This document shows positions 1 to 64,000 of a stretch of 64,000 bases of DNA, piece after piece. Every line of letters starts with the position of its first letter. Position 1 is the first letter of the stretch. The notes under the pieces are model-generated. The model had not been told where the DNA came from. It saw nothing but the letters and a program-made list of their open reading frames with translations, and ran no database searches. The DNA is taken from the NCBI GenBank assembly GCA_001792345.1, contig MGGJ01000001.1, positions 153,710 through 217,709 of the forward strand. Reading direction: 5' to 3'. Both the position numbers and the translations under genes were made by a program. This stretch comes from Candidatus Woesebacteria bacterium RIFCSPHIGHO2_01_FULL_39_32. GTDB lineage: Bacteria > Patescibacteriota > Microgenomatia > UBA8517.

Positions 1-28
1 AACCCTTACAAGTCTTTCGGATAGTGAC

Positions 29-607
29 TTGCAATTGGTAAAGCGCATAAATAAGACACGAAAGGTAATCGGGTTGGAGACAAATCCGCTTGGTCATCAC
101 GGTATTGATATTTTTTATAGCAAGCTAAATAAAAAAGATAGGAATTATTATTGGCAAAATCTAATTTCTAGTTTAGACGTTGGAAACCCAATATTTAAAA
201 ATGCGGTTAACGACTTATCAAACAGAATGATGTTTGCAAGCAAACTTGCAGCAGAAGGTGTTGTATTAACAGATGGAGATCCCAGAGCGGATAAAGTAAT
301 ATGGGGTCACACAAAAGGTCTTAAACCAGAAGCAACTATTCATTTTGTGATATGTCATTTGATAGATCGGCTAACTTCACAAATTTTTCAAAAATCGAAG
401 AACGAGAGATTGAACAAGATAGTATTAAATAAGCACTATCTATTTGATCCCTTTGGAGACGTGATTTTCTTACTCACAACTAAGAATATGATTAATCCAG
501 AAATTTCCTTAAGGTGGGAGCTATCTAGAGACAAAGGGGGTTTGGGTTGGAATACACCAGAAGAACAGCAAGTCTTCGATGAGGAATATAATAAACTTTC
601 AAAGTAA
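29..607 (+). CDS. hypothetical protein (probably 5'-truncated at window edge)
   Basis: ORF-track 192 aa starting at a TTG. The reading frame stays open upstream to position 2, so the gene likely continues off-window. No recognisable motifs. Confidence 0.35.
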   Translation: MQLVKRINKTRKVIGLETNPLGHHGIDIFYSKLNKKDRNYYWQNLISSLDVGNPIFKNAVNDLSNRMMFASKLAAEGVVLTDGDPRADKVIWGHTKGLKPEATIHFVICHLIDRLTSQIFQKSKNERLNKIVLNKHYLFDPFGDVIFLLTTKNMINPEISLRWELSRDKGGLGWNTPEEQQVFDEEYNKLSK

Positions 608-610
608 CAC

Positions 611-633
611 CTTTCAGGGTACGACCCCGAAAG
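611..633. terminator. putative bidirectional hairpin between convergent genes
   Basis: ctttcagggt-acg-accccgaaag forms a 9/10-bp stem with a 3-nt loop. It sits between the stop codons of the convergent ORFs 29..607(+) and 635..1318(-). No strong U-tract follows. Confidence 0.3.
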
Positions 634-634
634 A

Positions 635-1318
635 TCAATCTTCGAGCGTTAAATAACCTAGGATTTCGGAACTGTCTTTTTTGTAATTTTCCACAAAATC
701 TTTGTAACTAATTACTTTTTTAAATTCAGGTGCAACTTCTTTGTTGAAGAAATTCAAAATAAAATCCGGCTTTACCCACTTAGTTTTCCGCAACCCTAAA
801 TACTCCCCATACGACGAATATGCATCAACCAAATTATCCGTATATTCGGAGGGATTTAAATGTATATACCTAGAAAGATGTAACAAATAATTATCCTCCA
901 AGATTAAAACTGCTTTATACCTGCCTTGGAAGAGGGACCCAACACGGTCGTATCTTTTATTGAAGTAGATAGAAAATCTCGTTACGATAGCCTGCATAAA
1001 GTTTTGTAATGATATGTCATCGACTTGTTTGAGAAGTAGGTGAAAATGGTTTGGCATGAGGCAATAGGCAATAAGTTCAATCTTTCCATGAAAGTTTTTA
1101 GGTTTTCTTGGAACACCTTTAAAGGCCTGGCCTTTTAAGGTAAATTCTTTAGGATTAATTTTTAATTCGTTTGGCGGAACTAAAGACTCTTTTAAGTATC
1201 TTAGAAAGACTTTGTAATCTTGAGTATCTTCGAAGATGTTTCTTTTTTCTACACCCCGATTGTAGGCATGGTAATAACCATTTTTAACATAAATTTTTCT
1301 ACTATTTTTAGCAGGCAT
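635..1318 (-). mobile_element. IS200/IS605-family Y1 (HUH) transposase, RAYT/TnpA_REP-like
   Basis: 227 aa. An HUH-type motif (CLMPNHFHLLL) and a downstream catalytic Tyr region (QGRYKAV) are diagnostic of Y1 transposases. An N-terminal YHAYNRG block is also present. A GGCC palindrome lies immediately 5' of the gene. Confidence 0.7.
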
Positions 1319-1338
1319 AATATATTATGCATTTAAAG

Positions 1339-1360
1339 GCCAGGCCTTGCAAGGCCTGGC
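1339..1360. repeat. perfect 22-bp palindrome (REP-like hairpin) next to the Y1 transposase
   Basis: gccaggccttg / caaggcctggc form 11-bp arms with no loop. A related palindrome, aaaggcc-t-ggccttt, occurs inside the transposase gene at 1121..1136. Confidence 0.6.
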
Positions 1361-1479
1361 AAGGAGGATATAGTAATTTGTTTAGATGCTTGTGAGTTCC
1401 TTCATTTCTGCCAAATAAAGACATATAATACAATCGGATTTTGTAAGCTTTTGTCGATAGACAGGATTTTGTTTTTCTT

Positions 1480-3027
1480 ATGAAATCGAAATACTATTTG
1501 TATCTTATTCTTCTGCTGTCACTTTTGGGGTTGGCTGATTCGTGGTATCTGACGCTGGAGCATTATGGGAAGATTATTGTTCCTTGCTCTACCGCTATTT
1601 TGGTTGATTGCGGAAAGGTTTTAAGAAGTAAATATTCGGAAGTTTTGGGGATTCCTTTGGCACTAATCGGTGTTTTTCATTATGGTCTTTTCAGTTTAGT
1701 CAATTTTTATAACGTTATTAAAAAAGATAAGCAGATTCGAGTAATTGCGATTATATTCAGCACAATTGGTACATTATCTTCTATTGTTTTTATGTATTTG
1801 CAATTTTTTGTTATTGGTTCGATCTGCCTTTACTGTACTCTTTCTGCGATCATTAGTTTTACTTTACTTTATTTAACGTATCGATTTTTCGAAGATGAAA
1901 GAAAGTTTTTGTTTATTAAGTTAACCGGGTATAAGTATCGGTATATTTTGAAAAAGATTTTGTTTCTGTTTGATGCGGAGTTTGTTCACGAAAAGACAAT
2001 TGGTTTCGGAAAATTTGTTGGTAAAAACCGATTATTAAGAAATATTTTTAGTTATTTCTACGACTACAGGAGTACTTCTTTAAAACAAAAAGTATTGGGT
2101 ATAAATTTTGAGAGCCCGATAGGTTTAGCAGCTGGATTTGATTACGATGCTAATCTGACACAATTTTTGCCATCACTTGGCTTCGGATTTATGAGCGTGG
2201 GCACGATTACGAACATGCCTTATGCGGGGAATCCCGCACCACGTTTGGGACGTTTACCAAAATCAAAATCACTTCTGGTTAATAAAGGCTTTAAAAATGA
2301 AGGTGCAGATGTTATTGCTGACAAGATTAAGAACCAGAATTTTGAAATTCCGGTAGGTATAAGTATAGGAAGAACGAATTCATCTGAACTGGACTCTCAA
2401 AAGAAAAGTATAGATGATATAATCTCAGCTTTTAAAAAATTCGAAAGTACCAAAATTAAAAATTCTTATTATGAATTAAACATAAGTTGCCCGAATTTGA
2501 TCCACCAAGGAGAAGTGGTCTTTGATGAACCGAAAAAACTTGACGAACTATTGGTTAAAGTAGATAGTTTAAAACTTAAAAAGCCTGTTTTTCTCAAAAT
2601 GCCTATCGATAAATCCGATCAGGAAACTTTAGAGCTTCTAAAAATTATTTCTACGCATTCGCCTAAAGGTGTTATATTTGGTAATCTTCAAAAGGATAAA
2701 AAACACCCGTCACTTCATTTGGATGAAGTAGCTAAATTTGAGAAGGGTTATTACAGCGGTAAGCCTACTTATCAAAGATCAAATGAATTAATAAAACTTG
2801 CATATAAAAACTTTAAAAATAGATTAGTCATAATAGGTTGCGGTGGAGTTTTTTCAGCGGAAGACGCTTACACAAAAATAAAACTGGGAGCATCTTTGGT
2901 GCAGCTTATCACAGGCCTAGTATACAATGGTCCTCAGCTGGTTGCAGAAATAAATTTTGGACTAGTAGATTTACTTAAAAAAGACGGATACAAAAATATT
3001 TCCCAAGCTATTGGAGTTGACAACTAG
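1480..3027 (+). CDS. pyrD: fusion: N-terminal VKOR-family thiol-quinone oxidoreductase membrane domain + dihydroorotate dehydrogenase (quinone-type fold)
   Basis: The N-terminal ~135 aa form TM helices with a loop Cys pair (VPCSTAILVDCGKV) and a GIPLALIG motif. An intramembrane CXXC (ICLYC) completes the VKOR hallmarks. Residues ~200-515 match class-2 DHODH blocks: PIGLAAGFDYD, GTITNMPYAGNPAPRLGRLP, NISCPN, IIGCGGVFSAEDAYTKIKLGASLVQLITGLVYNGP. Confidence 0.75.
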   Translation: MKSKYYLYLILLLSLLGLADSWYLTLEHYGKIIVPCSTAILVDCGKVLRSKYSEVLGIPLALIGVFHYGLFSLVNFYNVIKKDKQIRVIAIIFSTIGTLSSIVFMYLQFFVIGSICLYCTLSAIISFTLLYLTYRFFEDERKFLFIKLTGYKYRYILKKILFLFDAEFVHEKTIGFGKFVGKNRLLRNIFSYFYDYRSTSLKQKVLGINFESPIGLAAGFDYDANLTQFLPSLGFGFMSVGTITNMPYAGNPAPRLGRLPKSKSLLVNKGFKNEGADVIADKIKNQNFEIPVGISIGRTNSSELDSQKKSIDDIISAFKKFESTKIKNSYYELNISCPNLIHQGEVVFDEPKKLDELLVKVDSLKLKKPVFLKMPIDKSDQETLELLKIISTHSPKGVIFGNLQKDKKHPSLHLDEVAKFEKGYYSGKPTYQRSNELIKLAYKNFKNRLVIIGCGGVFSAEDAYTKIKLGASLVQLITGLVYNGPQLVAEINFGLVDLLKKDGYKNISQAIGVDN

Positions 3028-3048
3028 CTGAACTATAATAAATGAGAT

Positions 3049-3513
3049 ATGGACAACAAAGACAAAGAGAAATTAGAGAAATTCTTAAACGCAAATAATT
3101 TAATGACACTTGCTACAGCAAACCCTAAACCTTGGGTTGCGACGGTTTATTATGCTTTCGATAAAGGTTTTAACCTCTACTTTGTCAGCTCACCCAATTC
3201 CAAACACTCCCACGATATTGAAAAAAATAAAAACGTAGCGATTGCTATTTATGACTCACACACAAAAAACTCCGAAAGTAAAACAGGGTTACAATTACAG
3301 GGAGTAGCATCTCGAATTAAAGGTTGGGATATGACCACTAAGATGCTCAAGATCTGGCACAAATCAGCTCCAGGAATGGAAGATATAGTTAATATTAAGA
3401 ATATGAAAGCTAAAGTTATAAGTTCCAGAGTTTACAAAATTACACCTACAATAATTAAGTTTTTTAATCAGGATCTTTACGGCGAAGAAGGGTACAGGGT
3501 ATTTAAGTTATGA
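3049..3513 (+). CDS. pyridoxamine 5'-phosphate oxidase-like FMN-binding protein (general stress protein 26-like)
   Basis: 154 aa with a NLMTLATANPKPWVATVYYAFD...NVAIAIYD pattern typical of the PNPOx-like split-barrel family. Confidence 0.5.
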   Translation: MDNKDKEKLEKFLNANNLMTLATANPKPWVATVYYAFDKGFNLYFVSSPNSKHSHDIEKNKNVAIAIYDSHTKNSESKTGLQLQGVASRIKGWDMTTKMLKIWHKSAPGMEDIVNIKNMKAKVISSRVYKITPTIIKFFNQDLYGEEGYRVFKL

Positions 3514-4247
3514 ATTTAAAAGAGAAAGTTGTTGTTATTACGGGTGCGACGGGGGGAATTGGAAGCGAACTTTCGAAGGCATTCTCCCAAAAAGGCGCAC
3601 GCCTAGTCCTTATCTCGAGGAACGAGGACAAATTAAAAGACCTTATTACAAAACTTGATGGGAGCAGGCATGAGTATATCATCTACGATTTCCGTAATCA
3701 GGATAATTTCGAGGAACTGATAAAAGAACTTCGCGATAAAGCTGACAACATTGACGTTTTGATAAATAACGCAGGAATTGGAGTTTACAAATCTTTAGAG
3801 GAAGCAGAAGAAAAAGATTGGGCAGACTCGATTAATATAAATGCAACTTTCCCCTTTCTTCTAACAAAAAAACTTCTGCCAATTTTACAAAAATCAGAAA
3901 AAGGGATCGTCCTAAATGTTGGCTCGGGTATGGGTAAAATTCCTTCGGCGGGAAGAAGTGTCTACTGCGCTTCAAAGTTTGCACTAAGAGGGTTATCATT
4001 GTCGTTGTCAAAGGAATATAAAGGAACAAATATCCACTTTGTTTTAGTAACTTTAGGAAGCACTCTAACAGACTTTGGACCAATGACCCTAAAAGAAAAG
4101 CAGGAAGAAAGTCTAAAAGGTAAAGCCTATTTTACCCCCGAATGGGTGGCCAAGAAATTTGTAGAATTAATTGAAAAAGATGAGTTTGAAGATGAGATAG
4201 AGTTGTATCCATCCGAATACACCGGAAAAGAATGGCGCGCATCATGA
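3510..4247 (+). CDS. short-chain dehydrogenase/reductase (classical SDR)
   Basis: TGATGGIGSEL Rossmann motif, NNAG, and a YCASK catalytic Tyr/Lys. Its start overlaps the upstream stop. Confidence 0.75.
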   Translation: MNLKEKVVVITGATGGIGSELSKAFSQKGARLVLISRNEDKLKDLITKLDGSRHEYIIYDFRNQDNFEELIKELRDKADNIDVLINNAGIGVYKSLEEAEEKDWADSININATFPFLLTKKLLPILQKSEKGIVLNVGSGMGKIPSAGRSVYCASKFALRGLSLSLSKEYKGTNIHFVLVTLGSTLTDFGPMTLKEKQEESLKGKAYFTPEWVAKKFVELIEKDEFEDEIELYPSEYTGKEWRAS

Positions 4248-4819
4248 AGTTAATTGATTTAATAAAAACACGACGAAGTATACGTAAATGGAAAATTGAT
4301 CCTATTTCATCAGAAATTATCAAAGACTTAGTCGCAGCGGGAAAAAGTGCACCATCTTCGCACGGGTCTAATCCTGTAGAACTAATTGTTGTTGATGATA
4401 TTCAACTTACTGAACAACTCCTGTCTGACAGACTTCAACTTAAAAAACCACCTCACTATATAAATTCTAGAAAGTGGGCTAAAAAAGGAGGTTTAGAGAA
4501 TTACGAGAAGGTTTCTCCTCCGCCTCTACTTGTTGTTGTTTGTGGAGATCAAAATAAATGTGAAGATTTGTCAAGCCTTCTAATAGACATGTCGGTATCA
4601 ACTGAAAATATACTCCTTACGGCTCACGGTTTAGGTTTGGGAGGTTGTTGGCTTTATGTTTATGATGAAAGCATGCCCGAAACTGAGGAGAATGTTAAAA
4701 ACTATCTTAACATTCCAAAAAATATCAGAGTTCTGTCGCTTATTGCCTTAGGTTATCCCAATGAAAAACCCACACCAGATAATAAAGATGTAAAATCTTT
4801 CCATCAAAATAAATGGTAA
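4232..4819 (+). CDS. nitroreductase-family protein
   Basis: N-terminal IKTRRSIRKW motif plus C-terminal features of the nitroreductase fold. 195 aa. Confidence 0.55.
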   Translation: MARIMKLIDLIKTRRSIRKWKIDPISSEIIKDLVAAGKSAPSSHGSNPVELIVVDDIQLTEQLLSDRLQLKKPPHYINSRKWAKKGGLENYEKVSPPPLLVVVCGDQNKCEDLSSLLIDMSVSTENILLTAHGLGLGGCWLYVYDESMPETEENVKNYLNIPKNIRVLSLIALGYPNEKPTPDNKDVKSFHQNKW

Positions 4820-5262
4820 AAATACAAGGTCTTCACGAAAATTTTATGCGGGCTGCCTTGAAAGAAGCGATTTTTTCTAAGCGGAAGGGAGAATGGGTTG
4901 GGGGCGCAGTTTTGATTCGAGGCGGGAAAATAATCGCTAAAGCACAAAATACAGTTCAATTATCAAAAGATCCAACAGCCCACTCAGAAATTAATGTAAT
5001 CAGAAAGGCTTGCAGAAAGTTAAATACTACAGATCTAGAAGGAACGGATTTATACACAAATGCTGAACCGTGCCCCATGTGTATGTCTGCCTGTATCTGG
5101 TCAAATATAAGAAATGTTTACTATGGTGCAAGTCTCAAGGACTTAATGAAACTTGGAGATTTTCAAATTAAGATATTTAATTCAGATATTGTGAAAAAGT
5201 CATTTCGAAAAGTTGGTATTAAGGGTGGTATTCTAAGAGAGGAAAGTTTAAAACTTTTATGA
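4813..5262 (+). CDS. CMP/dCMP-type zinc deaminase, TadA/guanine-deaminase-like
   Basis: Zinc ligand motifs HSE(INVIR) and PCPMCMSAC. Size of 149 aa is typical of tRNA adenosine deaminase. Confidence 0.6.
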   Translation: MVKIQGLHENFMRAALKEAIFSKRKGEWVGGAVLIRGGKIIAKAQNTVQLSKDPTAHSEINVIRKACRKLNTTDLEGTDLYTNAEPCPMCMSACIWSNIRNVYYGASLKDLMKLGDFQIKIFNSDIVKKSFRKVGIKGGILREESLKLL

Positions 5263-5756
5263 AAAAGGTAACGGCGACGAAAATAGTAAAGACTGTAGAG
5301 AAGTTGAAGAGGGATGGGAAGAAGTGGCATTTCCATTTACTTACGCCAGGGTGTGTTTTTAATGAAGAGAAAATGTTTGCCTTAATTTTGGAGAGTTCGA
5401 CGGATGGAGATCACCTGGTACACCACTCCCTCAAAAAGCCGGCAGATGCGGGTAAAAAATTGGTTGAACTTCTTCATGGAAAAGATATCTCTAAAAAGAA
5501 GTCGAAAAAATCATCTAAAAAACTTTCAGCAAAAGTAACTATGATGATTGAAAGAGCAATTCAGTTAAATAACAAAGGATTTGCCTGGCACCACCATCTT
5601 TTATTTCCCGATTGTATATTTAATCATGATACACGCTATTGGACTCTCGTTTTTGAAGATCCTTTAAATGGAAAGGTAATAAAAGATATGTCAAAAGAAG
5701 AGCCAAAGGAAGCACTGAAAAAAATTGAGCCCCTTTTCTACGCCCAGAAAAAATGA
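5259..5756 (+). CDS. hypothetical protein with internal tandem duplication (WHxHLLxPxCxFN repeat)
   Basis: Two ~60-aa repeats, KWHFHLLTPGCVFN... and AWHHHLLFPDCIFN..., separated by a Lys/Ser-rich linker. Translationally coupled to the upstream gene. Confidence 0.4.
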   Translation: MKKVTATKIVKTVEKLKRDGKKWHFHLLTPGCVFNEEKMFALILESSTDGDHLVHHSLKKPADAGKKLVELLHGKDISKKKSKKSSKKLSAKVTMMIERAIQLNNKGFAWHHHLLFPDCIFNHDTRYWTLVFEDPLNGKVIKDMSKEEPKEALKKIEPLFYAQKK

Positions 5757-5783
5757 GAAACGCATCAAAAACTTTTATAGAGT

Positions 5784-6707
5784 ATGACCGAAGAAACTAG
5801 TACTGGCTTGAAAGATATAAGTCAGATTCCAAAGAGTGAAGTCGAGCGAATTGTTCAATGGAGCAAATTAGCAAGGAATCCGAGATATAATCGTTGTGAC
5901 GAAGGATGGTCTGGTTTTGGAAAAAACTGTTTTGGTTATCATGGTTACTTCGCTTTCTTAGACGCAACGGGTTCAGTTTCAAGTCCTCGTGCTCATGAGG
6001 GATTTTATTTAAGTGGCCTTGGATCTGCAACGGGAGATCAGGAAGGCAACAATAACCCCGCTGTACTAATTTCTGGACTTGCTACTCCATCGATGGCTGA
6101 AATTGCAGTTAGAGGTGTAGAAAGAGGCACTGCAATAGACATTATTGATATTTGTGAGACTCCACTTCTTGTAACTCAAACTACTATTCCCAAGTTAAAA
6201 GAGCATGATTTGCGGATAAAACAACAAGATGTTCTAGATTTAGATGGATTATTAGAAATGGCTGAACATCGGGGATTATATTCTGCAGTGGTTACAGATG
6301 CTTTTTTAACGCGTTTTCATGATGATGAAAAACATCAGGTTTTAGAAAGCTTTTCTCGGATATTAAGAAGGAGTTCAGGTAGTTTAATAACAACATGGAG
6401 AATTAGAGATGAACAACAGGATGAAAGGGGTTATGGAACCGAACTGGACAGAGAAATTTTTATCGAGAACGTTGTAGCTGCCGCGGAAGGATTGGGTATA
6501 CCTTACACTCTAGATGAAATTGGAGCTGCGTATAATTATGCTTCAACAATGACAAGTCATGGGGGTCAATCAATTGGGGAAATTAGAAGTATGGTTGAAC
6601 AACATTTCAAAGATGTAAGAATCGAAAGTACATGGCCCTACAAAGTTTATGATGTTACTATGAGAACGTATGCCAGGATTCTAGCAAGAGATCCAAAAAA
6701 TACTTGA
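5784..6707 (+). CDS. hypothetical protein (orphan; composition atypical for the locus)
   Basis: 307-aa ORF with no recognisable motifs. Richer in G/A/D/E/R and poorer in K/I/N than its neighbours. Its DNA looks somewhat more GC-rich. Confidence 0.4.
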   Translation: MTEETSTGLKDISQIPKSEVERIVQWSKLARNPRYNRCDEGWSGFGKNCFGYHGYFAFLDATGSVSSPRAHEGFYLSGLGSATGDQEGNNNPAVLISGLATPSMAEIAVRGVERGTAIDIIDICETPLLVTQTTIPKLKEHDLRIKQQDVLDLDGLLEMAEHRGLYSAVVTDAFLTRFHDDEKHQVLESFSRILRRSSGSLITTWRIRDEQQDERGYGTELDREIFIENVVAAAEGLGIPYTLDEIGAAYNYASTMTSHGGQSIGEIRSMVEQHFKDVRIESTWPYKVYDVTMRTYARILARDPKNT

Positions 6708-6708
6708 T

Positions 6709-7257
6709 ATGAAAAACGCACTGATTTTGCACGGAATTATGGGTAGAGCTGGAGGGAATTGGATGCAATGGTTACATGATGAACTAACTAAAAGAAGTTA
6801 TAAAGTTTTGATGCCACAACTACCAAATCCTGATCATCCTGATCGTAATGGGTGGCTCGGGTTTTTGAAGAATATAACGAAGGATATCGATTTTTTACAA
6901 CTAACCATTGTAGGACATTCTTTAGGTGTTACATCTGCATTGGATTTAATCGAATCTGAAAATAAGGTATTAAAATTGCTAATTTCAGTATCTGGGTTTT
7001 CAAAGCCGTATGGACTAGAACTAAATGAATATTTTTTAAAAATAAAGAAAATAGATATGAAAAAGGCAGGAAGTTTAATTAAGAAAGTTGTTGTAATACA
7101 TAGCGACAACGACCCTTATGTAGCACAGTGGGCTCTCAAGGATTTGGCAGATAGTTTTGGAGTTGATCCTATTATTATTAAAAATGGTGGGCATATTAAT
7201 TCGGATGCTGGTTTTACTAAATTCCCATTACTTCTTGAATTGTTGAAAGAAAAATGA
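6709..7257 (+). CDS. alpha/beta-hydrolase, YdeN/RBBP9-like serine hydrolase
   Basis: 182 aa with LILHGIMG near the N-terminus, a nucleophile elbow GHSLG, and a C-terminal His. Confidence 0.55.
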   Translation: MKNALILHGIMGRAGGNWMQWLHDELTKRSYKVLMPQLPNPDHPDRNGWLGFLKNITKDIDFLQLTIVGHSLGVTSALDLIESENKVLKLLISVSGFSKPYGLELNEYFLKIKKIDMKKAGSLIKKVVVIHSDNDPYVAQWALKDLADSFGVDPIIIKNGGHINSDAGFTKFPLLLELLKEK

Positions 7258-7772
7258 GTAAAAATGAACTTTTGGATTTGGTGAATGAGAAAGATGAAGT
7301 GATTGGAACCGTTTGGAAAAGCGAAGCACATAAAGACCCCACAAAAATTCACAGAGAAGTAGCAATTGCAGTCTTTAACGAAAAAGGTGAAGTTTTACTT
7401 CAGCAACGTAGTATGAAAAAACTAACCGGCCGTGGTGAGTGGAAGATAACAGCTGCAGGTCATGTTGGAAGAGGTGAAGATCCCCAGAAAGCTGTTGTGC
7501 GTGAAGCAGAAGAAGAACTGGGATTAAAAATAGTACCGAAGTATTTTGGTAAGAAGTTTGTTATCCGCGGAGATAAAGAGGCTAGGTTTTTTTGGATATA
7601 TTACTCGATAGTAAAAAATCATCCATCATTAAAATTAGACGAAGATGAAGTTATGGATGCGAGATGGGTAAAATTGGATAAGTTAGAAGAATTTGCAATC
7701 AAAAACGATTACGACTTACTAGGTAATTCGCACAAAATAATTGTAGAATTAAAAAAGAAATTAAAATTATGA
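7254..7772 (+). CDS. Nudix hydrolase
   Basis: Nudix box GHVGRGEDPQKAVVREAEEELGL (GX5EX7REUXEEXGU). Confidence 0.7.
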   Translation: MSKNELLDLVNEKDEVIGTVWKSEAHKDPTKIHREVAIAVFNEKGEVLLQQRSMKKLTGRGEWKITAAGHVGRGEDPQKAVVREAEEELGLKIVPKYFGKKFVIRGDKEARFFWIYYSIVKNHPSLKLDEDEVMDARWVKLDKLEEFAIKNDYDLLGNSHKIIVELKKKLKL

Positions 7773-7820
7773 ATGTACAGAAAGTTGATGTTGTGAGGCT
7801 ATATAGCGTAAGATGATTAT

Positions 7821-8363
7821 ATGCTGGAGGTTCTTACCTATATTTTTGTAGTATCACTCTCAACCGCAATTCCTCCCTTTGTTGCCGTTCCACTTGAACT
7901 GGCAGCACCTTCGAAATTTGGTTTGCCACTAGCCTTTATTTATACACTCTTCGGTAACATAGTCGGAGCAACCGCAGGATTTTTAATAGCAAGAAAGTAT
8001 GGATGGGTTGTAATTGAGAGGGTTTTCCACGAGCATCACGTTACAAGAGCCAAGAGTATTGCCAAAAAATACACATTTTGGAAAATGACTTGGACTAGAA
8101 TGTTTTTGGTGAGCCTTTTTGATGTGCTTTCTTGGGCTGCGGGTTTGACAACAATTTCTCTTGGTAGATTTATATTATCGACCGTAATTTCAAATATCCC
8201 TGTGGTTACTGTTATTCTTGTTTTTGGAAACTCTATTAATATAAGTTATGCAATGATGGGATGGATGAGTGTTGGAGTTTTGATTATTTCGGTGTATGTT
8301 CTTTACAAAGCGCTAAGATTAAGGTCTGTACCTGAAGAGGCTACCGAGAAAAATGCATTATGA
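7821..8363 (+). CDS. DedA/TVP38-family membrane protein
   Basis: Multi-TM, 180 aa, with the glycine-rich pattern FGNIVGATAGFLIARKYG typical of DedA/SNARE-associated proteins. Confidence 0.45.
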   Translation: MLEVLTYIFVVSLSTAIPPFVAVPLELAAPSKFGLPLAFIYTLFGNIVGATAGFLIARKYGWVVIERVFHEHHVTRAKSIAKKYTFWKMTWTRMFLVSLFDVLSWAAGLTTISLGRFILSTVISNIPVVTVILVFGNSINISYAMMGWMSVGVLIISVYVLYKALRLRSVPEEATEKNAL

Positions 8364-8749
8364 ATGCTCAAAAAGTTATTGAGGAATTAAAAAAGCAATA
8401 TCCAGGGAAAAATATTATTATTAATGATCCGGATAATCCAACGGAAGTAATATGTGAAGTTGAACCGGCGAGCCTTAACCCCGAAAGAAGTGTAGCTATT
8501 GCAGTTTTAGATAGTAATGTTAAACATTATCATAGACTCGCGAAAGAAATTTATGAGGTAATAAAAGGTAATTTGGAGATAACGAAGGAAGGTAAAACTT
8601 ATTTTCTCTCGCCCGGCGAGAAGTTAGAAATTCAACCGGAAGAGTACCATATGGCAATGGGTAAAGAGACTTGGGTGAAGGTAACCTCTGAACCAGCATG
8701 GACTTCGGAGGATCAGATACCAATAGAAGAAGGAACTAAATTCCAATAG
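8360..8749 (+). CDS. cupin-like small protein
   Basis: 129 aa. His-containing motifs (HYH and EEYHMA) are spaced as in a cupin_2 barrel. Confidence 0.35.
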   Translation: MNAQKVIEELKKQYPGKNIIINDPDNPTEVICEVEPASLNPERSVAIAVLDSNVKHYHRLAKEIYEVIKGNLEITKEGKTYFLSPGEKLEIQPEEYHMAMGKETWVKVTSEPAWTSEDQIPIEEGTKFQ

Positions 8750-8800
8750 TAGTGAGTAGTGTGTTGTGGGTAGTGGGTAGCTAAAGCTATAATATCTTCA

Positions 8801-9943
8801 ATGATCAAAATAGCGATTGATTCTGGGCCGTTGAGTGACGGGCATGCTGTGAGGGGAATTGGTGTGATGGTTAGGGAACAGATAAATGCACTAAAGAACT
8901 TAAAAACTAAAGAACTAAAGAGAATAGTGATAGAAAATTTTGACTTTCAGAACGAAGATGGAAGAAAGAAATTAGAATCTGGAGAATATGACGTTGTTCA
9001 CTATCCATACTTTTTTCCATACGCACTTACTATGCCTGAAAAAAAGCAAGGAAAAAGGATGGTTGTGACAATTCAGGATTTGATCCATCTTGTTTACCCC
9101 AAACACTATCCACCAGGAATCAGGGGTAAGATTAATTTCTTTAAACAAAAAACCAGACTGAAAAATGTTGATGCTGTTATCACAATTTCTGAAACTTCTA
9201 AGAAAGATATAGTTAGATTTTTAGGAATCCCAGCTGAAAAAGTACATGTGGTTTATCTAGCACCGAAGAAAATATTTAGAAGATTGGAGATTAGTGATTC
9301 GAGATTGGCTGAAACAAAGAATAAATATAATTTACCAAATAAATTTGCTCTATACGTTGGAGATGTTAACTTCAATAAAAATATTCCCAATTTAATTAAA
9401 GCTTGTCGGGTCGCAAAAATACCTCTTGTTATTTGTGGAAAGCAAGCCCTGGAGATCGAAGAAAGAGGGGTTGATTTAAGAACCCTTCAAGGCCCCAGAG
9501 ATTGGGCGAGATTCTTGTTTAACATTCCACACCCAGAACTGGCTCATTACGAAGAATTGCTAACCGAATTTAAAAAAAGTAAAAGCGTTATTAGGACTGG
9601 TTTTGTACCCGATGAAGAACTTGCGAAGATATTTAACTTAGCGTCGGTTTATGTTCAGCCGTCTTTTTACGAGGGTTTCGGATTACCTGTATTGGAAGGA
9701 ATGGCAAGCGGCACTCCTGTTGTGGTTGCCCGTACGAACGCATTAACTGAAATTTCGCAAGATGCCGCATTGGTTGTTAATCCAAAAGATCCGAAGGATA
9801 TGGCGGAAAAAATAAATACTGCAATTAGAAATCTGGAGGTAAGATCTCGGCTTACCCAGAAGGGTCTGGCAAGAATAAAGGATTTTTCCTGGGAGAAGAC
9901 AGCAAGGGAAACGATAAAAATTTATAAAGAGATATGGGAATAA
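8801..9943 (+). CDS. glycosyltransferase family 4 (GT-B, retaining)
   Basis: C-terminal EGFGLPVLEGMASGTPVV (E-X7-E region) typical of GT4. Confidence 0.75.
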   Translation: MIKIAIDSGPLSDGHAVRGIGVMVREQINALKNLKTKELKRIVIENFDFQNEDGRKKLESGEYDVVHYPYFFPYALTMPEKKQGKRMVVTIQDLIHLVYPKHYPPGIRGKINFFKQKTRLKNVDAVITISETSKKDIVRFLGIPAEKVHVVYLAPKKIFRRLEISDSRLAETKNKYNLPNKFALYVGDVNFNKNIPNLIKACRVAKIPLVICGKQALEIEERGVDLRTLQGPRDWARFLFNIPHPELAHYEELLTEFKKSKSVIRTGFVPDEELAKIFNLASVYVQPSFYEGFGLPVLEGMASGTPVVVARTNALTEISQDAALVVNPKDPKDMAEKINTAIRNLEVRSRLTQKGLARIKDFSWEKTARETIKIYKEIWE

Positions 9944-11127
9944 AGAAAATACTTACTATGATTATTGCTTGGAGAATTTTACTTCTTGTTTTTCTTTTCT
10001 TAGCAATTCAGATTTTACCTCTTCAGTTAAACTTTCTGGGAGGAGGACTGGAAAATTATTTGGAAAAACCATTCTTCTGGGGCTGGGCAAATTATGATGG
10101 AGAACACTACATTTACATTGCAAGAAATGGTTATACACCATTAACTTATTTTTATTTCCCACTATATCCATTAACGATCCGATATCTGGTAAATTTAACC
10201 GACGGTAGTTTCTTATCCTATTTATACTCGGGACTCTTCGTTTCACACATTGCTTTTTTAAGTGGGTTGATTGGGTTGATAAGGGTGATAAGAATAGATT
10301 ATGACGAACGAATAGTTTGGTCTACGTTAACACTCCTTTTAGTGTTTCCAACATCCTTCTACTTCGGAAGTGTTTATACCGAAAGTTTATTCTTTGCATT
10401 ATCTATCTGGTCTTTTTATTTTGCGAGAAAAGGAAAGTGGGTTTTAGCTGGTGTATTAGGTGCGTTGTTGACTGCAACAAGATTGGTAGGGATCGCACTT
10501 TTTCCTGCACTCATTGTTGAGGCTCTTCAACAATGGAAAGAGGATAAAGTAAATCTTAGGTTAGCATTTGCTTCATCATTTGCTGTTTTGTTGGGGTTGA
10601 TTTTTCATGCTTTTGTACTAAATTCAAGGACGGGTGATCCGCTTAATTTTTTACATTCAGTAGGGATTTTTGGACCACAAAGAGCGAGAGCGTTTATTAA
10701 CCTTGCTCAAGTTTTTTACAGATATATTTTTAAAATAATTCCGAACATAGATTATTCCTACTTTCCTACGATGTTTACGACATGGATGGAATTTTTAGTC
10801 GCAATTTTGTTTGGGGGATTAGGGGTATTAGGGATATTTGGAGGATTAGCCCTTCGACTTCGCTCAGGGTCTTCGAGGAGTTTAATACTACCTAAAATAA
10901 GACCAAGCTACGTTGTTTACCTTGTAATTGGTTATATCATACCCACTTTATCTGGAAGTTTTTCTTCACTACCGAGGTATGTTTTGGTTCTTTTCCCCGG
11001 TTTCATTCTTGGTGCATTACTTATTGCAAAACTTCCTAAAATTATTCAGACAGGGATAATATTAGGATCATTTATATTATTGGCTTTAGCAACAATGTTA
11101 TTTGTTAGAGGGTACTGGGTATCCTAA
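9934..11127 (+). CDS. polytopic membrane protein, putative GT-C-type glycosyltransferase (DUF2029/PIG-like)
   Basis: 397 aa with about 10 predicted TM helices and a conserved early loop (DGEHYIYIARNGY). It sits among glycosyltransferases. Confidence 0.4.
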   Translation: MGIKKILTMIIAWRILLLVFLFLAIQILPLQLNFLGGGLENYLEKPFFWGWANYDGEHYIYIARNGYTPLTYFYFPLYPLTIRYLVNLTDGSFLSYLYSGLFVSHIAFLSGLIGLIRVIRIDYDERIVWSTLTLLLVFPTSFYFGSVYTESLFFALSIWSFYFARKGKWVLAGVLGALLTATRLVGIALFPALIVEALQQWKEDKVNLRLAFASSFAVLLGLIFHAFVLNSRTGDPLNFLHSVGIFGPQRARAFINLAQVFYRYIFKIIPNIDYSYFPTMFTTWMEFLVAILFGGLGVLGIFGGLALRLRSGSSRSLILPKIRPSYVVYLVIGYIIPTLSGSFSSLPRYVLVLFPGFILGALLIAKLPKIIQTGIILGSFILLALATMLFVRGYWVS

Positions 11128-12396
11128 ATGAAAATTCCAAATTTAAAGACGTTCGGATTAAATCTCTTAAAACACCCACTTTTTTCGGGAAGTGCGATTA
11201 TGATTTTTGGATCTAACTTAGCAAATTTTGTTGCTTATTTATACCATCTTGTCATAGGACGACTCCTTGGTCCTGCGCCGTATGGTGAATTGTCTGCGGT
11301 TCTATCTGTACTTGGTCTTATTTTTGCATCACTCAATTTTCTTGGCCTAGTTATTGTTAAATTTGTTTCCTCGGCCAAGAAAGATGAACTAGTAAGTATT
11401 TACTCTTGGTTTACAAAAAAATCGGTAGTTGCAGGCCTAGGCTTGGCTTTATTGGTTTTGATACTAACTCCTTTTTTCAGTAATTTTCTACACATAAAAA
11501 CTACAACGTTTTTACTCACTGTGCCTATTTTATCTTTTAGCGTAGCTTCATTTGTATATAGATCTTTTTTGCAGGGTCTTCTGAAATTTAAAGAAGTTGT
11601 TATCGCGATAAACCTCGATTTTATATTCAGGTTGGCGCTTGGAGTTTTATTTATATCTTTAGGTTTTTCATCATTTGGTGCGGTTCTGGGAATGGTATTT
11701 TCGATGGGCTTATCCTTTTTATTCCTGAAATATTTTCTTAGAGAATATCACGCAATTGAAAAAGTAAAACCTTTCGGGAGGACAAAGGAGGTTCTAAAAT
11801 ATGCTACCCCCATATTTTTCGCAACTGTTGCGACAAACTCCATGTTTTCATCGGACGTAGTTTTGGTGAAACATTTCTTTAGCCCGCACGACGCAGGAAT
11901 TTATGCGTCCTTATCGACTTTAGGAAAAATAATTTTTTTTGGCGCAGGGCCCGTTGGTGCAGTAATGTTTCCAATGATTTCTAAACGGCATTCCATTGGT
12001 GCTGGATATAAAAAAATATTCTTATTAAGTCTACTTCTTACTTCGCTTATTGCTTTTGGGGTATTGTTGATTTATTGGCTAGCTCCTGAATTGTCGATAA
12101 AAATTCTTTACGGAAACGAGTTTATTGAAGGGGCACCTTATTTGGTATGGATAGGAGCCTTTATGACGCTTTTTACTCTTTCCTCCTTGGTTCTTAACTA
12201 TTTTCTTTCAAGAAATAAAACAACTGTTGCTATAACAGTTGTAATTTCTGCTCTAATTCAAATTATCGGAATTTGGCTATTCCACGAGACGATTTTAAGC
12301 GTATTAAAGGTTTCAATCGTCTCATCTTCCTTATTTTTGGCGTCTTTGTTACTATACTTTGCATATGAAGCGAAAAACGCAAGCAGCAGAAAATAG
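11128..12396 (+). CDS. Wzx-like oligosaccharide flippase / polysaccharide biosynthesis protein (MOP superfamily)
   Basis: 422 aa with about 12 TM helices, the topology of polysaccharide export flippases. Confidence 0.55.
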   Translation: MKIPNLKTFGLNLLKHPLFSGSAIMIFGSNLANFVAYLYHLVIGRLLGPAPYGELSAVLSVLGLIFASLNFLGLVIVKFVSSAKKDELVSIYSWFTKKSVVAGLGLALLVLILTPFFSNFLHIKTTTFLLTVPILSFSVASFVYRSFLQGLLKFKEVVIAINLDFIFRLALGVLFISLGFSSFGAVLGMVFSMGLSFLFLKYFLREYHAIEKVKPFGRTKEVLKYATPIFFATVATNSMFSSDVVLVKHFFSPHDAGIYASLSTLGKIIFFGAGPVGAVMFPMISKRHSIGAGYKKIFLLSLLLTSLIAFGVLLIYWLAPELSIKILYGNEFIEGAPYLVWIGAFMTLFTLSSLVLNYFLSRNKTTVAITVVISALIQIIGIWLFHETILSVLKVSIVSSSLFLASLLLYFAYEAKNASSRK

Positions 12397-13192
12397 AGAA
12401 AAACTTGTATCGGTTATCATCCCGGCCTACAAAGCCGAGAAGACTATTGAAAAAAGCTTAATTAAAACAAAGAAAGTTTTAGATGCTATACGTTATAACT
12501 ACGAAATAATTTGTATCGATGACGGGAATACCGACAAAACCCGAGTCAATGCTGAAAAAGTCGCAAAAAAATTTCCCGATAAAATTAAAATTGTTGGATA
12601 CCTTACCAATTTAGGTAAAGGACACGCTGTTCGATTCGGAATGGCTCAGGCGGAGGGCGATATAATTGGTTTTATTGATGCTGGTCTTGACGTTGATCCA
12701 AATGGAATATCCATGTTACTTGAACATTTTGAGTGGTATGGTGCAGACATAATTATTGGCTCTAAAAGACATCCCGCCTCAAAATTAGAATATTCCTGGC
12801 AAAGAAAAATTGTATCAATTGGATATCAGATATTGGTAAGAACCCTTTTTGGAGTTAAAGTGAGAGACACGCAGGTTGGTCTGAAATTCTTCAAGAGAGA
12901 AGTTTTAGAGAAGGTTCTTCCCAGAATTCTGGTTAAAGAGTTTGCTTTCGATATTGAAATTCTATCAGTTGCGTACTACCTTGGCTTTAAAAGGATTTTT
13001 GAGGCACCAGTTGAGTTGAAAATGGAATTTGGGGGCTCCACAATTATCAGTAAAGGATTTATTAGAACAGTTTTTAAAACGCTTTGGGATACAGTGGCAG
13101 TTTATTACAGACTTAGAATTCTTCACTATTATGATGATAAAAACAATAAAAATTGGATAACTCCCGATTATCTTACTCTCAAAAGTAAATGA
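12359..13192 (+). CDS. glycosyltransferase family 2 (Dpm1/polyprenyl-phosphate sugar synthase-like)
   Basis: VSVIIPAYKAEKTI...IDDGNTDKT, plus a DAG (IDAGLDVD) motif. The true start may be the second Met (MKRK). Confidence 0.7.
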   Translation: MHMKRKTQAAENREKLVSVIIPAYKAEKTIEKSLIKTKKVLDAIRYNYEIICIDDGNTDKTRVNAEKVAKKFPDKIKIVGYLTNLGKGHAVRFGMAQAEGDIIGFIDAGLDVDPNGISMLLEHFEWYGADIIIGSKRHPASKLEYSWQRKIVSIGYQILVRTLFGVKVRDTQVGLKFFKREVLEKVLPRILVKEFAFDIEILSVAYYLGFKRIFEAPVELKMEFGGSTIISKGFIRTVFKTLWDTVAVYYRLRILHYYDDKNNKNWITPDYLTLKSK

Positions 13193-15213
13193 AACAGTTT
13201 TCCATCCTCAGTTTCTTGATTTTCTTCATTTTATTATTTCCTGAAAAATGTTTTGCAGATGAGGATAATCAATTCATCACAATTGTAAATCCGGTTAGAA
13301 TATCACGTTACACTACTAATTCTTCTGAGAGTATTCTCTCTCAATATTCGGTGATAAAAGAATTAGATTTAGCAGCTACCTGGTTACTTACATATGATGT
13401 TTTAATTAATAATGGATCTGTTACGGCAATTAAGGATTTTGATGAAAATCAGGAAATCGGTCTTTTCCTGGAAATTTCTTCTGAATTTGCTGAGGAATCT
13501 GAGGTTATTTATAACGATACAGGGAGTTGGCACTATGCTCCTTCAGTTTTTCTCTCCGGGTACAAACAGGAAGAAAGGGTAAAACTAGTTGATACTCTTT
13601 TTGAGAAGTTTAAAGAAACATTTGGGCATTATCCAACCTCGGTCGGAGGGTGGTGGATCGATTCGTTCTCATTGGAATACATGAAGCAAAAATATGGAAT
13701 AACTGCAAATTTAGGACTTTCCGATCAGTTTTCAACAGACGGATATCAAGTTTGGGGAACATTTTGGTCAACCCCCTTTTATCCATCTAACTATCATGCA
13801 GGAATTCCTGCTGTTGAAGAATCAGTCAAACTTGATGTCGTGACTTTACAATGGGCGCCTCGGGATCCTTTAAATGGTTACTTCAATAGTTATTACAGCA
13901 CTCAAGATTATCTCCAAAATCCTGTGAATCAAGACACGTCGTACTTTGAAAAGTTAGTTCGCCTGTATGCCAAAAAGAATGAGAATGCATTTGGACAGAT
14001 TGTTGTCGGGCTAGAATCAGATTTATCTCCTGAGGCTTATAAAGGAGAATTTGCAAAACAGATGGAAGTTGTTAAGAGATTAGGAAATTCGGATGATCTA
14101 CAAGTTTTGACAATGAGTGAATTTAGTAATTGGTATAGGCTTACATTTCCTAATCTATCACCCACTCAAGTTGTGGAGACAGATGATCTTCTGGGAAAGC
14201 CTATAAAAGTAATTTGGTATCAAACGCCTAAGTTACGTATAGGATTAACTTATAACTACGAAACTTTCGAAACAAAAATCTTCGATTTCCGCGGTTATCA
14301 TTCAAATTTTCAAGAATCATATTATGTAACTCCGAACAAAGAGCGGGAACTTTCTATCTACATCCCTTCCTACTTTGATGAAATAAATAATACAGATGAT
14401 GTTTGGAGTATAAGTTTAGGAAAACTTACGGAAAGCAAAAGAAATGACCAAGAACTGAATATGGTTTTTACTAAGGGTGAAATAATTTTTGGTCGAGATA
14501 AATTCCTAATTAAAGGGTCAAATGAAGTGCCTAATATTTTGGCTAAAAATCCAAATCTCATGGTCCGTAAAAAATTAACCGGTATTGAAATTTCTCCTAA
14601 AGACGCTTGGGTTATTGATCGTAACGGATATGTTTTCAAAGATTTAACGGATATTGCTACAAGAGAACTGATGCGGAAAAGAACCCTCGGGTTGGTTTTG
14701 GTTTTTACGAGCCTTTTTCTTAGTTTGGGTTTTGGTGTAATTCTTTCAAAGATTTCTCAAAGAAAAAAACTCCTAGTCTTAAGCTTCATGATAATTCCAC
14801 CTACTTTATTTATCAACAATTGGTACCAGAAAAACACTATGAATTATTATGTAAGTCAGGCAGAAATTGACGCGCTTTTAAATCTTTCTACAAAACCACC
14901 AGGCAAAGTTCTTGTGTACGGAAGGGAATGTTTAGGTTGCGAATGGGCTACACCTCAAAAGCCAGCCGTTTTCTCGAACAAAAGAAGTTATGTTCAAAGA
15001 TGGGGAAAACACCCCATTGTTTATAATTCAAGCGTTTTTGAAGCCCAAAACCAGCAAGTCGCAAGGCGAAAATTTGATGAACTGAATGCATCTTACATTT
15101 ATATTACAAAATATGGGGATTATGTTGAAAAAGTACCTTTTTCCCCAGGAGACCTTAATATAGAAAAATTGTATGATAATGCTAACGCCGAAATCTGGAA
15201 GGTAAAAGAATGA
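13189..15213 (+). CDS. exported/membrane-anchored hypothetical protein
   Basis: 674 aa with an N-terminal signal-like segment (MKQFSILSFLIFFILLFPEKCFA) and a large soluble domain. A single TM lies near residue 510 (LGLVLVFTSLFLSLGFGVIL). Confidence 0.45.
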   Translation: MKQFSILSFLIFFILLFPEKCFADEDNQFITIVNPVRISRYTTNSSESILSQYSVIKELDLAATWLLTYDVLINNGSVTAIKDFDENQEIGLFLEISSEFAEESEVIYNDTGSWHYAPSVFLSGYKQEERVKLVDTLFEKFKETFGHYPTSVGGWWIDSFSLEYMKQKYGITANLGLSDQFSTDGYQVWGTFWSTPFYPSNYHAGIPAVEESVKLDVVTLQWAPRDPLNGYFNSYYSTQDYLQNPVNQDTSYFEKLVRLYAKKNENAFGQIVVGLESDLSPEAYKGEFAKQMEVVKRLGNSDDLQVLTMSEFSNWYRLTFPNLSPTQVVETDDLLGKPIKVIWYQTPKLRIGLTYNYETFETKIFDFRGYHSNFQESYYVTPNKERELSIYIPSYFDEINNTDDVWSISLGKLTESKRNDQELNMVFTKGEIIFGRDKFLIKGSNEVPNILAKNPNLMVRKKLTGIEISPKDAWVIDRNGYVFKDLTDIATRELMRKRTLGLVLVFTSLFLSLGFGVILSKISQRKKLLVLSFMIIPPTLFINNWYQKNTMNYYVSQAEIDALLNLSTKPPGKVLVYGRECLGCEWATPQKPAVFSNKRSYVQRWGKHPIVYNSSVFEAQNQQVARRKFDELNASYIYITKYGDYVEKVPFSPGDLNIEKLYDNANAEIWKVKE

Positions 15214-15668
15214 ATTTATTTTATTTTATTCCTAAAAATCTATTGCTTCATGAAGTTATTCACTTATTCGCCACTTTACCTTTTTTGTTTATCGTGTGGA
15301 AAAAAACTAAATCGATTAAATTAATAATTCTTACAATTTTTATTACAATTATTATCGATATTGACCACATTTTGGATTATTTTTTATATTACGGCTTTTC
15401 ATTAGATTTCATTAAGTTTCTAAAAGCCGATTATTTCAGTCAAAGTGGACACGCATATGTTCTTTTCCATGGGTGGGAGTGGTTAGCTCTACTTGTTATC
15501 ATTAATATGAAAAGTATGGTCAATATTAAAAAAAAATGGAAAACTTTTTGGTTTATACTACTTTTTGCGTATACACCCCATCTTATTTTAGACTCATTGA
15601 ACGTCGGAAGTTTCTTATTTTATTCAATCCTGTATAGACTATTCCATAGCTTTACCTATCTAGTATGA
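15210..15668 (+). CDS. small polytopic membrane protein
   Basis: 152 aa and strongly hydrophobic. Translationally coupled on both sides. Confidence 0.4.
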   Translation: MNLFYFIPKNLLLHEVIHLFATLPFLFIVWKKTKSIKLIILTIFITIIIDIDHILDYFLYYGFSLDFIKFLKADYFSQSGHAYVLFHGWEWLALLVIINMKSMVNIKKKWKTFWFILLFAYTPHLILDSLNVGSFLFYSILYRLFHSFTYLV

Positions 15669-16783
15669 ATATTTTGATTTTATCCTGGCGTGGCCCAGGG
15701 CATCCAAATGCCGGAGGTGCGGAACAAGTTACCTTGGAACACGCAAAGGGCTGGGTGAAAGCAGGGCATGAAGTTACTTTATTTACATCAAACTATGTTG
15801 GTGCAAAATCTGAAGAAACAGATGGTGGGGTAAAGATAAAAAGGTCGGGCGACCAATTTTTTGGCGTAAAACTTAGGGCTGCGCTTTGGTACTTAGTTGG
15901 TAAACACCCTAAATTTGATTTGATAGTAGATGAGTTTCATGGGATACCCTTCTTTACTCCTTTGTATACCAGGGCGAGGAAACTTGCATTAATTCACGAA
16001 GTAGCGGGTGAAGTGTGGAAATATAACCCTTGGCCAAAGCCCTTCAACTTAATTCCGGCATTTTCTGGAACTTTCTTTGAACACTGGATCTTTCGGATAT
16101 TTTACAGAAAAATTCCTTTTATGACTGTTTCAAATTCAACTAGGAACGATTTGGTTGGCTGGGGAGTCAAGAAAGAGAATATAACAGTAATCCAAAATGG
16201 GATAAAACTGTTCTTACCAAAAAAATTACCGCCCAAAGAGAGTAAAAGTACCGCAATGTATTTGGGTGCAATTAGTCTGGATAAAGGCACATTTGATGCA
16301 GTTCGTGCCTTTGGAGAGATTGAAAGGAAAGATGATACCTGGCAATATTGGTTAGTGGGATTTGGAACTAAGGAGCACGTTGATAAGCTTAAAAAATTGT
16401 CAACCGATCTGGGGATTTCCGAAAAAGTCAAATTTTGGGGATATGTAACAGACCGTAAGAAGTTTGAACTTTTGGCTCTCGCGCATATCCTGATTAATCC
16501 TTCAGTTCATGAAGGCTGGAGTCTCGTAAATATTGAAGCAAATAGCGTAGGAACACCAGTCATTGGCTACAACGTTCATGGTCTTAGGGACTCTGTGAAG
16601 CCTGAAAAGACAGGCATTCTTGTTCAAAAGGGAAATTTCCATGCAATAGCCGAGGAATCGCTTAAACTTATGAGGGAGAAAGAAAGATATGAAAGATTAC
16701 AAAATAATGCCAAAAAGTGGAGCAAAAAATTCACTTGGGAAAAAGCAAGAAGAGAAAGTCTTGAATTAATAGAATCACTTTGA
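15665..16783 (+). CDS. glycosyltransferase family 4
   Basis: INPSVHEGWSLVNIEANSVGTPVIGYNVHGLRDSV, the GT4 C-terminal signature. Confidence 0.75.
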   Translation: MNILILSWRGPGHPNAGGAEQVTLEHAKGWVKAGHEVTLFTSNYVGAKSEETDGGVKIKRSGDQFFGVKLRAALWYLVGKHPKFDLIVDEFHGIPFFTPLYTRARKLALIHEVAGEVWKYNPWPKPFNLIPAFSGTFFEHWIFRIFYRKIPFMTVSNSTRNDLVGWGVKKENITVIQNGIKLFLPKKLPPKESKSTAMYLGAISLDKGTFDAVRAFGEIERKDDTWQYWLVGFGTKEHVDKLKKLSTDLGISEKVKFWGYVTDRKKFELLALAHILINPSVHEGWSLVNIEANSVGTPVIGYNVHGLRDSVKPEKTGILVQKGNFHAIAEESLKLMREKERYERLQNNAKKWSKKFTWEKARRESLELIESL

Positions 16784-17779
16784 AGACTTATTTTTTTCTT
16801 GCCATTCTTTCGTCCAGATAATAGTTCTTTTTATACCTTCTTCTACAGGTATCTTTGGGCTATAATTAAGAAGTTTTCGCGCTTGTGTAATATCTGCAAT
16901 GTAATGGGTTACTTCCCCAACACGCTTTGACAGTTCAACTGAAATTCTTGGTTTTATATTCAAGTTCTTAGCAATAAGCCTAGCAATTTTCAGTAAACTA
17001 TTCCCAGTCCCGTATGCTAAGTTGATAGTTTCATTTTCAACACTTCCTTCTAGTAATTTCTTAATCCCAACCATAATGCCGTCAACACAGTCGTCGATAT
17101 ATGTAAAATCAAGAATTTTTTTCCTGCCGAATATTGTCACACCTTTATTATTTATCATTTTATTAATGAAAAGTGGAATTACACGTTCCATTCTTTCCAA
17201 ATCGTTATCGTATCTACCGTAAACATTTGAAAAACGAAAAACTAAGTATTTTAATCCATAACATCGTGCATACGAATAAATAAGGGCTTCGCCAGCGATT
17301 TTACTAGCTGAATATGGACTTTCTGTAAACGAGAAATGTGCCTCATTTTCGTTTGTAATGTAGTGATGAATATCTCCGTATACTTCGCGAGATGATGAAA
17401 AAATTATTGGAAGATTGTTATATCGACAATATTCCAAAACATTAAAGGTTATATTAATATTTTCCAAGGCACGATGCGGTTCTCTAACCAAGTCGTGCAC
17501 CTTTGCATTGGCGGCTAGATGTACCACAAGGTTGCATTTTGGATAAGGAGCCAATCCAATTCCACCCGTGAAGTTATGCTGAAAAGCTGCTAAATCCTGC
17601 AAAAGGGTCGGGAATTTATCAGTCCAATTATTTGGTCTTACGTCTACTCCAAAAACATCGTAACCTTCTGAAAGCAATTTCAAGGCAAGATTCGTTCCGA
17701 TTTGTCCACTCGAGCCCGTAATTAAAATACGATACTCCTTTTTGCTTATACTTATTTTTCTTGGACTTTGAATTTCCAT
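16775..17779 (-). CDS. NAD-dependent nucleotide-sugar epimerase/dehydratase (extended SDR)
   Basis: ILITGSSGQIGTNLALKL Rossmann motif and a YSASK catalytic motif. 334 aa. Confidence 0.7.
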   Translation of the reverse strand: MEIQSPRKISISKKEYRILITGSSGQIGTNLALKLLSEGYDVFGVDVRPNNWTDKFPTLLQDLAAFQHNFTGGIGLAPYPKCNLVVHLAANAKVHDLVREPHRALENINITFNVLEYCRYNNLPIIFSSSREVYGDIHHYITNENEAHFSFTESPYSASKIAGEALIYSYARCYGLKYLVFRFSNVYGRYDNDLERMERVIPLFINKMINNKGVTIFGRKKILDFTYIDDCVDGIMVGIKKLLEGSVENETINLAYGTGNSLLKIARLIAKNLNIKPRISVELSKRVGEVTHYIADITQARKLLNYSPKIPVEEGIKRTIIWTKEWQEKNKSSK

Positions 17780-17786
17780 TTAGAGG

Positions 17787-18635
17787 TTAATATTTCTCTA
17801 CCTTATGTTCGGTTAGATGCTGCTCTTTAAGAATTCTTCGGTTTGCCGATCGTGTTGCTTTAATTAACTCCGCCGGAACCCGCAGTGTATCACAGAATTC
17901 AATGTAACTATTTACATCTTTTGGGAAACAGGGACCACCATAACCACGTTTATCGTTATGAAATATAGTCATGTATCGAAGTATCCCAGGCCCGATAAAT
18001 TCTGAAGCGGCAAATCCATCCCGTACATTTTCATAATTACCTTTAAGTTTTTTGCAAACCTCATATAAATGATTGGCATAAATAATTCTTATTGCACCGA
18101 AGACATTATGGGCGTATTTGATAAGTTCTGCATCTGATGCTTTTACAATTTTTTGATATTTTCCCTTAGGAAGTATAGACATTATCTCTTGTGTCTTCGG
18201 CTTAGATCTACTGGTATATCCCAAGATTTGCCTATCTGGTATTTCAAAATCAGCTCTTGCAGTTTTTCGAGATAAAAATTCTGGGTTAAAAAGTATATAT
18301 AGCTTGGAATACTTTTTTTGTAATTTTTCTGTAAATCCTGGCCAAACTGTACTTTTTAATACCACAATTTTGTTAGGTGCAACTTTTTTAACAACCTCAT
18401 TTACGATTGTAAAGTTTGCCTTTTTCTTAGCAAAGTCATAGGGAGTTGGAACACAAACAAAGATAATGTCACATTTGTCATTAATTTCTTCCCAAGTACT
18501 TTCTGGAAAACCACTCTTATGATTTGTTGAAATTCCATAGACAGGATATTTATGTCTTTTATAATACGAGTAGGCCTCGGAGCCAACCATTCCTGTGTGT
18601 CCGATAACACCAATTGTTTGGGTTTCGATGAGCAT
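17787..18635 (-). CDS. UDP-glucose/GDP-mannose dehydrogenase-family protein, short form lacking the C-terminal UDP-sugar-binding domain
   Basis: N-terminal GVIGHTGMVGS NAD fold and a CVPTP motif. The catalytic Cys motif GGPCFPKD (canonical GGSCFPKD) sits at ~aa 238, but the protein ends at 282 aa. Confidence 0.55.
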   Translation of the reverse strand: MLIETQTIGVIGHTGMVGSEAYSYYKRHKYPVYGISTNHKSGFPESTWEEINDKCDIIFVCVPTPYDFAKKKANFTIVNEVVKKVAPNKIVVLKSTVWPGFTEKLQKKYSKLYILFNPEFLSRKTARADFEIPDRQILGYTSRSKPKTQEIMSILPKGKYQKIVKASDAELIKYAHNVFGAIRIIYANHLYEVCKKLKGNYENVRDGFAASEFIGPGILRYMTIFHNDKRGYGGPCFPKDVNSYIEFCDTLRVPAELIKATRSANRRILKEQHLTEHKVEKY

Positions 18636-18748
18636 AATATACCGAATTCAATTTTAGATATTAACCTAACTGCTAGATAAAATAAAGTGTTGAATAACGA
18701 TTGTGTAAAATCACCATTTAGAGATTAGTGCTACCATAGTATAAATGT
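18636..18748. promoter_or_regulatory. divergent promoter region between the -strand UGDH-like/epimerase pair and the +strand GME-like gene
   Basis: 113-nt AT-rich gap with a tataaat box at 18740..18746, just upstream of the 18749 start. The genes are divergently oriented. Confidence 0.3.
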
Positions 18749-19759
18749 ATGGCAGCGAATATAAAAAAAAATAATAAAGAGAGTTTAGCAAGGAAGAAGG
18801 TTCTGGTAAGTGGAGCGGGAGGTTTTATTGGAAATCATTTAGTTACTTTTCTTAGGAAAAAGGGATATTGGGTACGCGGAGTTGATCTCAAATACCCGGA
18901 GTATTCTCTAACCGATGCTGATGAGTTCGAATTACTGGATTTGAGACGTTGGGATAACTGTCTTCAAGCAACTCGTGGCATCGAAGAAGTGTATGCTCTT
19001 GCAGCGGATATGGGGGGGATGGGTTTTATATCGTCTCATCACTCTGAGATTCTTCGGAATAACGCACTTATAAACATTCATACTTTGGAAGCTTCACGGG
19101 TAAACGGAGTAAAGCGTTATTTTTATACATCTTCTGCTTGTGTTTATCCTGAGTATAAACAAACGGAAACAAACGTAGTTCCGCTTAAAGAAGAGGATGC
19201 CTATCCTGCACAACCTCAAGATGCGTATGGGTGGGAAAAACTGATAATCGAAAGACTATGTCATCATTATCGTGAGGATTATAGATTGGAGACGCGTATT
19301 GTTCGCTTTCATAATATATTTGGTCCCTTGGGATCATGGGAAGGTGGTCGTGAAAAAGCTCCTGCAGCAATGTGTAGGAAAGTTGCCACTGTAAAACTTA
19401 CCGGTAATCATGAAATTGAAGTTTGGGGAGACGGAAAGCAAACACGCTCGTTTTGCTATATTGATGACTGCGTCGAAGGAATTTACCGATTGATGCGTTC
19501 TTCGTTTCATGAACCGCTAAACTTAGGACAGGACAGGCTCATTAGTATCAACGAGTTGGCGAAAATGGTAGCGAAAATTGCAGGAATAAAAATTAAGATT
19601 AAGCATGTTGAAGGACCGCAGGGAGTAAGAGGAAGAAATTCGGATAATAGCAAGCTTCGAAAAGTTCTCAAATGGGAGCCAAAAATATCTTTAGAAGATG
19701 GTTTGGCTAAAACATATTCTTGGATTGAAGATCAAGTAAGAATTAAATTCCATAAATAA
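18749..19759 (+). CDS. GDP-mannose 3,5-epimerase (GME)-like extended SDR
   Basis: Long near-identical blocks to plant GME: LAADMGGMGFI, SSACVYPEYKQ, DAYGWEKL, RFHNIFGP, GGREKAPAAMCRK, GDGKQTRSF, GPQGVRGRNSDN. Confidence 0.75.
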   Translation: MAANIKKNNKESLARKKVLVSGAGGFIGNHLVTFLRKKGYWVRGVDLKYPEYSLTDADEFELLDLRRWDNCLQATRGIEEVYALAADMGGMGFISSHHSEILRNNALINIHTLEASRVNGVKRYFYTSSACVYPEYKQTETNVVPLKEEDAYPAQPQDAYGWEKLIIERLCHHYREDYRLETRIVRFHNIFGPLGSWEGGREKAPAAMCRKVATVKLTGNHEIEVWGDGKQTRSFCYIDDCVEGIYRLMRSSFHEPLNLGQDRLISINELAKMVAKIAGIKIKIKHVEGPQGVRGRNSDNSKLRKVLKWEPKISLEDGLAKTYSWIEDQVRIKFHK

Positions 19760-19764
19760 TTTTA

Positions 19765-20772
19765 TTATATTAGTTCTCTAGTAACCTCTTTCAGTTTTAA
19801 TGGTTCCCACTTCTTTATAATTTTGTAAGCCTTATCAGTTTGGCACCATACGGTATTGTCTACAATAAGGCTTGTTCTCCAGAAAATGTTGTAGAAAGAG
19901 GCCGGTAAAATTGGTTCAAGTAAATGAATGTATCTTCTTCCAAACTTGGCTAAACTCCAAATAAAATTAGGTAGCTGAATCTGTTTGTAAGGTTTATTTA
20001 TAGAGTCGTAAAGAATTTTACTTATATCTGCCATTGTTAACGATTCTGTATAGAGGATGTACGTTGATGGGAGACCAGGTTTTGGAAGGTGTTGCGAAAA
20101 ATATAAAAGGGCGTAAATTACATCTCGTACATGAATAATACTTGTTAAGCCGGGCCAGTTAAGACGAGTAATTATAGAATTTTTGCGGACAAGTTTTGGA
20201 AGTATTGCAAACATGCTATTTGTCCTGGAATTTTTTCCATACACAGTATTTAGCCTTAATATTGTTAATCGAAATTTTTTCTTTTTACATTTCTTGATAA
20301 GAATTCTTTCTGCATCAAGTTTTGTTCGGGAATATTCATTTGTTGGATAACTTAGACTTCGCTCATTTATTGGTACTCTACAATTAGGTCTACCTCCAAT
20401 GAAGGCTACGCTGCTCGTGTAGATAATATGTACTGAAGGGCCAAGATTAAGCGAGTCAAGTAAGTGTTTTGTTCCAATGTTATTAACACGATGGTCTTTT
20501 GTTCCTGTATTTGTATTTGCGGCCAAATGGAATACTGTCGAGACATTTGAAGGAATATTCTTAAGCCCCGCTTTGGTTACAAGATCTATTTTTTGCAATC
20601 TAAACCCAAGTTTTGTGATTAGCCTTTGTCCTTCCTTTTCTATAGCAGAATCGTTGTCCCATGTGAGACAGTAAGTGTAATTCTTACTTTTTTGTTTAGA
20701 CAGTGTTTTTAATAGTTCTTTACCAATAAAACTTGTTGGTCCGGTAATGAGGATTAAAGAATTTTTATTCAT
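19765..20772 (-). CDS. NAD-dependent epimerase/dehydratase family protein
   Basis: ILITGPTSFIGKELLKTL Rossmann motif and YSRTK. 335 aa. Confidence 0.6.
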   Translation of the reverse strand: MNKNSLILITGPTSFIGKELLKTLSKQKSKNYTYCLTWDNDSAIEKEGQRLITKLGFRLQKIDLVTKAGLKNIPSNVSTVFHLAANTNTGTKDHRVNNIGTKHLLDSLNLGPSVHIIYTSSVAFIGGRPNCRVPINERSLSYPTNEYSRTKLDAERILIKKCKKKKFRLTILRLNTVYGKNSRTNSMFAILPKLVRKNSIITRLNWPGLTSIIHVRDVIYALLYFSQHLPKPGLPSTYILYTESLTMADISKILYDSINKPYKQIQLPNFIWSLAKFGRRYIHLLEPILPASFYNIFWRTSLIVDNTVWCQTDKAYKIIKKWEPLKLKEVTRELI

Positions 20773-20833
20773 AAGAAATTTATATGTATTTTAAATCAAA
20801 TTTCAATGAAGTATAATCAGAAAAATTGGAGTT

Positions 20834-22225
20834 ATGTTAGACAATAACTTAAAAATAGCGAAACTTTGGCAAAAATATTATCTTCAGAATAATTACTATC
20901 ATCAAGATATACACCGTTTGGTAAAAAAAATAATCCCTCCAGATGCCTCTATACTAGAATTCAGTTCCAGGGGTGGGGAATTATTAGCAGAGTTGCCAAA
21001 TAAGAATAAAACTGCATCAGAATTTGACAACGGACTTTTGCAATTACTTTATAGTAAAAACAAAAAAACCAGAGTCATTGATGCAAAAAAGCTCCCATCG
21101 AGAAGCAAGAAAAAGTATGACTATATTTTGCTATCACACACTCTATCGGAAATAGATAATATTCAAGATTTTATTGGAAAAATAAAAGTACTTTGTCGCG
21201 ACGATACAAAAATTGTTGTATTTCATTTTAACTATTTATGGAAACCACTTCTCGATACAGTAGAAGTTCTAGGATTGATAATGCCTTCTCAAAAAGAACC
21301 GAATTGGCTATCTCAGTCGGATATTGACAATTTTTTTATCTTAGAAAGTTTTGTAAAAGTCAAGCAAGGACAAAGCTTTCTTTTTCCGTTTTTTGTCCCC
21401 TTTGTTTCCGATCTGTTGAATCGTATATTTTCTCAGATCCCCCCCTTTTCTTATTTTTGTTTAACAAGATATGCGGTTTATAAACCCATAAAAGAAAAAA
21501 AAGATTTTTCAGTTTCGATTATTATTCCCGCACGGAATGAGGCCGGAAATATGAAGAGAATCTTTAATAAAATTCCAAGTTTAGGAACATCAACTGAAAT
21601 CATTTTTGTAGAGGGTCATTCAAGAGATGATACCTACGCAACAATAAAAAAAGAAATAGCAAATTATAAAGGACCGTTAAAAGCATCTTTATGTAAACAA
21701 AAGGGAAAGGGTAAAGGCAATGCTGTGAGGCTTGGTTTTTCGAAGGCACATAACGAGCTATTGATGATTCTGGATGCAGATTTAACCGTTGATCCTAAAG
21801 AGTTACCAAAATTTTATTGTGCAGTAAGAGACGGTATCGCAGATTTTGTGATGGGTTCCCGACTTGTATATCCAATGGAAAAACTCGCCATGCGGACGTT
21901 AAATATTTTCGGGAATAAATTTTTTAGTATTGCTTTTTCTTTTTTACTTGATCAAAGGATTAAAGATACATTATGTGGAACAAAAGTTCTATTTAGAAAA
22001 GATTATTTAATGATCGCAAAAAATAGAAAGTTTTTCGGAGATTTTGATCCCTTCGGTGATTACGATCTTATTTTTGGAGCATCAAGGCTTAATTTGAAAA
22101 TTGTCGAAGTACCAATTAGATATAAAGAGAGAACATACGGAAAGACAAACATCAGTAGATTTAGACACGGCCTTCTACTTTTGCAAATGGTTTTATTTGC
22201 AGCTAGGAAATTAAAATTTAACTAG
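20834..22225 (+). CDS. fusion: degenerate class-I methyltransferase-like N-domain + GT2 (Dpm1-like) C-domain
   Basis: The N-terminal ~230 aa carry MTase-like motifs (ILEFSSRGGELLAEL; YDYILLSHTL). A hydrophobic linker follows. The C-terminal half has VSIIIPARNEAG...ILDADLTVDP of GT2. Confidence 0.55.
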   Translation: MLDNNLKIAKLWQKYYLQNNYYHQDIHRLVKKIIPPDASILEFSSRGGELLAELPNKNKTASEFDNGLLQLLYSKNKKTRVIDAKKLPSRSKKKYDYILLSHTLSEIDNIQDFIGKIKVLCRDDTKIVVFHFNYLWKPLLDTVEVLGLIMPSQKEPNWLSQSDIDNFFILESFVKVKQGQSFLFPFFVPFVSDLLNRIFSQIPPFSYFCLTRYAVYKPIKEKKDFSVSIIIPARNEAGNMKRIFNKIPSLGTSTEIIFVEGHSRDDTYATIKKEIANYKGPLKASLCKQKGKGKGNAVRLGFSKAHNELLMILDADLTVDPKELPKFYCAVRDGIADFVMGSRLVYPMEKLAMRTLNIFGNKFFSIAFSFLLDQRIKDTLCGTKVLFRKDYLMIAKNRKFFGDFDPFGDYDLIFGASRLNLKIVEVPIRYKERTYGKTNISRFRHGLLLLQMVLFAARKLKFN

Positions 22226-22780
22226 TTTTTTAGTTAATTTGAATGCAACGTGGGAAAAGGGATACCATCGCGGAGTGGGAACATCTTCAATTTCCCATTT
22301 TAAGCGCATTTTCTTAAACAGTATTTTCCATTCGCTTTCGGTTCGGTAAGTAAAAGGAATACTCATTCTTGGATTGTGGATTTTGTTTATTAAATAATCG
22401 AACAATTTCCCAATTGGAGTAGGACGCAATTCAAATAATAAAACTACTTTAGCAACTCTTAAAGATTCCATTATTAATTTTTCCTGATTTTCGTATTCTA
22501 CATGATGAAGTACGTCGCTAAACATGACCATATTAAAAGTATTATTTTCAAAAGGTAGTTTATCGACTTGATTCATTTTGGTAAAAGGTATTGGGACAAT
22601 AAGGTATTTATCAATATCGCAACCATGTACTTTTATTTTAATATTTTTTTGTAATTCATATCCTACGATTCCCGTCCCGCAACCGACGTCTAATACGTAT
22701 TCCCCTCCCTTTATCCATTTATTATAAATAGACGTAATTAACCTAGCCCTATAAACCGATGTAATATTTGCCAGTGCCAT
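22211..22780 (-). CDS. class-I SAM-dependent methyltransferase
   Basis: VLDVGCGTGIVGYEL motif I. The ORF track extends to 22903, but that extension overlaps the convergent GT2 start; Met42 at 22780 is the more plausible start. Confidence 0.6.
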   Translation of the reverse strand: MALANITSVYRARLITSIYNKWIKGGEYVLDVGCGTGIVGYELQKNIKIKVHGCDIDKYLIVPIPFTKMNQVDKLPFENNTFNMVMFSDVLHHVEYENQEKLIMESLRVAKVVLLFELRPTPIGKLFDYLINKIHNPRMSIPFTYRTESEWKILFKKMRLKWEIEDVPTPRWYPFSHVAFKLTKKLVKF

Positions 22781-22817
22781 ACTGTTAATTGGTGTAAGAC
22801 ATATTATAATTGCAGTA

Positions 22818-23654
22818 ATGCGCATAAAGAAACCTTTAGTTTCAATTATAGTAACTACAAAAAACGAAGAACAGGTTCTAGGAAGACTATTGAGTAGCAT
22901 CAAAACACAAACTTCTGAAGATTGGGAGATAATTATTGTGGATAATAATTCTGCCGATAGAACAAAACAAATTGCTTTGAAATATACCAGGCACGTCTAT
23001 AATAAAGGACCTGAAAGGAGCGCGCAAAGGAATTTTGGTGCCAAAACGGGTAAAGGAAAGTATTTATTTTTTTTAGACGCGGATATGGAGCTATCCAAAG
23101 AGGTTATTAAGGAATGCTTGATAATAGTTGAGAAGAACAACAAAATTGGGGCTGTTGTCATACCTGAGAAGTCTATAGCACATACTTTTTGGGAAAAAGT
23201 TAAGGCATTTGAGCGGTCTTTTTATAATTTAGAGGGAGATGAGGCAACAGATGCAGCCAGATTTTTTCCCAAAAAAGTTTTTGATTTAGCTGGAGGATAT
23301 GATGAAAATATCACCGGTCCAGAGGATTGGGATTTACCAGAGACTATTGAAAAAATGGGATATAAAATTGGAAGAATAAAGTCACTGGTTTATCACCATG
23401 AGAGGGTGCTCAATCCTTTTAAGCTGGGAAAGAAGAAATACTACTATGGATTAAGAGCGCACAGCTATATGTCTAAACACGATGTTTCTGTTTTCGGTTC
23501 TAAAACAATATATTTTCTTCGTCCTGTGTTTTACCGTAATTGGAAGCGACTTATAGCACATCCAATTTTGACTCTTGCGATGTTTTATATGCTATCTATT
23601 GAACAAGTCAGTGGAGGATTAGGCTACATAGTAGGGAGGATAAAAAATGCCTAG
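22818..23654 (+). CDS. glycosyltransferase family 2
   Basis: VSIIVTTKNEEQVL...WEIIIVDNNSADRT plus a DAD motif. Confidence 0.75.
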   Translation: MRIKKPLVSIIVTTKNEEQVLGRLLSSIKTQTSEDWEIIIVDNNSADRTKQIALKYTRHVYNKGPERSAQRNFGAKTGKGKYLFFLDADMELSKEVIKECLIIVEKNNKIGAVVIPEKSIAHTFWEKVKAFERSFYNLEGDEATDAARFFPKKVFDLAGGYDENITGPEDWDLPETIEKMGYKIGRIKSLVYHHERVLNPFKLGKKKYYYGLRAHSYMSKHDVSVFGSKTIYFLRPVFYRNWKRLIAHPILTLAMFYMLSIEQVSGGLGYIVGRIKNA

Positions 23655-24783
23655 GTCTGTTCTTCTGATTACCTCTCCATTTCGACCAAATATTGGCGGG
23701 GTTGAAACTCACCTTGACGATTTAATTTTGGAAGGCGTTAAAAGACGTATTAATTTTCGAGTAGTAACATATCAACCTTTGGTTACTCCTGCTCGGGGAA
23801 AATTTATCGAGAAGGGAAGAGGAGTTATAATCTATCGTATTCCCTGGCCGCGATTTAATCTATTTTTACGCTTAGAAAAATTTCCATTACTTGAATTTTT
23901 ATATCTATTCCCGGGCTTATTTATAGCTGGGATTATTTATCTCCTGTTTAAAGGGAAGGACATATCGACTATTCATGGTCAAGGATTGGTTGCAGGATCA
24001 ATCGGGGTATTTTTAGGGTTAATTTTTGATAAGCGTTCACTAATTTCTACTCATTCTATATACAATTTTCCGGAATCAGGATTTTACAATTCTTTTGTAC
24101 AATCGATTTTTAATAAAACTGAACATATACTAACTCTTTCAAATCAATCAAAAGATGAAATATTGAAATTAGGAACACCAAAGGACAAGGTAACAACCTT
24201 TACTTATTGGGTCGATCAGGATAAGTTTAAACCAACCGATAAACAGTTCACTCGTACGAAAGTTAAATTTCCCAAGAATGAACTTGTCTGTCTTTTTGTA
24301 GGAAGGTTAGTAGAAGTAAAAGGCGTAAGGGAATTAATTAGTTCCAGTAAATTTTTAATTAAAGGTATAAAAATAGTCATAATAGGCGATGGACCTTTAG
24401 CCAACGAGATTCAAGCCATGGCTAGAAAATCAAAAAAAATTGATTTTTTGGGGAAAATTGGTAATGACAGATTACCCTTATATTACGGTGCTTCAGATGT
24501 TTTGATAGTCCCTTCTATTCACGAAGAAGGTTTTGGAAGGGTAATTCTGGAAGCACTTTCTTGTGGATTGCCTGTAATTGGCTCGAGTCGTGGTGCAATC
24601 TCTGAGGCAATGGATGAATCTGTCGGTTATTTTATTGATGTATCCTCTAAATCTATCGCTTTTGCGCTAAATACTATAGTTAAAAACAAAAACGAACTCA
24701 TGAAAAAAGCAAAAAAATCCAGACCGTTTGCTTTAAGGCGATATGGAAGTGATAATATCGAAGAAATAATTAAATTTTATTAG
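23647..24783 (+). CDS. glycosyltransferase family 4 (tandem paralog 1)
   Basis: N-terminal TSPFRPNIGGVETHLDDL and C-terminal EEGFGRVILEALSCGLPVIGS. Paralogous to 24795..25937. Confidence 0.7.
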   Translation: MPRSVLLITSPFRPNIGGVETHLDDLILEGVKRRINFRVVTYQPLVTPARGKFIEKGRGVIIYRIPWPRFNLFLRLEKFPLLEFLYLFPGLFIAGIIYLLFKGKDISTIHGQGLVAGSIGVFLGLIFDKRSLISTHSIYNFPESGFYNSFVQSIFNKTEHILTLSNQSKDEILKLGTPKDKVTTFTYWVDQDKFKPTDKQFTRTKVKFPKNELVCLFVGRLVEVKGVRELISSSKFLIKGIKIVIIGDGPLANEIQAMARKSKKIDFLGKIGNDRLPLYYGASDVLIVPSIHEEGFGRVILEALSCGLPVIGSSRGAISEAMDESVGYFIDVSSKSIAFALNTIVKNKNELMKKAKKSRPFALRRYGSDNIEEIIKFY

Positions 24784-24794
24784 GCTCGATTATC

Positions 24795-25937
24795 ATGCAT
24801 AAAAAGAATGTTTTAATTACAACCTCCCACTTTCACCCAAATGTAGGTGGGGTTGAAACACATTTGAATGACTTAGTATTGGCATTAAATAAAAGAAACT
24901 GGGAGGTAATCGTTGCCTGTTATAAACCTTTAGCAAGAGATATTAAAATTCCATTTGTTGAGAAGAAAAGTAAGAAACTACTAATTTATCGAATGCCGTG
25001 GGTGGGATTTAATCTGGTACATCTTTTAACCCCTTATCCAGTTCTTGAGTTTTTATATCTTTTCCCAGGACTTTTTCTGGTCAATTTGTATGCATTAATC
25101 AAGCATCCCGAGATTAACGTAATTCATTCTCAGGGATTGGTTCCGGGAGTTGTTGGTATAGTACTCGGAAGGATTTTTAATAAAAGGGTTATTGTGAGCA
25201 CTCATAACTTATATTTTTTCCCCCAAAATGGTTACTACAAGACTTTTTCGGCTTGGATATTATCTTTTGCCGATACTATATTGACGTTATCCAATCAATC
25301 AAAAGATGAGATAGCGAGAATTGGAGTACCAAAAGAGATGATTAAACCCTTTCGTTATTGGCTTAACCTAAAAACATTTAAACCAAAAGATAAAATTATT
25401 GCCAGAGGAAAGCTTGGATTAAATGAAAGCTTCATAGTCTTTTTTGTGGGTAGACTTATTGAAACTAAGGGAGTGAAAATATTAATGCAGGTAAGCAAAA
25501 ATTTAAAAAATGTAACCTTTATTTTTGCTGGATTAGGACCCTTACAGGAAGATTTGAATAAACTTTCTGCTAAACAAAAAAATCTTAAATATGTTGGTTT
25601 ACTTTTTCCCGAGAAAGTGCGTTTATATATGAGTGCATCCGACGTTGTTGCTGTGCCTTCGACCGTCGACGAAGGTTACGGCCGGGTTGCAATGGAGGCG
25701 CTAGCCTGTGGAACGCCAGTCTTTGCTGCCAACAAAGGAGGCTTGAATGAAGTAGTCACTAAAGACGTGGGACTATTAGTAAATCCAAATCCTAAAGATT
25801 ATAACAATGCAGTTAAGTTTGCTTTAACAAATCGGAAAATATTAAGCAATCTTGCTAAAAATACAAGGAGATATGCATTGAGGTACTTTGGCGAGAAAAA
25901 TGTTGAAAAAATTATTGATTCTTATGAAGGTAAATAG
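24795..25937 (+). CDS. glycosyltransferase family 4 (tandem paralog 2)
   Basis: TSHFHPNVGGVETHLNDL and DEGYGRVAMEALACGTPVFAA. Clear paralog of the upstream gene. Confidence 0.7.
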   Translation: MHKKNVLITTSHFHPNVGGVETHLNDLVLALNKRNWEVIVACYKPLARDIKIPFVEKKSKKLLIYRMPWVGFNLVHLLTPYPVLEFLYLFPGLFLVNLYALIKHPEINVIHSQGLVPGVVGIVLGRIFNKRVIVSTHNLYFFPQNGYYKTFSAWILSFADTILTLSNQSKDEIARIGVPKEMIKPFRYWLNLKTFKPKDKIIARGKLGLNESFIVFFVGRLIETKGVKILMQVSKNLKNVTFIFAGLGPLQEDLNKLSAKQKNLKYVGLLFPEKVRLYMSASDVVAVPSTVDEGYGRVAMEALACGTPVFAANKGGLNEVVTKDVGLLVNPNPKDYNNAVKFALTNRKILSNLAKNTRRYALRYFGEKNVEKIIDSYEGK

Positions 25938-27249
25938 CACCTTTCCTCTTAGGTGTTTTGGTTCTTTTCGAATTAGATACAGTTTTTAAAAGTTTTATCT
26001 TTGGAGATCCGTTTTTCGAACGTACTATTTTTCGCCTATTTTTAACAACGCGATTATTTTTGTTATAATTTTTTAGAGCGATAGTTTTTTCACCATCTAC
26101 TGTTTTGATTGTATTTACCCAAACGCGCATGCAATATGCAAGGTGGTGAAAGTATCCTCGAGTTGCCGTATTCCAAACAAACCCGTCAAATTTTTGTACC
26201 GCGTCCTCCATTTGGTAAGCTAGACTCAAGTAACTTTCAGTATAGGTTGAACCATCAAGTTTTACTTCAGTTAGCCATTGAAGTAAGTCTTCTAAAACGG
26301 TAATACAGCCAAGCTCTTGTTGAATGTCTTTGAGATGGTTGTGCGAGTTTCTTATATGTTTTACTATCGGAGACCCGATTCTTATACCATACCCTAAATG
26401 TTTTACACATGTTTGGGCAAAATAGCCACTAAAAATATCTCCATACCGGTCGATTGGTAATCCTGAAAGTGTGTACCCCATTTTTACAAACCAATAAGAG
26501 GGAATTACTGCTTTGTTTAATCCGGTGTTTTGTGTATTTATTGTAGTCCAAGTATTTTTACTAAGCACTACAGAGCGATTGGAGAATGAAGATGCGTATG
26601 GTTTAACCCCGAGCCAAGTAATTGCGTCAACATCGGGTTCTTTTAACCATAGGCCAGTATTGATATGCACATCGACTTCTGAATTTTTTTCTTCAATTTG
26701 ATCTTCAGAAAATCTGGCAAAATAAGGATAGCCTCTGGGGTATACAACTCCAGTATTTCTAAATTTAAGTAAACTGCAGTTATTAAACCAACCGTTGGGA
26801 TTATGAACTACGTTTTGCCTCGTCTCGCCACTACCTACAACAGTATGTTCTTTATAAAAATTAGTGCCCTCAATAGGGTAATTATCGTCATCAATAGAAA
26901 TAACAATTTCATCCCCCGAATCATAAGCCATTAGATAACCGATATTCCTGCGATTATCGGAGTCATAGGGAACAATATTATAAATAGCCCCTAGCTTTTT
27001 TAAATATTCTTCCTGCTCTTCTAGCGTTGGACAATTAATGTTAAACCCGAAATCTTTAAGTATTTGGCATTTCTGGTAAAGTTCATGGGGGCTTTTACGA
27101 TCGGGGATAACAATGATTCTTGTTCGATCTACAACCCCCTCCTCCATCATTTTTTTTGTATAGGAAGTTAAAAAAGACCCATCAAAGATAGAAGTTACAA
27201 TTACAGAAATATTTTTTGGTTTATTTTTCCTTTTGTCTCTTTTTTTCAT
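25912..27249 (-). CDS. reversibly-glycosylated-polypeptide (RGP)/GT75-like protein, UDP-arabinopyranose mutase-like
   Basis: Blocks matching plant RGP/UAM: ISIDDDNYP (DDD), PRGYPYF (cf. RGYPFS), TGLWLKEPDVDAITWL (cf. HGLWLNIPDYDAPTQL), IDRYGDIFSGYFAQTCVKHLGYGIRIGSPIVKH (cf. [33 protein letters not shown]). Extra Lys/Arg-rich N- and C-terminal tails. Confidence 0.55.
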   Translation of the reverse strand: MKKRDKRKNKPKNISVIVTSIFDGSFLTSYTKKMMEEGVVDRTRIIVIPDRKSPHELYQKCQILKDFGFNINCPTLEEQEEYLKKLGAIYNIVPYDSDNRRNIGYLMAYDSGDEIVISIDDDNYPIEGTNFYKEHTVVGSGETRQNVVHNPNGWFNNCSLLKFRNTGVVYPRGYPYFARFSEDQIEEKNSEVDVHINTGLWLKEPDVDAITWLGVKPYASSFSNRSVVLSKNTWTTINTQNTGLNKAVIPSYWFVKMGYTLSGLPIDRYGDIFSGYFAQTCVKHLGYGIRIGSPIVKHIRNSHNHLKDIQQELGCITVLEDLLQWLTEVKLDGSTYTESYLSLAYQMEDAVQKFDGFVWNTATRGYFHHLAYCMRVWVNTIKTVDGEKTIALKNYNKNNRVVKNRRKIVRSKNGSPKIKLLKTVSNSKRTKTPKRKGAIYLHKNQ

Positions 27250-27977
27250 GAAATTAACTCATTCCACAGAACCTTTAAATTTTCTCTCCCTGTTTTAAAA
27301 GATGGCATTGTTGTTTCTCCGTGGATGCGTTTTCCTTCTTTTGTAGGAAAATCAGCAATCTTTACATTGTATTTGAGTGCACGAATAATTTGTTCATAAT
27401 CTGGGGCAACTGGGTTAGGTATATTTATTTTAAGTTTTTTCCATGCATTGCGTGTAAACGCTCGATATCCTTGGGTCGTGTCCGTACACTTATTTCCATT
27501 TCTCCCCCAAATAATGTTTGCAATAATAGCCAATCCTTGATTAAACCATTTACGCGGTTTTAGGATTTGATCATCTTCTTCATTATATGCTCTCTTTATC
27601 ATTCGTGAAGCTACTATAAATTCATGGCCTTTTTTTAGAAGTTTTACAAATTTATTTATGTCTTTAGGATCCATATTCCCGTCAGGATGAAAAAATATTA
27701 AAGCATCTTCTTTCGTGCTTCTGAATGCTGATTCATACGCTCCTCCAACACCTTTATATTTTTGTCCGAAAACTTTTATTCTTTTACTTTTCCAAAATTC
27801 GGAAGTTCCGTCGTTAGAATTACCGTCTATTACGTAAATTGCGTCAACTAAATTTCTAGGAATTTTGGAGTAAATTAATTCCGAATTTTTTCTTTCATTT
27901 CTTGTAAAAATAACAAGAGCAACTTTCATTTGAGGTCGTAAGCATAAAATACATAGAAACCTATAAAAAATCAACAA
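27246..27977 (-). CDS. glycosyltransferase family 2
   Basis: VALVIFTRNERKN...VIDGNSNDGT. Confidence 0.7.
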   Translation of the reverse strand: MLIFYRFLCILCLRPQMKVALVIFTRNERKNSELIYSKIPRNLVDAIYVIDGNSNDGTSEFWKSKRIKVFGQKYKGVGGAYESAFRSTKEDALIFFHPDGNMDPKDINKFVKLLKKGHEFIVASRMIKRAYNEEDDQILKPRKWFNQGLAIIANIIWGRNGNKCTDTTQGYRAFTRNAWKKLKINIPNPVAPDYEQIIRALKYNVKIADFPTKEGKRIHGETTMPSFKTGRENLKVLWNELIS

Positions 27978-28027
27978 TTGAATTAGTTATATAGCAAAAA
28001 ATTATTACCTAATGTAGAATTGTTGTT

Positions 28028-29965
28028 ATGTTTTTGGGAAAAAATATAAATGTCAAGTTATTTTTATTTGTGACTTTCGCAGTTACAGTAATTAATTTAA
28101 TAATCCTTCAACCAGTAATTAAATATCAATTAATCGAACTTGCAGATGATTGGATATGGATGGTTTATTACAAATCCTTGTCCCATATGCCTCTTCTAGC
28201 TAAACTTTGGTATATCTGGAAAAAGGTTGGTATTCATGAGAGTGGTTATGCTATATACGTGGGACTTTTAGGGGAGATTCTTGGTATGAATTACCAGGCA
28301 TATAACTACGTGAATATTTTTTTTAAAATACTTTCTGCGGTAACGCTCTTTCCTCTGATCTTAATTGTTTTTAAAAATAGATTATTGGCTACTATTACTA
28401 CTTTTATCTATGGAATTACTTCGGCCTCCACAGGATCTTTGTACTGGATGATGAAAGGAGGAATGTATCTGGGAATTACTTTTATGAATTTATTTTTGTT
28501 ATCCTACTATTTTGCTGTTACAAAGAAAAAAATCTTTTGGCTAATACTTTCCTCGATACTAATATTTATAACGTACATTAGTTCGGCAGTAAGAGTTTAT
28601 CCGGTTTTTCCGATTATTATATTAATAGAAACTATTTGGCTTATTTTTAATCGTTCAAAAGGGGATGGCAAATTCTTACAAATAAAAGTACGTGAGTTAA
28701 AAACTTCAATAATACGAATTGTTGCCTTTTTCCTACCAGTGTTCTTGGTAGCATCACGAGCCCCAGTTTCTCCTCACGGCTTTATCGGAAGGAAAACCGT
28801 AATGCTTTTAACTGACATCAAAAACGGAAATTTACACGATTTGCTTTCTCCTCTTGCTGGAATTGGATCTTCATTTTTACCTAATTATTTTTGGAAATAT
28901 TTTGGAGATATAAACCCGAAAACTTTTGCAAGCTTCGGTAATTATTTAATTTTTCTTTTCAAACGACCACTTCCAATATTCTTTTTAGCCACTATTATTC
29001 TTTCGAGATTAATTTCCAAAAGGCCTAAAAGATTTATTGTTATTGTATTAATTCTTAATTTTATTTTTGAACTTATGTTGTTTCCTATTACTACTTACCA
29101 TTTTAGTATTCCGAAAGAGTTAGTGTTTGAATACGATAGTGTTATTTTCTACTTTATTAAATACCCTACACTAATGGCTGTGTACGTACTTAGCGTTGCT
29201 ATCGCGAGTTTTTTTGAAATGAGGTTTGATGCGAAAAATAAATTACTGTTGACTTTATGGGTAGGTCCTTTATTTTCGGCTATATTTATGTTGTCGATGT
29301 GGATACTAATTGGGTTTCTGGTTAATGCGTATAGTAGCACTGGATATTATTTCGCCATACCCGCAATAGGAATGTCGCTTTTTACATCCTCAATTCTTGT
29401 ATTAATGTATGAAAGATCCAAAGATAGAAAATTATTTAATCTGATACCTCTTGTTGTTATCATTGGGTTCTTAATTTCATTTTATAAAACAAGTAAACTT
29501 GAAATTCACAGAGATTTTACAAGCGATAATCCCGGAAAGATTACAATTCAAGACGTGAATATTTTGCATAGTAATTTATTGGAAGATTTGGGAGACGCCT
29601 CTAAGTCTGGTAATATATTGATATATTTTGAAATTCCTAACGCTACAGCTTCCGGTAATCTGAGACTGGGACTTTTAGGTTTCCCTCAGATGGTTGTTTG
29701 GCAGCGAAACAATGAAGGTATTGGATGTGTGGATTCGTTAACAGATAAAGAAAAACTTCAAATGGCATTTCGATCTGATACGCAGAAACAGGGATTTAAT
29801 TCAAAAGGAGAGTGTGTGTTTAAGACGTCGGTCCCAACAATCAACGAATATGCCGATAAAGAAAATATTTTTTATACAACCAACGATTTTTATGCTTACA
29901 GATTTGATGGTTTAACCCCCATTGATATTCGTGGCGAAGTTCTTGCAGAATTGGCGAATAAATAA
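28028..29965 (+). CDS. large polytopic membrane protein, putative GT-C-fold glycosyltransferase
   Basis: 645 aa with 12 or more TM helices and a C-terminal soluble domain of ~150 aa. Context. Confidence 0.4.
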   Translation: MFLGKNINVKLFLFVTFAVTVINLIILQPVIKYQLIELADDWIWMVYYKSLSHMPLLAKLWYIWKKVGIHESGYAIYVGLLGEILGMNYQAYNYVNIFFKILSAVTLFPLILIVFKNRLLATITTFIYGITSASTGSLYWMMKGGMYLGITFMNLFLLSYYFAVTKKKIFWLILSSILIFITYISSAVRVYPVFPIIILIETIWLIFNRSKGDGKFLQIKVRELKTSIIRIVAFFLPVFLVASRAPVSPHGFIGRKTVMLLTDIKNGNLHDLLSPLAGIGSSFLPNYFWKYFGDINPKTFASFGNYLIFLFKRPLPIFFLATIILSRLISKRPKRFIVIVLILNFIFELMLFPITTYHFSIPKELVFEYDSVIFYFIKYPTLMAVYVLSVAIASFFEMRFDAKNKLLLTLWVGPLFSAIFMLSMWILIGFLVNAYSSTGYYFAIPAIGMSLFTSSILVLMYERSKDRKLFNLIPLVVIIGFLISFYKTSKLEIHRDFTSDNPGKITIQDVNILHSNLLEDLGDASKSGNILIYFEIPNATASGNLRLGLLGFPQMVVWQRNNEGIGCVDSLTDKEKLQMAFRSDTQKQGFNSKGECVFKTSVPTINEYADKENIFYTTNDFYAYRFDGLTPIDIRGEVLAELANK

Positions 29966-29967
29966 TA

Positions 29968-30816
29968 ATGAGATCTTCAGAGATTTACTCAAAAAAGAAA
30001 GTTAACAATATTTCTAGAATTCTTGAAAATGTTGGCGATATTGCACTTAGAAAACGTGCTGAATGGCTAATTAATAACTTGCATTTGAAAAAAGGAGAAA
30101 AAGCACTAGACGTGGGTTGCGGTGATGGGTTTTATCTGCACATATTGTCTAAATTAAAAATCAACCTAAAACTTTATGGTATAGATAACGATAAAAAGGC
30201 GTTAATAACTGTAGCGGCACGTTTTAAGAAAAAAGAAGTAAAACTCTTTTGGTGTGATTTGATGAGGAAATTACCGTATAAAAGTAATAGTTTCGATAAG
30301 GTTATAATGAGCGAGGTATTAGAACATCTTCAAGACGACAAGGTGGGGTTGAAAGAAGTTTATAGAGTTCTAAAACCAAATGGAATTCTTTGTCTTTCAG
30401 TACCAAATCATCGATATCCTTTCCTTTGGGACCCCGTTAACTGGACACTTGAGCATATGCTTAAAACTCATCTAAAGTCTGGATTTTGGGCAGGAATTTG
30501 GAATCAGCATATAAGACTATATGAAAAAAGAGAACTTAAAGAGATTGTTAAAAATGCTGGATTTAAAGTTAGAAAGATACAATCTTTGACTCAGTGGAGT
30601 TTACCTTTTAATCATTACTTGGTTAATTTAGGTGCACGTCTTCTTACTAAAAAAAGTTTTAACGTTGTAACCAGTGGAGCTAATAAGTTCGAAGAAAATG
30701 TCAAAAGATCTTTTACGGTAAATACCTTTTTTGCAATTAGTAATTTGATTGACCGTTTAAATAGTTCGAAAGAATTAGAAGTTGGAGTATCCTTGGTTGT
30801 CAGCGCTAAAAAGTAA
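29968..30816 (+). CDS. class-I SAM-dependent methyltransferase
   Basis: ALDVGCGDGFY motif I; RVLKPNGILCLSVPN motif. Confidence 0.7.
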   Translation: MRSSEIYSKKKVNNISRILENVGDIALRKRAEWLINNLHLKKGEKALDVGCGDGFYLHILSKLKINLKLYGIDNDKKALITVAARFKKKEVKLFWCDLMRKLPYKSNSFDKVIMSEVLEHLQDDKVGLKEVYRVLKPNGILCLSVPNHRYPFLWDPVNWTLEHMLKTHLKSGFWAGIWNQHIRLYEKRELKEIVKNAGFKVRKIQSLTQWSLPFNHYLVNLGARLLTKKSFNVVTSGANKFEENVKRSFTVNTFFAISNLIDRLNSSKELEVGVSLVVSAKK

Positions 30817-30865
30817 CTAGCATTTATTGTTATTTTAAAAAACGTTGATATACTAGAATAGCAAT

Positions 30866-31339
30866 ATGCCACGAAGTAAAAAAATATTCTTTTTAATTTC
30901 CTTGTTAATTATCATTGGTCTTTTTGTTTTAAATGCAAAATCTGCAAATCCCAATAATCAACCGTACTATAACGCAAAACGCTTGTATGAAAAAACTTTA
31001 TTAGCACTTAAAACCAATCCCGAAAAAAAGTTAGATTACCAACTCAGTCTTTTAGATAAAAGACTGAGTGAGCTATCCTTTATTGTACTAAATGGAAAAT
31101 CGGAGCATATTTTAAAAACATCTTTGAGATACTCAACAACTGCGGGACAGTCTACAGAACAAGTCATAAATAATAATTTGAAAGGAAGATCTGATGGAGT
31201 AAAACAAAAATTGGAATCGCATCTTAAAGTAGTCGACAATCTTGTGGCTAATTATCCAAAAGACGATGGACAGAAAAAATTTGTAATCGATGCTAGCAAT
31301 TACTTAAAAACTTACATAATTCAGTTAACAACAAATTAG
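30866..31339 (+). CDS. small secreted/membrane-anchored hypothetical protein
   Basis: 157 aa with an N-terminal hydrophobic signal/anchor (FFLISLLIIIGLFVLNA), then a hydrophilic domain. Confidence 0.4.
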   Translation: MPRSKKIFFLISLLIIIGLFVLNAKSANPNNQPYYNAKRLYEKTLLALKTNPEKKLDYQLSLLDKRLSELSFIVLNGKSEHILKTSLRYSTTAGQSTEQVINNNLKGRSDGVKQKLESHLKVVDNLVANYPKDDGQKKFVIDASNYLKTYIIQLTTN

Positions 31340-31369
31340 AATACCACTATAAAGAAAGCTCCAACAAAA

Positions 31370-32149
31370 ATGTATGAAGAAATTGACGCTGTACTTATCG
31401 ATTTAGAAAAATATTTAAAGAAATTTCTTCGGACTAACAAACCGCTAAAACATTTAATGCGGGATTCTTTTGTAGATCATAAAGGTAGGTACAAAAGCGA
31501 TTTGCAAATAATATCAAAATTTTGTAACAAGAAAGGTAGGATACTTGATGTTGGATCTGCACCGTGTCATTTAATTTATTGCCTTTCCAAACTGGGATAC
31601 AATGTTGTAGGACTCGATATAGATCCAAGCGTTGTCGGACCCTTTTTAAAAGAAAATAAATTAGTTGTTATAAAATGTGACTTAGAGGTCGATACCATTC
31701 CTTTTAAAAGAAAGAGCTTCGATTTTATAATTTTTAACGAAATATTTGAGCACTTGAAAATAGATCCTATCGGGACATTAAAAAAAATTCACTCTCTGTT
31801 AAAACCCGGTGGTCTTTTTATATTAACTACACCGAACCTTTATTCAATCCACAAAATTATTATGTTTAATTTGGGGATGAGCTTTAATAATGCATATTTT
31901 GAATTTAAAAAAATGGAGAAATATGGATACATGGGGCATATTCGTGAATACTCAACTAAGGAGATGAGACTACTTCTTGAAGAAGCTGGATTTAAAATTA
32001 TTAAAGTATTATACAGGAATTACAGTCGTTTCTCCGACAACAACTTAATCAAAAAAATGCGCCTTGTTCCATTAGCCTATGGTCTTGACTTATTTTCTTA
32101 CATAGTACCTAAATTGCGGTTTTCTCAAGTGATTATTTGCAAATCATAA
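31370..32149 (+). CDS. class-I SAM-dependent methyltransferase
   Basis: ILDVGSAPCHL motif I; LKPGGLFILTTPN. Confidence 0.65.
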   Translation: MYEEIDAVLIDLEKYLKKFLRTNKPLKHLMRDSFVDHKGRYKSDLQIISKFCNKKGRILDVGSAPCHLIYCLSKLGYNVVGLDIDPSVVGPFLKENKLVVIKCDLEVDTIPFKRKSFDFIIFNEIFEHLKIDPIGTLKKIHSLLKPGGLFILTTPNLYSIHKIIMFNLGMSFNNAYFEFKKMEKYGYMGHIREYSTKEMRLLLEEAGFKIIKVLYRNYSRFSDNNLIKKMRLVPLAYGLDLFSYIVPKLRFSQVIICKS

Positions 32150-32156
32150 TTAACGT

Positions 32157-33095
32157 ATGTCGAGAAAGAAAAATTTATTAAATTTGGTAGATAAGGCGAT
32201 TAAAAAATACTTTCAGGAATCAAATACGCTGCAATTTTTGGCTGATAATAGATATAACAGGCGAATTTTTTCAACAACAGGCCAGTACGATTGGTTTTCG
32301 GGGCAGCTTTTGTACTTTTTAGTAAGACACACCAAGCCAAAAATTATAGTCGAGATTTCAACTTCATCCGGCTACTCAACACTTTTTATGGCTTTAGGCT
32401 TAAAGAAAAATGGTTTTGGCAAAATCCATACGTTTGATATGGACGCAAAAGCATTAAAAGCAGCCGAGAAGAACTTTAAGAAGTATAAAGTAAAAAAATT
32501 TGTTAAAACTCACTTAGGAGATGCGCGAGTCGAAATAGATAAAATAAAAAATCTAAAACATGCTGGCCTTTATTTTCTTGACTCAGAGCATACAGAAGAA
32601 TTTGCCCAGTGGTTTATCGAAAAACTTGTCGTTCCAGCAAAAGAAAGTGCGCTCTTTACCACGCACGATATCATGCCTGTCTACGCGAAAGTTCGAAAAT
32701 ACAACGGCCCTCCATGGACTTTTACCAACTTACATTTTTATAGAACCCTATTATTTAAATTTAAAAGCAAAGTTGAGGGAATAGATTTAGGTTTGGAGAA
32801 TCTAAAACTTAACATAAAAAAGCCAAAAAGTAAAAATGGACTTTATGTTTATGATGGCAACGAAGGTTCGGAGCCATCATTTGGCAATAAACTTGTATCG
32901 TACATGGAAAAGGGAGAGTATCTCTATTGCTACGATATCGCCGACAAGTATGCAAAATTACTCCAAAGTCGAAAATATGATTACTTTGCACGAGGATTCC
33001 AAAATGAAGAAGGGAAACCTTATGAATGGAATCATTCTCTTTGGGCTTATTCCGGCGCAGTAAAGGCTGCATATCAAAAGTTCTTACTTACTTAA
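32157..33095 (+). CDS. class-I SAM-dependent methyltransferase-like (O-methyltransferase family-3-like core)
   Basis: IVEISTSSGYSTLFMALGL...GKIHTFDMD...LGDAR resembles the catechol-OMT-like family-3 fold. A long C-terminal extension follows. Confidence 0.45.
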   Translation: MSRKKNLLNLVDKAIKKYFQESNTLQFLADNRYNRRIFSTTGQYDWFSGQLLYFLVRHTKPKIIVEISTSSGYSTLFMALGLKKNGFGKIHTFDMDAKALKAAEKNFKKYKVKKFVKTHLGDARVEIDKIKNLKHAGLYFLDSEHTEEFAQWFIEKLVVPAKESALFTTHDIMPVYAKVRKYNGPPWTFTNLHFYRTLLFKFKSKVEGIDLGLENLKLNIKKPKSKNGLYVYDGNEGSEPSFGNKLVSYMEKGEYLYCYDIADKYAKLLQSRKYDYFARGFQNEEGKPYEWNHSLWAYSGAVKAAYQKFLLT

Positions 33096-33189
33096 TTTTC
33101 TTCGTAATATATTGTCCAAACTTTCTATTTAGATTTGTATATATGAAGAATTGTTATATCATTAGACGAAAATGGATGGCCGTTAATTA

Positions 33190-34842
33190 ATGAATAATTC
33201 GAGAAACAAAATTGTCGCCATTATTCCTGCGGGAGGCATGCCAAATAATATTCTTACTCAGTCTGGCAATCTTCCCGATGCAATGGTTCCGATAAATTGC
33301 AAACCTGTAATTGGCTATATTATTGAAGATCTTATTGAGCGAGGAATAAGAAAAGTATTTGTAATACTAAATTCGTCTGACGAATATACGGAAAGCTACC
33401 TTAAAAATAAGTTTAAAGACAAGCTTTTTATCAACGTAATTTATCAAGATTTCTTAGAAAGAGGTGTGGGATATGCAGTTTATTTGGCCGTGAAAAACAT
33501 TTCAAGAAACGAAAAAGTATTAGTTTATTTAGGGGATACTATTTACAAAGGTAAACTTACGTTTAATGAGAACGCTCTTGTAACGTCAAACATTTATGAA
33601 GAAAGTACCAAATGGTGTTTTGTAGAAAACAAAAAAGAAGGATTATTATTTATAGATAAACCAAAAAATTACCTCGGCGAGGGAAAGGTGTTATGTGGTT
33701 TGTATTTTTTTAAGAAGGGAGCATTGGTTAGAAAGGTAGCGGAGGAGCTAGTAAGAAATATTAAAAAGATCGAAATGAGCGACATTCTAACAATCTATAG
33801 CGAAAATCAAAAATTCAAGTTGGTAAATGCAAAAAGATGGTACGATTGCGGGAACATTGAGAATTATTACAAAGCAAAGATAGATTTTTTAAAAGTAAGG
33901 CACTTTAACAAATTAATATACAATGATCTTTTTGGAAGTATTACAAAATCAAGTAATAACAGCGAGGATTTTAATAAAATTGACGACGAGATTAATTGGT
34001 ATCTAAATTTACCACAAGATCTTCAAATATTTGCTCCAAGACTAATTGATTATAGAAAAACTAAAAGAAACTCGAATTATTCATTGGAATTTTATGGGTA
34101 CCAAAGCTTAGCTGATTTATTTGTTTTTAATAGTTTGGATTTGAGAGTTTGGACTTCAATAATTAAAAAGTTGTTTGAAATAATTGAAGAATTCCGAAAA
34201 TATAAGGTGGACATTCCATATAAGAATTACTATGAAATGTACTACGTTAAAACGATTAAAAGAATAGAAATGTTAGAAAAAAGAAAATATTGGCAAGAAA
34301 CTTTTTCTAAAGAATATGTTTTGATTAACGGAAATAAGATAAAAAATATTAAATATTATTTAGACGCTATTAAGGTTTCTGTTAAGAAGCTTTACACAAA
34401 GAAGGAAATGGCGTTTATACATGGCGATCTTTGTTTGGGAAACATTCTTTTTGACCCAACCAATAAGATTTTTAAGTTTATCGATCCAAGGGGAAGTTTT
34501 GGAAAACAATCTGTTTATGGTGATTTGAAATATGATCTTGGGAAGTTAAGACATAGTTTCCACGGGCTTTATGATTTTATTACAAGCGATCTTTTTACAA
34601 TTAAAAAAGATGGGTTTAGATATTTATTTAAAATCTATTCTGAAGGGCGCCATAAGGATATTGGTAATATTTTTGACAAAGAGCTTATCAAAAATGGTTT
34701 TAATCTCGAGAAAATAAAACTCATTGAGGCATTACTCTTTGCTTCAATGATACCAATACACAAAGATTCACTTGAAAGGCAGAAAGCAATGTATCTCACT
34801 TCAGCGATTTTGTTAAACGAAATAGATTTCACAGCTTTATAG
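33190..34842 (+). CDS. bifunctional sugar-phosphate (or phosphocholine) nucleotidyltransferase / APH-like small-molecule kinase
   Basis: N-terminal IVAIIPAGGMPNN...LPDAMVPINCKPVIGYIIEDL matches the NTP-transferase fold. C-terminal IHGDLCLGNILFD...FIDPRG is the Brenner/APH-choline-kinase catalytic motif. Confidence 0.65.
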   Translation: MNNSRNKIVAIIPAGGMPNNILTQSGNLPDAMVPINCKPVIGYIIEDLIERGIRKVFVILNSSDEYTESYLKNKFKDKLFINVIYQDFLERGVGYAVYLAVKNISRNEKVLVYLGDTIYKGKLTFNENALVTSNIYEESTKWCFVENKKEGLLFIDKPKNYLGEGKVLCGLYFFKKGALVRKVAEELVRNIKKIEMSDILTIYSENQKFKLVNAKRWYDCGNIENYYKAKIDFLKVRHFNKLIYNDLFGSITKSSNNSEDFNKIDDEINWYLNLPQDLQIFAPRLIDYRKTKRNSNYSLEFYGYQSLADLFVFNSLDLRVWTSIIKKLFEIIEEFRKYKVDIPYKNYYEMYYVKTIKRIEMLEKRKYWQETFSKEYVLINGNKIKNIKYYLDAIKVSVKKLYTKKEMAFIHGDLCLGNILFDPTNKIFKFIDPRGSFGKQSVYGDLKYDLGKLRHSFHGLYDFITSDLFTIKKDGFRYLFKIYSEGRHKDIGNIFDKELIKNGFNLEKIKLIEALLFASMIPIHKDSLERQKAMYLTSAILLNEIDFTAL

Positions 34843-34843
34843 T

Positions 34844-35605
34844 ATGAAGCTAACAATTAACAATTCTTTTAAACAGGGTGTAAACATTTTAATACCCATG
34901 TCTGGAGCTGGAAGCAGATTCGTAAAAGCTGGCCATACAGCCCCAAAACCATTAATAAAAGTAAAAGGTAAAACGATGATCGAATGGGCGATGAAATCGT
35001 TTAATTTTTTAAATAACATACCTAGGTATCGAATTATTTTTATAATCAGAAGATCCGATATTGATAATTATAAGATCGATAAAACTCTAAAAAGTTTATT
35101 CGGAAAAGAAATTATACTGGTAGTAAAAGATAGTAATGAAGTTAAAGGTCAGGCATACGATTGCTTACTTGCAAGAAACTACATCGACACCCAAAACCCA
35201 CTTTTTATATATAATTGTGATACATATTCGCTTTCAAATGTTTGGGATGTTGTTTTAAAGTGGGATCCGGATGGTGTAATACCATATTTTAAAAGCAATA
35301 ATCCTCGATACAGCTTTATTAAAATTGATGAAAAAGGAAATATCATACAAACTACAGAGAAAGTTCCCATATCGATGATGGCTTCTTCCGGAATGTATTA
35401 CTTTAAAATGGGCCATGATTTTTGTGAAGCAGCTGAGGAAATGATATCCGAGAATGAGTCTTACAACAAAGAATACTATGTAATACCTACTTATAATCGA
35501 TTGATAAAAAAAGGGAAAATAGTTAAACCAGCAAAAGCAACTCTTAATTGGATTCTTGGAACACCAGAAGAAATGGAGCGCTTTATCCAATTTTACAAGA
35601 GATAA
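34844..35605 (+). CDS. nucleotidyltransferase (sugar-phosphate/LicC-like NTP transferase fold)
   Basis: LIPMSGAGSRFVKAGHTAPKPLIKVKGKTMIEW, the G-X-G-X-R...K-P-L signature. Confidence 0.6.
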   Translation: MKLTINNSFKQGVNILIPMSGAGSRFVKAGHTAPKPLIKVKGKTMIEWAMKSFNFLNNIPRYRIIFIIRRSDIDNYKIDKTLKSLFGKEIILVVKDSNEVKGQAYDCLLARNYIDTQNPLFIYNCDTYSLSNVWDVVLKWDPDGVIPYFKSNNPRYSFIKIDEKGNIIQTTEKVPISMMASSGMYYFKMGHDFCEAAEEMISENESYNKEYYVIPTYNRLIKKGKIVKPAKATLNWILGTPEEMERFIQFYKR

Positions 35606-35653
35606 ATTTGAAAACTGCTGTTCGATCGAGTAAATTGATATATAATCTTCATC

Positions 35654-36037
35654 ATGAGAATATGTATAGACTTAGATGGGGTAATTTGTGAAGTAAGGAG
35701 GAAGAATCAATCATACGAGGATGTAAAACCCTTACCAGGAGCAATCGAAAAAATTCAAGAATTAAAAAGTAAAGGTCACTATATTATTATTTCTACCTCT
35801 CGGCACATGAAGACTACAGACGGCAATGTAAATAAAATATTAGCAAAAGTAGGAGAAATAACACTTACTTGGTTAAGAAAACATAAGATTCCATTTGACG
35901 AGATAAATTTTGGTAAACCTTACGCTCATATTTATATCGATGATAAAGCTGTTCGCTTTAGTGGATGGAAAAAAATAAGAGGAGATGGGGGTAACCTCCC
36001 TCTTAAAAAGGAAGATAAAGAGTTTAAAGTCAAATGA
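35654..36037 (+). CDS. HAD-superfamily-like small phosphatase
   Basis: Begins MRICIDLDGVIC (DxDG motif). 127 aa, downstream Lys and YIDD (motif IV-like). Confidence 0.4.
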   Translation: MRICIDLDGVICEVRRKNQSYEDVKPLPGAIEKIQELKSKGHYIIISTSRHMKTTDGNVNKILAKVGEITLTWLRKHKIPFDEINFGKPYAHIYIDDKAVRFSGWKKIRGDGGNLPLKKEDKEFKVK

Positions 36038-37797
36038 TAGTCGTAGGTTTTTACAAAGGACACAACGCGACAGCCTGTGTTCTTAAAGACGGAAAGATAT
36101 TAGCTAGCGCCAGCGAGGAACGTTTTGTACGGATAAAAAACGTTGATACTTTCCCAACGAACTCAATTAAATTTTGCCTCGATTTTATAGGCGCAAAAGT
36201 TGCCGATGTTGATCTTTTTGTTAGAACCTACAAACACGCTGAAGGCTTTGTTACTTCTAAGGGTAAAACAGTAATGACAAAACCACTAGAGTATCAAAGA
36301 TGGCTTGCAAAAACCTTTGATCGGTTACTCTTTTACTTACCGAGTTTAAATTCACTGACCAGAGAGACATATGCATACTTCTCAAAATTTCTTTTGACTC
36401 CTTACTATCAATCGAAATTTAGAACCAATATGGCCAACTTCCTGAAAGTGGATCCCCAAAAAATTATATTTGCAGATCATCACTCGTGCCACGCATATGC
36501 TCCGTATTATGGATTTATTACTAATGAAGAAAAGAAACAAGATTATTTAGTGATTACACTAGACGGGGAAGGAGACGAAGACTGCGGTGGCATTTGGCTT
36601 GTAAAATCCGGTAAGTGGGAAAAAATTGCAACTGTATCATATGGTGATTCTATCGCGGCATTTTACGGTTACATTACAAGTTACTTGGGAATGAAAATAA
36701 ATGAACACGAATATAAGGTTATGGGGTTAGCCCCTTATGTTTCCGAATACGAAATTAAAAAAGTATATCCAATATTTAAAGACCTTTTTTGGATAGATGA
36801 TAATCTTGTAATGCACTCAAAGATTCATTCCGGATCTTACCCCTATTATTTGGAGAAATATCTTAGGGGAATGCGTTTTGATGGCATTGCCGGCGCAGCA
36901 CAATTATTAGCAGAAAATGTTGCAATAGACCTTGTTAAAAAGGCAATACGAAAAACCGGTATCAAAAACATTATACTTTCCGGAGGGTTTTTCATGAATG
37001 TAAAGGTAAATCAAAAAATTGCGAAACTTTCAGAAGTAAAAAGATTGTTTGTCTGTCCATCAGCATCTGATGAATCGAGTGTATTCGGTGCTGCATATTT
37101 TGGCTTCAAATATCTTTGCAAAGAGAAAGGAATAAATTTCAGACCTGAAACCCTCGACAATTTATATCTTGGTCCTAATTTTGAAGACAAAGGATTGAAA
37201 AAGGCAATGATTAAAGCAAAGATATCAAAAAAATATAAAATTAATAAATATAAAAATATAGAAAAAGTTATCGCTGATCTTTTGGCTGAAGGTAAAATTG
37301 TCGGACGATTTACAGGACGTATGGAATGGGGAGCAAGAGCTTTAGGAAATAGATCAATTCTGATGGACCCGAGAAGTAAAGATAAAATTCGTGAACTTAA
37401 CGATCAGGTTAAATCAAGAGACTTTTGGATGCCTTTTGCAGCAACAATCATAGATGAATATAAAACCAAATATCTTAGAAATACTGATAAATCTGATGGT
37501 AGATTTATGGTAATGGCCTATGATACAACGGACCTTGGTAAGAAGAATTTAAGCGCGGCGATTCATCCATATGATGAGACTTGTAGACCGCAAATATTAA
37601 GTAGAATCGACAATCCTAAATACTATAAACTGATAAAATATTTTCAGGGCAAAACTGGCGTTGGTGCAGTTCTTAATACATCGTTCAATTACCATGGAGA
37701 ACCAATTGTTTGTACGCCGGACGATGCACTACATACATTTGAAGTTACAGGTTTAAAATATTTAGCATTGGAAAATTGCTTAATTGCCAAAGAATAA
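36034..37797 (+). CDS. NodU/CmcH-family carbamoyltransferase
   Basis: N-terminal ILGFYKGHNATACVLKDGKILASASEERFVRIKN is the ASKHA-like Carbam_trans_N signature. 587 aa, with a C-terminal YrdC/Kae1-like region. Confidence 0.75.
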   Translation: MIVVGFYKGHNATACVLKDGKILASASEERFVRIKNVDTFPTNSIKFCLDFIGAKVADVDLFVRTYKHAEGFVTSKGKTVMTKPLEYQRWLAKTFDRLLFYLPSLNSLTRETYAYFSKFLLTPYYQSKFRTNMANFLKVDPQKIIFADHHSCHAYAPYYGFITNEEKKQDYLVITLDGEGDEDCGGIWLVKSGKWEKIATVSYGDSIAAFYGYITSYLGMKINEHEYKVMGLAPYVSEYEIKKVYPIFKDLFWIDDNLVMHSKIHSGSYPYYLEKYLRGMRFDGIAGAAQLLAENVAIDLVKKAIRKTGIKNIILSGGFFMNVKVNQKIAKLSEVKRLFVCPSASDESSVFGAAYFGFKYLCKEKGINFRPETLDNLYLGPNFEDKGLKKAMIKAKISKKYKINKYKNIEKVIADLLAEGKIVGRFTGRMEWGARALGNRSILMDPRSKDKIRELNDQVKSRDFWMPFAATIIDEYKTKYLRNTDKSDGRFMVMAYDTTDLGKKNLSAAIHPYDETCRPQILSRIDNPKYYKLIKYFQGKTGVGAVLNTSFNYHGEPIVCTPDDALHTFEVTGLKYLALENCLIAKE

Positions 37798-37800
37798 AGT

Positions 37801-38883
37801 ATGAGACCATTAGTTTCATTGCTTATACTAACTTATAATAGGCCTGATCTTCTCAAGGCCTGTCTGAAAAGTGCCGTAGCATCAGATTATCCAAATCTCC
37901 AATTTATTATTTCCGATAACGGACAAATGGCGACAACACAGAATCTCATCAGGCGTGAATTTTCAGATGTTTTCGTAAAAGTTGTTTCTGCTGGCAGGAA
38001 TGTCGGTCTTACTGGTGGTTTTAATTACGGATTTAAATATTGTCGTGGTAAATATGTAATGCTTCTTTCCAACGATACAAAAATAGACAAAGGTGCGATT
38101 TCTAATATGGTGAATATGGTGGAAAAAGATAAGAAAATAGGCATCGTAGCACCAAAAGTAATACAGATGAAAAATAGTAATTATTTACACAGCGTTGGTA
38201 GTTTTTTTACTTATTCTGGAATTCTTTATCATTACGGTCTATCAAAAATCAAAAATAATCCGTTGTACGAGATACCCTATTACACCTTTAGTGCTAACGG
38301 TTCAGGGTTTATGATAAGACGGGATATCGTTAAAAAAACTGGGCTTTTTGAACAAGAATTTTTTGTTGCATATGATGAAAGCGATCTTTGTCATAGAGTC
38401 TGGCTTTCCGGACATACTATTGTCTATTGTCCAAAAGCAGAGCTTTTGCATCTTTGGGGTGCAACAATAGGGGGTACCGAAAAAGAAGAAAATCCGAAAG
38501 TATGGTTTCTCAATGATAGAAATAAAATAACTTCTTTTATAGTAAATCTTTCTTTAGCTAATTTATTGATTGTACTCGCTATTTTTAATAGCATTTTGAT
38601 TACGTGGTTTTTTGTAAATATTGTAAGAGGTAGAACTAAAACCGCAATCATGCTTCCCCAAGCCTATTGGTGGCACATAATTAATTTCAGAAAGACGCTC
38701 ATGAAAAGAAAGAAGGTTCAAACAAAAATTAGGAAAGTAAGTGACGAAGAAATATTTAAAAAGTGTATGCTAAATCCAAAAGTTAAGTATTATTATCTGC
38801 TTTACAGATATGGAGTAATAGAGGGACTAAAAAAATACAAAGATACTAAATTACCAGACAGGATATTATATTTATCCGAATGA
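37801..38883 (+). CDS. glycosyltransferase family 2 with C-terminal TM helices
   Basis: VSLLILTYNRPDLLKACL...FIISDNG; DES (DxD-like) motif; hydrophobic C-terminal segments. Confidence 0.7.
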   Translation: MRPLVSLLILTYNRPDLLKACLKSAVASDYPNLQFIISDNGQMATTQNLIRREFSDVFVKVVSAGRNVGLTGGFNYGFKYCRGKYVMLLSNDTKIDKGAISNMVNMVEKDKKIGIVAPKVIQMKNSNYLHSVGSFFTYSGILYHYGLSKIKNNPLYEIPYYTFSANGSGFMIRRDIVKKTGLFEQEFFVAYDESDLCHRVWLSGHTIVYCPKAELLHLWGATIGGTEKEENPKVWFLNDRNKITSFIVNLSLANLLIVLAIFNSILITWFFVNIVRGRTKTAIMLPQAYWWHIINFRKTLMKRKKVQTKIRKVSDEEIFKKCMLNPKVKYYYLLYRYGVIEGLKKYKDTKLPDRILYLSE

Positions 38884-41051
38884 AGCATTACCTAATTCTT
38901 TTTGTTATATGCATAAGCTTAGTTCTCATCTGGTTTAGTAAAGGCTTAATCTTTGCAGGAGGAGAAGAGGGCATGCCCTTTTATAATTTGGAGTTGACTT
39001 ACCGCAACTATTCCTATGTTTGGAAAGATGCCGAAGGGGGAATTAGTAATTATTCAGATATATTAAGAGTTCCTAGTTTTTATATTCTTCAAAAATTATC
39101 GAGCATTGGCCTATCCTCGGTTTTAATTCAAGGAACATTTTTTTTGGCTTTAATGCTAATTGGTACTTTCTCAGTATTTTTTTTATTACAGGAAACCGTA
39201 GTTAAGGGTGCTTTAAAAGTAACTAAAGATACACCGTCATACAAAGATATTTCCTTAATTGGGTCTATCTTCTATCTTCTTAACCCTTTTGCTATGACTC
39301 AAGTTTGGGGAAGGGGCCTTTATATGCAGTATTATCCCTTTGCACTTATACCACTTTTTTTGCTTTTGTTTATTTTAGCATTGAAAACAAGAAATCTAAT
39401 TTTTGTAAGTTTGGCATTAGTTTCTTCGTTTATATTGGCAGGATCTTATGGACATTTAAGTTATGTGATTTCGCTTTGGGGCATAATTTTTGCATATCTA
39501 ATTTACTTTTGTATAAATAATAAAAGTAAAGAAGAGAGAACATTTTCGGTTAAAATATTTTTGCTCTTTGTGGTTGGTTGGATTTTTACAAATCTTTGGT
39601 GGATAATGCCATTTTCTTCTTCAATCAACACTTTTGCCCAAAATTACAGCGACATAGAACATAGTTTGGGTACTTTAATTGGAAACAGTCGAGAAATTCC
39701 ATTAAACGGAGTTTTGAGGTTAATGCATAACGGATTTGTCTATAAATGGAAAATTTACGGGGAGTCTTATTTAAATTTATTTTTTAAACTCATAAGCTGG
39801 TTTATTCCAATTATTTCGCTTTTTGCATTAAGGTCCTGTAAGAATATAAAATCGCTGAACTTTTATTTAGTACTCTTTTTGATCACCTTGTTTATAAGTT
39901 TGGGTTCTAATCCGCCATTGGGATGGTTATTCATTATCTTATTTAAGGCAATACCTCAAATGGTTCTTTACAGAAATCCATTTGAAAAAATTGGTATTTT
40001 ACTTACAATCGCATATGCTCCTTTATTCGCAGTAGGACTTGTCGAACTTTCTAAATTCATATCCAATAAGTTGAAGAAAAGCTTAGATTTTTTAAGAATA
40101 ACTCATATTTCTAATTTATTTATTCTTATTTCAATGATTTTAATTTTTGGTATTCATGCGTGGCCTATGTGGAAAGGAGTTTTTGCTGGTGGATATGTAA
40201 CTAATGTATGGATTAATGTTCCCAAATATTACAAACAAGCAAATAATTGGTTAAACGAAGAAACTGGAGAATTTAATCTTATTCACTTTCCCTTAGCTCC
40301 TGGTGACGGCATGAAATTTATTTGGCCGAATTACTTTCAAGGCGTAGTACCTTATGATTTTTTGTTTGATCGACCTTCGATATCTAAAAACACTTTCTTT
40401 AATAAAATTTATTATAACGTGTTGCTAGAGAGATTTGGAAAACTTGAGAAAGGGGCGTTTGGACCAGATCCAGATATTTCAAATTCTCAACTGAAAACTA
40501 AAGATTTATATGAAGGTCTACAAAAACTAAACGTAAGATATATTTTACTTCATAAAGATGTAGATCCTGTTATTGGAAATTTGGGCGATTACAGGTTGTA
40601 CGAAGAGATTCTTAAGAAAGAGGAAAATATCACAAAAATAATTAACTTCGGAGAAATTGATATTTATGAGGTAACCCCGCCAGAGAAAGTTGATTTAATT
40701 TTTACAAGTCAGGGAAAAGTTGATTTCGAGAAAATAAATCCGACAGAATATGTTGCTACATTAAAGGGTGTTAAGAAAGACGATAAATTAGTTTTGTTAA
40801 CTTTATATGATCCGAACTGGAGTTTATATGTGAATGGTATGGTTGCGGCTGATCATAATCGTTATTTTTCTTGGGCTAACTCTTGGACTTTAGATAAGCT
40901 TGGTGATTATTCGGTAACTATTAAGTATAAACCGCAAGAAAATGTGCAAAAAGGTTTCAGAATTTCTATTTTCTTGTTGAGCCTTTTATTGTTTACGACA
41001 TTTATTTACAGATGGAAAGAGAGAAGCGATAAATTACCTAAAAATGTTTGA
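38880..41051 (+). CDS. giant polytopic membrane protein, GT-C-like (paralog A; AftD/YfhO-like by architecture)
   Basis: 723 aa with ~12 N-terminal TM helices, a soluble domain and a C-terminal TM. Shares the motifs AGGEEGMPFYN, GSNPPLGW and YRNPFEKIGI with the 49252 and 53286 proteins. Confidence 0.5.
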   Translation: MKHYLILFVICISLVLIWFSKGLIFAGGEEGMPFYNLELTYRNYSYVWKDAEGGISNYSDILRVPSFYILQKLSSIGLSSVLIQGTFFLALMLIGTFSVFFLLQETVVKGALKVTKDTPSYKDISLIGSIFYLLNPFAMTQVWGRGLYMQYYPFALIPLFLLLFILALKTRNLIFVSLALVSSFILAGSYGHLSYVISLWGIIFAYLIYFCINNKSKEERTFSVKIFLLFVVGWIFTNLWWIMPFSSSINTFAQNYSDIEHSLGTLIGNSREIPLNGVLRLMHNGFVYKWKIYGESYLNLFFKLISWFIPIISLFALRSCKNIKSLNFYLVLFLITLFISLGSNPPLGWLFIILFKAIPQMVLYRNPFEKIGILLTIAYAPLFAVGLVELSKFISNKLKKSLDFLRITHISNLFILISMILIFGIHAWPMWKGVFAGGYVTNVWINVPKYYKQANNWLNEETGEFNLIHFPLAPGDGMKFIWPNYFQGVVPYDFLFDRPSISKNTFFNKIYYNVLLERFGKLEKGAFGPDPDISNSQLKTKDLYEGLQKLNVRYILLHKDVDPVIGNLGDYRLYEEILKKEENITKIINFGEIDIYEVTPPEKVDLIFTSQGKVDFEKINPTEYVATLKGVKKDDKLVLLTLYDPNWSLYVNGMVAADHNRYFSWANSWTLDKLGDYSVTIKYKPQENVQKGFRISIFLLSLLLFTTFIYRWKERSDKLPKNV

Positions 41052-42303
41052 TATAAAACAAATCCGTATCTTTGCTCTAGCTGCTTATGGAAAAGGACTT
41101 TCTGGGGGAGATAGGATTTTTATTGAATTTGCCAGACGTTGGAGTAAAAATTTTCCTGTGGAAATTTATGTTTGGAAAGAAGGAGCCAAAATGTTGGAAA
41201 GACAACATCTGGGTATTTTCAATTCACAATTTTCACTTTTTAATGCAAATAAAGATTACCGAAATTTAAAAGTTCACGTTTCGAAATTAAAAAACCTATG
41301 TAAATTAGGATTCTTATTTTGCTACCTTACCAGAATTATTGAAGGAATTCGTTTAGGACTTTCTTTAAAACTAATCACCAATCACCAATCACCAATTACT
41401 ATATACTCTGCATCAGAATTTTGGATGGATTCACTCCCCGCTTTCATATTAAAACTCAGATATCCGAAGATAACTTGGGCCGCATCGTGGTATCAAACTG
41501 CTCCCAACCCATTTCATGGATATTTAGAAAATGGACAACGTAGAAATAAATATTTTTTTAGCAGTCTCTTCTATTGGCTAATGCAACTACCGATAAAGCC
41601 GCTTATTTCAAGCTTTGCTGACTATGTTTTAGTAAATAACGAGGAAGAACGAAAGCAATTTTCCGATTTGAACAAAAAGGGTAGAATGATAGTGGTTTTG
41701 GGCGCGGTTCCACTTGAAGAAATTAATAAATTTTTAATTACTAATTCCAAACTATTAACTACTAAAGAATATGACGCTGTCTTTCAAGGACGCTTACACG
41801 CGCAAAAGGGAGTGGTTGAATTAATCGACATTTGGAAAAAAGTGGTTGAGATAAAACCGTTAGCAAAATTGGCGATGATTGGAGATGGTCCCTTGATGGG
41901 AAAGGTAAAGAAACGAATAACTATGAATAAACTAACTAATAACATTAAAGTTTTTGGGTATGTTTTCGACGGGCCCAAAAAATATAAAATATTTTCCAAA
42001 AGTAAGATTGTCGTGCATCCCGCATTTTATGATTCAGGTGGAATGGCATCTGCAGAAGCAATGGCTTTTGGATTACCATGCGTCGGCTTTAACTTAAAAG
42101 CGTATAAATCTTATTATCCTCAGGGTATGGTTAAGGTAGATATTGGAAACACAAATGCTTTTGCAAAAAAAATAATGGAATTATTAGAAAATTATTCTTT
42201 GCGTATAAAAATAGGTAGAGAAGCTAAGTACATGATAGAAGAAAACTGGTCGTGGGAAAAAAGAGCTAACGAAGTTTTGGAACGAATAACTACAAATAAA
42301 TGA
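41044..42303 (+). CDS. glycosyltransferase family 4-like
   Basis: C-terminal HPAFYDSGGMASAEAMAFGLPCVGFN. Contains a 3x heptanucleotide repeat at 41374..41394. Confidence 0.6.
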   Translation: MFDIKQIRIFALAAYGKGLSGGDRIFIEFARRWSKNFPVEIYVWKEGAKMLERQHLGIFNSQFSLFNANKDYRNLKVHVSKLKNLCKLGFLFCYLTRIIEGIRLGLSLKLITNHQSPITIYSASEFWMDSLPAFILKLRYPKITWAASWYQTAPNPFHGYLENGQRRNKYFFSSLFYWLMQLPIKPLISSFADYVLVNNEEERKQFSDLNKKGRMIVVLGAVPLEEINKFLITNSKLLTTKEYDAVFQGRLHAQKGVVELIDIWKKVVEIKPLAKLAMIGDGPLMGKVKKRITMNKLTNNIKVFGYVFDGPKKYKIFSKSKIVVHPAFYDSGGMASAEAMAFGLPCVGFNLKAYKSYYPQGMVKVDIGNTNAFAKKIMELLENYSLRIKIGREAKYMIEENWSWEKRANEVLERITTNK

Positions 42304-43250
42304 GACGAATAAAACATTTTGTATCTATTACTGATTTAACTAAAAAAGAAATTAATCTTGTCCTTCAAATTTCCTCAAGTCTCAAAAGACAATTAAAGAA
42401 AAAAGGGAGCAACAAAGATTATTTAAAAAATAAAGTATTGGGAATGATTTTTGAAAAACCATCTCTGCGTACAAGAGTTTCATTTGAGGCAGGAATGACT
42501 CAAATGGGAGGACATGCAATTTATCTTGCGCCCGGGGATATTGATTTGGGTAAAAGAGAGCCTGTGAAAGATGTTTCTCAGGTTTTATCAAGGATGGTTG
42601 ATATTATTATGGCTCGAACTTTTCTTCATACTACCATAGAAGAGCTAGCTAAGTATTCAAGTGTTCCTGTTATTAATGCTTTGTCGGAACAAGAGCATCC
42701 TTGTCAGATTTTAGCTGATTTATTAACTATAAAAGAAAAGAAAGGAAAATTAAAAGGTATTAAGTTAGCATTTGTTGGTGATGGCGAAAATAATGTAACT
42801 CATTCTTTAGCTTTAGCCTCAGCAATTTTTGGAATGGATTTTCGGGTAGCAACACCTCCTGGTTTTGAAATGCAAAGCATCATTTTAGAAAAGGCAAAAG
42901 CAATTGCAAGTAAGAGCGGTGGACTAATTATAGAGACAGATAAACCCGAAGAAGCTGTAAAAGGAGTCGACATTGTCTACACAGATACATGGGTTTCTAT
43001 GGGTGATGAGTCTGAGAAAGACAAGCGTATAAAAGCTTTTAAAGGATATCAAGTAAACACTAGATTGATGAATTTTGCAAAAAAGGATGCAATATTTATG
43101 CATGATATGCCTGCCTATAGGGGTTATGAGGTTAGTGAAGAAGTTATTGAAGGAAAGCAATCTATAATAATCAATCAAGCAGAGAATAGACTACATGTTC
43201 AGAAGGGTTTGATTTGTTTTCTCCTACGTACTACCATCAATACATCATGA
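42300..43250 (+). CDS. divergent ornithine/aspartate carbamoyltransferase-family protein (OTCase-like fold)
   Basis: Collinear with OTCase: PSLRTRVSFE (canonical STRTR), HPCQ (HPTQ), DTWVSMG (DxxxSMG), FMHDMPA (canonical HCLP). 316 aa, translationally coupled inside the GT cluster. Confidence 0.65.
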   Translation: MRRIKHFVSITDLTKKEINLVLQISSSLKRQLKKKGSNKDYLKNKVLGMIFEKPSLRTRVSFEAGMTQMGGHAIYLAPGDIDLGKREPVKDVSQVLSRMVDIIMARTFLHTTIEELAKYSSVPVINALSEQEHPCQILADLLTIKEKKGKLKGIKLAFVGDGENNVTHSLALASAIFGMDFRVATPPGFEMQSIILEKAKAIASKSGGLIIETDKPEEAVKGVDIVYTDTWVSMGDESEKDKRIKAFKGYQVNTRLMNFAKKDAIFMHDMPAYRGYEVSEEVIEGKQSIIINQAENRLHVQKGLICFLLRTTINTS

Positions 43251-44866
43251 AACCTAAAAAACGGGGAGTTTCTACTGTCATTCCCAGTTTTAACAATTCT
43301 TTAAAATTATTTCGCCTTATCAATTCGCTGAAAAAAACAACCTATAGACCTCTCGAAGTAATTGTTGTAGATAATAGTTCAACCGAAGCCATGATAAAAC
43401 AGGGGAGGAAAAAATTCCCCTGGGTTAAATGGGTTGATGCTGGAAGAGAGAATGTCGGGCAAACAGGTTCATACAATCTAGGTTTCGCTCATGCAAATCC
43501 ACAAAACCACATTCTTTTTTGTGATGAGGACGTTGTGGTTGACCCTTCTATGGTGAGTAATCTAGTGAAGCGCGCGGAGACTAAAAAAAATATAGGTATA
43601 GTAACACCAATGATTTTGTATTTGGATGATAAAGAATGGGTAAATCAGGCCGGATCTGAAGTTAATCTTTTGACGGGGCAAGTAAAAATTGGCTGGGGTC
43701 CAAAAGAAGACTTTCTTGAGGCAAGAAAAGTGCAAGGTTCTGGAACAGTAATGCTTTTTAAGAGATCAGTTCTAGATAAGATTGGAGGCTTTGAGGATTG
43801 GTTTTTATGTTATTTTGACCCCGAGTATTGTGTTCGTGCACAAAAGGCGGGTTTTGAAAATTGGTATGAGCCTAAAGCTATTTGTTACCATGATCAACCC
43901 AAGGACGATAAGCTATGGCGCCCAAGAGTTTTATCACGCGCTTACTTGCTCGGTAAAAATAGAACATTGTTTATGAGAAAGCACGGAAATGTTTTTGTTT
44001 ATACACTTTTCTTACCGATTCTTTTGGGATACTACCTTATTGAAGGTATAAGATTTGGAATATTTAGCAAATGGGTTGAAATAGTTATAGGTTCAATTGC
44101 TGGATATTTTTCTCCAATTTCAAAAGGAAACTTTATTCCTTTACCAAGTTCTCATGGATTAAAAAATAAAATGAGTGGTAAAACTTTAAGTTTCATACAC
44201 ACGCCGTCCATTGATGCATTCTTGTCAAAATTTACCCTACATATACCCTTTTCTTATTTATGGTTATACAAGCATTCCCTAGGAGATTCGAATACAATAC
44301 TTGATGTTGGGTGCGGTGACGGTCTTCTTATGAAACGGCTATCCGAGGGAGAAAGTTGGGAGATTACAGGAATTGATATCTATCAAAAAGGCTTATCGAA
44401 AGCAAAGAAAAAAAAAGTCTACAAAGAACTTATAAAGGGAGATGTCGTGAAAGTTTGTAGTGACTTAGTTCGAAAAAAAAAGAAGTACGAGAGCGTTTTT
44501 TGTTCTCAAGTTATCGAGCACATAAACAGAAAGGAAGGGTTTGAGCTCCTAGCTGTAATGGATAAACTGGCAAGTAAAAGAGTGGTTGTTGCAACTCCGC
44601 GTGGATTTATGAATCAACCCGAGGTATTTATTGGAGGTAACCCCTACCAATATCACAAGTCTGGTTGGACCATTGAAGATTTCAAAAGCAGGGGGTTTAG
44701 GGTATATGGGCTGGGTTTAAAATTGAGTTGGTCTGAGAAGGGCTTAAGCAGAAGTAATAATAATCTAGTTGTAATATTATCTGTGATAACGTCATTCATT
44801 CTATCCCCTCTGGTTTATTATTTCCCAAACTTATCCGCAGGTGTTTTGTGTATTAGAGATAAATGA
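43214..44866 (+). CDS. fusion: GT2 glycosyltransferase + class-I SAM methyltransferase
   Basis: N-terminal VSTVIPSFNNS...VIVVDNSS and DED motif. Two TM helices follow. C-terminal ILDVGCGDGLLMKRL...VVVATP is MTase motifs I/post-I. Confidence 0.65.
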   Translation: MFSPTYYHQYIMKPKKRGVSTVIPSFNNSLKLFRLINSLKKTTYRPLEVIVVDNSSTEAMIKQGRKKFPWVKWVDAGRENVGQTGSYNLGFAHANPQNHILFCDEDVVVDPSMVSNLVKRAETKKNIGIVTPMILYLDDKEWVNQAGSEVNLLTGQVKIGWGPKEDFLEARKVQGSGTVMLFKRSVLDKIGGFEDWFLCYFDPEYCVRAQKAGFENWYEPKAICYHDQPKDDKLWRPRVLSRAYLLGKNRTLFMRKHGNVFVYTLFLPILLGYYLIEGIRFGIFSKWVEIVIGSIAGYFSPISKGNFIPLPSSHGLKNKMSGKTLSFIHTPSIDAFLSKFTLHIPFSYLWLYKHSLGDSNTILDVGCGDGLLMKRLSEGESWEITGIDIYQKGLSKAKKKKVYKELIKGDVVKVCSDLVRKKKKYESVFCSQVIEHINRKEGFELLAVMDKLASKRVVVATPRGFMNQPEVFIGGNPYQYHKSGWTIEDFKSRGFRVYGLGLKLSWSEKGLSRSNNNLVVILSVITSFILSPLVYYFPNLSAGVLCIRDK

Positions 44867-45807
44867 AAGAGAAGATTTCAGCAATCATAGTTACGATGAA
44901 TCGAAAGGAAGAATTAATTGAGTGCATTGATTCTTTGGTCGAATCGAAGTGTAATTTTTTTGAAATAATAGTTGTTGATAATGGCTCAATTGTTCCAACC
45001 TCGCGCTTTTTAAAAAGAAAGTACCCTAAACTGAAGATAATTCGAAGTGAAGAAAATGTTGGAGCGGCTGCAGGGAGAAATATTGGTATTAAGAATGCAA
45101 AAGGGAACTATTACTTTTTCATGGACGATGATGCAAGGATAGATAAAAATGCAATTTGCGAAATGCTCAAACTCTTTAAGTTTAAAAAGAGTATAGGGAT
45201 TGTACAACCAAAAGTTTATGATAAGGACAAACCCGACATTTTGCAGGGAGTTGGACATACGATTAATCTTTTAACTGGTCGGGCGAAAGCCTGGGGAGTA
45301 ATGGAAGAAGACAAGGGTCAGTACGATTTAGATCGAGAGATTCCCATGACAGGAGGAATATGTTTGGTTAAACGAAAAGTAATCGATGATATAGGGATGT
45401 TTGATGAAGATTATTTTATACCTTATGAAGACTCCGATTTATGCATCCGCGCAATAAAAGCTGGATATAAAGTTTATTGTTCAGGAAGTGCTAAGTCCTG
45501 GCATCAGGGCAAGAAACAAACTGCCGTTAACCCTCGGTTGGAATGGATGGGTGTAACTACTCCTGAAAGGGCATATCGAATAGCCAGAAACAAAATGATG
45601 TTTTTAAGAAAGCATGCGCCTCACTCCAAGTTAATGGTTTTTCTTATTTTCATTCTACCGTTCTACGCTATAGCCCATTCCGCTATTATTGTAAGTTCAA
45701 AAAGATGGGATATATTGAGTAGTTATTGGAAAGGTTTGTTTGCCGGCCTTTTATACTTTACAACTTATAGAGAAAAACCTACTTCTTTTTATATGTATTT
45801 GTTTTAA
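44863..45807 (+). CDS. glycosyltransferase family 2 (tandem paralog 1)
   Basis: ISAIIVTMNRKEELIECIDSL...IIVVDNGS; DDD. Paralogous to the N-domain of the downstream gene. Confidence 0.7.
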   Translation: MKEKISAIIVTMNRKEELIECIDSLVESKCNFFEIIVVDNGSIVPTSRFLKRKYPKLKIIRSEENVGAAAGRNIGIKNAKGNYYFFMDDDARIDKNAICEMLKLFKFKKSIGIVQPKVYDKDKPDILQGVGHTINLLTGRAKAWGVMEEDKGQYDLDREIPMTGGICLVKRKVIDDIGMFDEDYFIPYEDSDLCIRAIKAGYKVYCSGSAKSWHQGKKQTAVNPRLEWMGVTTPERAYRIARNKMMFLRKHAPHSKLMVFLIFILPFYAIAHSAIIVSSKRWDILSSYWKGLFAGLLYFTTYREKPTSFYMYLF

Positions 45808-45809
45808 CT

Positions 45810-48524
45810 ATGAGACAAACAAAGAGACAAACAAAAAAACCTTCAGTTTCAGTTGTCATTGTAACGAAAGACAGGAATGACGATCTGAAAGAGTGTATTT
45901 TATCTTTTACAAAATCTACATATCAACCTTTGGAGATAATTGTTGTTGATAATGGCTCGGAAAATCCTGTAGGTCCTCTGTTAAAAAAGAAATTTCCAAA
46001 GGTAAAGGTTATTGTGAATGGAGAAAATGTCGGGGCGGCCGAGGGAAGAAATATTGGGTTAAGGAGTTCAAAAGGAGAATTTATATTGTTTTCGGATGAC
46101 GACGCCATTGTGGGTAAGGACATGGTTTCTAATCTCGTTGACGTATTTAGTAGTAGAAAAGACGCAGGAATTGTTCAACCCGTTATTTTTGATAAGAAAA
46201 AAAGAAATATTTTCCAAGGCGCAGGACATGATATCAACTTCATAACAGGAAGAATTAAACCCTGGGGAATAGATATGTGGGGAAGAGGTGAAAAAAATAT
46301 TGGTCAATATAAGGGAATAAGGGAAGTGCCGATGTGCGGTTGTGTTTGGATGGTAAAACGAGAAGTTTTCGAGAAAATAGGGGAATACGATAAGGATTAT
46401 TTTATACCGTATGAAGATTCTGACTTATCTATTCGAGCAAAAAGGGCAGGATATAAACTTTATTGTAGTTACAACGCAAAAAGCTACCATCCCATTAATA
46501 AAAAAAGTACGTTGCCGCGTTTAATACAATTTTTGGGAATAACTTCAACAGAACGCGCCTTTCGGGTTTCAAGAAGCAAATTAATATTTATGAAAAAGCA
46601 CTCTCTCTTTCCTAATAATGTACTATTCTTTACCATTTTCCTCCCTTTGTTAATCTCTACTCATAGTTTGATGATATTACTATCTGGAAGATTAAATATA
46701 TTAGTCAGCTACTGGAAAGGTATTTTTTCAGGCTTTAATTATATTTTCAGTAACTTAAGTAAGCTGTCGAAATACACGATTCTATTATTAACAGCTCTAA
46801 TATTTACTTATCTTTCAGTCAGACCATCTTTTGATCTGGCAATCTTTGGTGATGACTGGATTGTATTTTATGGTTTGGATAATCGCAGCGACACGGGAGA
46901 TCTGCTCGACCCCACACTGATAAAAAATTATTTCGGCCCGTATGCACTACCTCATTTTATTATGGGTGCCATTCGGTCAATTTGGGGATACGAATCTTTT
47001 TATTATTATTTTATCTCCTTTCTGACACGCGCCTTTGCCGCCTTCAGCTTGGGTGCTCTGATGTTGTTTATTTCAAATAGTCTCTTGACAGCAGTTTTAA
47101 CTGGGGTACTTTTTGCCGTATCGACAGCTGGAATGGAAACTACGAACTGGGTTTTTAATATGACCACATATCTTGCAGTATCAATCTTTGCTTATAGTCT
47201 TATGGTATTATTTTCATCAAAAAATAATTCCAGAAAGTTTCTTCTTAGTACATTACTATTTCTTTTATCAATATTATTTTTTCCGCAACGCATGCATGGG
47301 GCGATACTCTTATATTCATTATTTATTGCCCTTCTATTTGTACAGAAACCTTCTTACCATAGCCTGTTATCGGTATTTATCAAATATGGCATTCTTGCTT
47401 TAGGGATACTTTTCCTTGCACGTTTGAATACATTTGGTGGTTCTGGAGATTGGAAGTGGTTTATGGGTGAAGTAGTAAAGGATATAAGGACACTTCCGTC
47501 GTATTCTTGGACAACTCTATTCGGGTCTATTACAAATCTTTATATACCTCATCATTTTTGGTCTAATCCCAGCTTGGTCCCATTATTAACATCTTTTTTG
47601 GGGGGTTCGACAGTATTACCTCGAATGAGATATATACTTGGATTTTTTCTTGCTGCTACCTTTTTTATTTCTTTAATAAAAAGAGATAGAAAGGTACTTT
47701 ATTTAATACTTAACGTTTTGTTTATAGCAATTTGGCACCTGTATTTTAAAAGATTGATAATTGATCAGACTTCCATTTATCATAATACTGCCACCATATT
47801 ACCTACCTACCTAGGAGCATTTGTTTTTAGTTGGATTTTTTTCCACCTAATAACGTTACGGAAAAATAGCAATAATTTCCTTGTTTTTGCCACTTTATTT
47901 TCTTTTCCATACTTATTTATTTTGGTTCCTTGGCTAAGAAGCAGATTCTCGATCATGGATACGCCATTTCGTTATATGCTGGTTCCGGCTACGGGCATGC
48001 CATTAATTTTTGGTCATATTCTTTGGAAAGCACAAAAGACAGCGAGGATTTTAATGATTCTATTTGTATTTGCTTTAGTATATTTGAATTACAACTATAC
48101 TCAAAAATACTTTAATAATTTGTTAGAGGTAAGGAATACGGTATTATATGACTCGTTGTGGAAACAGTTTGGTGAATTGACAATTGGCTTTAGGCCCTCG
48201 AAAGATTTTGCAGTTTTTTATTTCGAGGGGAATGGAGGAATAATTTATAATGTCTTTTCTTTCGGCTTTATGCCCAAACTCGCTGTTTTGCATAATATTT
48301 CTGAGGAAAATAAAGACTTTCTACCTCTTATCTACGATGACATAATGTTGACTGTAGAGGTGATGAATAAAGGCTATGGTCCAGGGAGGCCGGTGCCACC
48401 TGATAAATTCTATGCCTTCAGAATAGAGAATGGACAGCTTATTGATATTAAAAAAGACGTAATGCCAAAACTTAGATCTCTTGGATATTCGTATAATAAT
48501 AGTATGGAGATCCAAAAAGAGTAA
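45810..48524 (+). CDS. fusion: GT2 glycosyltransferase + large polytopic membrane domain
   Basis: N-terminal VSVVIVTKDRNDDLKECILSF...IIVVDNGS (GT2, ~300 aa). About 600 aa follow with many TM helices, GT-C-like. Confidence 0.6.
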   Translation: MRQTKRQTKKPSVSVVIVTKDRNDDLKECILSFTKSTYQPLEIIVVDNGSENPVGPLLKKKFPKVKVIVNGENVGAAEGRNIGLRSSKGEFILFSDDDAIVGKDMVSNLVDVFSSRKDAGIVQPVIFDKKKRNIFQGAGHDINFITGRIKPWGIDMWGRGEKNIGQYKGIREVPMCGCVWMVKREVFEKIGEYDKDYFIPYEDSDLSIRAKRAGYKLYCSYNAKSYHPINKKSTLPRLIQFLGITSTERAFRVSRSKLIFMKKHSLFPNNVLFFTIFLPLLISTHSLMILLSGRLNILVSYWKGIFSGFNYIFSNLSKLSKYTILLLTALIFTYLSVRPSFDLAIFGDDWIVFYGLDNRSDTGDLLDPTLIKNYFGPYALPHFIMGAIRSIWGYESFYYYFISFLTRAFAAFSLGALMLFISNSLLTAVLTGVLFAVSTAGMETTNWVFNMTTYLAVSIFAYSLMVLFSSKNNSRKFLLSTLLFLLSILFFPQRMHGAILLYSLFIALLFVQKPSYHSLLSVFIKYGILALGILFLARLNTFGGSGDWKWFMGEVVKDIRTLPSYSWTTLFGSITNLYIPHHFWSNPSLVPLLTSFLGGSTVLPRMRYILGFFLAATFFISLIKRDRKVLYLILNVLFIAIWHLYFKRLIIDQTSIYHNTATILPTYLGAFVFSWIFFHLITLRKNSNNFLVFATLFSFPYLFILVPWLRSRFSIMDTPFRYMLVPATGMPLIFGHILWKAQKTARILMILFVFALVYLNYNYTQKYFNNLLEVRNTVLYDSLWKQFGELTIGFRPSKDFAVFYFEGNGGIIYNVFSFGFMPKLAVLHNISEENKDFLPLIYDDIMLTVEVMNKGYGPGRPVPPDKFYAFRIENGQLIDIKKDVMPKLRSLGYSYNNSMEIQKE

Positions 48525-48527
48525 GTA

Positions 48528-49220
48528 ATGTATATGTTGAAATCAAAAAAATCATCACCTGGCACAAATTTTAATCATTACCTATTTACTCTGAAATTAT
48601 GGCTAGACTCACGCGTTGAACCAATATGTAGAGTTATCGATAAATCGGCCGAAAGTATTTTAGACGTAGGTTGTGGTCAAGGTTATCCGATGAGGCTCAT
48701 CAGATTAGTAATGGAACCGAAGAAAGTTGTAGGAGTTGACCTTTTTAACGAATATATTGAAGAAGCAAAATCCGCGCATTTACATGATAAGTATGTCATA
48801 TCAGATATTCGGAAGTTGAAATTTCCAAAAAAAAGTTTCGATGTCGTTCTTGCATCGCAAGTTATTGAACACTTGCCTAAAAAGGATGCAAGAAAATTTA
48901 TTAAAGATTTAGAGCGGATTGCAAAAAAGCAAGTAATTATTGCAACACCAATAGGGGAGATGTATCATCCTGCGGTAGATGATAATGAATTGCAACTTCA
49001 TTTATCAAATTACTATCCTGAATATTTTGAAAAGTTAGGATACAGGATTCTAAAATATGGTAGAAAATCTTTATTGGGGGACCACGGATTAGTTCATAAA
49101 ATTCCTAATGGGATATTGAGAAAATGCCTTTTTCTTTTCAATATTCTTATAAGTCCTTTCTATTATGTCTTCCAACCGATTGCGGATTATTATTTTGTGG
49201 CCTACAAGACGTTTAAATAA
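48528..49220 (+). CDS. class-I SAM-dependent methyltransferase
   Basis: ILDVGCGQGYPMRL; DVVLASQVIEHL; IIATP. Confidence 0.65.
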   Translation: MYMLKSKKSSPGTNFNHYLFTLKLWLDSRVEPICRVIDKSAESILDVGCGQGYPMRLIRLVMEPKKVVGVDLFNEYIEEAKSAHLHDKYVISDIRKLKFPKKSFDVVLASQVIEHLPKKDARKFIKDLERIAKKQVIIATPIGEMYHPAVDDNELQLHLSNYYPEYFEKLGYRILKYGRKSLLGDHGLVHKIPNGILRKCLFLFNILISPFYYVFQPIADYYFVAYKTFK

Positions 49221-49251
49221 ATTATTTTACCCATTTAGTAAATTCAAATAT

Positions 49252-52200
49252 ATGAATAAAAAAATATTTATTTTACTTTTACTGTCCTCAGTATTGTTGA
49301 CTACAATTTTGTTTAAAGACAAGACCATATTAGGCGGAGGGGAATCGGGAGTTCCGTTTTATAACATCACAAGGATGTTTAAAGATAGTTCCAGTTCGTG
49401 GCTGGATGGACTTCTTGGAAGTTACATACCTCAATCTGTTGCCAATTATCCATACTTAAAAATTTTCAGCTTCCTCGAGGTACAAGGTATTAATGGGTAT
49501 GTTTTGCAAGCACTATTTACATTTATTGCACTTTTAATATCTCTCGTCTTTTTCTTCCTTCTTACAAAAGAAGTATTTTCAAATTATCCAAATAGCGCTT
49601 ATTTATTTTCATCCTTCTTCTATTTATTCAATTTCTACAGTGCAATGAATATTTGGAATAGATTCTTACTGAATTTTCTTCTTTTCTATTCGGTCCTACC
49701 TATGTTTTTGTGGCTTTACATGAGGTTTTTAAGGAGCAGGAACTTTGTATATTTAGGTTTATTCTTGATGCTTTCATTTATTTTTTCTTACGCCTTTTCG
49801 TCTCCTGGTCACATTATGATTTTCTGGTTTTTATTGTTATTCATTAGCTTATTTGAGTTGATGAAAGACAAAAAAAAGGTAGCTCAGGTTAAAAATTTTG
49901 TTATTACTTTAATGTTATGGCTTTTGGTTAATTTTTGGTGGATTTTACAGCAAGCCGCATATGCTATTTCGGAATCATTTAAGTCAATAAGTACGGAGTA
50001 TTTTTCTGACGTAGGAAATACTATTGGCTTCAGTTTTTTAAGTAATGTCTTGGGTAAATTTGAGAATCTATATCTTTTGAAACATGGTTTATTTTATAAC
50101 CAAGAATATGACTTTATTCTTAAATGGCCGCTTATTTACAAAAAACCACTGCTTTTGATCGTTGAGTGGATGGCGAGTCTTTATATACTTTACTGGGCTA
50201 TTAACAACAGAAAGAGATTGTCCGTCGTATTTAGTTTGGGCCTGTTACTTATTGGCTTCATACTGGCGAAAGGGAATTCCCCGCCTCTGGGAGAAGTATT
50301 TGACTTTTTTTTCCAGCGCTTTTCATTTGTACAGTTTTTTCGAAATCCATTTGAAAAATTGGGGATAATTCCGACGATGGGTTTCTCCCTGATGATTGGA
50401 CCATCGTTGTCCGATTTGGCCAAAAAGTTAAGCCGTCAAAAACCATTTTTGAGGGTTTTTATTCCACTAGTTTCGTTTACATATATAGTTGTTATTTTGG
50501 GTTTTCCTTTTTGGAGCGGCCTAGTATTTACTGGAAGCCAAGCGCCACTTAATGATCCTGAAGTAGGGCTGCGGGTGGAGGTACCATCTTATTATAAGGA
50601 TGCAGACAATTGGCTGTCTCTAGAGGACAAGGATACAAGATTTATGACATTTCCATTAGGTGGCGAAGGTATCCAATATCTTTGGCCAAAGGGTTATTTG
50701 GGAGTTGAGGAATCGGCGATTCTTTTCGAGAATGCTAATATTTCAAGTGTTTTGGCCTTTCCGTATTACGATAAAATTGCGTCAAATCTTCAAAAACTAT
50801 TTACAAAAAACATAGATTTTTACAAAATTGCCTCACTTCTAAATGCAAGATATTTACTTTTCAGGCCGGACATAGAATTTAAAAATTCAGGCATGAAAGA
50901 CCCCGCATATATAGATAATTTGTTCGAAGAAAGAGTCAGTAACGAAAAAGCAAATATTTCTTTTGCATCGCAGTTTGGTCCGCTAAAGTTTTATAAGTTA
51001 GATAATAAAGTTACTTTACCGAAGATTTATGCTGCTAATAATTACGTTAATGGAGGTTCTGGCGCCGACATTGAACAGTTTTTGCTCTCGGGCGCTGAAG
51101 TTGGGGATGTTATGTACAATTCCGGGTGGCCCGTGAGAAATAAACTCGATGCTAATACGTCTTTTTATGTTTCAAAGAATAAAGCCATATTTTATCTTCC
51201 AGGACCTCAATACCCGCTATTTGTTGATGCGCCTTACATTTTTCCTTATGTTTCACACTTACCAAGCTCACCGATATATTCGTTGTTGATCATTAAAGAA
51301 AATCTTCAAAGAAATTTATATTCAGATAAAGAAAGTAAGCTTAGATGGGATTTATTGACTTTAGGGAAACGACTAATTGAGGTCAGAAACGCTCTTTCGG
51401 CCGGAGACGAGAAAGGTGCTATTAAATCCCTACAAATTTACAGAAAAAATTTAGCTAGTGTTGTTTCCGACATAGATCTGGTTTCGAAATCGTTAAAAAA
51501 ACCCGGAGAGCAGGTTTGGAACGAAAAAATGCTTACAGAAATTTTTAGCAGTCATCTTTTTCTTTTTAACGATTTTGAAAAAAGTACATTAAATAGCGAT
51601 GGCAGTATTACGGACCTGAAAAAACAACTCTTATTATCCGTTTCCAAATTGAAAATATTACCATATTACTATCCAATAGTTAGCGAAGATTTTCCTTTAG
51701 AGAGCAGAGTAGTCTATGGAGTAGAAATAGACTCCTCGGGGGAATATGACGTAATTTTCCCAAAATCAATATTCTTTCCTGAATACTTTGGTATTAATCA
51801 ACGTATTAATATACAGATCGACGACGTAGTATATTCAACGCAAATAGGAATAGATAATAATAAGGTGTATTTTGGTAAATATTATTTATCGGAGGGCTAT
51901 CATGAAATTTCTTTCAACCAGTTTTCGAAAATAAATTTAATCGACGAAAATTTAACTAGCTTTGAATTAAATTCTATCCATGGCGAAGACTCTATAAATA
52001 TCCCAATAAAAACTTACGATGCATATTCTCAATACGAAATATCATTTGACTACCTCATTCATTACGGGAATGGCCCAGTCCTACAGGTGAGTTTAAATAA
52101 CGATAAGATTATCAAGAAAGATGGAGTTGAGACAGAACAGTATTATTTTGAAAAGTATCTTCCCCCTGATGATTATTATTTTATAAAAAGACCTTATTCG

Positions 52201-52788
52201 ACTGTTGTTAATCCAGACCCGTCATCCGACACGATGACACTAATATTTAGCGCAATCCCTTGGAATAATTGTACAAAGATTTTTTACAAAAACCCAAAGA
52301 AATGTAGCGATGTTTCGATAAGTAAGACCTATGAAAGACCAACAAAGGTGGAAATTACAAATCTGCAAATCCACCCCAGATTTTCAAGAGAACTTTTTGT
52401 ACTAAGAGTCGATGCGGTAGATGAAAAAGTATCACCAAAAATTTCTTTTACTAAAAAGAGTCACACTCATTATAAAGTGGAGGTTCGTGATTCGGAGAAG
52501 CCCTTTGTTTTGGTCTTTTCTGAATTATTTGACAAGGGATGGAAACTTTACCTAAATGGCGATAGTAAGCGGTATCCCGAGAATAACCATTTTTTGGCCA
52601 ATAGTTATGCAAACGGTTGGTTAATAGAAAATGAGGGAGACTTTAATTTGGAACTTAAATTTGTGCCCGATAAATTTAAAGAAATGGGATTGTATTTATC
52701 CTTTTTCGTACTTGGGCTGATTTTTCTTATTACGCTGTTATTGTCCGTTAATGTTTTTTTGTCTAAAAGATTTAATAAAGGATTATGA
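49252..52788 (+). CDS. giant polytopic membrane protein, GT-C-like (paralog B)
   Basis: The ORF-track start of 49165 overlaps the upstream gene; Met30 (MNKKIFILLLL) at 49252 fits a signal/TM start. ~1180 aa. Motifs LGGGESGVPFYN, KGNSPPLGE, FRNPFEKLGI. C-terminal TM. Confidence 0.5.
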   Translation: MNKKIFILLLLSSVLLTTILFKDKTILGGGESGVPFYNITRMFKDSSSSWLDGLLGSYIPQSVANYPYLKIFSFLEVQGINGYVLQALFTFIALLISLVFFFLLTKEVFSNYPNSAYLFSSFFYLFNFYSAMNIWNRFLLNFLLFYSVLPMFLWLYMRFLRSRNFVYLGLFLMLSFIFSYAFSSPGHIMIFWFLLLFISLFELMKDKKKVAQVKNFVITLMLWLLVNFWWILQQAAYAISESFKSISTEYFSDVGNTIGFSFLSNVLGKFENLYLLKHGLFYNQEYDFILKWPLIYKKPLLLIVEWMASLYILYWAINNRKRLSVVFSLGLLLIGFILAKGNSPPLGEVFDFFFQRFSFVQFFRNPFEKLGIIPTMGFSLMIGPSLSDLAKKLSRQKPFLRVFIPLVSFTYIVVILGFPFWSGLVFTGSQAPLNDPEVGLRVEVPSYYKDADNWLSLEDKDTRFMTFPLGGEGIQYLWPKGYLGVEESAILFENANISSVLAFPYYDKIASNLQKLFTKNIDFYKIASLLNARYLLFRPDIEFKNSGMKDPAYIDNLFEERVSNEKANISFASQFGPLKFYKLDNKVTLPKIYAANNYVNGGSGADIEQFLLSGAEVGDVMYNSGWPVRNKLDANTSFYVSKNKAIFYLPGPQYPLFVDAPYIFPYVSHLPSSPIYSLLIIKENLQRNLYSDKESKLRWDLLTLGKRLIEVRNALSAGDEKGAIKSLQIYRKNLASVVSDIDLVSKSLKKPGEQVWNEKMLTEIFSSHLFLFNDFEKSTLNSDGSITDLKKQLLLSVSKLKILPYYYPIVSEDFPLESRVVYGVEIDSSGEYDVIFPKSIFFPEYFGINQRINIQIDDVVYSTQIGIDNNKVYFGKYYLSEGYHEISFNQFSKINLIDENLTSFELNSIHGEDSINIPIKTYDAYSQYEISFDYLIHYGNGPVLQVSLNNDKIIKKDGVETEQYYFEKYLPPDDYYFIKRPYSTVVNPDPSSDTMTLIFSAIPWNNCTKIFYKNPKKCSDVSISKTYERPTKVEITNLQIHPRFSRELFVLRVDAVDEKVSPKISFTKKSHTHYKVEVRDSEKPFVLVFSELFDKGWKLYLNGDSKRYPENNHFLANSYANGWLIENEGDFNLELKFVPDKFKEMGLYLSFFVLGLIFLITLLLSVNVFLSKRFNKGL

Positions 52789-53132
52789 AAAAAATACGTA
52801 GTTATAGATATCCCATTTTTATTTTTTCATTGTTTGTCCTAACTGTCCTTAATATAATAAAAATAGTTGCGCGATCAAGGTTTGCTGTAAATATATTTCC
52901 TAACCTACATTACTGGTTATGGACGATTATTCTAATAGAAGCTGTTTTTGTTTTTAACATTAAGATCAAAAATGTTTTAAAAATAGCTCTTGCTTTAACA
53001 GTAGTCGGGGGAGCTTTATCTATTTTTAGAATTGTTATTGCTGAAAATGTACTAAAATTCGGTTTTATATTGTGGATAGTGGGTTATCTTTTTAATCTTA
53101 TTGAGATTGTTAGAAAAAATGAAATTAATTAA
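52785..53132 (+). CDS. small membrane protein
   Basis: 115 aa with 3-4 TM helices. Translationally coupled. Confidence 0.35.
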   Translation: MKKIRSYRYPIFIFSLFVLTVLNIIKIVARSRFAVNIFPNLHYWLWTIILIEAVFVFNIKIKNVLKIALALTVVGGALSIFRIVIAENVLKFGFILWIVGYLFNLIEIVRKNEIN

Positions 53133-53289
53133 TAGTACCTCCTTTTTTCTTACGTTTTTATTATCACTGATCTTATCACTTGTATCTTTTCTAACGTATC
53201 ATCCCAGAATGAGCGAGTGGATGCTTAATACTAGCTTCACGTTTATCGTTATTGGAACGTTATTCTACTTTCGGGATCTCAAAAAATGA
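53119..53289 (+). CDS. small membrane peptide (possible)
   Basis: 57 aa from internal Met (MKLINSTSFFLTF...) with two hydrophobic helices. Short, low confidence. Confidence 0.2.
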   Translation: MKLINSTSFFLTFLLSLILSLVSFLTYHPRMSEWMLNTSFTFIVIGTLFYFRDLKK

Positions 53290-56090
53290 AAATTCACAGA
53301 ACCGGCCTTTTTTTAATATTAATCATTATTTATAGTAGACTTTTTTCAACCTTTGCTAACGTAGCGAATGATCTTCACTTCGCGTTTTTAGAAAATTTGA
53401 AGGAACAGCTAACTTTACCGATGTCTTGGAGTGCGAGAGGCGCAGTCGGTCTTGGCGAATATGCAGTGTTTGTTCTTTGGAACTGGCCATTAAATTATTT
53501 ATTCGGAGTATTAGGTGGCTTAGGTTTACCCTATACACTTCTGATCAAATGTTTAGGTTTTGGGTTATTTATAATCGTTGCAGTTTGGTCAATTTCGAGA
53601 ATATTAGAATATTTAAATATTTCTGAGTTCGGGAGACTTATTGGCATCCTGTTTTATCTGTCAAATAGTTATATCTTACTTCTTTTGGATGGAGGACAGT
53701 TAAATCTTGCTTTAGCCTACTCGCTTTTACCTCTGACATTTCTTTTATATAAAAAGGGAGAGGAGACAAAATCTTTGAAGGGATCAATATTATTTGCTAT
53801 TTCAACGATTGTTCTTTCAATTTTTGACATTAGAATACTTTATTTGTTAGCACTTTTAATTTTTCTTAATTTTTTGGTTACATTGTTTCTTAAACCAAAT
53901 TCAATTAAAGACATAATAGGTTCTAATTTGAAAATGGCGTTATTGTCGGGAGCAATATTTGTTGGATTCCATGCATATTGGATCATACCTTCTTTATTTG
54001 CAAGAGCTCCAAGTTTGCCGACTAGTTATGGGAGGGTATTTCAAGTAGATTTATTAAGTTTTGCATCATTGGGACATTCTTTGACTCTTTTACAACCACA
54101 CTGGTACAGGAATGTTTTTGGGAAAATTACCGAATTAAAGCTCGAATTTATGTTGATTCCTCTGTTGGTTCTTCTCGCGCCCATATTCAGACGAAAAGAC
54201 AAAAATATAGCCTTTTGGCTTATCGTATTAGTTGTAGGTATATTCATGATAAAAGGAGCAAACCCGCCCCTACCCCAAGTCTATCCGTGGCTTTTTACTC
54301 ATATGCCGGGTCTTTCGTTTTTTCGCGACCCCACTAAGTTTTTCTTTTTGGTTGCACTTTCTTATTCTGTTTTAATAGGGATAACAGTAGACGAGGTTAG
54401 TCAAAGATTATCTATATTAAAGATAAAGAGCGGATTTCTTAAATCTTATATCCTAAATCCTAAAACATTTGTGTTTCTTCTTGCTGTCTACTTCTTACTA
54501 CTTGTCCGACCTATTTGGCTTGGCCAAATGACTGGGACTTTTTCTCCTCCAATTTATCAGAACGAATATGAAGAGATAAATTCCTTAGTCGAGAAAGACT
54601 CTTCGTTTGGCAGAGTATTTTGGATTCCGACAAAAGCACCCTTAGGATATTCTTCATTTAAACACCCATCGGTTGAAGCTTCAAGGTTAGTTGAAAAGCG
54701 ACCATTCGCAATTGGAACGGTCGGAACTTACGAAATTTTTAATTATTTACGAGAAGCACCTTTTATGGGTGAACTTTTTGATGTTGCAGGAATTCGCTAC
54801 ATTGTATATCCATACCCGGATACAAGACGTGAGGAGTTAAAACAAGACAATATTGATTATTACTATGCATTTTTGGATCAGTTATCAAATCTTCCTTGGG
54901 TTGAAAGTCGAGTTTCCGATCCGCCCGTGCCTTTATTAAAGGTTAAAGAAGCCCAGGACCATTTCTTTATTACAAACAATACCTATCTTGTTATCGGTTC
55001 GGATAAAATTTATAACGATTTAGCTAGGATTGAAGGGTTTAAGTTGTCGAATAATGCCTTGATTTTCGCTGAGGAACAACCTGCAGTAGGGAATACGTGC
55101 AAGGACCGTCCCTGCACGGTAATTTTGTATGACAAAAATGAAATCGATTACGCGGCTACCTTTATAGATAAAAGTAATTTTATTTTTCCCGCGGGTCAGT
55201 TGGAATTCAGTCCTTCGGCGAACTCAGGATCTTCGGGCTGGTGGAAAAGAGAAACACTAGATCTTTTATGGTGGCGCAATTTTTTGCAGGAAAAATATGG
55301 AATTGATAATCAGGATTTTGATTTTGGTGGCGGTTGGGCTGTCGCCGAAGGCGACAAACAATTGACGATTAACGATAAGAAATTTACAAAAGATAATAAA
55401 CTTCTTGCGAGATTAATGTTAAGTAATCGTGGAGGTAGGATGAATTTTTTTCAGGGTGACCAAGAGGTTGGAGAGATTGATACGAGAATAGAGGAACCGG
55501 AAAAAGTCGAAATTAAACTGACCGGTTACGCCGAGATTCCTGATCAAATTTTTGAGTACGACGAGTCAGAGGTCAGATGGTTTGAAATAGGCAATTTGGT
55601 GTCGGATCAACACATAACCATAAAAGCCGAAGGCGAAATTAATGTTGTTAATTCATTGGTTTCGTTACCCCAAGCCGAGTTTGACCGTCTCCGTAGTTTA
55701 GTCTACAAAGACAATATAATTCATTGGGAAAGTCTCGGAAATGATGCGAAAAACGAGTTAGTTAGAGTTGAGTCTTCGCCCCAGGTTAGCTATCAGCGAA
55801 TAAACCCTACACACTATAAAGTAAGTATCGAGAAAATTGCGTCTCCGGTTACCCTGGCGTTTTCAGAAACTTACGATCCTTTATGGGAAATTACAAATAT
55901 TGAAACCGGCCAAAAAAACACGTCATATCCACTTTACAGTTTAATCAATGGTTTTTATGTCGACAAAGACGGCGAGTATGAAATTTACTTCTCCCCCCAA
56001 AAATATGTTTATCCCGGCCTGGCTATAAGCGGAATGACGGTTTTTGGCATTATCGCATTGCTTTACTACTCCAGGAAAAGGCAACAATAA
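53286..56090 (+). CDS. giant polytopic membrane protein, GT-C-like (paralog C, more divergent)
   Basis: 934 aa. Shares KGANPPLPQ and FRDPTKFFF with paralogs A/B. N-terminal multi-TM, a large soluble domain, and a C-terminal TM (GMTVFGIIALLYY). Confidence 0.5.
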   Translation: MKIHRTGLFLILIIIYSRLFSTFANVANDLHFAFLENLKEQLTLPMSWSARGAVGLGEYAVFVLWNWPLNYLFGVLGGLGLPYTLLIKCLGFGLFIIVAVWSISRILEYLNISEFGRLIGILFYLSNSYILLLLDGGQLNLALAYSLLPLTFLLYKKGEETKSLKGSILFAISTIVLSIFDIRILYLLALLIFLNFLVTLFLKPNSIKDIIGSNLKMALLSGAIFVGFHAYWIIPSLFARAPSLPTSYGRVFQVDLLSFASLGHSLTLLQPHWYRNVFGKITELKLEFMLIPLLVLLAPIFRRKDKNIAFWLIVLVVGIFMIKGANPPLPQVYPWLFTHMPGLSFFRDPTKFFFLVALSYSVLIGITVDEVSQRLSILKIKSGFLKSYILNPKTFVFLLAVYFLLLVRPIWLGQMTGTFSPPIYQNEYEEINSLVEKDSSFGRVFWIPTKAPLGYSSFKHPSVEASRLVEKRPFAIGTVGTYEIFNYLREAPFMGELFDVAGIRYIVYPYPDTRREELKQDNIDYYYAFLDQLSNLPWVESRVSDPPVPLLKVKEAQDHFFITNNTYLVIGSDKIYNDLARIEGFKLSNNALIFAEEQPAVGNTCKDRPCTVILYDKNEIDYAATFIDKSNFIFPAGQLEFSPSANSGSSGWWKRETLDLLWWRNFLQEKYGIDNQDFDFGGGWAVAEGDKQLTINDKKFTKDNKLLARLMLSNRGGRMNFFQGDQEVGEIDTRIEEPEKVEIKLTGYAEIPDQIFEYDESEVRWFEIGNLVSDQHITIKAEGEINVVNSLVSLPQAEFDRLRSLVYKDNIIHWESLGNDAKNELVRVESSPQVSYQRINPTHYKVSIEKIASPVTLAFSETYDPLWEITNIETGQKNTSYPLYSLINGFYVDKDGEYEIYFSPQKYVYPGLAISGMTVFGIIALLYYSRKRQQ

Positions 56091-56113
56091 AAAGGGTATA
56101 ATTTTGGGTAGAT

Positions 56114-57415
56114 ATGAAAAATATCGTTTCCCGCTTGCCATTTTACTCTTACTTCGACGAAATAATTTCAACTTCAACCTTTAGGCACTCATCAATTACT
56201 TTGATTGGTACGGTTTTAACAGGTGCCCTCGGCGCGGTTTTTTACATCTTGACCGCCAGATTTTTGGGACCGTCGCTTTTTGGCCTTCTAAACGTTGCAA
56301 TTGTTACTCAGACACTTATTACCGACATCGGCGACCTAGGGACGGACACGGGCTTAGTCAACTTTGTCTCCCGCTATATCAAGATAGATATAAAAAAGAC
56401 ATACAGATTTTTGAAGCTTGCCTTTGAGATTAAACTGATTGTCTACGTACTCACTTTGACTATTGGATTGGCTTCTGCAAGTTTTATTGCCCGAGAAATG
56501 CTCGACCTACCCCAAGTAGAACAACCGTTAAAGATTGCGATTGTGGGTGTTGGAGCAATTTCTCTCTTTGGGTTTATTACCCGCACTTTCCAAGCCCAGC
56601 AACGATTCTGGGCCTGGAGTGGAATTCAGGTAGGCATAAATACCCTACGCATTGTTTTTATCGGCCTTCTGACTCTTCTGGGTTATTTAACTTTGGAGAA
56701 TACTCTTTGGGTTTACATCGCCATGCCACTCCTTGGCTTTGCCATTGGTTTACTGCTAATTTCACCTAAATTTTTGAAAGCAAAAAAAGAATTTACCGTC
56801 GCGAGGGAATTTTTTGGTTACAACAAATGGGTTGCCGCATTTACCATTTTGGCAGCAATCAGTTCGCGCTTAGATACCTTTATTTCGGCCAGGCTTTTGA
56901 GCTCTGTCGACCTTGGTCTTTATTCTGCCGCAAATCAAATGGTAAAGTTGGTTCCGATGATCGTAGCGGCAATGGGCACAGTAATTGCACCGAAAATGGC
57001 CGGGATCGATTCGGTTGAGAAATTAATAACTTACATAAAAAAGACCCAGGTGATGGTAATTGCAGTCGCTGTTGTAGGTCTTTCTTTATCACCTCTGGCA
57101 ATTTGGTTAATACCTTTATTATTGGGCGGGGAATATGTGGGTGCGGGACCAATTTTCCTGATACTGTTAACTGCGATGCTTAGCTTTTTAATTTCAGTAC
57201 CTACCCATATGGCTATTATCTATTATTATTCAAAACCATCTTTTTTCTTTTGGTTATCAATAGTTCATCTTTTAATAATTGCTATTTTGGGTTGGTTTTT
57301 AACTTCAAAGTATGGAACAATAGGAGCTGCAACTACAGTACTTCTAGGACAAGTAGTGAATTTTGTAATTCCTCTTCTGTGGGTTTTGAGGAAGATAAAT
57401 CAGACAAAAGCCTAA
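56114..57415 (+). CDS. Wzx-like flippase / polysaccharide biosynthesis protein (MOP superfamily)
   Basis: 433 aa with ~12-14 TM helices, the typical flippase architecture. Confidence 0.55.
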   Translation: MKNIVSRLPFYSYFDEIISTSTFRHSSITLIGTVLTGALGAVFYILTARFLGPSLFGLLNVAIVTQTLITDIGDLGTDTGLVNFVSRYIKIDIKKTYRFLKLAFEIKLIVYVLTLTIGLASASFIAREMLDLPQVEQPLKIAIVGVGAISLFGFITRTFQAQQRFWAWSGIQVGINTLRIVFIGLLTLLGYLTLENTLWVYIAMPLLGFAIGLLLISPKFLKAKKEFTVAREFFGYNKWVAAFTILAAISSRLDTFISARLLSSVDLGLYSAANQMVKLVPMIVAAMGTVIAPKMAGIDSVEKLITYIKKTQVMVIAVAVVGLSLSPLAIWLIPLLLGGEYVGAGPIFLILLTAMLSFLISVPTHMAIIYYYSKPSFFFWLSIVHLLIIAILGWFLTSKYGTIGAATTVLLGQVVNFVIPLLWVLRKINQTKA

Positions 57416-57416
57416 A

Positions 57417-58715
57417 ATGAAGAGACTTGCATTAATATTCCTTGGGATAGTATCTTTCACCCTACGTTTTTATAAACTAGGCGTTATACCGAAAGGAATA
57501 AGTATGGAGGAAGCATCTTTCGGTTTATCGATCGCCAAGTTTTTTGGAGATGAGATTCTTAACCCCTTTTTTGTTCGATTGCCATTCGCAATTTTAGGAA
57601 TCTTGAGCGTTTTTGTTTTCTATTCTTTGCTTTGCCGATTTGGAGAATCTTTTAAATTTTCTTATTTATCAAGTTTATTACTAACTCTTACTCCTTGGCA
57701 TATACAAGAAAGTAGAATTGTTTCGAAGGGTATTTTGCTGACCTTTATACTTATTTTGTTAGCTCTTATTTTTTCAAAACAATTAAAATCGCGGACAAAA
57801 TTATTAACTTATTCCGCTTTTCTACTTTCAACTTTACTTTTCGTAGCAACTCTTTTAATTTCTCTCCCTAAAGTTAGTGATGCAGTTGATATAGAAAGAC
57901 AAGAGGCAGCAAATGTTATATCTGTTAAGATGTCTAGAGTCTTTTCAAATAAAGCAGTTGAATCTTATAGAAAAAATGTTTTTACAATATATGAACATCT
58001 TGATTATGGAGTTTATTTTTTTAATGGACATCCCCGACAAAGGTGGGGAGTGGAAGAAACACAAAAGCTTTTTATTTCCTTTATCCCATTAATAATAATT
58101 GGAATAATAAAATTGAGGAATAACAAAGGACTTCTTTTGGGAGTATTATTTATTTTTTTAGTAACGCTTTTTACATTTTTGGAATATCGCGATCCATCGG
58201 AAACTCTACCTTTGGTTTTTATTTTCGTTTTCTTTTCAGCGAGTGGCTTAACTTATTTATTAAACAAAAAAGAAAATCTAAAAGTTTTTTATATTCTACT
58301 TTTAATATTAGGGTACGAGTTTTTTAATTTTAACGTCATATATTTTTTAGGATTGTCTGAATCGACTTTTTCTCCAAGAAGACCCGTATATGAAGACCTC
58401 GTAAAAAATGTAAATCACGTTCGTAGAAACGATGAAAAAGTTTTGGTAAATGAAAGACTATTAAAACCTAAAATATTCTTTCAATTTTATTTAAAAGATC
58501 CTGCTCCAAATGATTTTGAATTTAGAAATTATAACGTATGGAATGAGGATGATAAAAATGTTTTATTTGTCGATGTGTTACCCTTCGAGCCTTCACCTAC
58601 CGAGTCTCTTTATACAAAGGAAGGAAACTTTCCTGAAAAACTTACTTTTTTGTATGAGATAAACGACGAACAATTAAAACAAACAGTTTTTATATATAGA
58701 TATGACAAGAATTAA
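57417..58715 (+). CDS. PMT/ArnT-like (GT39/GT83-type) membrane glycosyltransferase, tandem paralog 1
   Basis: N-terminal LRFYKLGVIPKGISMEEASFG...FFVRLPFAILG resembles the dolichyl/undecaprenyl-phosphate-sugar GT-C N-terminus. 432 aa. Confidence 0.45.
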   Translation: MKRLALIFLGIVSFTLRFYKLGVIPKGISMEEASFGLSIAKFFGDEILNPFFVRLPFAILGILSVFVFYSLLCRFGESFKFSYLSSLLLTLTPWHIQESRIVSKGILLTFILILLALIFSKQLKSRTKLLTYSAFLLSTLLFVATLLISLPKVSDAVDIERQEAANVISVKMSRVFSNKAVESYRKNVFTIYEHLDYGVYFFNGHPRQRWGVEETQKLFISFIPLIIIGIIKLRNNKGLLLGVLFIFLVTLFTFLEYRDPSETLPLVFIFVFFSASGLTYLLNKKENLKVFYILLLILGYEFFNFNVIYFLGLSESTFSPRRPVYEDLVKNVNHVRRNDEKVLVNERLLKPKIFFQFYLKDPAPNDFEFRNYNVWNEDDKNVLFVDVLPFEPSPTESLYTKEGNFPEKLTFLYEINDEQLKQTVFIYRYDKN

Positions 58716-60345
58716 CAAAATTAGCTTTGTTTTTGTTTTTTTATTTGGATTAGGAACAATTTTGCGAGTATGGAACTTGGGAGGGTTGCCTTGGGGGTTT
58801 TTCCGCGATGAAGCAGCGTTGGGATATAACGCCTATTCGATTTGGTTAACCGGAAAGGATGAATTCGGAATTTCATTTCCGCTAGTTTTCAGATCTTTTG
58901 AGGTATTTTTCTTGCCCTTATATGTTTATCTTTCGGCTCCTATTGTCGGAGTTTTTGGCTTAAATGACTTTACTTCAAGATTTCTTTCAAGCGTGTCAGG
59001 AATTGTAGCTTTATATTTCATATATTTAATCGGAAAAAAAATCTGGAACAAAGAAACAGGAATATTTACTCTTTTTGTTTTGGTAATTTCGCCATGGCAT
59101 ATTTTCTATAGTCGTGGTGCTTTTGAAGGAAATTTAGCACTCACACTTTTTACCGCAGGATTTTATTTTTGGATAAGTTTCCTGAAAGAGAAGACAGGTA
59201 ATAATTTTTTTATTTCTACACTTCTGTTTACCTTATCAATGTATTCTTATCAAGCTGAGCGTTTGGTTGTCCCTCTTTTTGCATTAATTTCTGTTTCTTT
59301 GGTTGCTAAAGATTTATGGAGGGTTAAACAAAAACTTATTTTCCCTTCAATTTTAACCCTTTTTCTGCTGATACCACTTTTATTTATTTCATTTAAAGCG
59401 GGTGGATATCACAGAGTATTTGGAGTAAGTGTCTTTAGTAAAGAGGGGGCGCCTCCTGGATGGATTGAAGGAAATAATGCTAGTTTTTTCGTGAACAACA
59501 ACGTATACCTTCGGGGGAAACAAATATTATCTTTGTATGCTTCCTATTTTTCTCCAAGAAACTTGTTTTTTGAAGGCGATTTCGATAAACAGAGATCAGT
59601 AGAAAATTATAGCGTGTTCTACTCGTTCTTTTTACCATTTTTAGTTATTGGTTTATTCTCTCTTACTAAAAAATCAAAGATAGAAGAAAAATTAATCCTA
59701 ACCTGGATGTTTCTAGGACCATTGCCCGCCTCTTTTACAGCCGATCCCTTTCATACTTACAGATCTTTGATGTTTTATATGCCGCTTACAATAATCATCG
59801 GGCGAGGTTTTTATGTGTTTTTCCAGGATGTTAAAAAACTATTTTTCTGGAGGAATTTATTTTTAATAGGATTAGTAAGCGTTTCCGTGCTTAACCTGTT
59901 GTTGTTTTTATATAACTACACGATCCTTACGCAAGTTACCAGGGCATCTTATTGGGATTATGGTTATAGGCAATTAGTCACTTATATCAATTCTTTAGAC
60001 ATTAGGGGGCAAGTAGTAGTCGATGATCCATCAACCGAAGCCTATATTCACTTTTTGTTTTTTGGAAAGGTAGAACCAATCTCTTATCACCAAGAAGTTA
60101 CAAATCTTGGACCTCTCGATTACTACTACACTAATCCAGCCGAAATTCGGCCGAACAAAATCGGCAATATTGAGTTTCGTAAAATCGACTGGCCGAAAGA
60201 AAGGGGCGATTCGGGTAACATTTTTGTTTTTGCAAAGGGTTTGTTGCCGGAAAGTGAGTATGTTACTGATCCGAAAGTTGAGCTTTTGACGAAAATAAAA
60301 TATCCTGATGGAACTGACGCTTTTACAATTTTAAAAATAAAGTGA
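58702..60345 (+). CDS. PMT/ArnT-like (GT39/GT83-type) membrane glycosyltransferase, tandem paralog 2
   Basis: ILRVWNLGGLPWGFFRDEAALGYNAYSIWLTGKDEFGISFPLVF. First-loop D-E acidic motif as in the PMT_2 family. 547 aa. Confidence 0.55.
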   Translation: MTRINKISFVFVFLFGLGTILRVWNLGGLPWGFFRDEAALGYNAYSIWLTGKDEFGISFPLVFRSFEVFFLPLYVYLSAPIVGVFGLNDFTSRFLSSVSGIVALYFIYLIGKKIWNKETGIFTLFVLVISPWHIFYSRGAFEGNLALTLFTAGFYFWISFLKEKTGNNFFISTLLFTLSMYSYQAERLVVPLFALISVSLVAKDLWRVKQKLIFPSILTLFLLIPLLFISFKAGGYHRVFGVSVFSKEGAPPGWIEGNNASFFVNNNVYLRGKQILSLYASYFSPRNLFFEGDFDKQRSVENYSVFYSFFLPFLVIGLFSLTKKSKIEEKLILTWMFLGPLPASFTADPFHTYRSLMFYMPLTIIIGRGFYVFFQDVKKLFFWRNLFLIGLVSVSVLNLLLFLYNYTILTQVTRASYWDYGYRQLVTYINSLDIRGQVVVDDPSTEAYIHFLFFGKVEPISYHQEVTNLGPLDYYYTNPAEIRPNKIGNIEFRKIDWPKERGDSGNIFVFAKGLLPESEYVTDPKVELLTKIKYPDGTDAFTILKIK

Positions 60346-61184
60346 AAATTTGGGCACATAGCTTGGTACGCAATGAAGAGAGATATTTGTGGTTTGCAGT
60401 AACGAGTGTAATCGATTATGTGTACAAAGTTTTATTGTGGGATACGGGAAGCAGTGATAATACGCTTAACATTATTCGTGAGCTTCGAAAGGCTTTTCCC
60501 AACAAGATAGATTTTAAGCAGGTTAGAGAAGTTGATAAGGATAAATTTACTTTGATGCGGCAAAAAATGTTAGATCAAACGAAATCGGATTGGGTGATTC
60601 TAGTTGATGGGGACGAGGTATGGTGGGATGATTCGATCAAAAAAATAGTTGAAACCATCCACTCAAAAGGGAATTCCCTTGAAACACTTGTCCATGGTTA
60701 CTATAACGTCATCGGCGACATTTATCATTACCAGGAGGAGAAAGCGGGAAGATATACAATTGATGGCCATGTGGGTCACCTAACAATTCGCGCAATTAAT
60801 CAAAAAATTCCCGGACTCCACTTCGGAAAACCCCACGGCCAACAGGGCATTTTCGATTCAAAGGAAAGATTAATTCAAGACCGTGACAAGAAGAAAAGAT
60901 TTTTTATAGATGAAAAGCTTTATTTACACTTTACCCACATGATTCGCTCCTCATCGTTAAAAGACGATTTAAAGGTAATGAAAAGGGATATTAAAGCAAA
61001 ACACGAATTAGGCACACCATTTCCTTTGGATTTTTACTATCCGGAAGTTTTTTTCAAACCAAGACCCGATATTGTTCATCTTCCCTGGAGCAAAATGGGT
61101 TCAAGATATTTTCTAAGAGCATTTTTTGAGACACCGCTTCGTAAATTTAAAAGGAGAGTGTTTAAAGGTAAAAGTGGATATTAA
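60342..61184 (+). CDS. GT2-like nucleotide-diphospho-sugar transferase (putative)
   Basis: LWDTGSSDNTLNII (resembles the DxGSxDxT block of GT2) and DGDE (DxD). Confidence 0.4.
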   Translation: MKIWAHSLVRNEERYLWFAVTSVIDYVYKVLLWDTGSSDNTLNIIRELRKAFPNKIDFKQVREVDKDKFTLMRQKMLDQTKSDWVILVDGDEVWWDDSIKKIVETIHSKGNSLETLVHGYYNVIGDIYHYQEEKAGRYTIDGHVGHLTIRAINQKIPGLHFGKPHGQQGIFDSKERLIQDRDKKKRFFIDEKLYLHFTHMIRSSSLKDDLKVMKRDIKAKHELGTPFPLDFYYPEVFFKPRPDIVHLPWSKMGSRYFLRAFFETPLRKFKRRVFKGKSGY

Positions 61185-61186
61185 TT

Positions 61187-63076
61187 CTAATCGAAGAAAT
61201 TTTTAAACCAAAGCTCAAGTGTAAGAAGAGACCAAAGTTTTGGACCAAAATCTGTTTTTTCAGTATGGCTTTTTAGCATTCTTTTGATTTCCTTCTGGTT
61301 AAATAAGTTTCTGGTCTTGGCATTTTTGTCCAATAAAACAGATTCGGAATATTTATTAAGCTTGCCTGTAAACCACTTATCAAGTGGAATGCTAAAACCA
61401 ACTTTCTTTCTGTACAGATTATCGTAGGGGACAAGATCCTCTAAAGCTTTTTTGAGAATATATTTATTAACTTTGAAATTTCGGACCTTTAAGTCAAAAG
61501 GAATCTGGCATGCAAGTTCAACTACCTTGTGGTCTATGAAAGGAGAACGCGCTTCCAATCCGACACTCATGGATGCGATATCTACTTTGACCAATAAGTC
61601 TTCGGGGAGATATTTAGTTAAGTCCCAGTACAAAGCTTCGTCTCTCGGGTCGATGTAGCCTGAATCTTTAAAGACATTTCTGACAATTTCATAGGAACTT
61701 TGTCCGCCGGCATTGTCAGTAAAATAGCTAAGAGCAAGTTTTTGCTTGTCGGTTTCGCTGAAATACTCTACGTAAGAGGCAAAGCGATCAGCCAAAGGAA
61801 GCATGGATTTTTGTAAAAATTTCCCCGATCGAAGCCAAAATTTACTTGCTATGTGTGTTCCCGAAAGAAGTGACGAAAGTGGGATTCCGACAGGTCTGAT
61901 AATTTTTTCGATGTGATCAAGAAAAACATCCCTTGCTATTCGCCTATATCTGTCATAGCCGGCAAAAAGCTCGTCTCCTCCGTCGCCATTTAATGCAACT
62001 GTAACCTCGGATCTGGCGAGCTTGCTAACCATGTAAGTTACAACAGAACTTGCGTCAGCATAGGGTTCTTCATACTGATATACAAGTTCTGGGAGAATTT
62101 CGATATTTTCCGGTTCAACAAAAATTTCCGAATGGTCAGTATTATACATTTTTGAAATCCTTTGTGCATATTCTGATTCGTCGTAAACTTTATCTTTAAA
62201 TCCGATGGTAAAGGTTCGAACGGGTTTTTTAGAATATCTGGCCATTAATGCTACTACGGCACTTGAATCAACCCCTCCGGATAAAAATGCACCCAGTGGA
62301 ACATCAGAGATGAGCCTTAACTTAGTAGCTTCGGCTAATTCATTTACTATCATATCTTTCCACTCATTTTCTGATAAATACAATTTTTTGGAAAAGTCGG
62401 GTTCCCAGTATTGCCTTTTTACGAGGTTTCTTTTTTTCAGATCCAATATAAGATAATGTCCCGGTTCCAGTTTATTTATTCCCACAAAACCAGTTCGAGG
62501 CGGGTGAATATACCCGAATGTTAGATAATGGTATATTGCTTCATAATCAGGAGTCCTTTTTACTTCTTTTTGTGTAATAATAGCTTTTAGCTCAGAGGCA
62601 AAAATAAATGTATTGCCGTCAATAAAATATTTGAGAGGCTTTTTGCCGATTCTATCTCTAGCCAGAAAAAGCGAATTTTGTTTTTCATCGTAAATTGCAA
62701 AAGCGAACATGCCCCGAAGGTGATTTAAACATTTGACTCCGAATTTAGCATATAGAGCCAATATAACCTCAGTATCTGTATTAGATTTGAACTTAACCCC
62801 CTCTCTTTGCAGTCTTTTCTTTAAACTTTGAAAATTATAAATTTCACCGTTGAAAGTGATCCAATATCGATTGTTAAATTGCATGGGTTGATGCCCCTTA
62901 GCAGATAAGTCAATAATTGCTAATCGTCTGTTTACTAAGCCAACCTTTTTGTTTTGGGAGATATATATGCCTTGGTCATCCGGTCCTCTGTGGACAATTT
63001 TTTTAGCCATAGCTAACAACTCTTTTTCCTGGAGAATCAGACTATTAAAGTAAATTTTACCTGCAATTCCACACAT
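61187..63076 (-). CDS. asnB: asparagine synthase (glutamine-hydrolysing)
   Basis: N-terminal MCGIAG (class-II GATase Cys2). SGGVDSS PP-loop. 629 aa. Confidence 0.85.
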   Translation of the reverse strand: MCGIAGKIYFNSLILQEKELLAMAKKIVHRGPDDQGIYISQNKKVGLVNRRLAIIDLSAKGHQPMQFNNRYWITFNGEIYNFQSLKKRLQREGVKFKSNTDTEVILALYAKFGVKCLNHLRGMFAFAIYDEKQNSLFLARDRIGKKPLKYFIDGNTFIFASELKAIITQKEVKRTPDYEAIYHYLTFGYIHPPRTGFVGINKLEPGHYLILDLKKRNLVKRQYWEPDFSKKLYLSENEWKDMIVNELAEATKLRLISDVPLGAFLSGGVDSSAVVALMARYSKKPVRTFTIGFKDKVYDESEYAQRISKMYNTDHSEIFVEPENIEILPELVYQYEEPYADASSVVTYMVSKLARSEVTVALNGDGGDELFAGYDRYRRIARDVFLDHIEKIIRPVGIPLSSLLSGTHIASKFWLRSGKFLQKSMLPLADRFASYVEYFSETDKQKLALSYFTDNAGGQSSYEIVRNVFKDSGYIDPRDEALYWDLTKYLPEDLLVKVDIASMSVGLEARSPFIDHKVVELACQIPFDLKVRNFKVNKYILKKALEDLVPYDNLYRKKVGFSIPLDKWFTGKLNKYSESVLLDKNAKTRNLFNQKEIKRMLKSHTEKTDFGPKLWSLLTLELWFKNFFD

Positions 63077-63235
63077 AACCTTTGCGATTACCTAGCCAGA
63101 GGTCCTGTGAGGTAAGTCCTTCAGGGCATAAACTGGGGGGAGGAGTACGAAAAGTATTGCCTCGAATACCTCTCGAATTAATGATCTAACTAAAAACCTA
63201 TTCAGTCAATTGGTAAAAAGCTATAATTCAAAGAT
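63077..63235. promoter_or_regulatory. divergent intergenic region (asnB leader on the - strand; promoter of the + strand MTase)
   Basis: 159-nt non-coding gap. It is more GC-rich than its surroundings (ctggggggaggagtacg...). A tataat-like box lies at 63220..63225, ~10 nt before the + strand start codon. Confidence 0.3.
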
Positions 63236-63916
63236 ATGGATAAAGTCGGGGAATATACGTTACAAATAATGAAATTGGCGGGTTGGTATAACAACTGGCT
63301 GTTTTCTCTTGTTAAGCCTTACTTAAAGGGTAAGATACTGGAAGTTGGCACAGGCATCGGAAACTTCACTTACCTACTGGCCAAAGAGGGAGAGGTTACT
63401 TCTATTGATATAGATAAAGTTTATATCAATAAGTTAAAAAAAAGCGTATCAATTAAGGTCGGTTATGGCGATATTGAAAAAGGAACATACTTTTTTTCGA
63501 AGAAGAAATTTGATTGTATTGTTTGTATGAATGTCTTGGAACATATAAAAAATGATTCTGTTGCACTTGAAAACATGCTTAGTCTTCTAAAACCCAAAGG
63601 AAGATTAATTCTTCTCATTCCGGCCCATAAGTTTGCATATGGGAGATTGGATAAAAATTTAGGCCATTATAGAAGATATTCCAAAGGGGAAATTGTATTA
63701 AAGTTGGTTGGTTCGGGTTTCAAAGTAAAAAAATTAAATTTTTTAAACTTTTTCGGCATAGTTGGATGGTTTTTGAATTCAAGGTTATTAAAACGAGATG
63801 TGTTGCCAAGTAGTCAACTAAGAATTTTTGATTTAATTTCAAGGCCGTTTCTTTTTGTCGAAAAATTTATAGAACCTCGGATGGGATTATCAATCCTTGT
63901 CGTGGCGGAAAAATGA
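63236..63916 (+). CDS. class-I SAM-dependent methyltransferase
   Basis: ILEVGTGIGNFTYLL; LKPKGRLILLIP. Confidence 0.65.
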   Translation: MDKVGEYTLQIMKLAGWYNNWLFSLVKPYLKGKILEVGTGIGNFTYLLAKEGEVTSIDIDKVYINKLKKSVSIKVGYGDIEKGTYFFSKKKFDCIVCMNVLEHIKNDSVALENMLSLLKPKGRLILLIPAHKFAYGRLDKNLGHYRRYSKGEIVLKLVGSGFKVKKLNFLNFFGIVGWFLNSRLLKRDVLPSSQLRIFDLISRPFLFVEKFIEPRMGLSILVVAEK

Positions 63917-64000
63917 AATTATCAATTATTATTCCAGTTTTTAACGAGGAAAAAACAATCTTTGAAATTATAAAAAAGGTAAAAAAAGTTGAACTTCCGG
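63913..64000 (+). CDS. GT2 (Dpm1-like) glycosyltransferase, 3'-truncated at window edge
   Basis: MKLSIIIPVFNEEKTI is the canonical GT2 N-terminus. The gene continues beyond the window. Confidence 0.55.
   Translation, partial: MKLSIIIPVFNEEKTIFEIIKKVKKVELP

Follow-up and report, generated by a model that had tools for sequence, protein, structure and literature searches.

The locus and its gene

The window analysed here is a stretch of 64,000 nucleotides (64 kb) of DNA from Candidatus Woesebacteria, which belong to the candidate phyla radiation (CPR). The open reading frame (ORF) at positions 1480–3027 of its plus strand encodes a protein of 515 amino acids followed by a stop codon, identical to the Candidatus Woesebacteria protein P0001. 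The ORF has no internal stops, and a Pfam search of its product returned two domains, VKOR (PF07884) at residues 9–133 (E = 4.8e-27) and DHO_dh (PF01180) at residues 201–498 (E = 6.9e-53), bearing out the preliminary description of this gene as an in-frame fusion of a VKOR domain to a dihydroorotate dehydrogenase (DHODH). From the Pfam match, alignment to the Synechococcus VKOR and the helices of an AlphaFold2 model of the whole fusion (pLDDT 94.1, pTM 0.91), the VKOR domain extends over residues 1–137 (positions 1480–1890, plus strand, as are all features of the gene). It is followed by a charged amphipathic linker at residues 138–152 (1891–1935), by a helical quinone-tunnel domain of the class-2 DHODH type at residues 153–200 (1936–2079), which includes His170 and is recognized by alignments and NCBIfam profiles, and by the FMN-binding (beta/alpha)8 barrel at residues 201–515 (2080–3024), which is supported by PF01180, Foldseek and NCBIfam matches. 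The linker carries a net positive charge and is poorly conserved in sequence. In the model it runs without a break into the first DHODH helix, and this junction, a continuous helix from residue 138 to residue 161, is confidently modelled. Of 114 fused proteins, 107 have a spacing of 51 residues between the CxxC motif of the VKOR domain and His170.

The 160-bp gap 5' of the gene contains a 23-nt GC-rich perfect palindrome (1338–1360) that adjoins a Y1 transposase gene on the minus strand (635–1318; PF01797 match). The palindrome is probably part of the context of the gene and not of the enzyme's function.

Occurrence of the fusion

A gene of this type could be produced artificially if a frameshift error in sequencing, or an overlooked stop, had joined adjacent vkor and pyrD genes. 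We consider that there is virtually no chance of this here, because the identical 515-residue protein recurs on at least 24 contigs, in records from ENA, NCBI, JGI and Logan, and because the architecture is shared by all 120 of the best relatives. These relatives, from Woesebacteria, Roizmanbacteria and other Microgenomates, are 53–73% identical to the protein, and further fused clusters reach down to 40% identity. The unbroken helix modelled across the junction also argues against an artefact. The VKOR-DHODH fusion is thus real, and it is apparently undescribed, as our literature searches found no paper on it and nothing specific on pyrimidine or quinone data for Woesebacteria and Roizmanbacteria.

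The VKOR domain and membrane topology

The VKOR domain has four transmembrane (TM) helices in the model (residues 5–30, 60–81, 84–112 and 117–136), in agreement with hydropathy, and it aligns to the Synechococcus VKOR structures 4nv2 and 3kp9 (E = 1e-5) with its cysteines in register. An extracytoplasmic loop carries the Cys pair C36 and C44 (1585–1611, within VPCSTAILVDC), which aligns to the loop cysteines of the Synechococcus protein, and the redox-active CxxC (CLYC, C116-x-x-C119; 1825–1836) lies at the outer end of TM4, aligned to the CMYC of 4nv2. Together with the GIPLALIG motif at residues 57–64, these are the elements from which a complete VKOR domain had initially been recognized. 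In the alignment of 120 fused homologues all four cysteines are invariant, a separate motif scan detecting CxxC in 119 of the 120, and at least 90% of the sequences keep loop Ser50 and further VKOR residues. The fusion shares with the Synechococcus VKOR-thioredoxin fusion (3kp9, 4nv2) the hallmarks of the family, that is, the four-helix core, the loop Cys pair, the loop Ser and the intramembrane CxxC at the start of TM4. The two proteins differ in what is attached to this core, since the Synechococcus protein has a periplasmic thioredoxin-like domain after a fifth TM helix whereas here a cytoplasmic flavoenzyme is joined after TM4.

The distribution of charge suggests how the protein is oriented. 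Net charge is +1.7 at the N-terminus, +2.7 on loop 2 and +3.0 on the segment after TM4, compared with about 0.5 on the Cys loop, and the number of TM helices is even and stays so in a variant that has two more. By this positive-inside pattern the topology is predicted to be N-in/C-in, with the VKOR active site outside and the DHODH in the cytoplasm, where the preliminary description had also placed it. An outward-facing active site would be as in the VKOR of Synechococcus and in that of Actinomyces oris, which re-oxidises MdbA. Direct contact between the VKOR thiols and the flavin is geometrically implausible, because the CxxC lies at the outer membrane face and the FMN in the cytoplasm.

The DHODH domain retains a class-2 scaffold

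Comparison of the C-terminal part of the fusion with DHODH families placed it in class 2. Its scores exceed the curated cut-offs of two class-2 profiles (NF003652, 288.5 against 267; TIGR01036, 249.6 against 200) and fall far below those of two class-1 profiles (TIGR01037, 83 against 270; NF002702, 64 against 301). Foldseek comparison with the class-2 structures 6b8s and 8ofw gave target-normalised TM-scores of 0.92–0.94. The (beta/alpha)8 FMN barrel and the N-terminal tunnel domain are common to the fusion and to the class-2 PyrD proteins of E. coli (1f76), H. pylori (6b8s) and M. tuberculosis (8ofw). The class-1A enzymes, which are soluble and fumarate-dependent, differ from the fusion in that the latter has this N-terminal domain and fails the class-1 family profiles.

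The preliminary description had proposed that the VKOR domain replaces the N-terminal helices of class-2 enzymes, an idea that is ruled out when the sequence is aligned with the NCBIfam profiles and with the PyrD proteins of E. coli and H. pylori. These alignments begin at about residue 153–156 of the fusion, corresponding to positions 3–10 of the class-2 profiles and to residue 2 of the E. coli protein, so that residues 153–200 align with E. coli PyrD residues 2–40, and H. pylori PyrD (6b8s) aligns from its residue 13. The motif F162..D165.E167..H170 matches F11..D14.E16..H19 of E. coli, and the model has three helices ahead of the barrel (138–161, 166–182 and 184–194). The tunnel residues H170 and R258 (His19 and Arg102 in E. 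coli) do not vary among the 120 fused homologues and are kept in nearly all of the unfused enzymes sampled, whether these have Cys or Ser as the catalytic base. An electron path from dihydroorotate through FMN to a quinone bound in the VKOR domain, which had been suggested on the assumption that the tunnel was lost, is correspondingly set aside, since the DHODH has kept its own tunnel.

In addition to the four VKOR cysteines and the two tunnel residues, N334, S336, C337, N339, K373 and N402 are invariant in the 120 homologues. Little or no variation occurs at the pyrimidine-binding asparagines (E. coli N172, N177, N246 and the Asn at 111/112) or at Lys217, and the fusion has equivalents of His19, Arg102, Asn172, Asn177, Lys217 and Asn246 of the class-2 PyrD proteins. 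Judging from this alignment, both active sites appear to be under purifying selection. While textbook class-2 PyrD is peripheral to the membrane, the four-TM VKOR domain preceding the DHODH would make the fusion an integral membrane protein.

A cysteine at the catalytic-base position

The catalytic loop of the fusion reads NISCPN (residues 334–339; 2479–2496). Its Cys337 (2488–2490) aligns to E. coli Ser175 and, within the NLSSPN of the H. pylori enzyme, to the second Ser, so that the cysteine had been correctly assigned to the catalytic-base position. The textbook class-2 arrangement of a Ser base (E. coli Ser175, human Ser215) and a Thr178 proton relay is thus absent, and Cys337 and Leu340 take their places, most fused proteins having Leu at 178. 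A Cys base followed by a hydrophobic residue is the class-1A arrangement, and the class-1 sequences at the loci that we retrieved have Cys and Val. Other canonical residues have also changed. Tyr222, in AAGFDY (2143–2145), occupies the site of the class-2 Lys (E. coli Lys66, human Lys100); Tyr occurs here in 49 of the 51 fused proteins compared and in 20 of the 95 unfused Cys-type enzymes, and Lys in 10 of 11 Ser-type enzymes. Relative to class-2 PyrD the fused clade has, apart from the base and T178L, the replacements K66Y, N139S, T247L and Y318I (E. coli numbering), and given these replacements the substrate or acceptor specificity of the fusion may differ.

The cysteine itself is not specific to the fusion. 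In our residue table Cys is the base in all fused proteins and in 95–99 unfused relatives, and N[IVL]SCPN is present in all 118 relatives of one unfused Cys-type enzyme, the named bearers among which (Rhodothermales, Balneolaceae and Salinibacter) are annotated as quinone-dependent. Unfused Cys-type enzymes of CPR/DPANN and of these bacteria have the same class-2 scaffold and the same Cys and have no VKOR domain. Those of the Bacteroidota type retain Lys66 and Thr178 (GFDK, NISCPNT), unlike the fusion. Across the sequences sampled, Cys characterizes a large clade of class-2 enzymes, and Ser would define the textbook enzymes and not the clade as a whole. Rhodothermales, Balneolaceae and Salinibacter contain quinone, and their possession of Cys-type class-2 enzymes indicates that the Cys is compatible with quinone use. 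The proposal that it hints at a thiol-based acceptor loses its footing, as the residue is usual in class-2 enzymes of ordinary bacteria annotated as quinone-dependent. A scan of GTDB returned mostly class-1 enzymes, because one of the search patterns, ELNISCPN, also occurs in class 1.

Fungal class-II enzymes are also known with Cys at the base position (PMC8520639). The Ura9 proteins of Schizosaccharomyces japonicus, Dekkera bruxellensis and the Neocallimastigomycetes combine a class-2 scaffold with Cys and have no VKOR domain, and they work when respiration is absent (PMC8520639), in line with the fermentative way of life reported for CPR. Loss of the N-terminal domain sets the Neocallimastigomycete enzymes apart from the fusion, which retains it.

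Gene neighbourhood and phylogeny

No partner oxidoreductase, second VKOR, pyr or quinone gene was found in the window or beside the fusion in nine other genomes, and no thioredoxin-fold, pyr or quinone gene is conserved across nine fused neighbourhoods. In CPR genomes genes for MdbA-like proteins are often present at other sites (PMC6744442). The carbamoyltransferases of the window and of one other locus (L010) are of the ornithine type. The fused neighbourhoods as a whole are not conserved, and we rejected synteny as a clue to function. A PNPOx-like gene together with an SDR gene recurs in close relatives only; another subclade shares generic NUDIX genes. No separate VKOR gene lies within 10 kb of the unfused relatives. 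A search with E. coli PyrB, PyrC, PyrE and PyrF, queries that are possibly too distant for CPR genes, found no pyr genes near the fused or unfused CPR/DPANN loci examined; the same search found them at 18 of 63 class-1 control loci.

A bootstrapped neighbour-joining tree has low support at most deep nodes, and fused and unfused forms interleave inside clades with 100% bootstrap support. The same type of DHODH is also found fused to other membrane domains, namely PAP2 (P0141) and an unrelated 5-TM domain (P0241). Only one example of each of these was found, compared with about 11 full-length clusters (at 50% identity) of VKOR fusions.

Possible roles of the fusion

We propose, tentatively and with a probability of roughly 45%, that the gene product is a single bifunctional integral membrane protein, with an N-terminal VKOR and a C-terminal class-2-type DHODH, that acts as a two-input quinone reductase on one anchor, each module working as its family does. 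With FMN as cofactor and Cys337 as its base, the DHODH would convert dihydroorotate into orotate by oxidation, and a lipophilic quinone that enters by the retained N-terminal tunnel would receive both electrons. The VKOR would accept electrons from an exported thioredoxin-fold oxidoreductase (MdbA- or DsbA-like) at C36/C44, transfer them to C116/C119 and likewise reduce membrane quinone, while serving as a permanent transmembrane anchor for the DHODH. Both modules would draw on one quinone supply, which is probably scarce and scavenged. The PAP2 and 5-TM fusions support this proposal in that they point to pressure for anchoring of this DHODH, and so does the report that VKOR with MdbA-like partners is widespread among CPR (PMC6744442). 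On the other hand, neither a partner oxidoreductase nor any of the other genes sought was found in the window or at the nine other loci, and two reductases working in parallel do not by themselves explain why the fusion is retained when close relatives do without it. The scheme is also incomplete, because it has two quinone reducers and no known oxidiser, CPR genomes having been reported to lack both quinone biosynthesis and quinol-oxidising complexes (PMC5113843, PMC8407418).

In a rival explanation, which we consider unlikely, the modules would be coupled within the molecule through a shared or captive quinone, the quinol of one being the substrate of the other so that no respiratory chain is needed. 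Electrons from the thiols of exported proteins could pass through VKOR and quinone into the DHODH tunnel and on to FMN and a soluble acceptor such as fumarate, in which case the DHODH module would be a terminal reductase for oxidative protein folding with the acceptor at its Cys-type active site. Alternatively, electrons could pass from dihydroorotate through FMN and quinone to a VKOR running in reverse, so that extracytoplasmic disulfides become an electron sink for pyrimidine synthesis. Quinone is the co-substrate of both modules, joined here in a lineage reported to be without a quinol oxidiser (PMC5113843), and the fungal Cys-type class-II enzymes support respiration-independent pyrimidine synthesis, with adaptive fumarase mutations in the same study hinting at fumarate use (PMC8520639). 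Every redox residue of both modules is invariant, and the single-body model and the fixed CxxC-to-His spacing fit a defined geometry. The Cys and the hydrophobic residue at 178 recall the class-1 enzymes that we retrieved, and class-1A enzymes reduce fumarate at this same site. By textbook potentials, dihydroorotate (about -0.26 V) could overall reduce DsbA-type disulfides (about -0.12 V). A conceptual model for how a flavoprotein reductase that faces the cytoplasm could receive, by way of quinone, the electrons of thiol oxidation is the anaerobic oxidative folding of E. coli, which according to Bader and Bardwell reportedly runs from DsbB through menaquinone to fumarate reductase, although the proteins of that route are separate, its quinone pool is free and its respiratory enzyme is a dedicated one, whereas the putative coupling here would lie inside one polypeptide. 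However, either direction includes a strongly uphill step, from quinol to the low-potential FMN in the one and from quinol to disulfide in the other, and we know of no precedent for a VKOR working in reverse. The predicted topology puts the two quinone sites in opposite leaflets, and the unfused sisters share the active-site changes with no VKOR gene within 10 kb. In its full form, a self-contained trans-membrane redox machine in which quinone shuttles between the VKOR site and the DHODH tunnel and couples external thiol/disulfide chemistry to the flavin, the explanation is slightly less probable again. If it were true, disulfide formation could be driven by a cytoplasmic acceptor such as fumarate, or pyrimidine synthesis by external disulfides, and bacteria without a respiratory chain could run two 'quinone-dependent' reactions.

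The fusion to other membrane domains, the interleaving of fused and unfused forms in well-supported clades and the unconserved neighbourhoods, which offer no functional link, would also fit a VKOR recruited mainly as the transmembrane anchor of the DHODH, with unrelated activities and a housekeeping or minor role of its own. We find this rather improbable, as a mere anchor would not need four invariant cysteines or the conservation of Ser50 and the other VKOR residues, and VKOR is a recurrent partner where the other fusions are single. It is more doubtful still that the barrel is not a DHODH in vivo and acts on another substrate or acceptor (another dihydropyrimidine or an enoate), serving redox chemistry linked to the VKOR in place of pyrimidine synthesis. 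Two positions that both DHODH classes conserve have changed (T247L and N139S), as have Lys66 and Tyr318, and some database entries are named 'dihydroorotate dehydrogenase 2, nonfunctional'. For many CPR an inability to make nucleotides de novo has been reported (PMC5113843). No pyr genes were found in the flanks of the CPR/DPANN loci, compared with 18 of the 63 class-1 controls, in a search that covered these flanks with the E. coli queries discussed above. The protein nevertheless clears both curated equivalog thresholds for quinone-dependent DHODH, and the pyrimidine-binding asparagines and Lys217 have been kept.

Implications

A Cys base is common in the class-2 DHODHs of several bacterial and archaeal groups, and this affects the assignment of DHODHs to classes from sequence. 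The finding corrects a textbook simplification and bears on the reading of the anaerobically active fungal class-II enzymes. VKOR and class-2 DHODH are both regarded as dependent on the respiratory quinone pool. According to published reports CPR lack a respiratory chain as well as quinone biosynthesis; they nevertheless keep both enzymes, and one large lineage, the Microgenomates, keeps them joined in one protein. The fusion therefore hints at a common solution to the disposal of electrons in these bacteria.

Architecture and conservation of the fusion

The open reading frame at 1480–3027 (+) runs for 515 uninterrupted codons and encodes a VKOR domain (PF07884, residues 9–133, Pfam E 4.8e-27) followed by a dihydroorotate dehydrogenase (DHODH) domain (PF01180, residues 201–498, E 6.9e-53). 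NCBIfam identifies the C-terminal 360 residues as a quinone-dependent (class-2) DHODH, which score above the curated thresholds for two equivalog profiles (NF003652, 288.5 versus 267; TIGR01036, 249.6 versus 200). The motifs reported in the preliminary description agree with the translation: the cysteine pair of the first VKOR loop is C36 and C44, and GIPLALIG, CLYC and NISCPN occupy residues 57–64, 116–119 and 334–339.

The identical protein, P0001 (Candidatus Woesebacteria bacterium RIFCSPHIGHO2_01_FULL...), has been recorded on at least 24 contigs drawn from ENA, NCBI, JGI and Logan. All 120 best database relatives, which share 53–73% identity and come from Woesebacteria, Roizmanbacteria and other Microgenomates, carry both Pfam domains within one protein of about 515 residues, and the 50%-identity representatives, searched exhaustively, added about 11 full-length fused clusters, with identity down to 40%, as well as fragments. 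No variation is seen at the four VKOR cysteines, at C337 or at the core DHODH residues in the 120-protein alignment, from which a very confident AlphaFold2 model was obtained (pLDDT 94.1, pTM 0.91); in this model the VKOR/DHODH junction is one unbroken helix. Together, the identical records, the fused relatives, the invariant cysteines and the continuous helix effectively rule out an artefact, and the in-frame fusion proposed at the outset is upheld.

It had also been suggested that the VKOR domain replaces the N-terminal helices of class-2 enzymes, but these helices are kept. Class-2 NCBIfam profiles align from profile positions 3–10 at query residues 153–156, where the matches to H. pylori DHODH (residue 13 onwards) and E. 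coli PyrD (residue 2 onwards) also start. The F..D.E..H signature is retained as F162, D165, E167 and H170 (E. coli F11, D14, E16 and H19), and both H170 and R258 (E. coli Arg102), whose equivalents line the quinone/inhibitor tunnel in class-2 structures, are invariant in the fused family. The model has pre-barrel helices at 138–161, 166–182 and 184–194, and Foldseek aligned it to full-length class-2 structures with target-normalised TM-scores of 0.92–0.94. On this evidence the protein consists of a VKOR domain of four transmembrane (TM) helices, a charged amphipathic linker and a complete class-2 DHODH. Two well-known enzymes are thus combined in a domain architecture that is new. Public records annotate these sequences as plain quinone-dependent DHODH, some as 'nonfunctional', and the full-text literature searched, VKOR family surveys included, makes no mention of a VKOR-DHODH fusion.

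The VKOR domain matches the Synechococcus VKOR crystal-structure sequences 4nv2 and 3kp9 (E about 1e-5); the two loop cysteines and the CxxC line up in these alignments. Family-wide, net charge is +1.7 at the N-terminus, +2.7 in the TM2–TM3 loop and +3.0 in the segment after TM4; the 31-residue Cys-bearing loop is near neutral and the TM3–TM4 turn has three residues. By the positive-inside rule these charges predict an N-in/C-in protein, with the VKOR redox cysteines outside and the DHODH in the cytoplasm, as had been expected for the latter. Bacterial VKORs and class-2 DHODHs have a similar orientation. The divergent fused member P0131 has two extra TM helices, so that an even TM count is kept.

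The cysteine at the catalytic-base position and the evolution of the fusion

Alignment places C337 opposite Ser175 of E. coli PyrD (MG1655), the catalytic base of class 2, and NISCPN opposite NLSSPN of H. pylori DHODH (6b8s), so the reported Cys at this position stands. NxSCPN occurs in nearly all of the best 150 50%-identity representatives, roughly 95 of which are unfused proteins of 350–390 residues (named members are from Patescibacteria, Woesearchaeota, Pacearchaeota, Levybacteria, Paceibacterota and Saccharibacteria); Ser-type enzymes first appear at about 35–38% identity. Another search, for which the query was a distant unfused enzyme of the Cys type, yielded 118 proteins, all with N[IVL]SCPN. 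Their named hosts are Rhodothermales, Balneolaceae (Rhodohalobacter mucosus, Gracilimonas, Halalkalibaculum), Salinibacter, other Bacteroidota and Deltaproteobacteria, and the named proteins are labelled quinone-dependent DHODH. Respiration-independent class-II enzymes of fungi also have Cys there; it is essential to the anaerobic function of SjUra9, and neither necessary nor sufficient in other fungal enzymes (PMC8520639). By sequence comparison the Cys is a feature of the clade and not of the fusion. Because it is found in so many unfused, quinone-annotated enzymes and in fungal ones, it is in itself no sign of the thiol-based acceptor to which it had been thought to point.

Active-site residues were tabulated in 51 fused proteins (E. 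coli numbering): K66 is Y in 49, N139 is S in 50, S175 is C in all, T178 is L (41) or I (4) in 45, and T247 is L and Y318 is I in 48 each, while H19, R102, N172, S174, P176, N177, K217 and N246 are kept. Class-1 sequences from fetched loci agree with the fused proteins at just two of these positions, in having C175 and a hydrophobic residue 178; unlike the fused proteins, they have N139 and T247, as in class 2. Judged from these substitutions, the CPR/DPANN clade containing the fusion is unlike both DHODH classes around the flavin and substrate. The same changes occur in many unfused CPR/DPANN relatives (K66Y in 20 of 95). A secondary source names human Lys100 and Tyr356 as active-site residues (PMC12197698).

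Neighbour-joining trees built on the DHODH domain nest the core group of fused proteins (Woesebacteria/Roizmanbacteria type) inside unfused Cys-type enzymes. Deep nodes are mostly weak at 100 bootstraps; two nodes mixing fused and unfused proteins have 100% support, one joining P0128 and P0132 and the other P0129 and the core group, with P0127 and P0130 inside. No VKOR gene lies within 10 kb of the unfused relatives, which are therefore not split versions. Of 114 fused proteins, 107 have a spacing of 51 residues from the CxxC to the tunnel His, with a poorly conserved linker sequence; in divergent members it is 43, 44, 58 or 100 residues. The same Cys-type DHODH is also found with other fusion partners: an N-terminal PAP2 phosphatase domain (P0141), an unknown N-terminal 5-TM domain (P0241) and a C-terminal cytidylyltransferase-like domain (P0139).

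Genomic context

Directly upstream lies an IS200/RAYT-like Y1 transposase gene (PF01797; 635–1318, minus strand). The 160-bp gap between it and the fusion gene holds a perfect GC-rich 23-nt palindrome, GGCCAGGCCTTGCAAGGCCTGGC (1338–1360), present once in the window; gene and palindrome look like a REP/RAYT-type pair. Downstream, starting 21 nt past the fusion gene, genes for a PNPOx-like FMN-binding protein, an SDR, a nitroreductase-fold protein and a CDA-fold deaminase are tightly packed or overlapping (3049–5262, +). No terminator-like site is found in those 21 nt, and this array may be one transcription unit of small redox/flavin enzymes. Only two related genomes (L088, L089) again have the PNPOx-like and SDR genes close to the fusion, which in L005 and L006 has neither nearby. 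Three genomes, all from one Roizmanbacteria-like subclade, have small NUDIX hydrolase genes immediately beside the fusion gene, on one side or both (L006, 9582–10004; L009, 1980–2393 and 4075–4485; L010, 7274–7687 and 10105–10515), with generic NudI/MutT-like matches under curated cut-offs.

Most of the window is a glycosylation cluster of roughly 50 kb with glycosyltransferase and polysaccharide genes. Embedded in it, an odd site for an arginine-pathway enzyme, is an ArgF-type ornithine carbamoyltransferase (42300–43250, +; 424 bits versus a cut-off of 306); a NodU-like carbamoyltransferase lies nearby (36034–37797, +), and the ArgF-type gene may be linked to glycan carbamoylation. Four very large plus-strand ORFs of the cluster, at 49165–52788 (1207 aa), 53286–56090 (934), 13189–15213 (674) and 28028–29965 (645), lack either a Pfam family at E <= 0.001 or any precomputed hit. 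Thioredoxin-fold, second VKOR, pyr and quinone-biosynthesis genes were found neither in the 64-kb window nor in the flanks of related loci. A NUDIX protein at 7254–7772 (+) best matches isopentenyl-diphosphate isomerase type 1, with 92.8 bits, short of the cut-off of 127; a genuine isomerase would be relevant to isoprenoid, and hence quinone-tail, metabolism.

Possible electron flow

By homology both modules are predicted quinone reducers. The DHODH would pass electrons from dihydroorotate through FMN to quinone, and the VKOR from a DsbA/MdbA-type protein through its four cysteines to quinone; VKOR and MdbA-like partners are common in CPR (PMC6744442). The strict conservation of both active sites and of the DHODH tunnel leads us to favour a two-input quinone reductase (probability roughly 0.45), in which a local quinone would be common to both modules and the VKOR would also be a permanent membrane anchor for the DHODH. 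A VKOR that is an anchor only seems unlikely, and a substrate other than that of a DHODH more unlikely still.

Ranking between these is a coupled model, which we regard as rather improbable, in which the quinol of one module is the substrate of the other. Electrons might run from thiols through VKOR, quinone and FMN to fumarate at the Cys-type site, or from dihydroorotate through FMN, quinone and a reversed VKOR to external disulfides; by textbook potentials, however, each direction includes an uphill step. Neither quinone biosynthesis nor respiratory complexes are reported to be encoded by CPR genomes (PMC5113843, PMC8407418), and this gap at the electron sink and the retention of the fusion keep the coupled model in play. 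The fusion lends itself to simple experimental tests, and it marks an unexplained part of the redox physiology of bacteria that have no respiratory chain.

Follow-up and report, generated by a model that had tools for sequence, protein, structure and literature searches.

Background

The concept of three-component glycosylation has already been published (PMC11127046). In Marinactinospora, the A201A producer, an epimerase gene and a mutase gene (mtdL) lie side by side. The residues of GDP-mannose 3',5'-epimerase (GME) are listed in PMC8787198 and the roles of the residues in MtdL-type mutases are given in PMC9937993. The same pair of enzymes occurs in the locus described here, from Candidatus Woesebacteria (CPR/Microgenomates), a groundwater bacterium with a small genome.

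Results and discussion

Judged from its gene content, the locus is an unbroken stretch of sugar-building genes of at least 65 kb, and it is likely to be a composite locus for biosynthesis of a cell-envelope glycan, organised in three layers: donors, cytoplasmic assembly and tailoring, and extracytoplasmic glycosylation. The locus is modular, and its gene content is compatible with one product or with several. The window, i.e. the whole stretch of 64,000 nucleotides that was analysed, contains 44 ORFs between positions 8801 and 64000 (Table 1; genes are named here by their first coordinate), with a coding fraction of 0.984. Their packing is operon-like: 37 ORFs lie on the forward strand, 21 of the 43 junctions overlap and the widest gap is 159 nt. 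The locus continues for at least 10 kb beyond the end of the window at 64000, with GT2, GT4, GT2, two PMT_2, GT4, CYTH, GT4, acetyltransferase and GT2. The original prediction of a dense glycosylation locus of more than 55 kb with packed, overlapping genes thus holds, and the family assignments in Table 1 are supported by NCBIfam and by a Pfam scan of every ORF of 100 aa or more.

Table 1. Genes between positions 8801 and 64000 of the window, with the evidence for each assignment
Position	Strand	Assignment	Evidence
8801-9943	+	GT4	Glycos_transf_1 98.7 bits
9934-11127	+	Polytopic membrane protein, at least 7 TM	Hydropathy
11128-12396	+	Wzx/MOP-family flippase 1	PF01943 69.9 bits; 9+ TM
12359-13192	+	GT2 resembling polyprenyl-phosphate sugar synthases (PgfS/ArnC/PpgS/AglJ)	GT2 94.8 bits
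13189-15213	+	Membrane-anchored exported protein, 674 aa	TM at 1-19, 500-518
15210-15668	+	Small membrane protein, 152 aa	Weak YdjM match only (0.007); TM prediction
15665-16783	+	GT4	Glycos_transf_1 116 bits
16775-17779	-	Extended SDR, NDP-sugar 4-epimerase/dehydratase-like	Epimerase 147.6 bits
17787-18635	-	Short NDP-sugar dehydrogenase homolog, 282 aa	N-terminal and central Pfam domains only
18749-19759	+	GME	7.3e-119 to Arabidopsis GME 2c59
19765-20772	-	Extended SDR	Epimerase 78.2 bits
20834-22225	+	N-terminal methyltransferase fused to AglJ/Dol-P-hexose-transferase-like GT2	Methyltransf_23 28.3 bits; GT2 71.4 bits
22211-22903	-	SAM methyltransferase	Methyltransf_25/11; 189 aa as called in other assemblies
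22818-23654	+	GT2, in core kept among CPR relatives	GT2 92.9 bits
23647-24783	+	GT4	Glycos_transf_1 102 bits
24795-25937	+	GT4	Glycos_transf_1 101 bits
25912-27249	-	GT75 NDP-pyranose/furanose mutase, bacterial MtdL/Hyg20 type	PF03214 72.7 bits
27246-27977	-	Short GT2, Dol-P-Man-synthase/AglJ-like	PDB 5mlz; AglJ 71 bits
28028-29965	+	GT-C-fold membrane glycosyltransferase, family without Pfam model	GT-C fold
29968-30816	+	SAM methyltransferase	Methyltransf_11 75.4 bits; orthologs in L009/L010 core
30866-31339	+	Membrane-anchored DUF5667 protein	PF18915 39 bits; N-terminal TM
31370-32149	+	SAM methyltransferase	Methyltransf_23 81.8 bits
32157-33095	+	O-methyltransferase (SAM)	Methyltransf_24/Methyltransf_3; weak CmcI/rhamnosyl O-MT match
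33190-34842	+	Nucleotidyltransferase fused to APH-like kinase (LicC/LicA arrangement)	NTP_transferase 54 bits; APH 9e-4
34844-35605	+	Sugar-1-phosphate nucleotidyltransferase-like protein	NTP_transferase 28.5 bits; NCBIfam matches
35654-36037	+	HAD-IIIA phosphatase, capsule-biosynthesis phosphatase-like	TIGR01689 86 bits, under 162 cut-off
36034-37797	+	NodU/CmcH-type O-carbamoyltransferase	Carbam_trans_C 196.9 bits; Carbam_trans_N 109.9 bits
37801-38883	+	GT2, WbbL/HpsN/GlfT1-like Leloir transferase	Pfam/NCBIfam
38880-41051	+	AftD-like GT-C, 723 aa	PF11847 35.1 bits, over gathering cut-off 26; 11 TM
41044-42303	+	GT4	Glycos_transf_1 84 bits
42300-43250	+	Ornithine carbamoyltransferase	NF001986 424 bits (cut-off 306); TIGR00658 415 bits (cut-off 281)
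43214-44866	+	GT2 fused to C-terminal SAM methyltransferase	Pfam/NCBIfam
44863-45807	+	GT2, rhamnosyltransferase/EpsD/GlfT1-like	Pfam/NCBIfam
45810-48524	+	GT2 with C-terminal 10-TM GT-C domain homologous to 28028 family	GT2 92.6 bits
48528-49220	+	SAM methyltransferase	Methyltransf_11 65.5 bits
49165-52788	+	AftD-like GT-C, 1207 aa	blastp 1.7e-47 to 38880
52785-53132	+	115-aa 4-TM protein between two large GT-C genes	No family match; counterparts in L097, L098
53286-56090	+	AftD-like GT-C, 934 aa, CBM-like beta-sandwich domains, C-terminal TM	Profile and fold
56114-57415	+	Wzx/MOP-family flippase 2	PF01943 78.6 bits; position kept in L097, L098
57417-58715	+	PMT-like polytopic protein (GT-C type), weak evidence	PF02366 9.4e-4, under cut-off
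58702-60345	+	PMT_2 (GT39/GT83-like) GT-C	PF13231 41.3 bits, over gathering cut-off 26.1
60342-61184	+	GT2	GT2 53.2 bits
61187-63076	-	AsnB-type glutamine amidotransferase	Asn_synthase 328 bits; also in L097
63236-63916	+	SAM methyltransferase, NodS/DREV-like	Pfam; position kept in L097, L098

Aligned with the Arabidopsis enzyme 2c59, the GME keeps the equivalents of all the catalytic residues (S143, C145, Y174, K178, N203, K217, R243 and R306), and it shares 58% identity with the ORF that immediately precedes mtdL in Marinactinospora. The GT75 enzyme matches the MtdL structures 7xpr/7yua at 1.8e-102 versus 3.8e-6 for the plant UDP-arabinopyranose mutase (UAM) 8cid, so the "plant-like" character that had been ascribed to these enzymes is true at the family level only. 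Its catalytic residues D98, D120-122, R172, Q240, R268, D271 and H298 are invariant (alignment A1); one of three base-selectivity residues is changed (N42 to K) and S228 is replaced by Thr. In seven genomes of other phyla, the mtdL locus included, no more than 1.2 kb separates the GT75 gene from a GME homolog with an identity of 49% or higher, and the commonest direct GT75 neighbour across phyla is a short GT2 (20 loci, 18 directly adjacent).

The route predicted from these enzymes leads from GDP-Man over GDP-L-Gal to GDP-L-galactofuranose. The mutase could act on GDP-L-fucose or another GDP-L-hexose, as both substrates are taken by MtdL. UDP-Xyl or UDP-Ara as product is disfavoured because a GME is paired with an MtdL-type GT75, which argues for a GDP-L-hexose or GDP-L-hexofuranose.

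The SDR at 16775 scores under every NCBIfam equivalog cut-off and is nearest to the UDP-glucose 4-epimerase 4zrm in PDB (1.4e-31); the one at 19765 has weak NCBIfam matches only. The UDP-glucose dehydrogenase homolog 17787 is without the C-terminal UDP-binding domain and scores under the TIGR03026 cut-off (140.7 bits, cut-off 189.8), with the Rossmann glycine motif and the catalytic-Cys motif GGPCFPKD kept; the 282-aa form is likewise called in other assemblies. Five nucleotide-sugar redox enzymes had been predicted, and four were found between 8801 and 64000, this truncated one included. In 33190 the nucleotidyltransferase part stood, with LicC 1jyk as nearest structure (3.2e-8). The call of a kinase at its C-terminus is weak, with aminoglycoside phosphotransferases as the only PDB matches (0.03).

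Pfam finds nine GT2, five GT4 and one GT75/RGP, in line with the predicted classes. The GT4 genes 23647 and 24795 are tandem paralogs (43% identity). A repeat, (AATCACC)x3.4, lies inside GT4 gene 41044 at 41373-41396; contig L090 has one unit fewer and the gene is split there. All GT2 sub-class calls are under the NCBIfam equivalog cut-offs, including the nearest families of 12359 (PgfS and ArnC, both 2.4e-16). The GT2 part of 20834 matches AglJ (109 bits) and Dol-P hexose transferase (5e-15), and the sole PDB match of 27246 is the P. furiosus DPMS 5mlz (3.6e-9). The stop and start codons of 27246 and the GT75 gene overlap by 4 nt, which predicts translational coupling, and the pair faces 28028. 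GT2 44863 and the N-terminal part of 45810 share 47% identity.

Seven GT-C-type enzymes were found, two PMT-like ones included; the original prediction had named three giant GT-C-like ones. The 28028 model was built on a 10-sequence alignment. The C-terminus of 45810 matches 28028 at 3.5e-5, and the same fusion is seen in family member P0128. A transmembrane map places a large C-terminal region of 49165 outside the cytoplasm, with a TM at the C-terminal end, and the ortholog of 49165 in L098 bears PF11847. No Pfam match was obtained for 53286; hhalign relates it to 38880 (probability 98.6%, E 1e-15), and its AF2 model (pLDDT 85.2) has AftD 6w98/6wby as best Foldseek match (1e-12), followed by STT3, AftA, PglB and CBM6. 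This family has more than 232 full-length homologs and is conserved across Microgenomates. Protein 57417 is weakly similar to 58702. The GT-C and PMT-like enzymes imply extracytoplasmic envelope glycosylation, as proposed, and its target may be a protein, a polysaccharide or a lipid.

Both predicted Wzx flippases are present. The 115-aa protein 52785 has no family match in Pfam or NCBIfam, and counterparts of 114-129 aa occupy its place in L097 and L098; its GtrA-like size makes it a candidate lipid-sugar flippase. Neither a priming phosphoglycosyltransferase (of the Bac_transf or MraY/WecA type) nor a recognisable Wzy or a chain-length regulator turned up in the Pfam scan of the window. Protein 9934, with no Pfam or NCBIfam match even at E<=10 and no relation to the 28028 family, may be a Wzy-type polymerase or a small membrane glycosyltransferase. 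Protein 13189 has an N-terminal domain of some 400 aa that is conserved, with 752 representative homologs of varied architectures. Its profile matches PDB 3lm3 only (3.3e-4) and, weakly, Pfam DUF3863, and it is possibly a GH/deacetylase-like carbohydrate-active enzyme.

Eight SAM-methyltransferase domains were identified by Pfam, two of them fused to GT2 (20834 and 43214), both as predicted. An elaborate methylated and carbamoylated glycan had been proposed from the density of tailoring enzymes, two chemically different carbamoyltransferases among them; the many O-methyltransferases agree with this, and one sugar-type O-carbamoyltransferase (36034) was found. The second, 42300, was rejected as a glycan-tailoring enzyme since it passes the NCBI equivalog cut-off for ornithine carbamoyltransferase. 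It is at most a source of carbamoyl phosphate, and even this link is weakened because both carbamoyltransferase genes are missing from the syntenic loci of the relatives L097 and L098.

Comparison with related genomes, suggested with the original prediction, shows two levels of conservation. Two CPR relatives (L009 and L010) retain the core MT-GT4-GT2-28028 facing GT2-GT75, where the orthologs of GT2 22818 are 59-62% identical and those of 27246, at the same position, 70-74%. Two distant Microgenomates contigs (L097 and L098) share one gene order: GT2/MT, AftD-like, small TM protein, AftD-like, Wzx, GT2, (AsnB), MT, GT2, GT4, GT2, PMT_2. The fusion 43214 is also present in L097, and the position of GT2 60342 is kept in both. 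By this synteny the right half (about 43 kb to past 64 kb) represents a lineage core locus, conserved across Microgenomates, and not a strain island; there is more variation in the left part of the locus and in its middle. A chimeric assembly can be dismissed, because positions 3189-64000 are collinear, at 99.95-100% identity, with contigs of separate ENA, JGI, Logan and NCBI assemblies (among them 100,914 bp, 170,313 bp and 485,717 bp, the last being L090), and GC content (0.31-0.39) runs across the stretch without a break.

Conclusions

In the proposed working of the locus, GME would make GDP-L-galactose in the cytoplasm and the MtdL-type mutase would contract the ring to GDP-L-galactofuranose. 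Other activated units would come from the two SDRs, the putative kinase/nucleotidyltransferase, the second nucleotidyltransferase and the HAD phosphatase. The glycan would be assembled at the cytoplasmic face by five GT4 enzymes together with six GT2 of the Leloir type, and tailored there by the eight methyltransferase domains and the NodU/CmcH enzyme; the co-transcribed ornithine carbamoyltransferase may yield carbamoyl phosphate from citrulline. The two methyltransferase-GT2 fusions suggest that methylation is coupled to transfer or to chain capping.

Extracytoplasmic glycosylation would follow the three-component logic. The DPM1/AglJ/ArnC-like GT2 enzymes 12359, 20834 and 27246 would attach sugars to polyprenyl phosphate. 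Flipping of these lipid-linked sugars would fall to the two MOP/Wzx flippases, perhaps with help from the 115-aa protein, and the seven GT-C enzymes (three AftD-like paralogs that carry CBM-like domains, the 28028 family with the GT2 fusion 45810, and two PMT-like) would then add the sugars to the glycan as it grows on the outer side of the membrane. The 27246-25912 pair is most likely the L-hexofuranose branch, from GDP-L-Galf over polyprenyl-P-L-Galf to a GT-C.

The product is apparently an elaborate methylated surface glycan, with L-galactose, a rare sugar, as a probable constituent, likely in its furanose form. What is new is the scale of the locus and some enzyme families that have not been described before, in a system whose parts are otherwise of known kinds.

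Gene content of the locus

The observation of a large glycosylation locus holds, and its first interpretation was right in part. All ORFs of at least 100 aa were listed, and every one was scanned against Pfam with a permissive rescan, while selected sets were compared with NCBIfam. The 44 ORFs of the locus (37 on the plus strand) cover 98.4% of the sequence, the largest gap is 159 nt and overlaps occur at 21 of the 43 junctions, as expected from the dense packing with overlapping stops and starts in the original prediction. The seven minus-strand genes are arranged as divergent islands. Most glycosyltransferase and methyltransferase assignments are supported by Pfam and NCBIfam. The inventory of five GT4, nine GT2, one GT75/RGP and two Wzx proteins (PF01943, 69.9 and 78.6 bits) proved near-exact by Pfam, which also recovers eight methyltransferase domains and both claimed fusions of GT2 with a SAM methyltransferase, N-terminal in 20834 and C-terminal in 43214. 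The counts of two classes had to be changed: four nucleotide-sugar redox enzymes lie within the range, not five, and the PMT-like and AftD-like membrane proteins belong to a set of seven GT-C-type proteins, where about four were first read. The locus is a recognisable kind of system, an envelope glycan cluster with Leloir-type and GT-C/three-component chemistry.

Past the window the locus runs on for at least 10 kb (GT2, GT4, GT2, two PMT_2, GT4, CYTH, GT4, hexapeptide acetyltransferase, GT2), so that its true size is at least 65 kb.

Features of the window named in the text, with predicted assignments
Start	End	Strand	Size	Feature
635	1318	-	227 aa	IS200-like Y1 transposase homolog
1338	1364			10-nt tandem repeat, GGCAAGGCCT x2.7
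1480	3027	+	515 aa	VKOR-dihydroorotate dehydrogenase fusion
8801	64000			Glycosylation locus
9934				Polytopic protein
11128				MOP/Wzx flippase
12359				GT2, candidate synthase
13189	15213	+	674 aa	Exported protein
16775				SDR
17787	18635	-	282 aa	UDP-glucose-dehydrogenase homolog
18749	19759			SDR, predicted GDP-mannose 3',5'-epimerase (GME)
20834				Methyltransferase-GT2 fusion
24795	25937			GT4, convergent to GT75
25912	27249	-		GT75, predicted MtdL-type mutase
25912	26090		~59 aa	C-terminal extension of GT75
27246				Short GT2
28028	29965		645 aa	Predicted GT-C, 11 TM
30866	31339	+		Small membrane-anchored DUF5667 protein
33190				Nucleotidyltransferase-kinase fusion
36034				NodU/CmcH-type protein
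37801				GT2
38880				AftD-like GT-C
41044	42303			GT4
41373	41396			(AATCACC)x3.4, perfect heptanucleotide repeat
42300				OTC
43214				GT2-methyltransferase fusion
44863				GT2
45810				GT2 fused to predicted GT-C
49165	52788		1207 aa	AftD-like GT-C
52785			115 aa	4-TM protein
53286			934 aa	AftD-like GT-C
56114				MOP/Wzx flippase
57417				Weakly PMT-like protein
58702				PMT_2 protein

Some products of the locus are without a family match. These are 52785 and 9934, the latter Wzy-like by topology only. The N-terminal domain (~400 aa) of the exported protein 13189 is rich in invariant W/Y/D/E residues and is found in 752 representative proteins of very varied length (up to 1639 aa); it is without a Pfam model except for faint DUF3863, to which, with 3lm3, it has a weak link.

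Membrane glycosyltransferases

Three of the GT-C-type proteins are AftD-like, by a PF11847 match or by homology to a protein that has one; their sugar specificity is predicted at most. The match of 38880 to GT-C_AftD (PF11847) scores 35.1 bits, above the Pfam gathering score of 26. Its paralog is 49165 (1.7e-47), and 53286, which has no Pfam match, aligns to 38880 with an hhalign probability of 98.6%. Direct PDB sequence searches with 38880, 53286 and 58702 gave nothing useful, so fold and profile methods were needed. In Foldseek, the PDB entry closest to the AlphaFold model of 53286 (pLDDT 85.2) is mycobacterial AftD (1e-12), followed by STT3, AftA, PglB and ArnT; the model shares with AftD an N-terminal GT-C part, beta-sandwich CBM-like domains, which match CBM6-like and CBM35-like modules in Foldseek, and C-terminal TM. 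The family of 53286 has more than 232 full-length homologs (41-58% identity) in Woesebacteria, Daviesbacteria and other Patescibacteria; the named members are all annotated as 'hypothetical', and Pfam domains are absent throughout. Residues 699-770 of 49165, in the extracytoplasmic part, faintly resemble DUF5667 (E 0.008), and the small DUF5667 protein 30866 is encoded among the methyltransferases.

Like the mycobacterial arabinan machinery (AftD, AftA/B and EmbA/B/C), the locus holds several paralogs. Unlike it, the locus is found in a CPR bacterium and not in an actinobacterium, and Pfam detects neither UbiA-type nor DprE-type (DprE1/2, decaprenyl-phospho-arabinose) families among the window ORFs. 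Identity to AftD is just 11-12%, and the proteins have 723-1207 aa compared with 1250-1312 residues in the AftD chains matched.

A second family of GT-C proteins lacks any Pfam model. Its member 28028 is without any family match and has eight database homologs only, but a GT-C transmembrane fold is predicted. A conserved acidic residue was looked for in the first extracytoplasmic loop, and D41-W42, just after TM1, is invariant. The C-terminal half of 45810, with 10 TM segments, is a homolog of 28028, and the same GT2 fusion is seen in one database homolog (P0128). In a Daviesbacteria contig (L009, JACPDA010000004.1, 11156-18384) the family is expanded beside the mutase gene, with four tandem paralogs (579-629 aa) directly after GT75. 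The polytopic protein 9934 was tried as a further member and rejected (hhalign probability 0.9%). This new Pfam-less family and the conserved Microgenomates AftD-like pair are noteworthy.

A predicted lipid-linked furanose branch

A three-component scheme for extracytoplasmic glycosylation has been published, with GtrA/B/C, ArnC-ArnE/F-ArnT and the combination of a polyprenyl-phosphoribose synthase, a MATE flippase and a GT136 GT-C as examples (Kelly et al. 2024, PMC11127046). As far as family resemblance can tell, the synthase-like GT2 enzymes, the two MOP/Wzx proteins (candidate lipid-sugar flippases) and the GT-C proteins match this scheme. The GT2 enzymes were sub-classed by the nearest named NCBIfam family, all scores being below the equivalog cut-offs. 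The candidate synthases 12359, 20834 (GT2 domain) and 27246 are nearest to ArnC/PgfS/PpgS, to AglJ/Dol-P-hexose transferase and to AglJ, respectively, and the sole PDB match of 27246 is a Pyrococcus Dol-P-Man synthase. In the same comparison, Leloir transferases of the WbbL/EpsD/GlfT1 type are nearest to 37801, 43214, 44863 and the N-terminal part of 45810. Some GT-C proteins of the locus carry C-terminal CBM-like domains, as GT136 does (PMC11127046). The locus differs from the described systems in that its GT-C proteins are far more numerous (seven, and at least two downstream), that one GT-C family is Pfam-less and also fused to GT2, and that the predicted donor is a hexofuranose made via GME and GT75 and not PRPP-derived pentofuranose, glucose or Ara4N.

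The stop codon of 27246 overlaps the GT75 start. This GT2-GT75 pair is kept in two CPR relatives, with 70-74% and 65-67% identity, where it faces a 28028 ortholog, GT2, GT4 and a methyltransferase. A survey of 78 GT75 loci in many phyla showed that the gene most often next to GT75 encodes a short GT2 (~240 aa) that aligns to 27246 over the full length (20 loci, adjacent in 18). The coupling, the kept pair and this survey point to a branch from GDP-L-Galf through polyprenyl-P-L-Galf to a GT-C, as far as gene context and family resemblance indicate. Wzt/Wzm exporters are present in eight of the 78 loci: in L050 and seven others, all non-CPR, an MtdL-type GT75 is found beside genes for a Wzm-like permease and for the ABC ATPase Wzt, which has a Wzt_C domain. 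This suggests furanose-containing ABC-exported polysaccharides in several phyla. Because the short-GT2/GT75 pair recurs in loci of Acidobacteriota, Planctomycetota and Verrucomicrobiota, also with Wzm/Wzt exporters, its sugar may be widespread but overlooked in environmental bacteria.

A more far-reaching reading, which we put forward as a possibility only, is that Microgenomates make a lineage-typical O-methylated envelope polysaccharide, partly extramembrane, by an arabinan-like strategy using an L-hexofuranose. GDP-Man would be converted to GDP-L-Gal by GME and then to GDP-L-Galf by the MtdL-type GT75. A short GT2 resembling DPM1, whose gene is translationally coupled to that of the mutase, would make polyprenyl-P-L-Galf, which would be transferred by the previously unrecognised GT-C family (28028 and the 45810 C-terminus) and also by the AftD-like GT-C enzymes carrying CBM domains.

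The main purpose of the locus might instead be protein O-glycosylation, in which PMT-like GT-C enzymes (57417, 58702 and at least two downstream) pass lipid-linked sugars to Ser/Thr residues of surface proteins such as S-layer proteins or pilins while the remaining genes build and decorate the O-glycan. The score of 58702, which exceeds the PMT_2 gathering cut-off, and the two further PMT_2 genes downstream are in line with this, and so is the nearness of some GT2 enzymes to AglJ, an S-layer N-glycosylation enzyme. Methyltransferase-GT2 fusions also occur in S-layer glycan pathways, Geobacillus WsaE being one example. However, PMT_2 also takes in lipid and glycan transferases of the ArnT type, AftD-like proteins with CBM-like domains are the largest of the GT-C set and point to a polysaccharide acceptor, and no target protein or oligosaccharyltransferase was found in the window. 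Protein glycosylation as the main purpose is a serious alternative but on balance doubtful.

Conservation, modularity and tailoring

Comparison with related genomes shows that the right half of the locus is conserved in two distant Microgenomates contigs (L097 and L098; 53% and 43% identical, contigs of 162 kb and 629 kb). The kept order is GT2, methyltransferase and, in L097, the GT2-methyltransferase fusion; an AftD-like GT-C (~1100-1190 aa); a small membrane protein (114-129 aa); a GT-C (~900 aa); Wzx, GT2 and, in L097, AsnB; a NodS/DREV-like methyltransferase; and GT2, GT4, GT2 and PMT_2. The right half is thus a lineage core locus and not a strain-specific O-antigen-like island. The locus resembles Wzx/Wzy O-antigen, capsule and S-layer loci in having Wzx, clustered GT2/GT4, nucleotide-sugar enzymes, an AsnB-type amidotransferase, methyltransferases and a carbamoyltransferase. 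Unlike in those loci, the right half is kept across genera and is not hypervariable, and the window has no priming phosphoglycosyltransferase, recognisable Wzy or chain-length regulator (no Pfam match to Wzy_C, Bac_transf, Glycos_transf_4 or Wzz).

The original prediction implied that the whole 55-65 kb makes one very elaborate glycan. Contiguity, 98% coding density and the mostly co-oriented genes with overlapping stops and starts are consistent with a single product. Against it are the two separate MOP flippases with three polyprenyl-P-synthase-like GT2 enzymes, the divergent islands of minus-strand genes, the synteny of the right half in relatives with 43-53% identity without carbamoyl, ornithine carbamoyltransferase (OTC) or GME/GT75 genes nearby, and the separate GT75 core in Daviesbacteria. 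A single glycan is accordingly unlikely.

The lineage-typical polysaccharide proposed above as a possibility would be O-methylated, and the methyltransferase domains are solid in Pfam except for the borderline N-terminus of 20834 (28.3 bits, cut-off 27). The claim of two chemically different carbamoyltransferases acting on the glycan stands for one of them. Both domains of the NodU/CmcH/TobZ type are present in 36034 (Carbam_trans_N 109.9 bits, Carbam_trans_C 196.9 bits), and this protein is a credible sugar O-carbamoyltransferase. The other, 42300, exceeds the NCBIfam OTC equivalog cut-offs (424 vs 306 bits and 415 vs 281 bits) and is therefore an amino-acid carbamoyltransferase, which excludes it as a second glycan-tailoring enzyme. 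Its gene is translationally coupled to glycosyltransferase genes at either side, so it might supply carbamoyl phosphate from citrulline; this link is speculative because counterparts of 36034 and 42300 are absent from the syntenic loci of the two relatives. The fusion of a nucleotidyltransferase with an APH-like kinase in 33190 is borne out, although the kinase half has a weak APH-like signal only, and the LicC/LicA (choline) reading was set aside as an architectural analogy.

The GT4 gene 41044 contains a perfect heptanucleotide repeat. An independently assembled 485-kb contig (L090) has exactly one AATCACC unit fewer at 5571, which splits the gene into ORFs of 133 and 292 aa, while the remaining 22.7 kb are identical to the window. 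The glycosyltransferase may undergo slipped-strand or phase variation or vary between strains.

Donor sugars

The nucleotide-sugar enzymes were first described as plant-like, a view that the comparisons uphold for the families only. GT75 25912 matches the MtdL structures 7xpr/7yua over its full length (residues 14-386, E 1.8e-102) and the plant UDP-arabinopyranose mutase 8cid at 3.8e-6 only; neither close similarity to plant UAM/RGP in the PDB comparison nor a UDP-sugar context among the neighbour genes was found. Catalysis by MtdL requires D87, DDD109-111, R159, D195, Q229, R257, D260 and H287, of which D109-111 (DXD motif) and H287 coordinate Mn2+ (PMC9937993). The Mn2+ ligands correspond to D120-D122 and H298 in 25912, and these as well as D98, R172, D206/D208, Q240, R268 and D271 are invariant in a 25-sequence alignment. 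MtdL S228 is replaced by Thr239, nearly invariant within the clade. Among the residues proposed for GDP-vs-UDP selectivity (MtdL T13, N42 and S86), T19 and S97 are of the GDP type and N42 is changed to a clade-invariant Lys52. By family, 25912 is thus an MtdL/Hyg20-type mutase, with predicted mutase activity and sugar. Its C-terminus extends beyond that of MtdL and most homologs (~380 aa), and the 3' end of its ORF overlaps the convergent GT4 by 26 nt. In a scan of GTDB species representatives, from which the window genome itself is absent, the best GT75 match was from Daviesbacteria (67% identity).

The SDR 18749 matches Arabidopsis GME 2c59 (7.3e-119). All eight catalytic residues listed for GME (PMC8787198) are conserved: the triad S143/Y174/K178, the acid/base pair C145/K217, and R243, R306 and N203. 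It is, judged by these residues, a GDP-mannose 3',5'-epimerase. It is 58% identical to the product of the ORF that just precedes mtdL in Marinactinospora thermotolerans, and in six further genomes homologs of at least 49% identity are found no more than 1.2 kb from a GT75 gene. The conversion of GDP-Man to GDP-L-Gal and GDP-L-galactofuranose in A201A biosynthesis is credited to Zhu et al. 2017 in PMC8787198 and PMC9937993, and the same route is the best reading here. MtdL converts GDP-L-fucose as well, and for this reason the exact sugar of the mutase is inferred. NDP-L-galactofuranose was found as a product only in the A201A/MtdL papers of the literature searched.

A plant-like route would lead from UDP-Glc through UDP-GlcA, UDP-Xyl and UDP-L-Arap to UDP-L-Araf by an RGP/UAM mutase and feed AftD-like arabinofuranosyltransferases. 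It would agree with the Pfam RGP and AftD matches and with a UDP-glucose-dehydrogenase-family ORF (17787) beside SDRs. This ORF keeps the glycine-rich Rossmann motif and the catalytic-Cys motif GGPCFPKD but has no C-terminal UDP-binding domain by Pfam, NCBIfam or sequence, the adjoining SDR 16775 reaches no NCBIfam equivalog cut-off, and no SDR of the locus reaches a UXS or UXE equivalog score, leaving the UDP-Xyl/UDP-Ara route unsupported. With the far closer match of GT75 to GDP-specific MtdL, the kept GDP-type T13 and S86, and GME as the SDR co-occurring with GT75 elsewhere, the plant pathway was rejected as very improbable. The same 282-aa gene 17787 is called in all assemblies; it may be in decay or represent a short form not described before.

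The pairing of GME with GT75 is that of A201A and hygromycin A biosynthesis (MtdM-type GME with MtdL/Hyg20 GT75), with all catalytic residues conserved. A secondary-metabolite cluster for a similar glycosylated antibiotic was weighed as a rival reading, since actinomycete antibiotic clusters likewise have this pair, methyltransferases and a carbamoyltransferase of the CmcH type. Here, however, the two genes are 6 kb apart within an envelope-glycan locus, and the mutase gene is coupled to that of a DPM1-like GT2 and lies opposite a GT-C gene. This arrangement speaks for a lipid-linked furanose donor that serves a surface glycan and not for a nucleoside antibiotic. PKS, NRPS and nucleoside-scaffold genes are all absent, and the seven GT-C, two Wzx and 14 GT2/GT4 proteins, the lineage-core synteny and the polysaccharide exporters (Wzm/Wzt) beside GT75 in other phyla make an antibiotic cluster extremely unlikely.

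Assembly integrity and flanking region

That a chimera joining unrelated contigs has produced the locus has next to no probability, since 3189-64000 is collinear and 99.95-100% identical in contigs from separate ENA, JGI, Logan and NCBI assemblies of different samples and pipelines (including contigs of 100,914 bp, 170,313 bp and 485,717 bp), GC varies smoothly between 0.31 and 0.39 along the window without a step, and nothing was found in favour. The locus is also found in GCA_001791885.1 and in Rifle-aquifer metagenomes. A partial protein recorded at NCBI under 'Candidatus Woesebacteria bacterium RIFCSPHIGHO2_12_F...' is 100% identical, which places the organism in the CPR/Microgenomates.

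A transposase homolog is encoded ~7.5 kb upstream of the locus, with a Pfam match spanning residues 79-153 only, and is adjoined by a short tandem repeat. In the neighbouring fusion protein (1480), an N-terminal VKOR domain (vitamin K epoxide reductase, 4 TM) precedes dihydroorotate dehydrogenase; for a CPR genome it is unusual to find a quinone/thiol oxidoreductase joined to an enzyme of the pyrimidine pathway.

Implications

Besides the GT-C findings, the size of the locus relative to a CPR genome and the predicted L-galactose or L-galactofuranose branch are noteworthy. In the literature searched, no description of Woesebacteria glycosylation loci was found, and the size, the L-Gal(f) branch, the Pfam-less GT-C family and the AftD-like pair are undescribed for CPR. 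If the L-hexofuranose reading is true, this would be the first three-component system for a hexofuranose and would place L-galactofuranose at a cell surface for the first time.

CPR bacteria are ultra-small, mostly uncultured and thought to be attached to other cells, and to our knowledge their surface chemistry is almost wholly uncharted. CPR genomes are typically ~1 Mb, and the longest contig found in this analysis has 486 kb. For a genome of about that typical size, the locus of at least 65 kb would make up ~6% of it, and the glycan would then be of major importance for fitness, be it through attachment, phage defence or envelope integrity. L-galactose or L-galactofuranose, the rare sugar predicted here, might serve as a chemical marker. 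The Pfam-less GT-C family, the Microgenomates-wide AftD-like pair, annotated as 'hypothetical' so far, and the short-GT2/GT75 gene pair recurring in several environmental phyla are testable handles on this chemistry.

Follow-up and report, generated by a model that had tools for sequence, protein, structure and literature searches.

A GT75 protein related to the GDP-L-hexopyranose mutase MtdL in a cell-envelope glycan locus of Candidatus Woesebacteria

Introduction

A glycan-synthesis locus begins at about 8.8 kb in the window (the whole stretch of DNA analysed, 64,000 nucleotides) from an uncultivated groundwater bacterium, Candidatus Woesebacteria (CPR), and continues to at least 60 kb. It includes many GT2 and GT4 genes, genes for two Wzx-like flippases, methyltransferases and GT-C proteins, and encloses a gene for a protein of family GT75, to which the plant UDP-arabinopyranose mutases, or reversibly glycosylated polypeptides (UAM/RGP), also belong. 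The presence of this gene raises the question of which sugar the encoded protein acts on, and how the product is used. An earlier note had described the protein as a homologue of the plant enzymes and, together with AftD-like GT-C proteins, had linked it to an arabinofuranose-type polymer made from a UDP-furanose donor.

To our knowledge, the only characterised bacterial GT75 enzymes are MtdL from Marinactinospora thermotolerans and Hyg20 from Streptomyces hygroscopicus, both of which belong to antibiotic pathways (A201A and hygromycin A, respectively) and are GDP-L-galactopyranose/GDP-L-fucopyranose mutases. L-Galactofuranose (L-Galf), the hexose homologue of D-arabinofuranose (D-Araf), is as far as we know recorded so far essentially from one antibiotic. 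A review published in 2020 describes it as 'hardly found in the environment' (PMC7700177).

Results

Family assignment and distribution of the GT75 protein

The ORF exists as previously described (Table 1), and the motifs quoted for it were all found, namely SIDDDNYP (D120-D122), PRGYPYF (R172), GLWLKEPDVDA (D206/D208) and the long C-terminal block with IDRYGDIFSGYF (R268, D271) and CVKHLGYGIRIGSPIVKH (H298). The catalytic body corresponds to aa 14-386. A search against PF03214 (RGP), which had been proposed as a check, gave a match with E=4e-20 and 72.7 bits (Pfam cut-off 23.8) spanning profile positions 26-340 of 342, and the family searches gave no match to a FAD-binding family. Judged from these comparisons, the likeness to GT75 is far beyond chance. 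The other check, on the conserved Arg, which is the residue reversibly autoglycosylated in plant UAMs, and on the DxD motif, showed D120-D121-D122 and R172 to be intact; R172 aligns with R159 of MtdL and with the Arg of RGYPF in the plant-named UAM entry 8cid, and D120-D121-D122 and H298 align with D109-D111 and H287 of MtdL and are invariant in 80 related loci.

The family had been thought to be rare outside plants. A total of 973 protein clusters at 90% identity matched the GT75 protein with E<=1e-10, and 223 clusters at 50% identity, among 1.84 billion representatives, matched with E<=1e-30. In a pattern-based scan of one genome for each of 185,579 species, a relative was confirmed at 179 matched stretches from many phyla. 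The family is therefore uncommon per genome, as supposed, but phylogenetically broad.

Table 1. Genes and sequence features discussed in the text, with positions in the window.
Feature	Position	Strand	Size and basis
GDP-mannose 3,5-epimerase (GME), GDP-L-galactose source	18749..19759	+	E=7e-119 to Arabidopsis GME 2c59
Methyltransferase fused to AglJ/Dpm1-like GT2	20834..22225	+	463 aa; Pfam, NCBIfam
Lys/Arg/Asn-rich C-terminal extension of the GT75 protein	25912..26091	-	59 residues, aa 387-445, plus stop codon; alignment
Predicted GT75 NDP-pyranose mutase, MtdL/Hyg20 type	25912..27249	-	445 aa; ATG start
Basic N-terminal stretch MKKRDKRKNKPKN of the GT75 protein	27211..27249	-	alignment
Small GT2 with Dpm1/AglJ-type likeness, no membrane-spanning helices	27246..27977	-	Pfam GT2
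Polytopic membrane protein, predicted GT-C fold	28028..29965	+	645 aa; divergent from the GT2-GT75 pair
SAM methyltransferase	29968..30816	+	282 aa; Pfam methyltransferase domains; directly downstream of the GT-C gene
AftD-like GT-C	38880..41051	+	723 aa; PF11847 GT-C_AftD, 35.1 bits (cut-off 26)

The Lys/Arg-rich tails noted previously at both termini are present, but the C-terminal tail is not a feature of the family. It is missing in all 27 aligned homologues, of which those with 64-69% identity stop 1-3 residues past the aligned 'DG', and tails longer than 30 aa occur in only four of the 80 related loci. The corresponding DNA is A-rich, overlaps a convergent GT4 gene by 26 nt and contains a terminator-like hairpin (25936-25957, + strand). 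Hence, the tail is probably a lineage-specific read-through into intergenic DNA with no conserved role. As for the basic N-terminus, its composition but not its sequence is common to most of the 64-69% identical homologues (for example, MNENKKKKTRKKN and MKKDRKTK), and more distant homologues do not have such a stretch.

Relationship to MtdL

The closest characterised relative of the GT75 protein is the actinomycete enzyme MtdL. The MtdL structures 7xpr and 7yua were matched with E of about 2e-102 and 346 bits (42.6% identity across 366 aligned aa), as compared with 28.9 bits and E=3.8e-6 for the plant-named UAM structure 8cid. The respective family-profile scores were 436 and 46 bits, and tblastn identity to the loci of M. 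thermotolerans (L066) and S. hygroscopicus (L062) was 41-42%.

The residue roles and mutant phenotypes reported for MtdL (PMC9937993) were transferred by alignment. The Mn2+, diphosphate, GDP-base, sugar-contact and catalytic residues are conserved in the GT75 protein, with T13, I15, D40, S86, D87, R90 and D109-111 of MtdL corresponding to T19, I21, D50, S97, D98, R101 and D120-122, and R159, D195, Q229, R257, D260, H287, R289 and H292 to R172, D206, Q240, R268, D271, H298, R300 and H303, respectively. The sole changes in the active site are N42 to K52 and S228 to T239. At position 52, Lys is usual for the family and occurs in 74 of the 80 loci, including that of S. hygroscopicus, which was taken as encoding Hyg20, and the catalytic, Mn2+ and GDP contacts are invariant in all 80. 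Among the contacts that select guanine in MtdL (T13, D40, N42 and S86), all but N42 are kept. The plant-type substitutions T13P and S86D weaken and abolish GDP binding by MtdL, respectively (PMC9937993). The six sugar-pocket residues whose mutation abolishes MtdL activity (D87, D109, D195, Q229, R257 and D260; PMC9937993) are identical in the GT75 protein. At the tetramer interface, L295, L298 and V302 are replaced by L306, I309 and L313, which keeps the positions hydrophobic, and E341 by Q352. From this degree of conservation, the GT75 protein is predicted to be a GDP-L-hexopyranose mutase of the MtdL/Hyg20 type, with a probability that we put at roughly 85%.

Nucleotide-sugar genes

A strong candidate for the supply of the substrate is the GME orthologue, which, when aligned, retains every catalytic position (Cys, Tyr-x3-Lys, Lys and Arg). 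Its gene lies 6.2 kb from the GT75 gene on the opposite strand. Of the 80 related loci, 23 carry a GME orthologue no more than 10 kb from the GT75 gene, often at less than 130 bp, and the remaining 57 have none in that range. The spacing is 83 bp in the mtd cluster of M. thermotolerans (L066). No GME gene was detected in the examined sequence of the closest relatives (L001, L002 and L081). The product range of GME also includes GDP-L-gulose.

Among the SDR proteins of the window that were examined, none is similar to GDP-mannose 4,6-dehydratase (GMD) or GDP-fucose synthase (Fcl) at the level of an orthologue, nor does the locus include a clear pair of UDP-xylose synthase and 4-epimerase genes. 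Upstream of the GME gene, 17787-18635 encodes a short protein (282 aa) of the UDP-glucose/GDP-mannose dehydrogenase family without the C-terminal NDP-sugar-binding domain, and 16775-17779 encodes an unclassified SDR, which scores 113 bits to 4-epimerases versus 75 bits to UDP-glucuronate decarboxylase (UXS).

The coupled GT2 gene

The stop codon of the small GT2 gene overlaps the start codon of the GT75 gene as ATGA, as read directly at the junction, and the GT75 gene is translationally coupled to it. The true start of the GT2 gene is probably the ATG at 27929, giving a protein of 227 aa with one weak hydrophobic segment at most. Its best NCBIfam matches, AglJ (71 bits, cut-off 325) and dolichyl-phosphate hexose transferase (45 bits, cut-off 375), are both below threshold, and its single PDB match is the dolichol-phosphate mannose synthase of Pyrococcus (5mlz, E=3.6e-9).

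GT2 orthologues with 70-74% identity are located directly upstream of the GT75 gene in L001 and L002, and a GT2 gene overlaps the GT75 start in L081. Short GT2s resembling Dpm1, ArnC or PgfS adjoin the GT75 gene in about 21 loci, which come from CPR bacteria and from six or more further phyla. The fusion protein encoded between the GME and GT75 genes (Table 1) is a second candidate polyprenyl-phosphate glycosyltransferase as judged by its domains; a homologue with 37% identity is encoded directly upstream of the GT75 gene in L005 (Candidatus Cybelea).

The divergent membrane protein and other GT-C proteins

The membrane protein encoded next to the GT2 gene gave no Pfam or NCBIfam match. It includes 11 hydrophobic helices by a crude count, and D41-W42, which immediately follow the first helices, are invariant. 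An AlphaFold model built from nine sequences (pLDDT 79.5, pTM 0.82) was compared with known structures using Foldseek, and the eight best PDB matches were all GT-C enzymes (PglB, ALG12, STT3, ArnT and Pmt4), with probabilities of 0.97-1.0 but TM-scores of only 0.27-0.42; DPY19 and AftA were found further down the list. The arrangement of the GT2-GT75 pair and the GT-C gene is kept in L001, L002 and L081, and in L081 a methyltransferase of 282 aa is likewise encoded downstream of the GT-C genes. One homologue of the membrane protein, P0128, carries an ArnC/DPMS-like GT2 as a fused domain.

Elsewhere, known GT-C families are found beside the GT2-GT75 pair, namely GT87 (L015 and L067) and a PIG-V-like protein (L020). 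L015 (Terriglobia) has a compact cassette with the gene order GT2-GT75-GME-GT87 on a single strand, L020 (Verrucomicrobia) a compact form of the epimerase/GT75/GT2/GT-C cassette, and L067 (Planctomycetales) GT2, GT75 and GT-C genes with no epimerase gene within 10 kb. Large membrane proteins are encoded near the GT75 gene in 13 of the 21 loci with a Dpm1-like GT2 versus 23 of the 59 without, which is a modest excess, and among those checked, several proved to be transporters or flippases and not GT-Cs.

AftD-like GT-Cs are present in the locus, as the earlier note stated; the protein that passes the GT-C_AftD threshold (Table 1) has two larger paralogues encoded at 49165-52788 and 53286-56090 (E=9e-48 and E=1e-10, respectively). 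No GtrA-like small flippase was found beside the module; between 24795 and 33095 the genes follow one another closely, and none encodes a small four-helix membrane protein. The Wzx-like proteins are encoded away from the GT2-GT75/GT-C module.

Discussion

Proposed pathway

A furanose-supplying role is, on the alignments described above, the best reading of the GT75 protein in this glycan locus, and the neighbouring genes suggest that the sugar is loaded onto a lipid carrier for the synthesis of a cell-surface glycan. In the pathway that we propose, GME would convert GDP-D-mannose to GDP-L-galactopyranose (GDP-L-Galp), a step assigned because of the strong GME orthology. The GT75 protein would then bind GDP-L-Galp by way of a Mn2+ ion for which D122 and H298 are the ligands. 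By analogy with the mechanism put forward for MtdL, R172 would attack C1 with D271 acting as the base, and ring contraction would give GDP-L-galactofuranose. This second step is assigned because of the 43% identity to MtdL and the fully conserved active site. The coupled Dpm1-like GT2 would transfer L-Galf onto polyprenyl phosphate and, after flipping, the divergent GT-C, perhaps together with the AftD-like GT-Cs, would add it to a cell-envelope glycan outside the membrane.

The first two steps, taken with L-galactose as the sugar, are reasonably probable from the sequences compared. The formation of polyprenyl-P-L-Galf and its use by a GT-C, to which gene order, weak family similarity and the fusion protein point, are put forward tentatively, at slightly less than even odds. 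Still more speculative is the generalisation that GME, GT75, a Dpm1-like GT2 and a GT-C form a recurrent bacterial cassette, which might produce a lipid-linked L-Galf donor for extracytoplasmic glycosylation of the envelope.

Alternative explanations

Since the sugar-contact residues are identical, the sequence cannot distinguish GDP-L-Galp from GDP-L-Fucp as the substrate, and since GDP-L-fucose is equally good in vitro for the characterised relatives, the choice of L-galactose is based on gene context alone. The same enzyme might therefore act physiologically on GDP-L-fucopyranose (compare Hyg20) to give L-fucofuranose, with GDP-fucose coming from elsewhere in the genome, and the 57 loci with no GME gene within 10 kb would agree with this. 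Given the GME in the window, the recurrent GME linkage, often as the adjacent gene, and no examined SDR that is GMD- or Fcl-like at the orthologue level, we consider fucose to be an unlikely substrate. The possibility favoured by the earlier note, that a UDP-L-arabinopyranose mutase like those of plants provides UDP-L-Araf to the AftD-like GT-Cs for an arabinofuranose polymer, draws on the common Pfam family, on those GT-Cs and on the dehydrogenase-like protein and the SDR at 16775, which might in principle form part of a route to UDP-xylose and UDP-arabinose. However, the score to MtdL is about ten times that to the plant-named UAM, Thr19 and Ser97 are GDP-type residues, the SDR is nearer to 4-epimerases than to UXS, the dehydrogenase-like protein lacks the C-terminal domain, and a strong GME orthologue is there instead. 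Thus, the GT75 assignment, the DxD motif, the conserved Arg and the glycan locus with its AftD-like GT-Cs stand, whereas the UDP-arabinopyranose mutase and its UDP-furanose donor are very improbable. Yet harder to credit is an RGP-like protein that self-glycosylates or regulates but has no mutase activity, comparable to the inactive plant RGPs of class 2. Catalytic inactivity is indeed on record within GT75, for example for AtRGP5 (PMC9937993), and the terminal tails of the protein are unusual, but the Mn2+-binding His and the beta-phosphate Arg lost in AtRGP5 are kept as H298 and R268, and all residues whose mutation kills MtdL are conserved.

With the GT75 protein as a GDP-L-hexopyranose mutase, the GT2 could also be a conventional cytoplasmic L-galactofuranosyltransferase that acts on an acceptor, either soluble or linked to a lipid, in the way that GlfT-type GT2s use UDP-Galf, and the GT-C would then have no relation to the furanose. 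This would be in keeping with polyprenyl-phosphate-transferase matches that fall under every curated cut-off, with the near absence of hydrophobic segments in the GT2, and with the ordinary GT2/GT4 enzymes and Wzx-type flippases of the locus, which suggest Wzx/Wzy-style assembly. The dolichol-phosphate mannose synthase as the sole PDB match, the synteny of the GT2/GT-C pair in relatives, the fusion of a member of the GT-C family to an ArnC/DPMS-like GT2, and the GT2-GT75 pairs of other phyla flanked by families that depend on polyprenyl-phosphate sugars (GT87 and PIG-V) argue against it. A conventional GT2 is therefore rather unlikely, though less so than fucose as the substrate.

Comparison with known systems

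MtdL and the GT75 protein align over the full catalytic body, with identical Mn2+, diphosphate, Thr/Ser base and sugar contacts and an identical catalytic Arg/Asp pair, and the linked GME gene is a further likeness to the mtd cluster. MtdL and Hyg20 are encoded in antibiotic gene clusters and have natural-product tailoring enzymes as partners, whereas the gene studied here lies in a CPR genome, within a cell-envelope glycan locus of roughly 50 kb, and its partners are a Dpm1-like GT2 and a GT-C. The protein also differs from MtdL in Lys52 at the position of Asn42, in the basic N-terminus and in the 59-aa non-conserved C-terminal tail. The plant UAM/RGP proteins (GT75 class 1, such as OsUAM1 and AtRGP1-3) belong to the same Pfam family, have the DDD motif and the reactive Arg, depend on divalent cations, and catalyse the same general type of reaction as predicted here, from NDP-pyranose to NDP-furanose. 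They use UDP, not GDP, have Pro and Asp in place of Thr19 and Ser97 (PMC9937993), and have DYD as the third DxD motif (PMC6861824), which is DVD in the GT75 protein. FAD-dependent UDP-galactopyranose mutase (Glf/UGM) does an equal job in supplying an NDP-furanose, but its fold and cofactor are unrelated to those of GT75.

In its logic, the putative module resembles GtrB/GtrA/GtrC, ArnC/ArnT and Dpm1 with PMT/ALG enzymes, in which a GT2 loads polyprenyl phosphate and a GT-C uses the sugar outside the membrane, although, unlike the three-component systems, no dedicated small flippase is encoded next to the module. A parallel may also be drawn with mycobacterial decaprenyl-phospho-D-arabinofuranose (DPA) and the Emb/Aft GT-Cs, in that AftD-like GT-Cs would be provided with a furanose donor; the mycobacterial donor is derived from PRPP, whereas the donor proposed here would come from a nucleotide sugar. 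No description of polyprenyl-P-L-Galf was found in the literature searched.

The enzyme type itself is known, and the genomic context of the GT75 gene is not described in the literature searched. In the CPR bacterium studied here, the main locus for surface glycans encodes an MtdL-type enzyme with an intact active site, and such enzymes are found together with the same partner genes in phyla of soil and groundwater. If the pathway is correct, L-hexofuranoses would be ordinary building blocks of the cell envelope in uncultivated lineages, and GT-C enzymes would have a second way of obtaining lipid-linked furanose donors, one fed by a nucleotide sugar. If the cassette also holds, L-Galf would be a structural sugar of many uncultivated bacteria, and the cassette a nucleotide-sugar-fed analogue of the mycobacterial DPA/Aft system. 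The revised assignment corrects the plant-like UDP-arabinofuranose inference, which would have misdirected sugar analysis, and, should the pathway hold, the 'hypothetical protein, partial' of the public record could be given a specific, testable name.

Identification of the GT75 gene

The 445-aa minus-strand ORF was recovered with each of the motifs that the earlier note had listed, in a window of ~34% G+C. The encoded protein matched the Pfam RGP family (PF03214) over nearly the full model, with a score of 72.7 bits against a cut-off of 23.8 (E=4e-20), whereas no family was matched in the NCBIfam scan. An Rfam scan of the whole window returned nothing above gathering thresholds. The earlier observation is thus confirmed, and its assignment of the protein to the RGP/GT75 family is right. 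The deposited 'hypothetical protein A3F01_03890, partial' (P0001), from a Candidatus Woesebacteria bacterium in the Rifle groundwater set of CPR genomes, is a fragment of 302 aa that matches the N-terminal part with 100% identity; this record ends at residue 302 though the ORF in the window has 445 uninterrupted codons and no ambiguous bases.

None of 27 aligned homologues has anything that matches the last 59 residues of the protein; they stop 1-3 residues past the aligned 'DG'. Among 80 related loci, collected from one genome per species with 10-kb flanks, only four have C-terminal tails of >30 aa. The tail is encoded by A-rich DNA crossing a stretch that, but for this extension, would be intergenic and separate two convergent genes; this coding DNA shares 26 nt with the adjacent GT4 gene and carries a terminator-like hairpin for that gene. 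On the simplest reading, the tail would exist because the stop codon falls late in this lineage. A role as a conserved functional membrane anchor was considered and rejected, because no close homologue has the tail and it overlies the convergent intergenic DNA with its hairpin. The basic N-terminus is common in composition to most of the closest homologues and, speculatively, might help membrane association.

Features of the window and of related loci (coordinates are those of the sequence named)
Sequence	Position	Strand	Feature
Window	635-1318	-	IS200-like Y1 transposase at the window edge
Window	1480-3027	+	515-aa ORF; N-terminal VKOR (vitamin K epoxide reductase) domain joined to dihydroorotate dehydrogenase domain
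Window	16775-17779		SDR, unclassified; in an operon with the following gene
Window	17787-18635	-	282-aa protein, UDP-glucose/GDP-mannose dehydrogenase family; Rossmann motif IGVIGHTGMVG and central domain, no C-terminal NDP-sugar-binding domain; divergent from GME gene
Window	18749-19759		GDP-mannose 3,5-epimerase (GME)
Window	25912-27249	-	GT75 gene
Window	28028-29965		645-aa membrane protein; divergent from GT2-GT75 pair
Window	33190-34842	+	550-aa fusion; sugar-1-phosphate nucleotidyltransferase domain and weak APH-type kinase domain
Window	34844-35605	+	Second nucleotidyltransferase, next after the 550-aa fusion
Window	36034-37797	+	NodU-like carbamoyltransferase
Window	38880-41051	+	Large membrane protein; passes Pfam GT-C_AftD threshold
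Window	42300-43250	+	Full-length ornithine/aspartate carbamoyltransferase
Window	45810-48524	+	904-aa protein; N-terminal GT2 and membrane domain of ~10 helices
Window	49165-52788	+	Large membrane protein, 1207 aa, paralogous to 38880-41051
Window	53286-56090	+	Large membrane protein, 934 aa, paralogous to 38880-41051
L015 (Terriglobia)	1997-6039	one strand	Dpm1-like GT2-GT75-GME-GT87
L020 (Verrucomicrobia)	7783-12247		PIG-V-like GT-C divergent from GT2-GT75-GME
L082	2793-5405		P0128, 870-aa fusion; ArnC/DPMS/GtrB-like GT2 and homologue of the 645-aa protein

Relationship to MtdL

When all PDB sequences were searched, residues 14-386 matched four entries labelled 'Transglycosylse' (7xpr, 7yua, 7xpu and 8hl8) with E about 2e-102, whereas 8cid, named as a UDP-arabinopyranose mutase, gave 3.8e-6 (28.9 bits). 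The gap was wider for a family profile made with 28 members, which scored 436 bits against the former entries and 46 bits against 8cid. The 7xpr-series entries are of MtdL from Marinactinospora thermotolerans, a GT75 enzyme that acts in the A201A pathway as a GDP-L-galactopyranose/GDP-L-fucopyranose mutase, for which structures and mutants have been reported (PMC9937993).

MtdL is 42.6% identical to the GT75 protein over 366 positions, and its published functional residues were mapped on the alignment. Those kept comprise the Mn2+ ligands (D122 and H298), the loop A and diphosphate contacts (R268, R300 and H303), the ribose and base contacts (T19, I21, D50, S97 and R101), and the sugar pocket with the proposed catalytic pair (D98, D120, R172, D206, Q240 and D271). 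The conserved Arg and the DxD motif, which the earlier note had singled out for checking, are both present (R172; D120 and D122). The sole differences among the mapped residues are N42 to K52 and S228 to T239. Aligning the GT75 genes of the 80 genomes showed little or no variation at any of the mapped functional positions. Lys is usual at position 52, being found in 74 of the 80 loci including that of Streptomyces hygroscopicus, which we take to encode Hyg20, and the Asn of MtdL is the exception.

The T13P substitution in MtdL weakens GDP binding ~28-fold and S86D abolishes it, both being changes that take MtdL towards the plant UDP-using sequence (PMC9937993). As the corresponding residues here are Thr and Ser (T19 and S97), the sequence points to a GDP-sugar rather than a UDP-sugar as the substrate class. 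The gene is classed by sequence as a member of the MtdL/Hyg20 kind.

Identity of the sugar substrate

Given that the sugar pocket is identical to that of MtdL, the substrate must be decided from genetic context. The ORF at 18749-19759 matches Arabidopsis GME with E=7e-119 and keeps the catalytic Cys, the Tyr-x3-Lys motif, and the Lys and Arg. A GME orthologue (49-63% identical, >290 bits) lies <10 kb from the GT75 gene in 23 of the 80 loci, in most cases sharing its strand and in many no more than 130 bp away. The M. thermotolerans orthologue is placed 83 bp upstream of mtdL, whereas no GME was found in the 10-kb flanks of the GT75 gene from S. hygroscopicus. GME activity in the A201A pathway has been reported (PMC6678494).

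A furanose made from GDP-L-fucose is a real alternative, as the pocket shared with MtdL belongs to a mutase of GDP-L-Galp as well as GDP-L-Fucp. However, none of the SDRs examined in the window resembles the GDP-fucose-forming enzymes GMD or Fcl at the orthologue level. Together with the GME orthologue in the window and the recurrent linkage of GME to GT75, this makes GDP-L-galactose the most likely substrate of the predicted mutase. The conversion of UDP-arabinose to a UDP-furanose, as proposed in the earlier note, is probably wrong in view of the far greater similarity to MtdL than to 8cid, the GDP-type Thr and Ser, and the presence of GME. A UDP-arabinose route was also unsupported by the dehydrogenase-like gene and three SDRs that were checked: one SDR is the GME and the remaining two are epimerase/dehydratase-like but unclassified, the one at 16775-17779 being closer to 4-epimerases than to UDP-xylose synthase.

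Possible GT2 and GT-C-like partners

Upstream of GT75 is a GT2 gene whose stop codon overlaps the start codon of GT75 as ATGA. This GT2 is small (227 aa if the start is the ATG at 27929); its sole PDB match is the dolichol-phosphate mannose synthase of Pyrococcus (E=3.6e-9), and its best NCBIfam matches, AglJ and a dolichyl-phosphate hexose transferase, are both well under the cut-offs. The divergent 645-aa membrane protein has no Pfam match and only eight detectable homologues, and includes an invariant Asp-Trp pair after the first helices. Its AlphaFold model (pLDDT 79.5, pTM 0.82) found GT-C enzymes as all eight of its best PDB structural matches, among them PglB, ALG12, STT3, ArnT and Pmt4, with DPY19 and AftA lower; probabilities were 0.97-1.0 and TM-scores a modest 0.27-0.42.

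The furanose would pass to polyprenyl phosphate and then be used by the GT-C protein, a hand-off to which we give a probability of roughly 40-45%. Several observations together support it. Both L001 (Candidatus Daviesbacteria) and L002 have a GT2 orthologue directly upstream of GT75 and a divergent GT-C orthologue. On the contig of the closest relative (L081), the GT75 start is overlapped by a GT2 gene; the GT-C orthologue there, P0121, is divergent and is followed by a 282-aa methyltransferase. In P0128, a member of the 645-aa protein's family, the GT-C-like protein is fused to a GT2 domain with best PDB matches to ArnC, DPMS and GtrB. In other phyla, short GT2s with best matches to PgfS, ArnC, AglJ and dolichyl-phosphate transferases adjoin GT75 in about 21 of the 80 loci. 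Recognised GT-C proteins near GT75 are GT87 (L015 and L067) and PIG-V-like (L020), and the cassettes of L015, where the GT2 appears split into two ORFs, and L020 are compact. Of ten polytopic proteins scanned near GT75, three belong to recognised GT-C families, four have no match, one is of the Wzx type and two are unrelated transporters. A crude hydrophobicity count, however, showed only weak enrichment of large membrane proteins near GT75: 13 of 21 loci with a GT2-GT75 pair compared with 23 of 59 others. Nothing relevant to a link between GT75 and polyprenyl carriers, or to bacterial L-galactofuranose (L-Galf) glycans, was found in the literature searched.

P0128 adjoins genes for a DegT aminotransferase and a GFO/IDH oxidoreductase, which suggests that its GT-C family handles an amino sugar in L082. 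Within the window, the 904-aa protein forms a second fusion of the GT2/GT-C-like type; its membrane domain is weakly similar to the 645-aa protein and P0128 (E=1.9e-5 and 1.5e-6, respectively). The GT-C_AftD threshold is passed by only one of the three large paralogues, that at 38880-41051; the other two, of 1207 aa and 934 aa, lack any Pfam match but align to it with E=9e-48 and 1e-10, respectively.

Distribution of the family

The family is small but broad. Searches gave 973 protein clusters at 90% identity (E<=1e-10), including an archaeal example from Candidatus Helarchaeota, and 223 at 50% identity (E<=1e-30). In a pattern-based scan of a species-genome collection, 179 of the stretches matched were confirmed to hold a relative; these spanned Acidobacteriota, Verrucomicrobiota, Planctomycetota, Actinomycetota, Gemmatimonadota, Nitrospirota, CPR bacteria and others. 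As CAZy already lists bacterial, and also archaeal, GT75 entries, a bacterial GT75 is not new in itself. The literature searched yielded no account of the envelope-glycan setting, of the partnership between Dpm1-like and GT-C proteins, or of L-Galf serving as a structural sugar, and the conserved neighbourhood of the gene provides a testable hypothesis.

Other features of the window

The VKOR-dihydroorotate dehydrogenase fusion could couple a membrane domain that handles quinones with a dehydrogenase that depends on them. The 550-aa fusion and the adjacent nucleotidyltransferase could together make up a module for sugar salvage and activation. The locus encodes at least seven SAM-methyltransferase domains, and the occurrence of two carbamoyltransferases among the glycosyltransferases hints that the glycan is carbamoylated.
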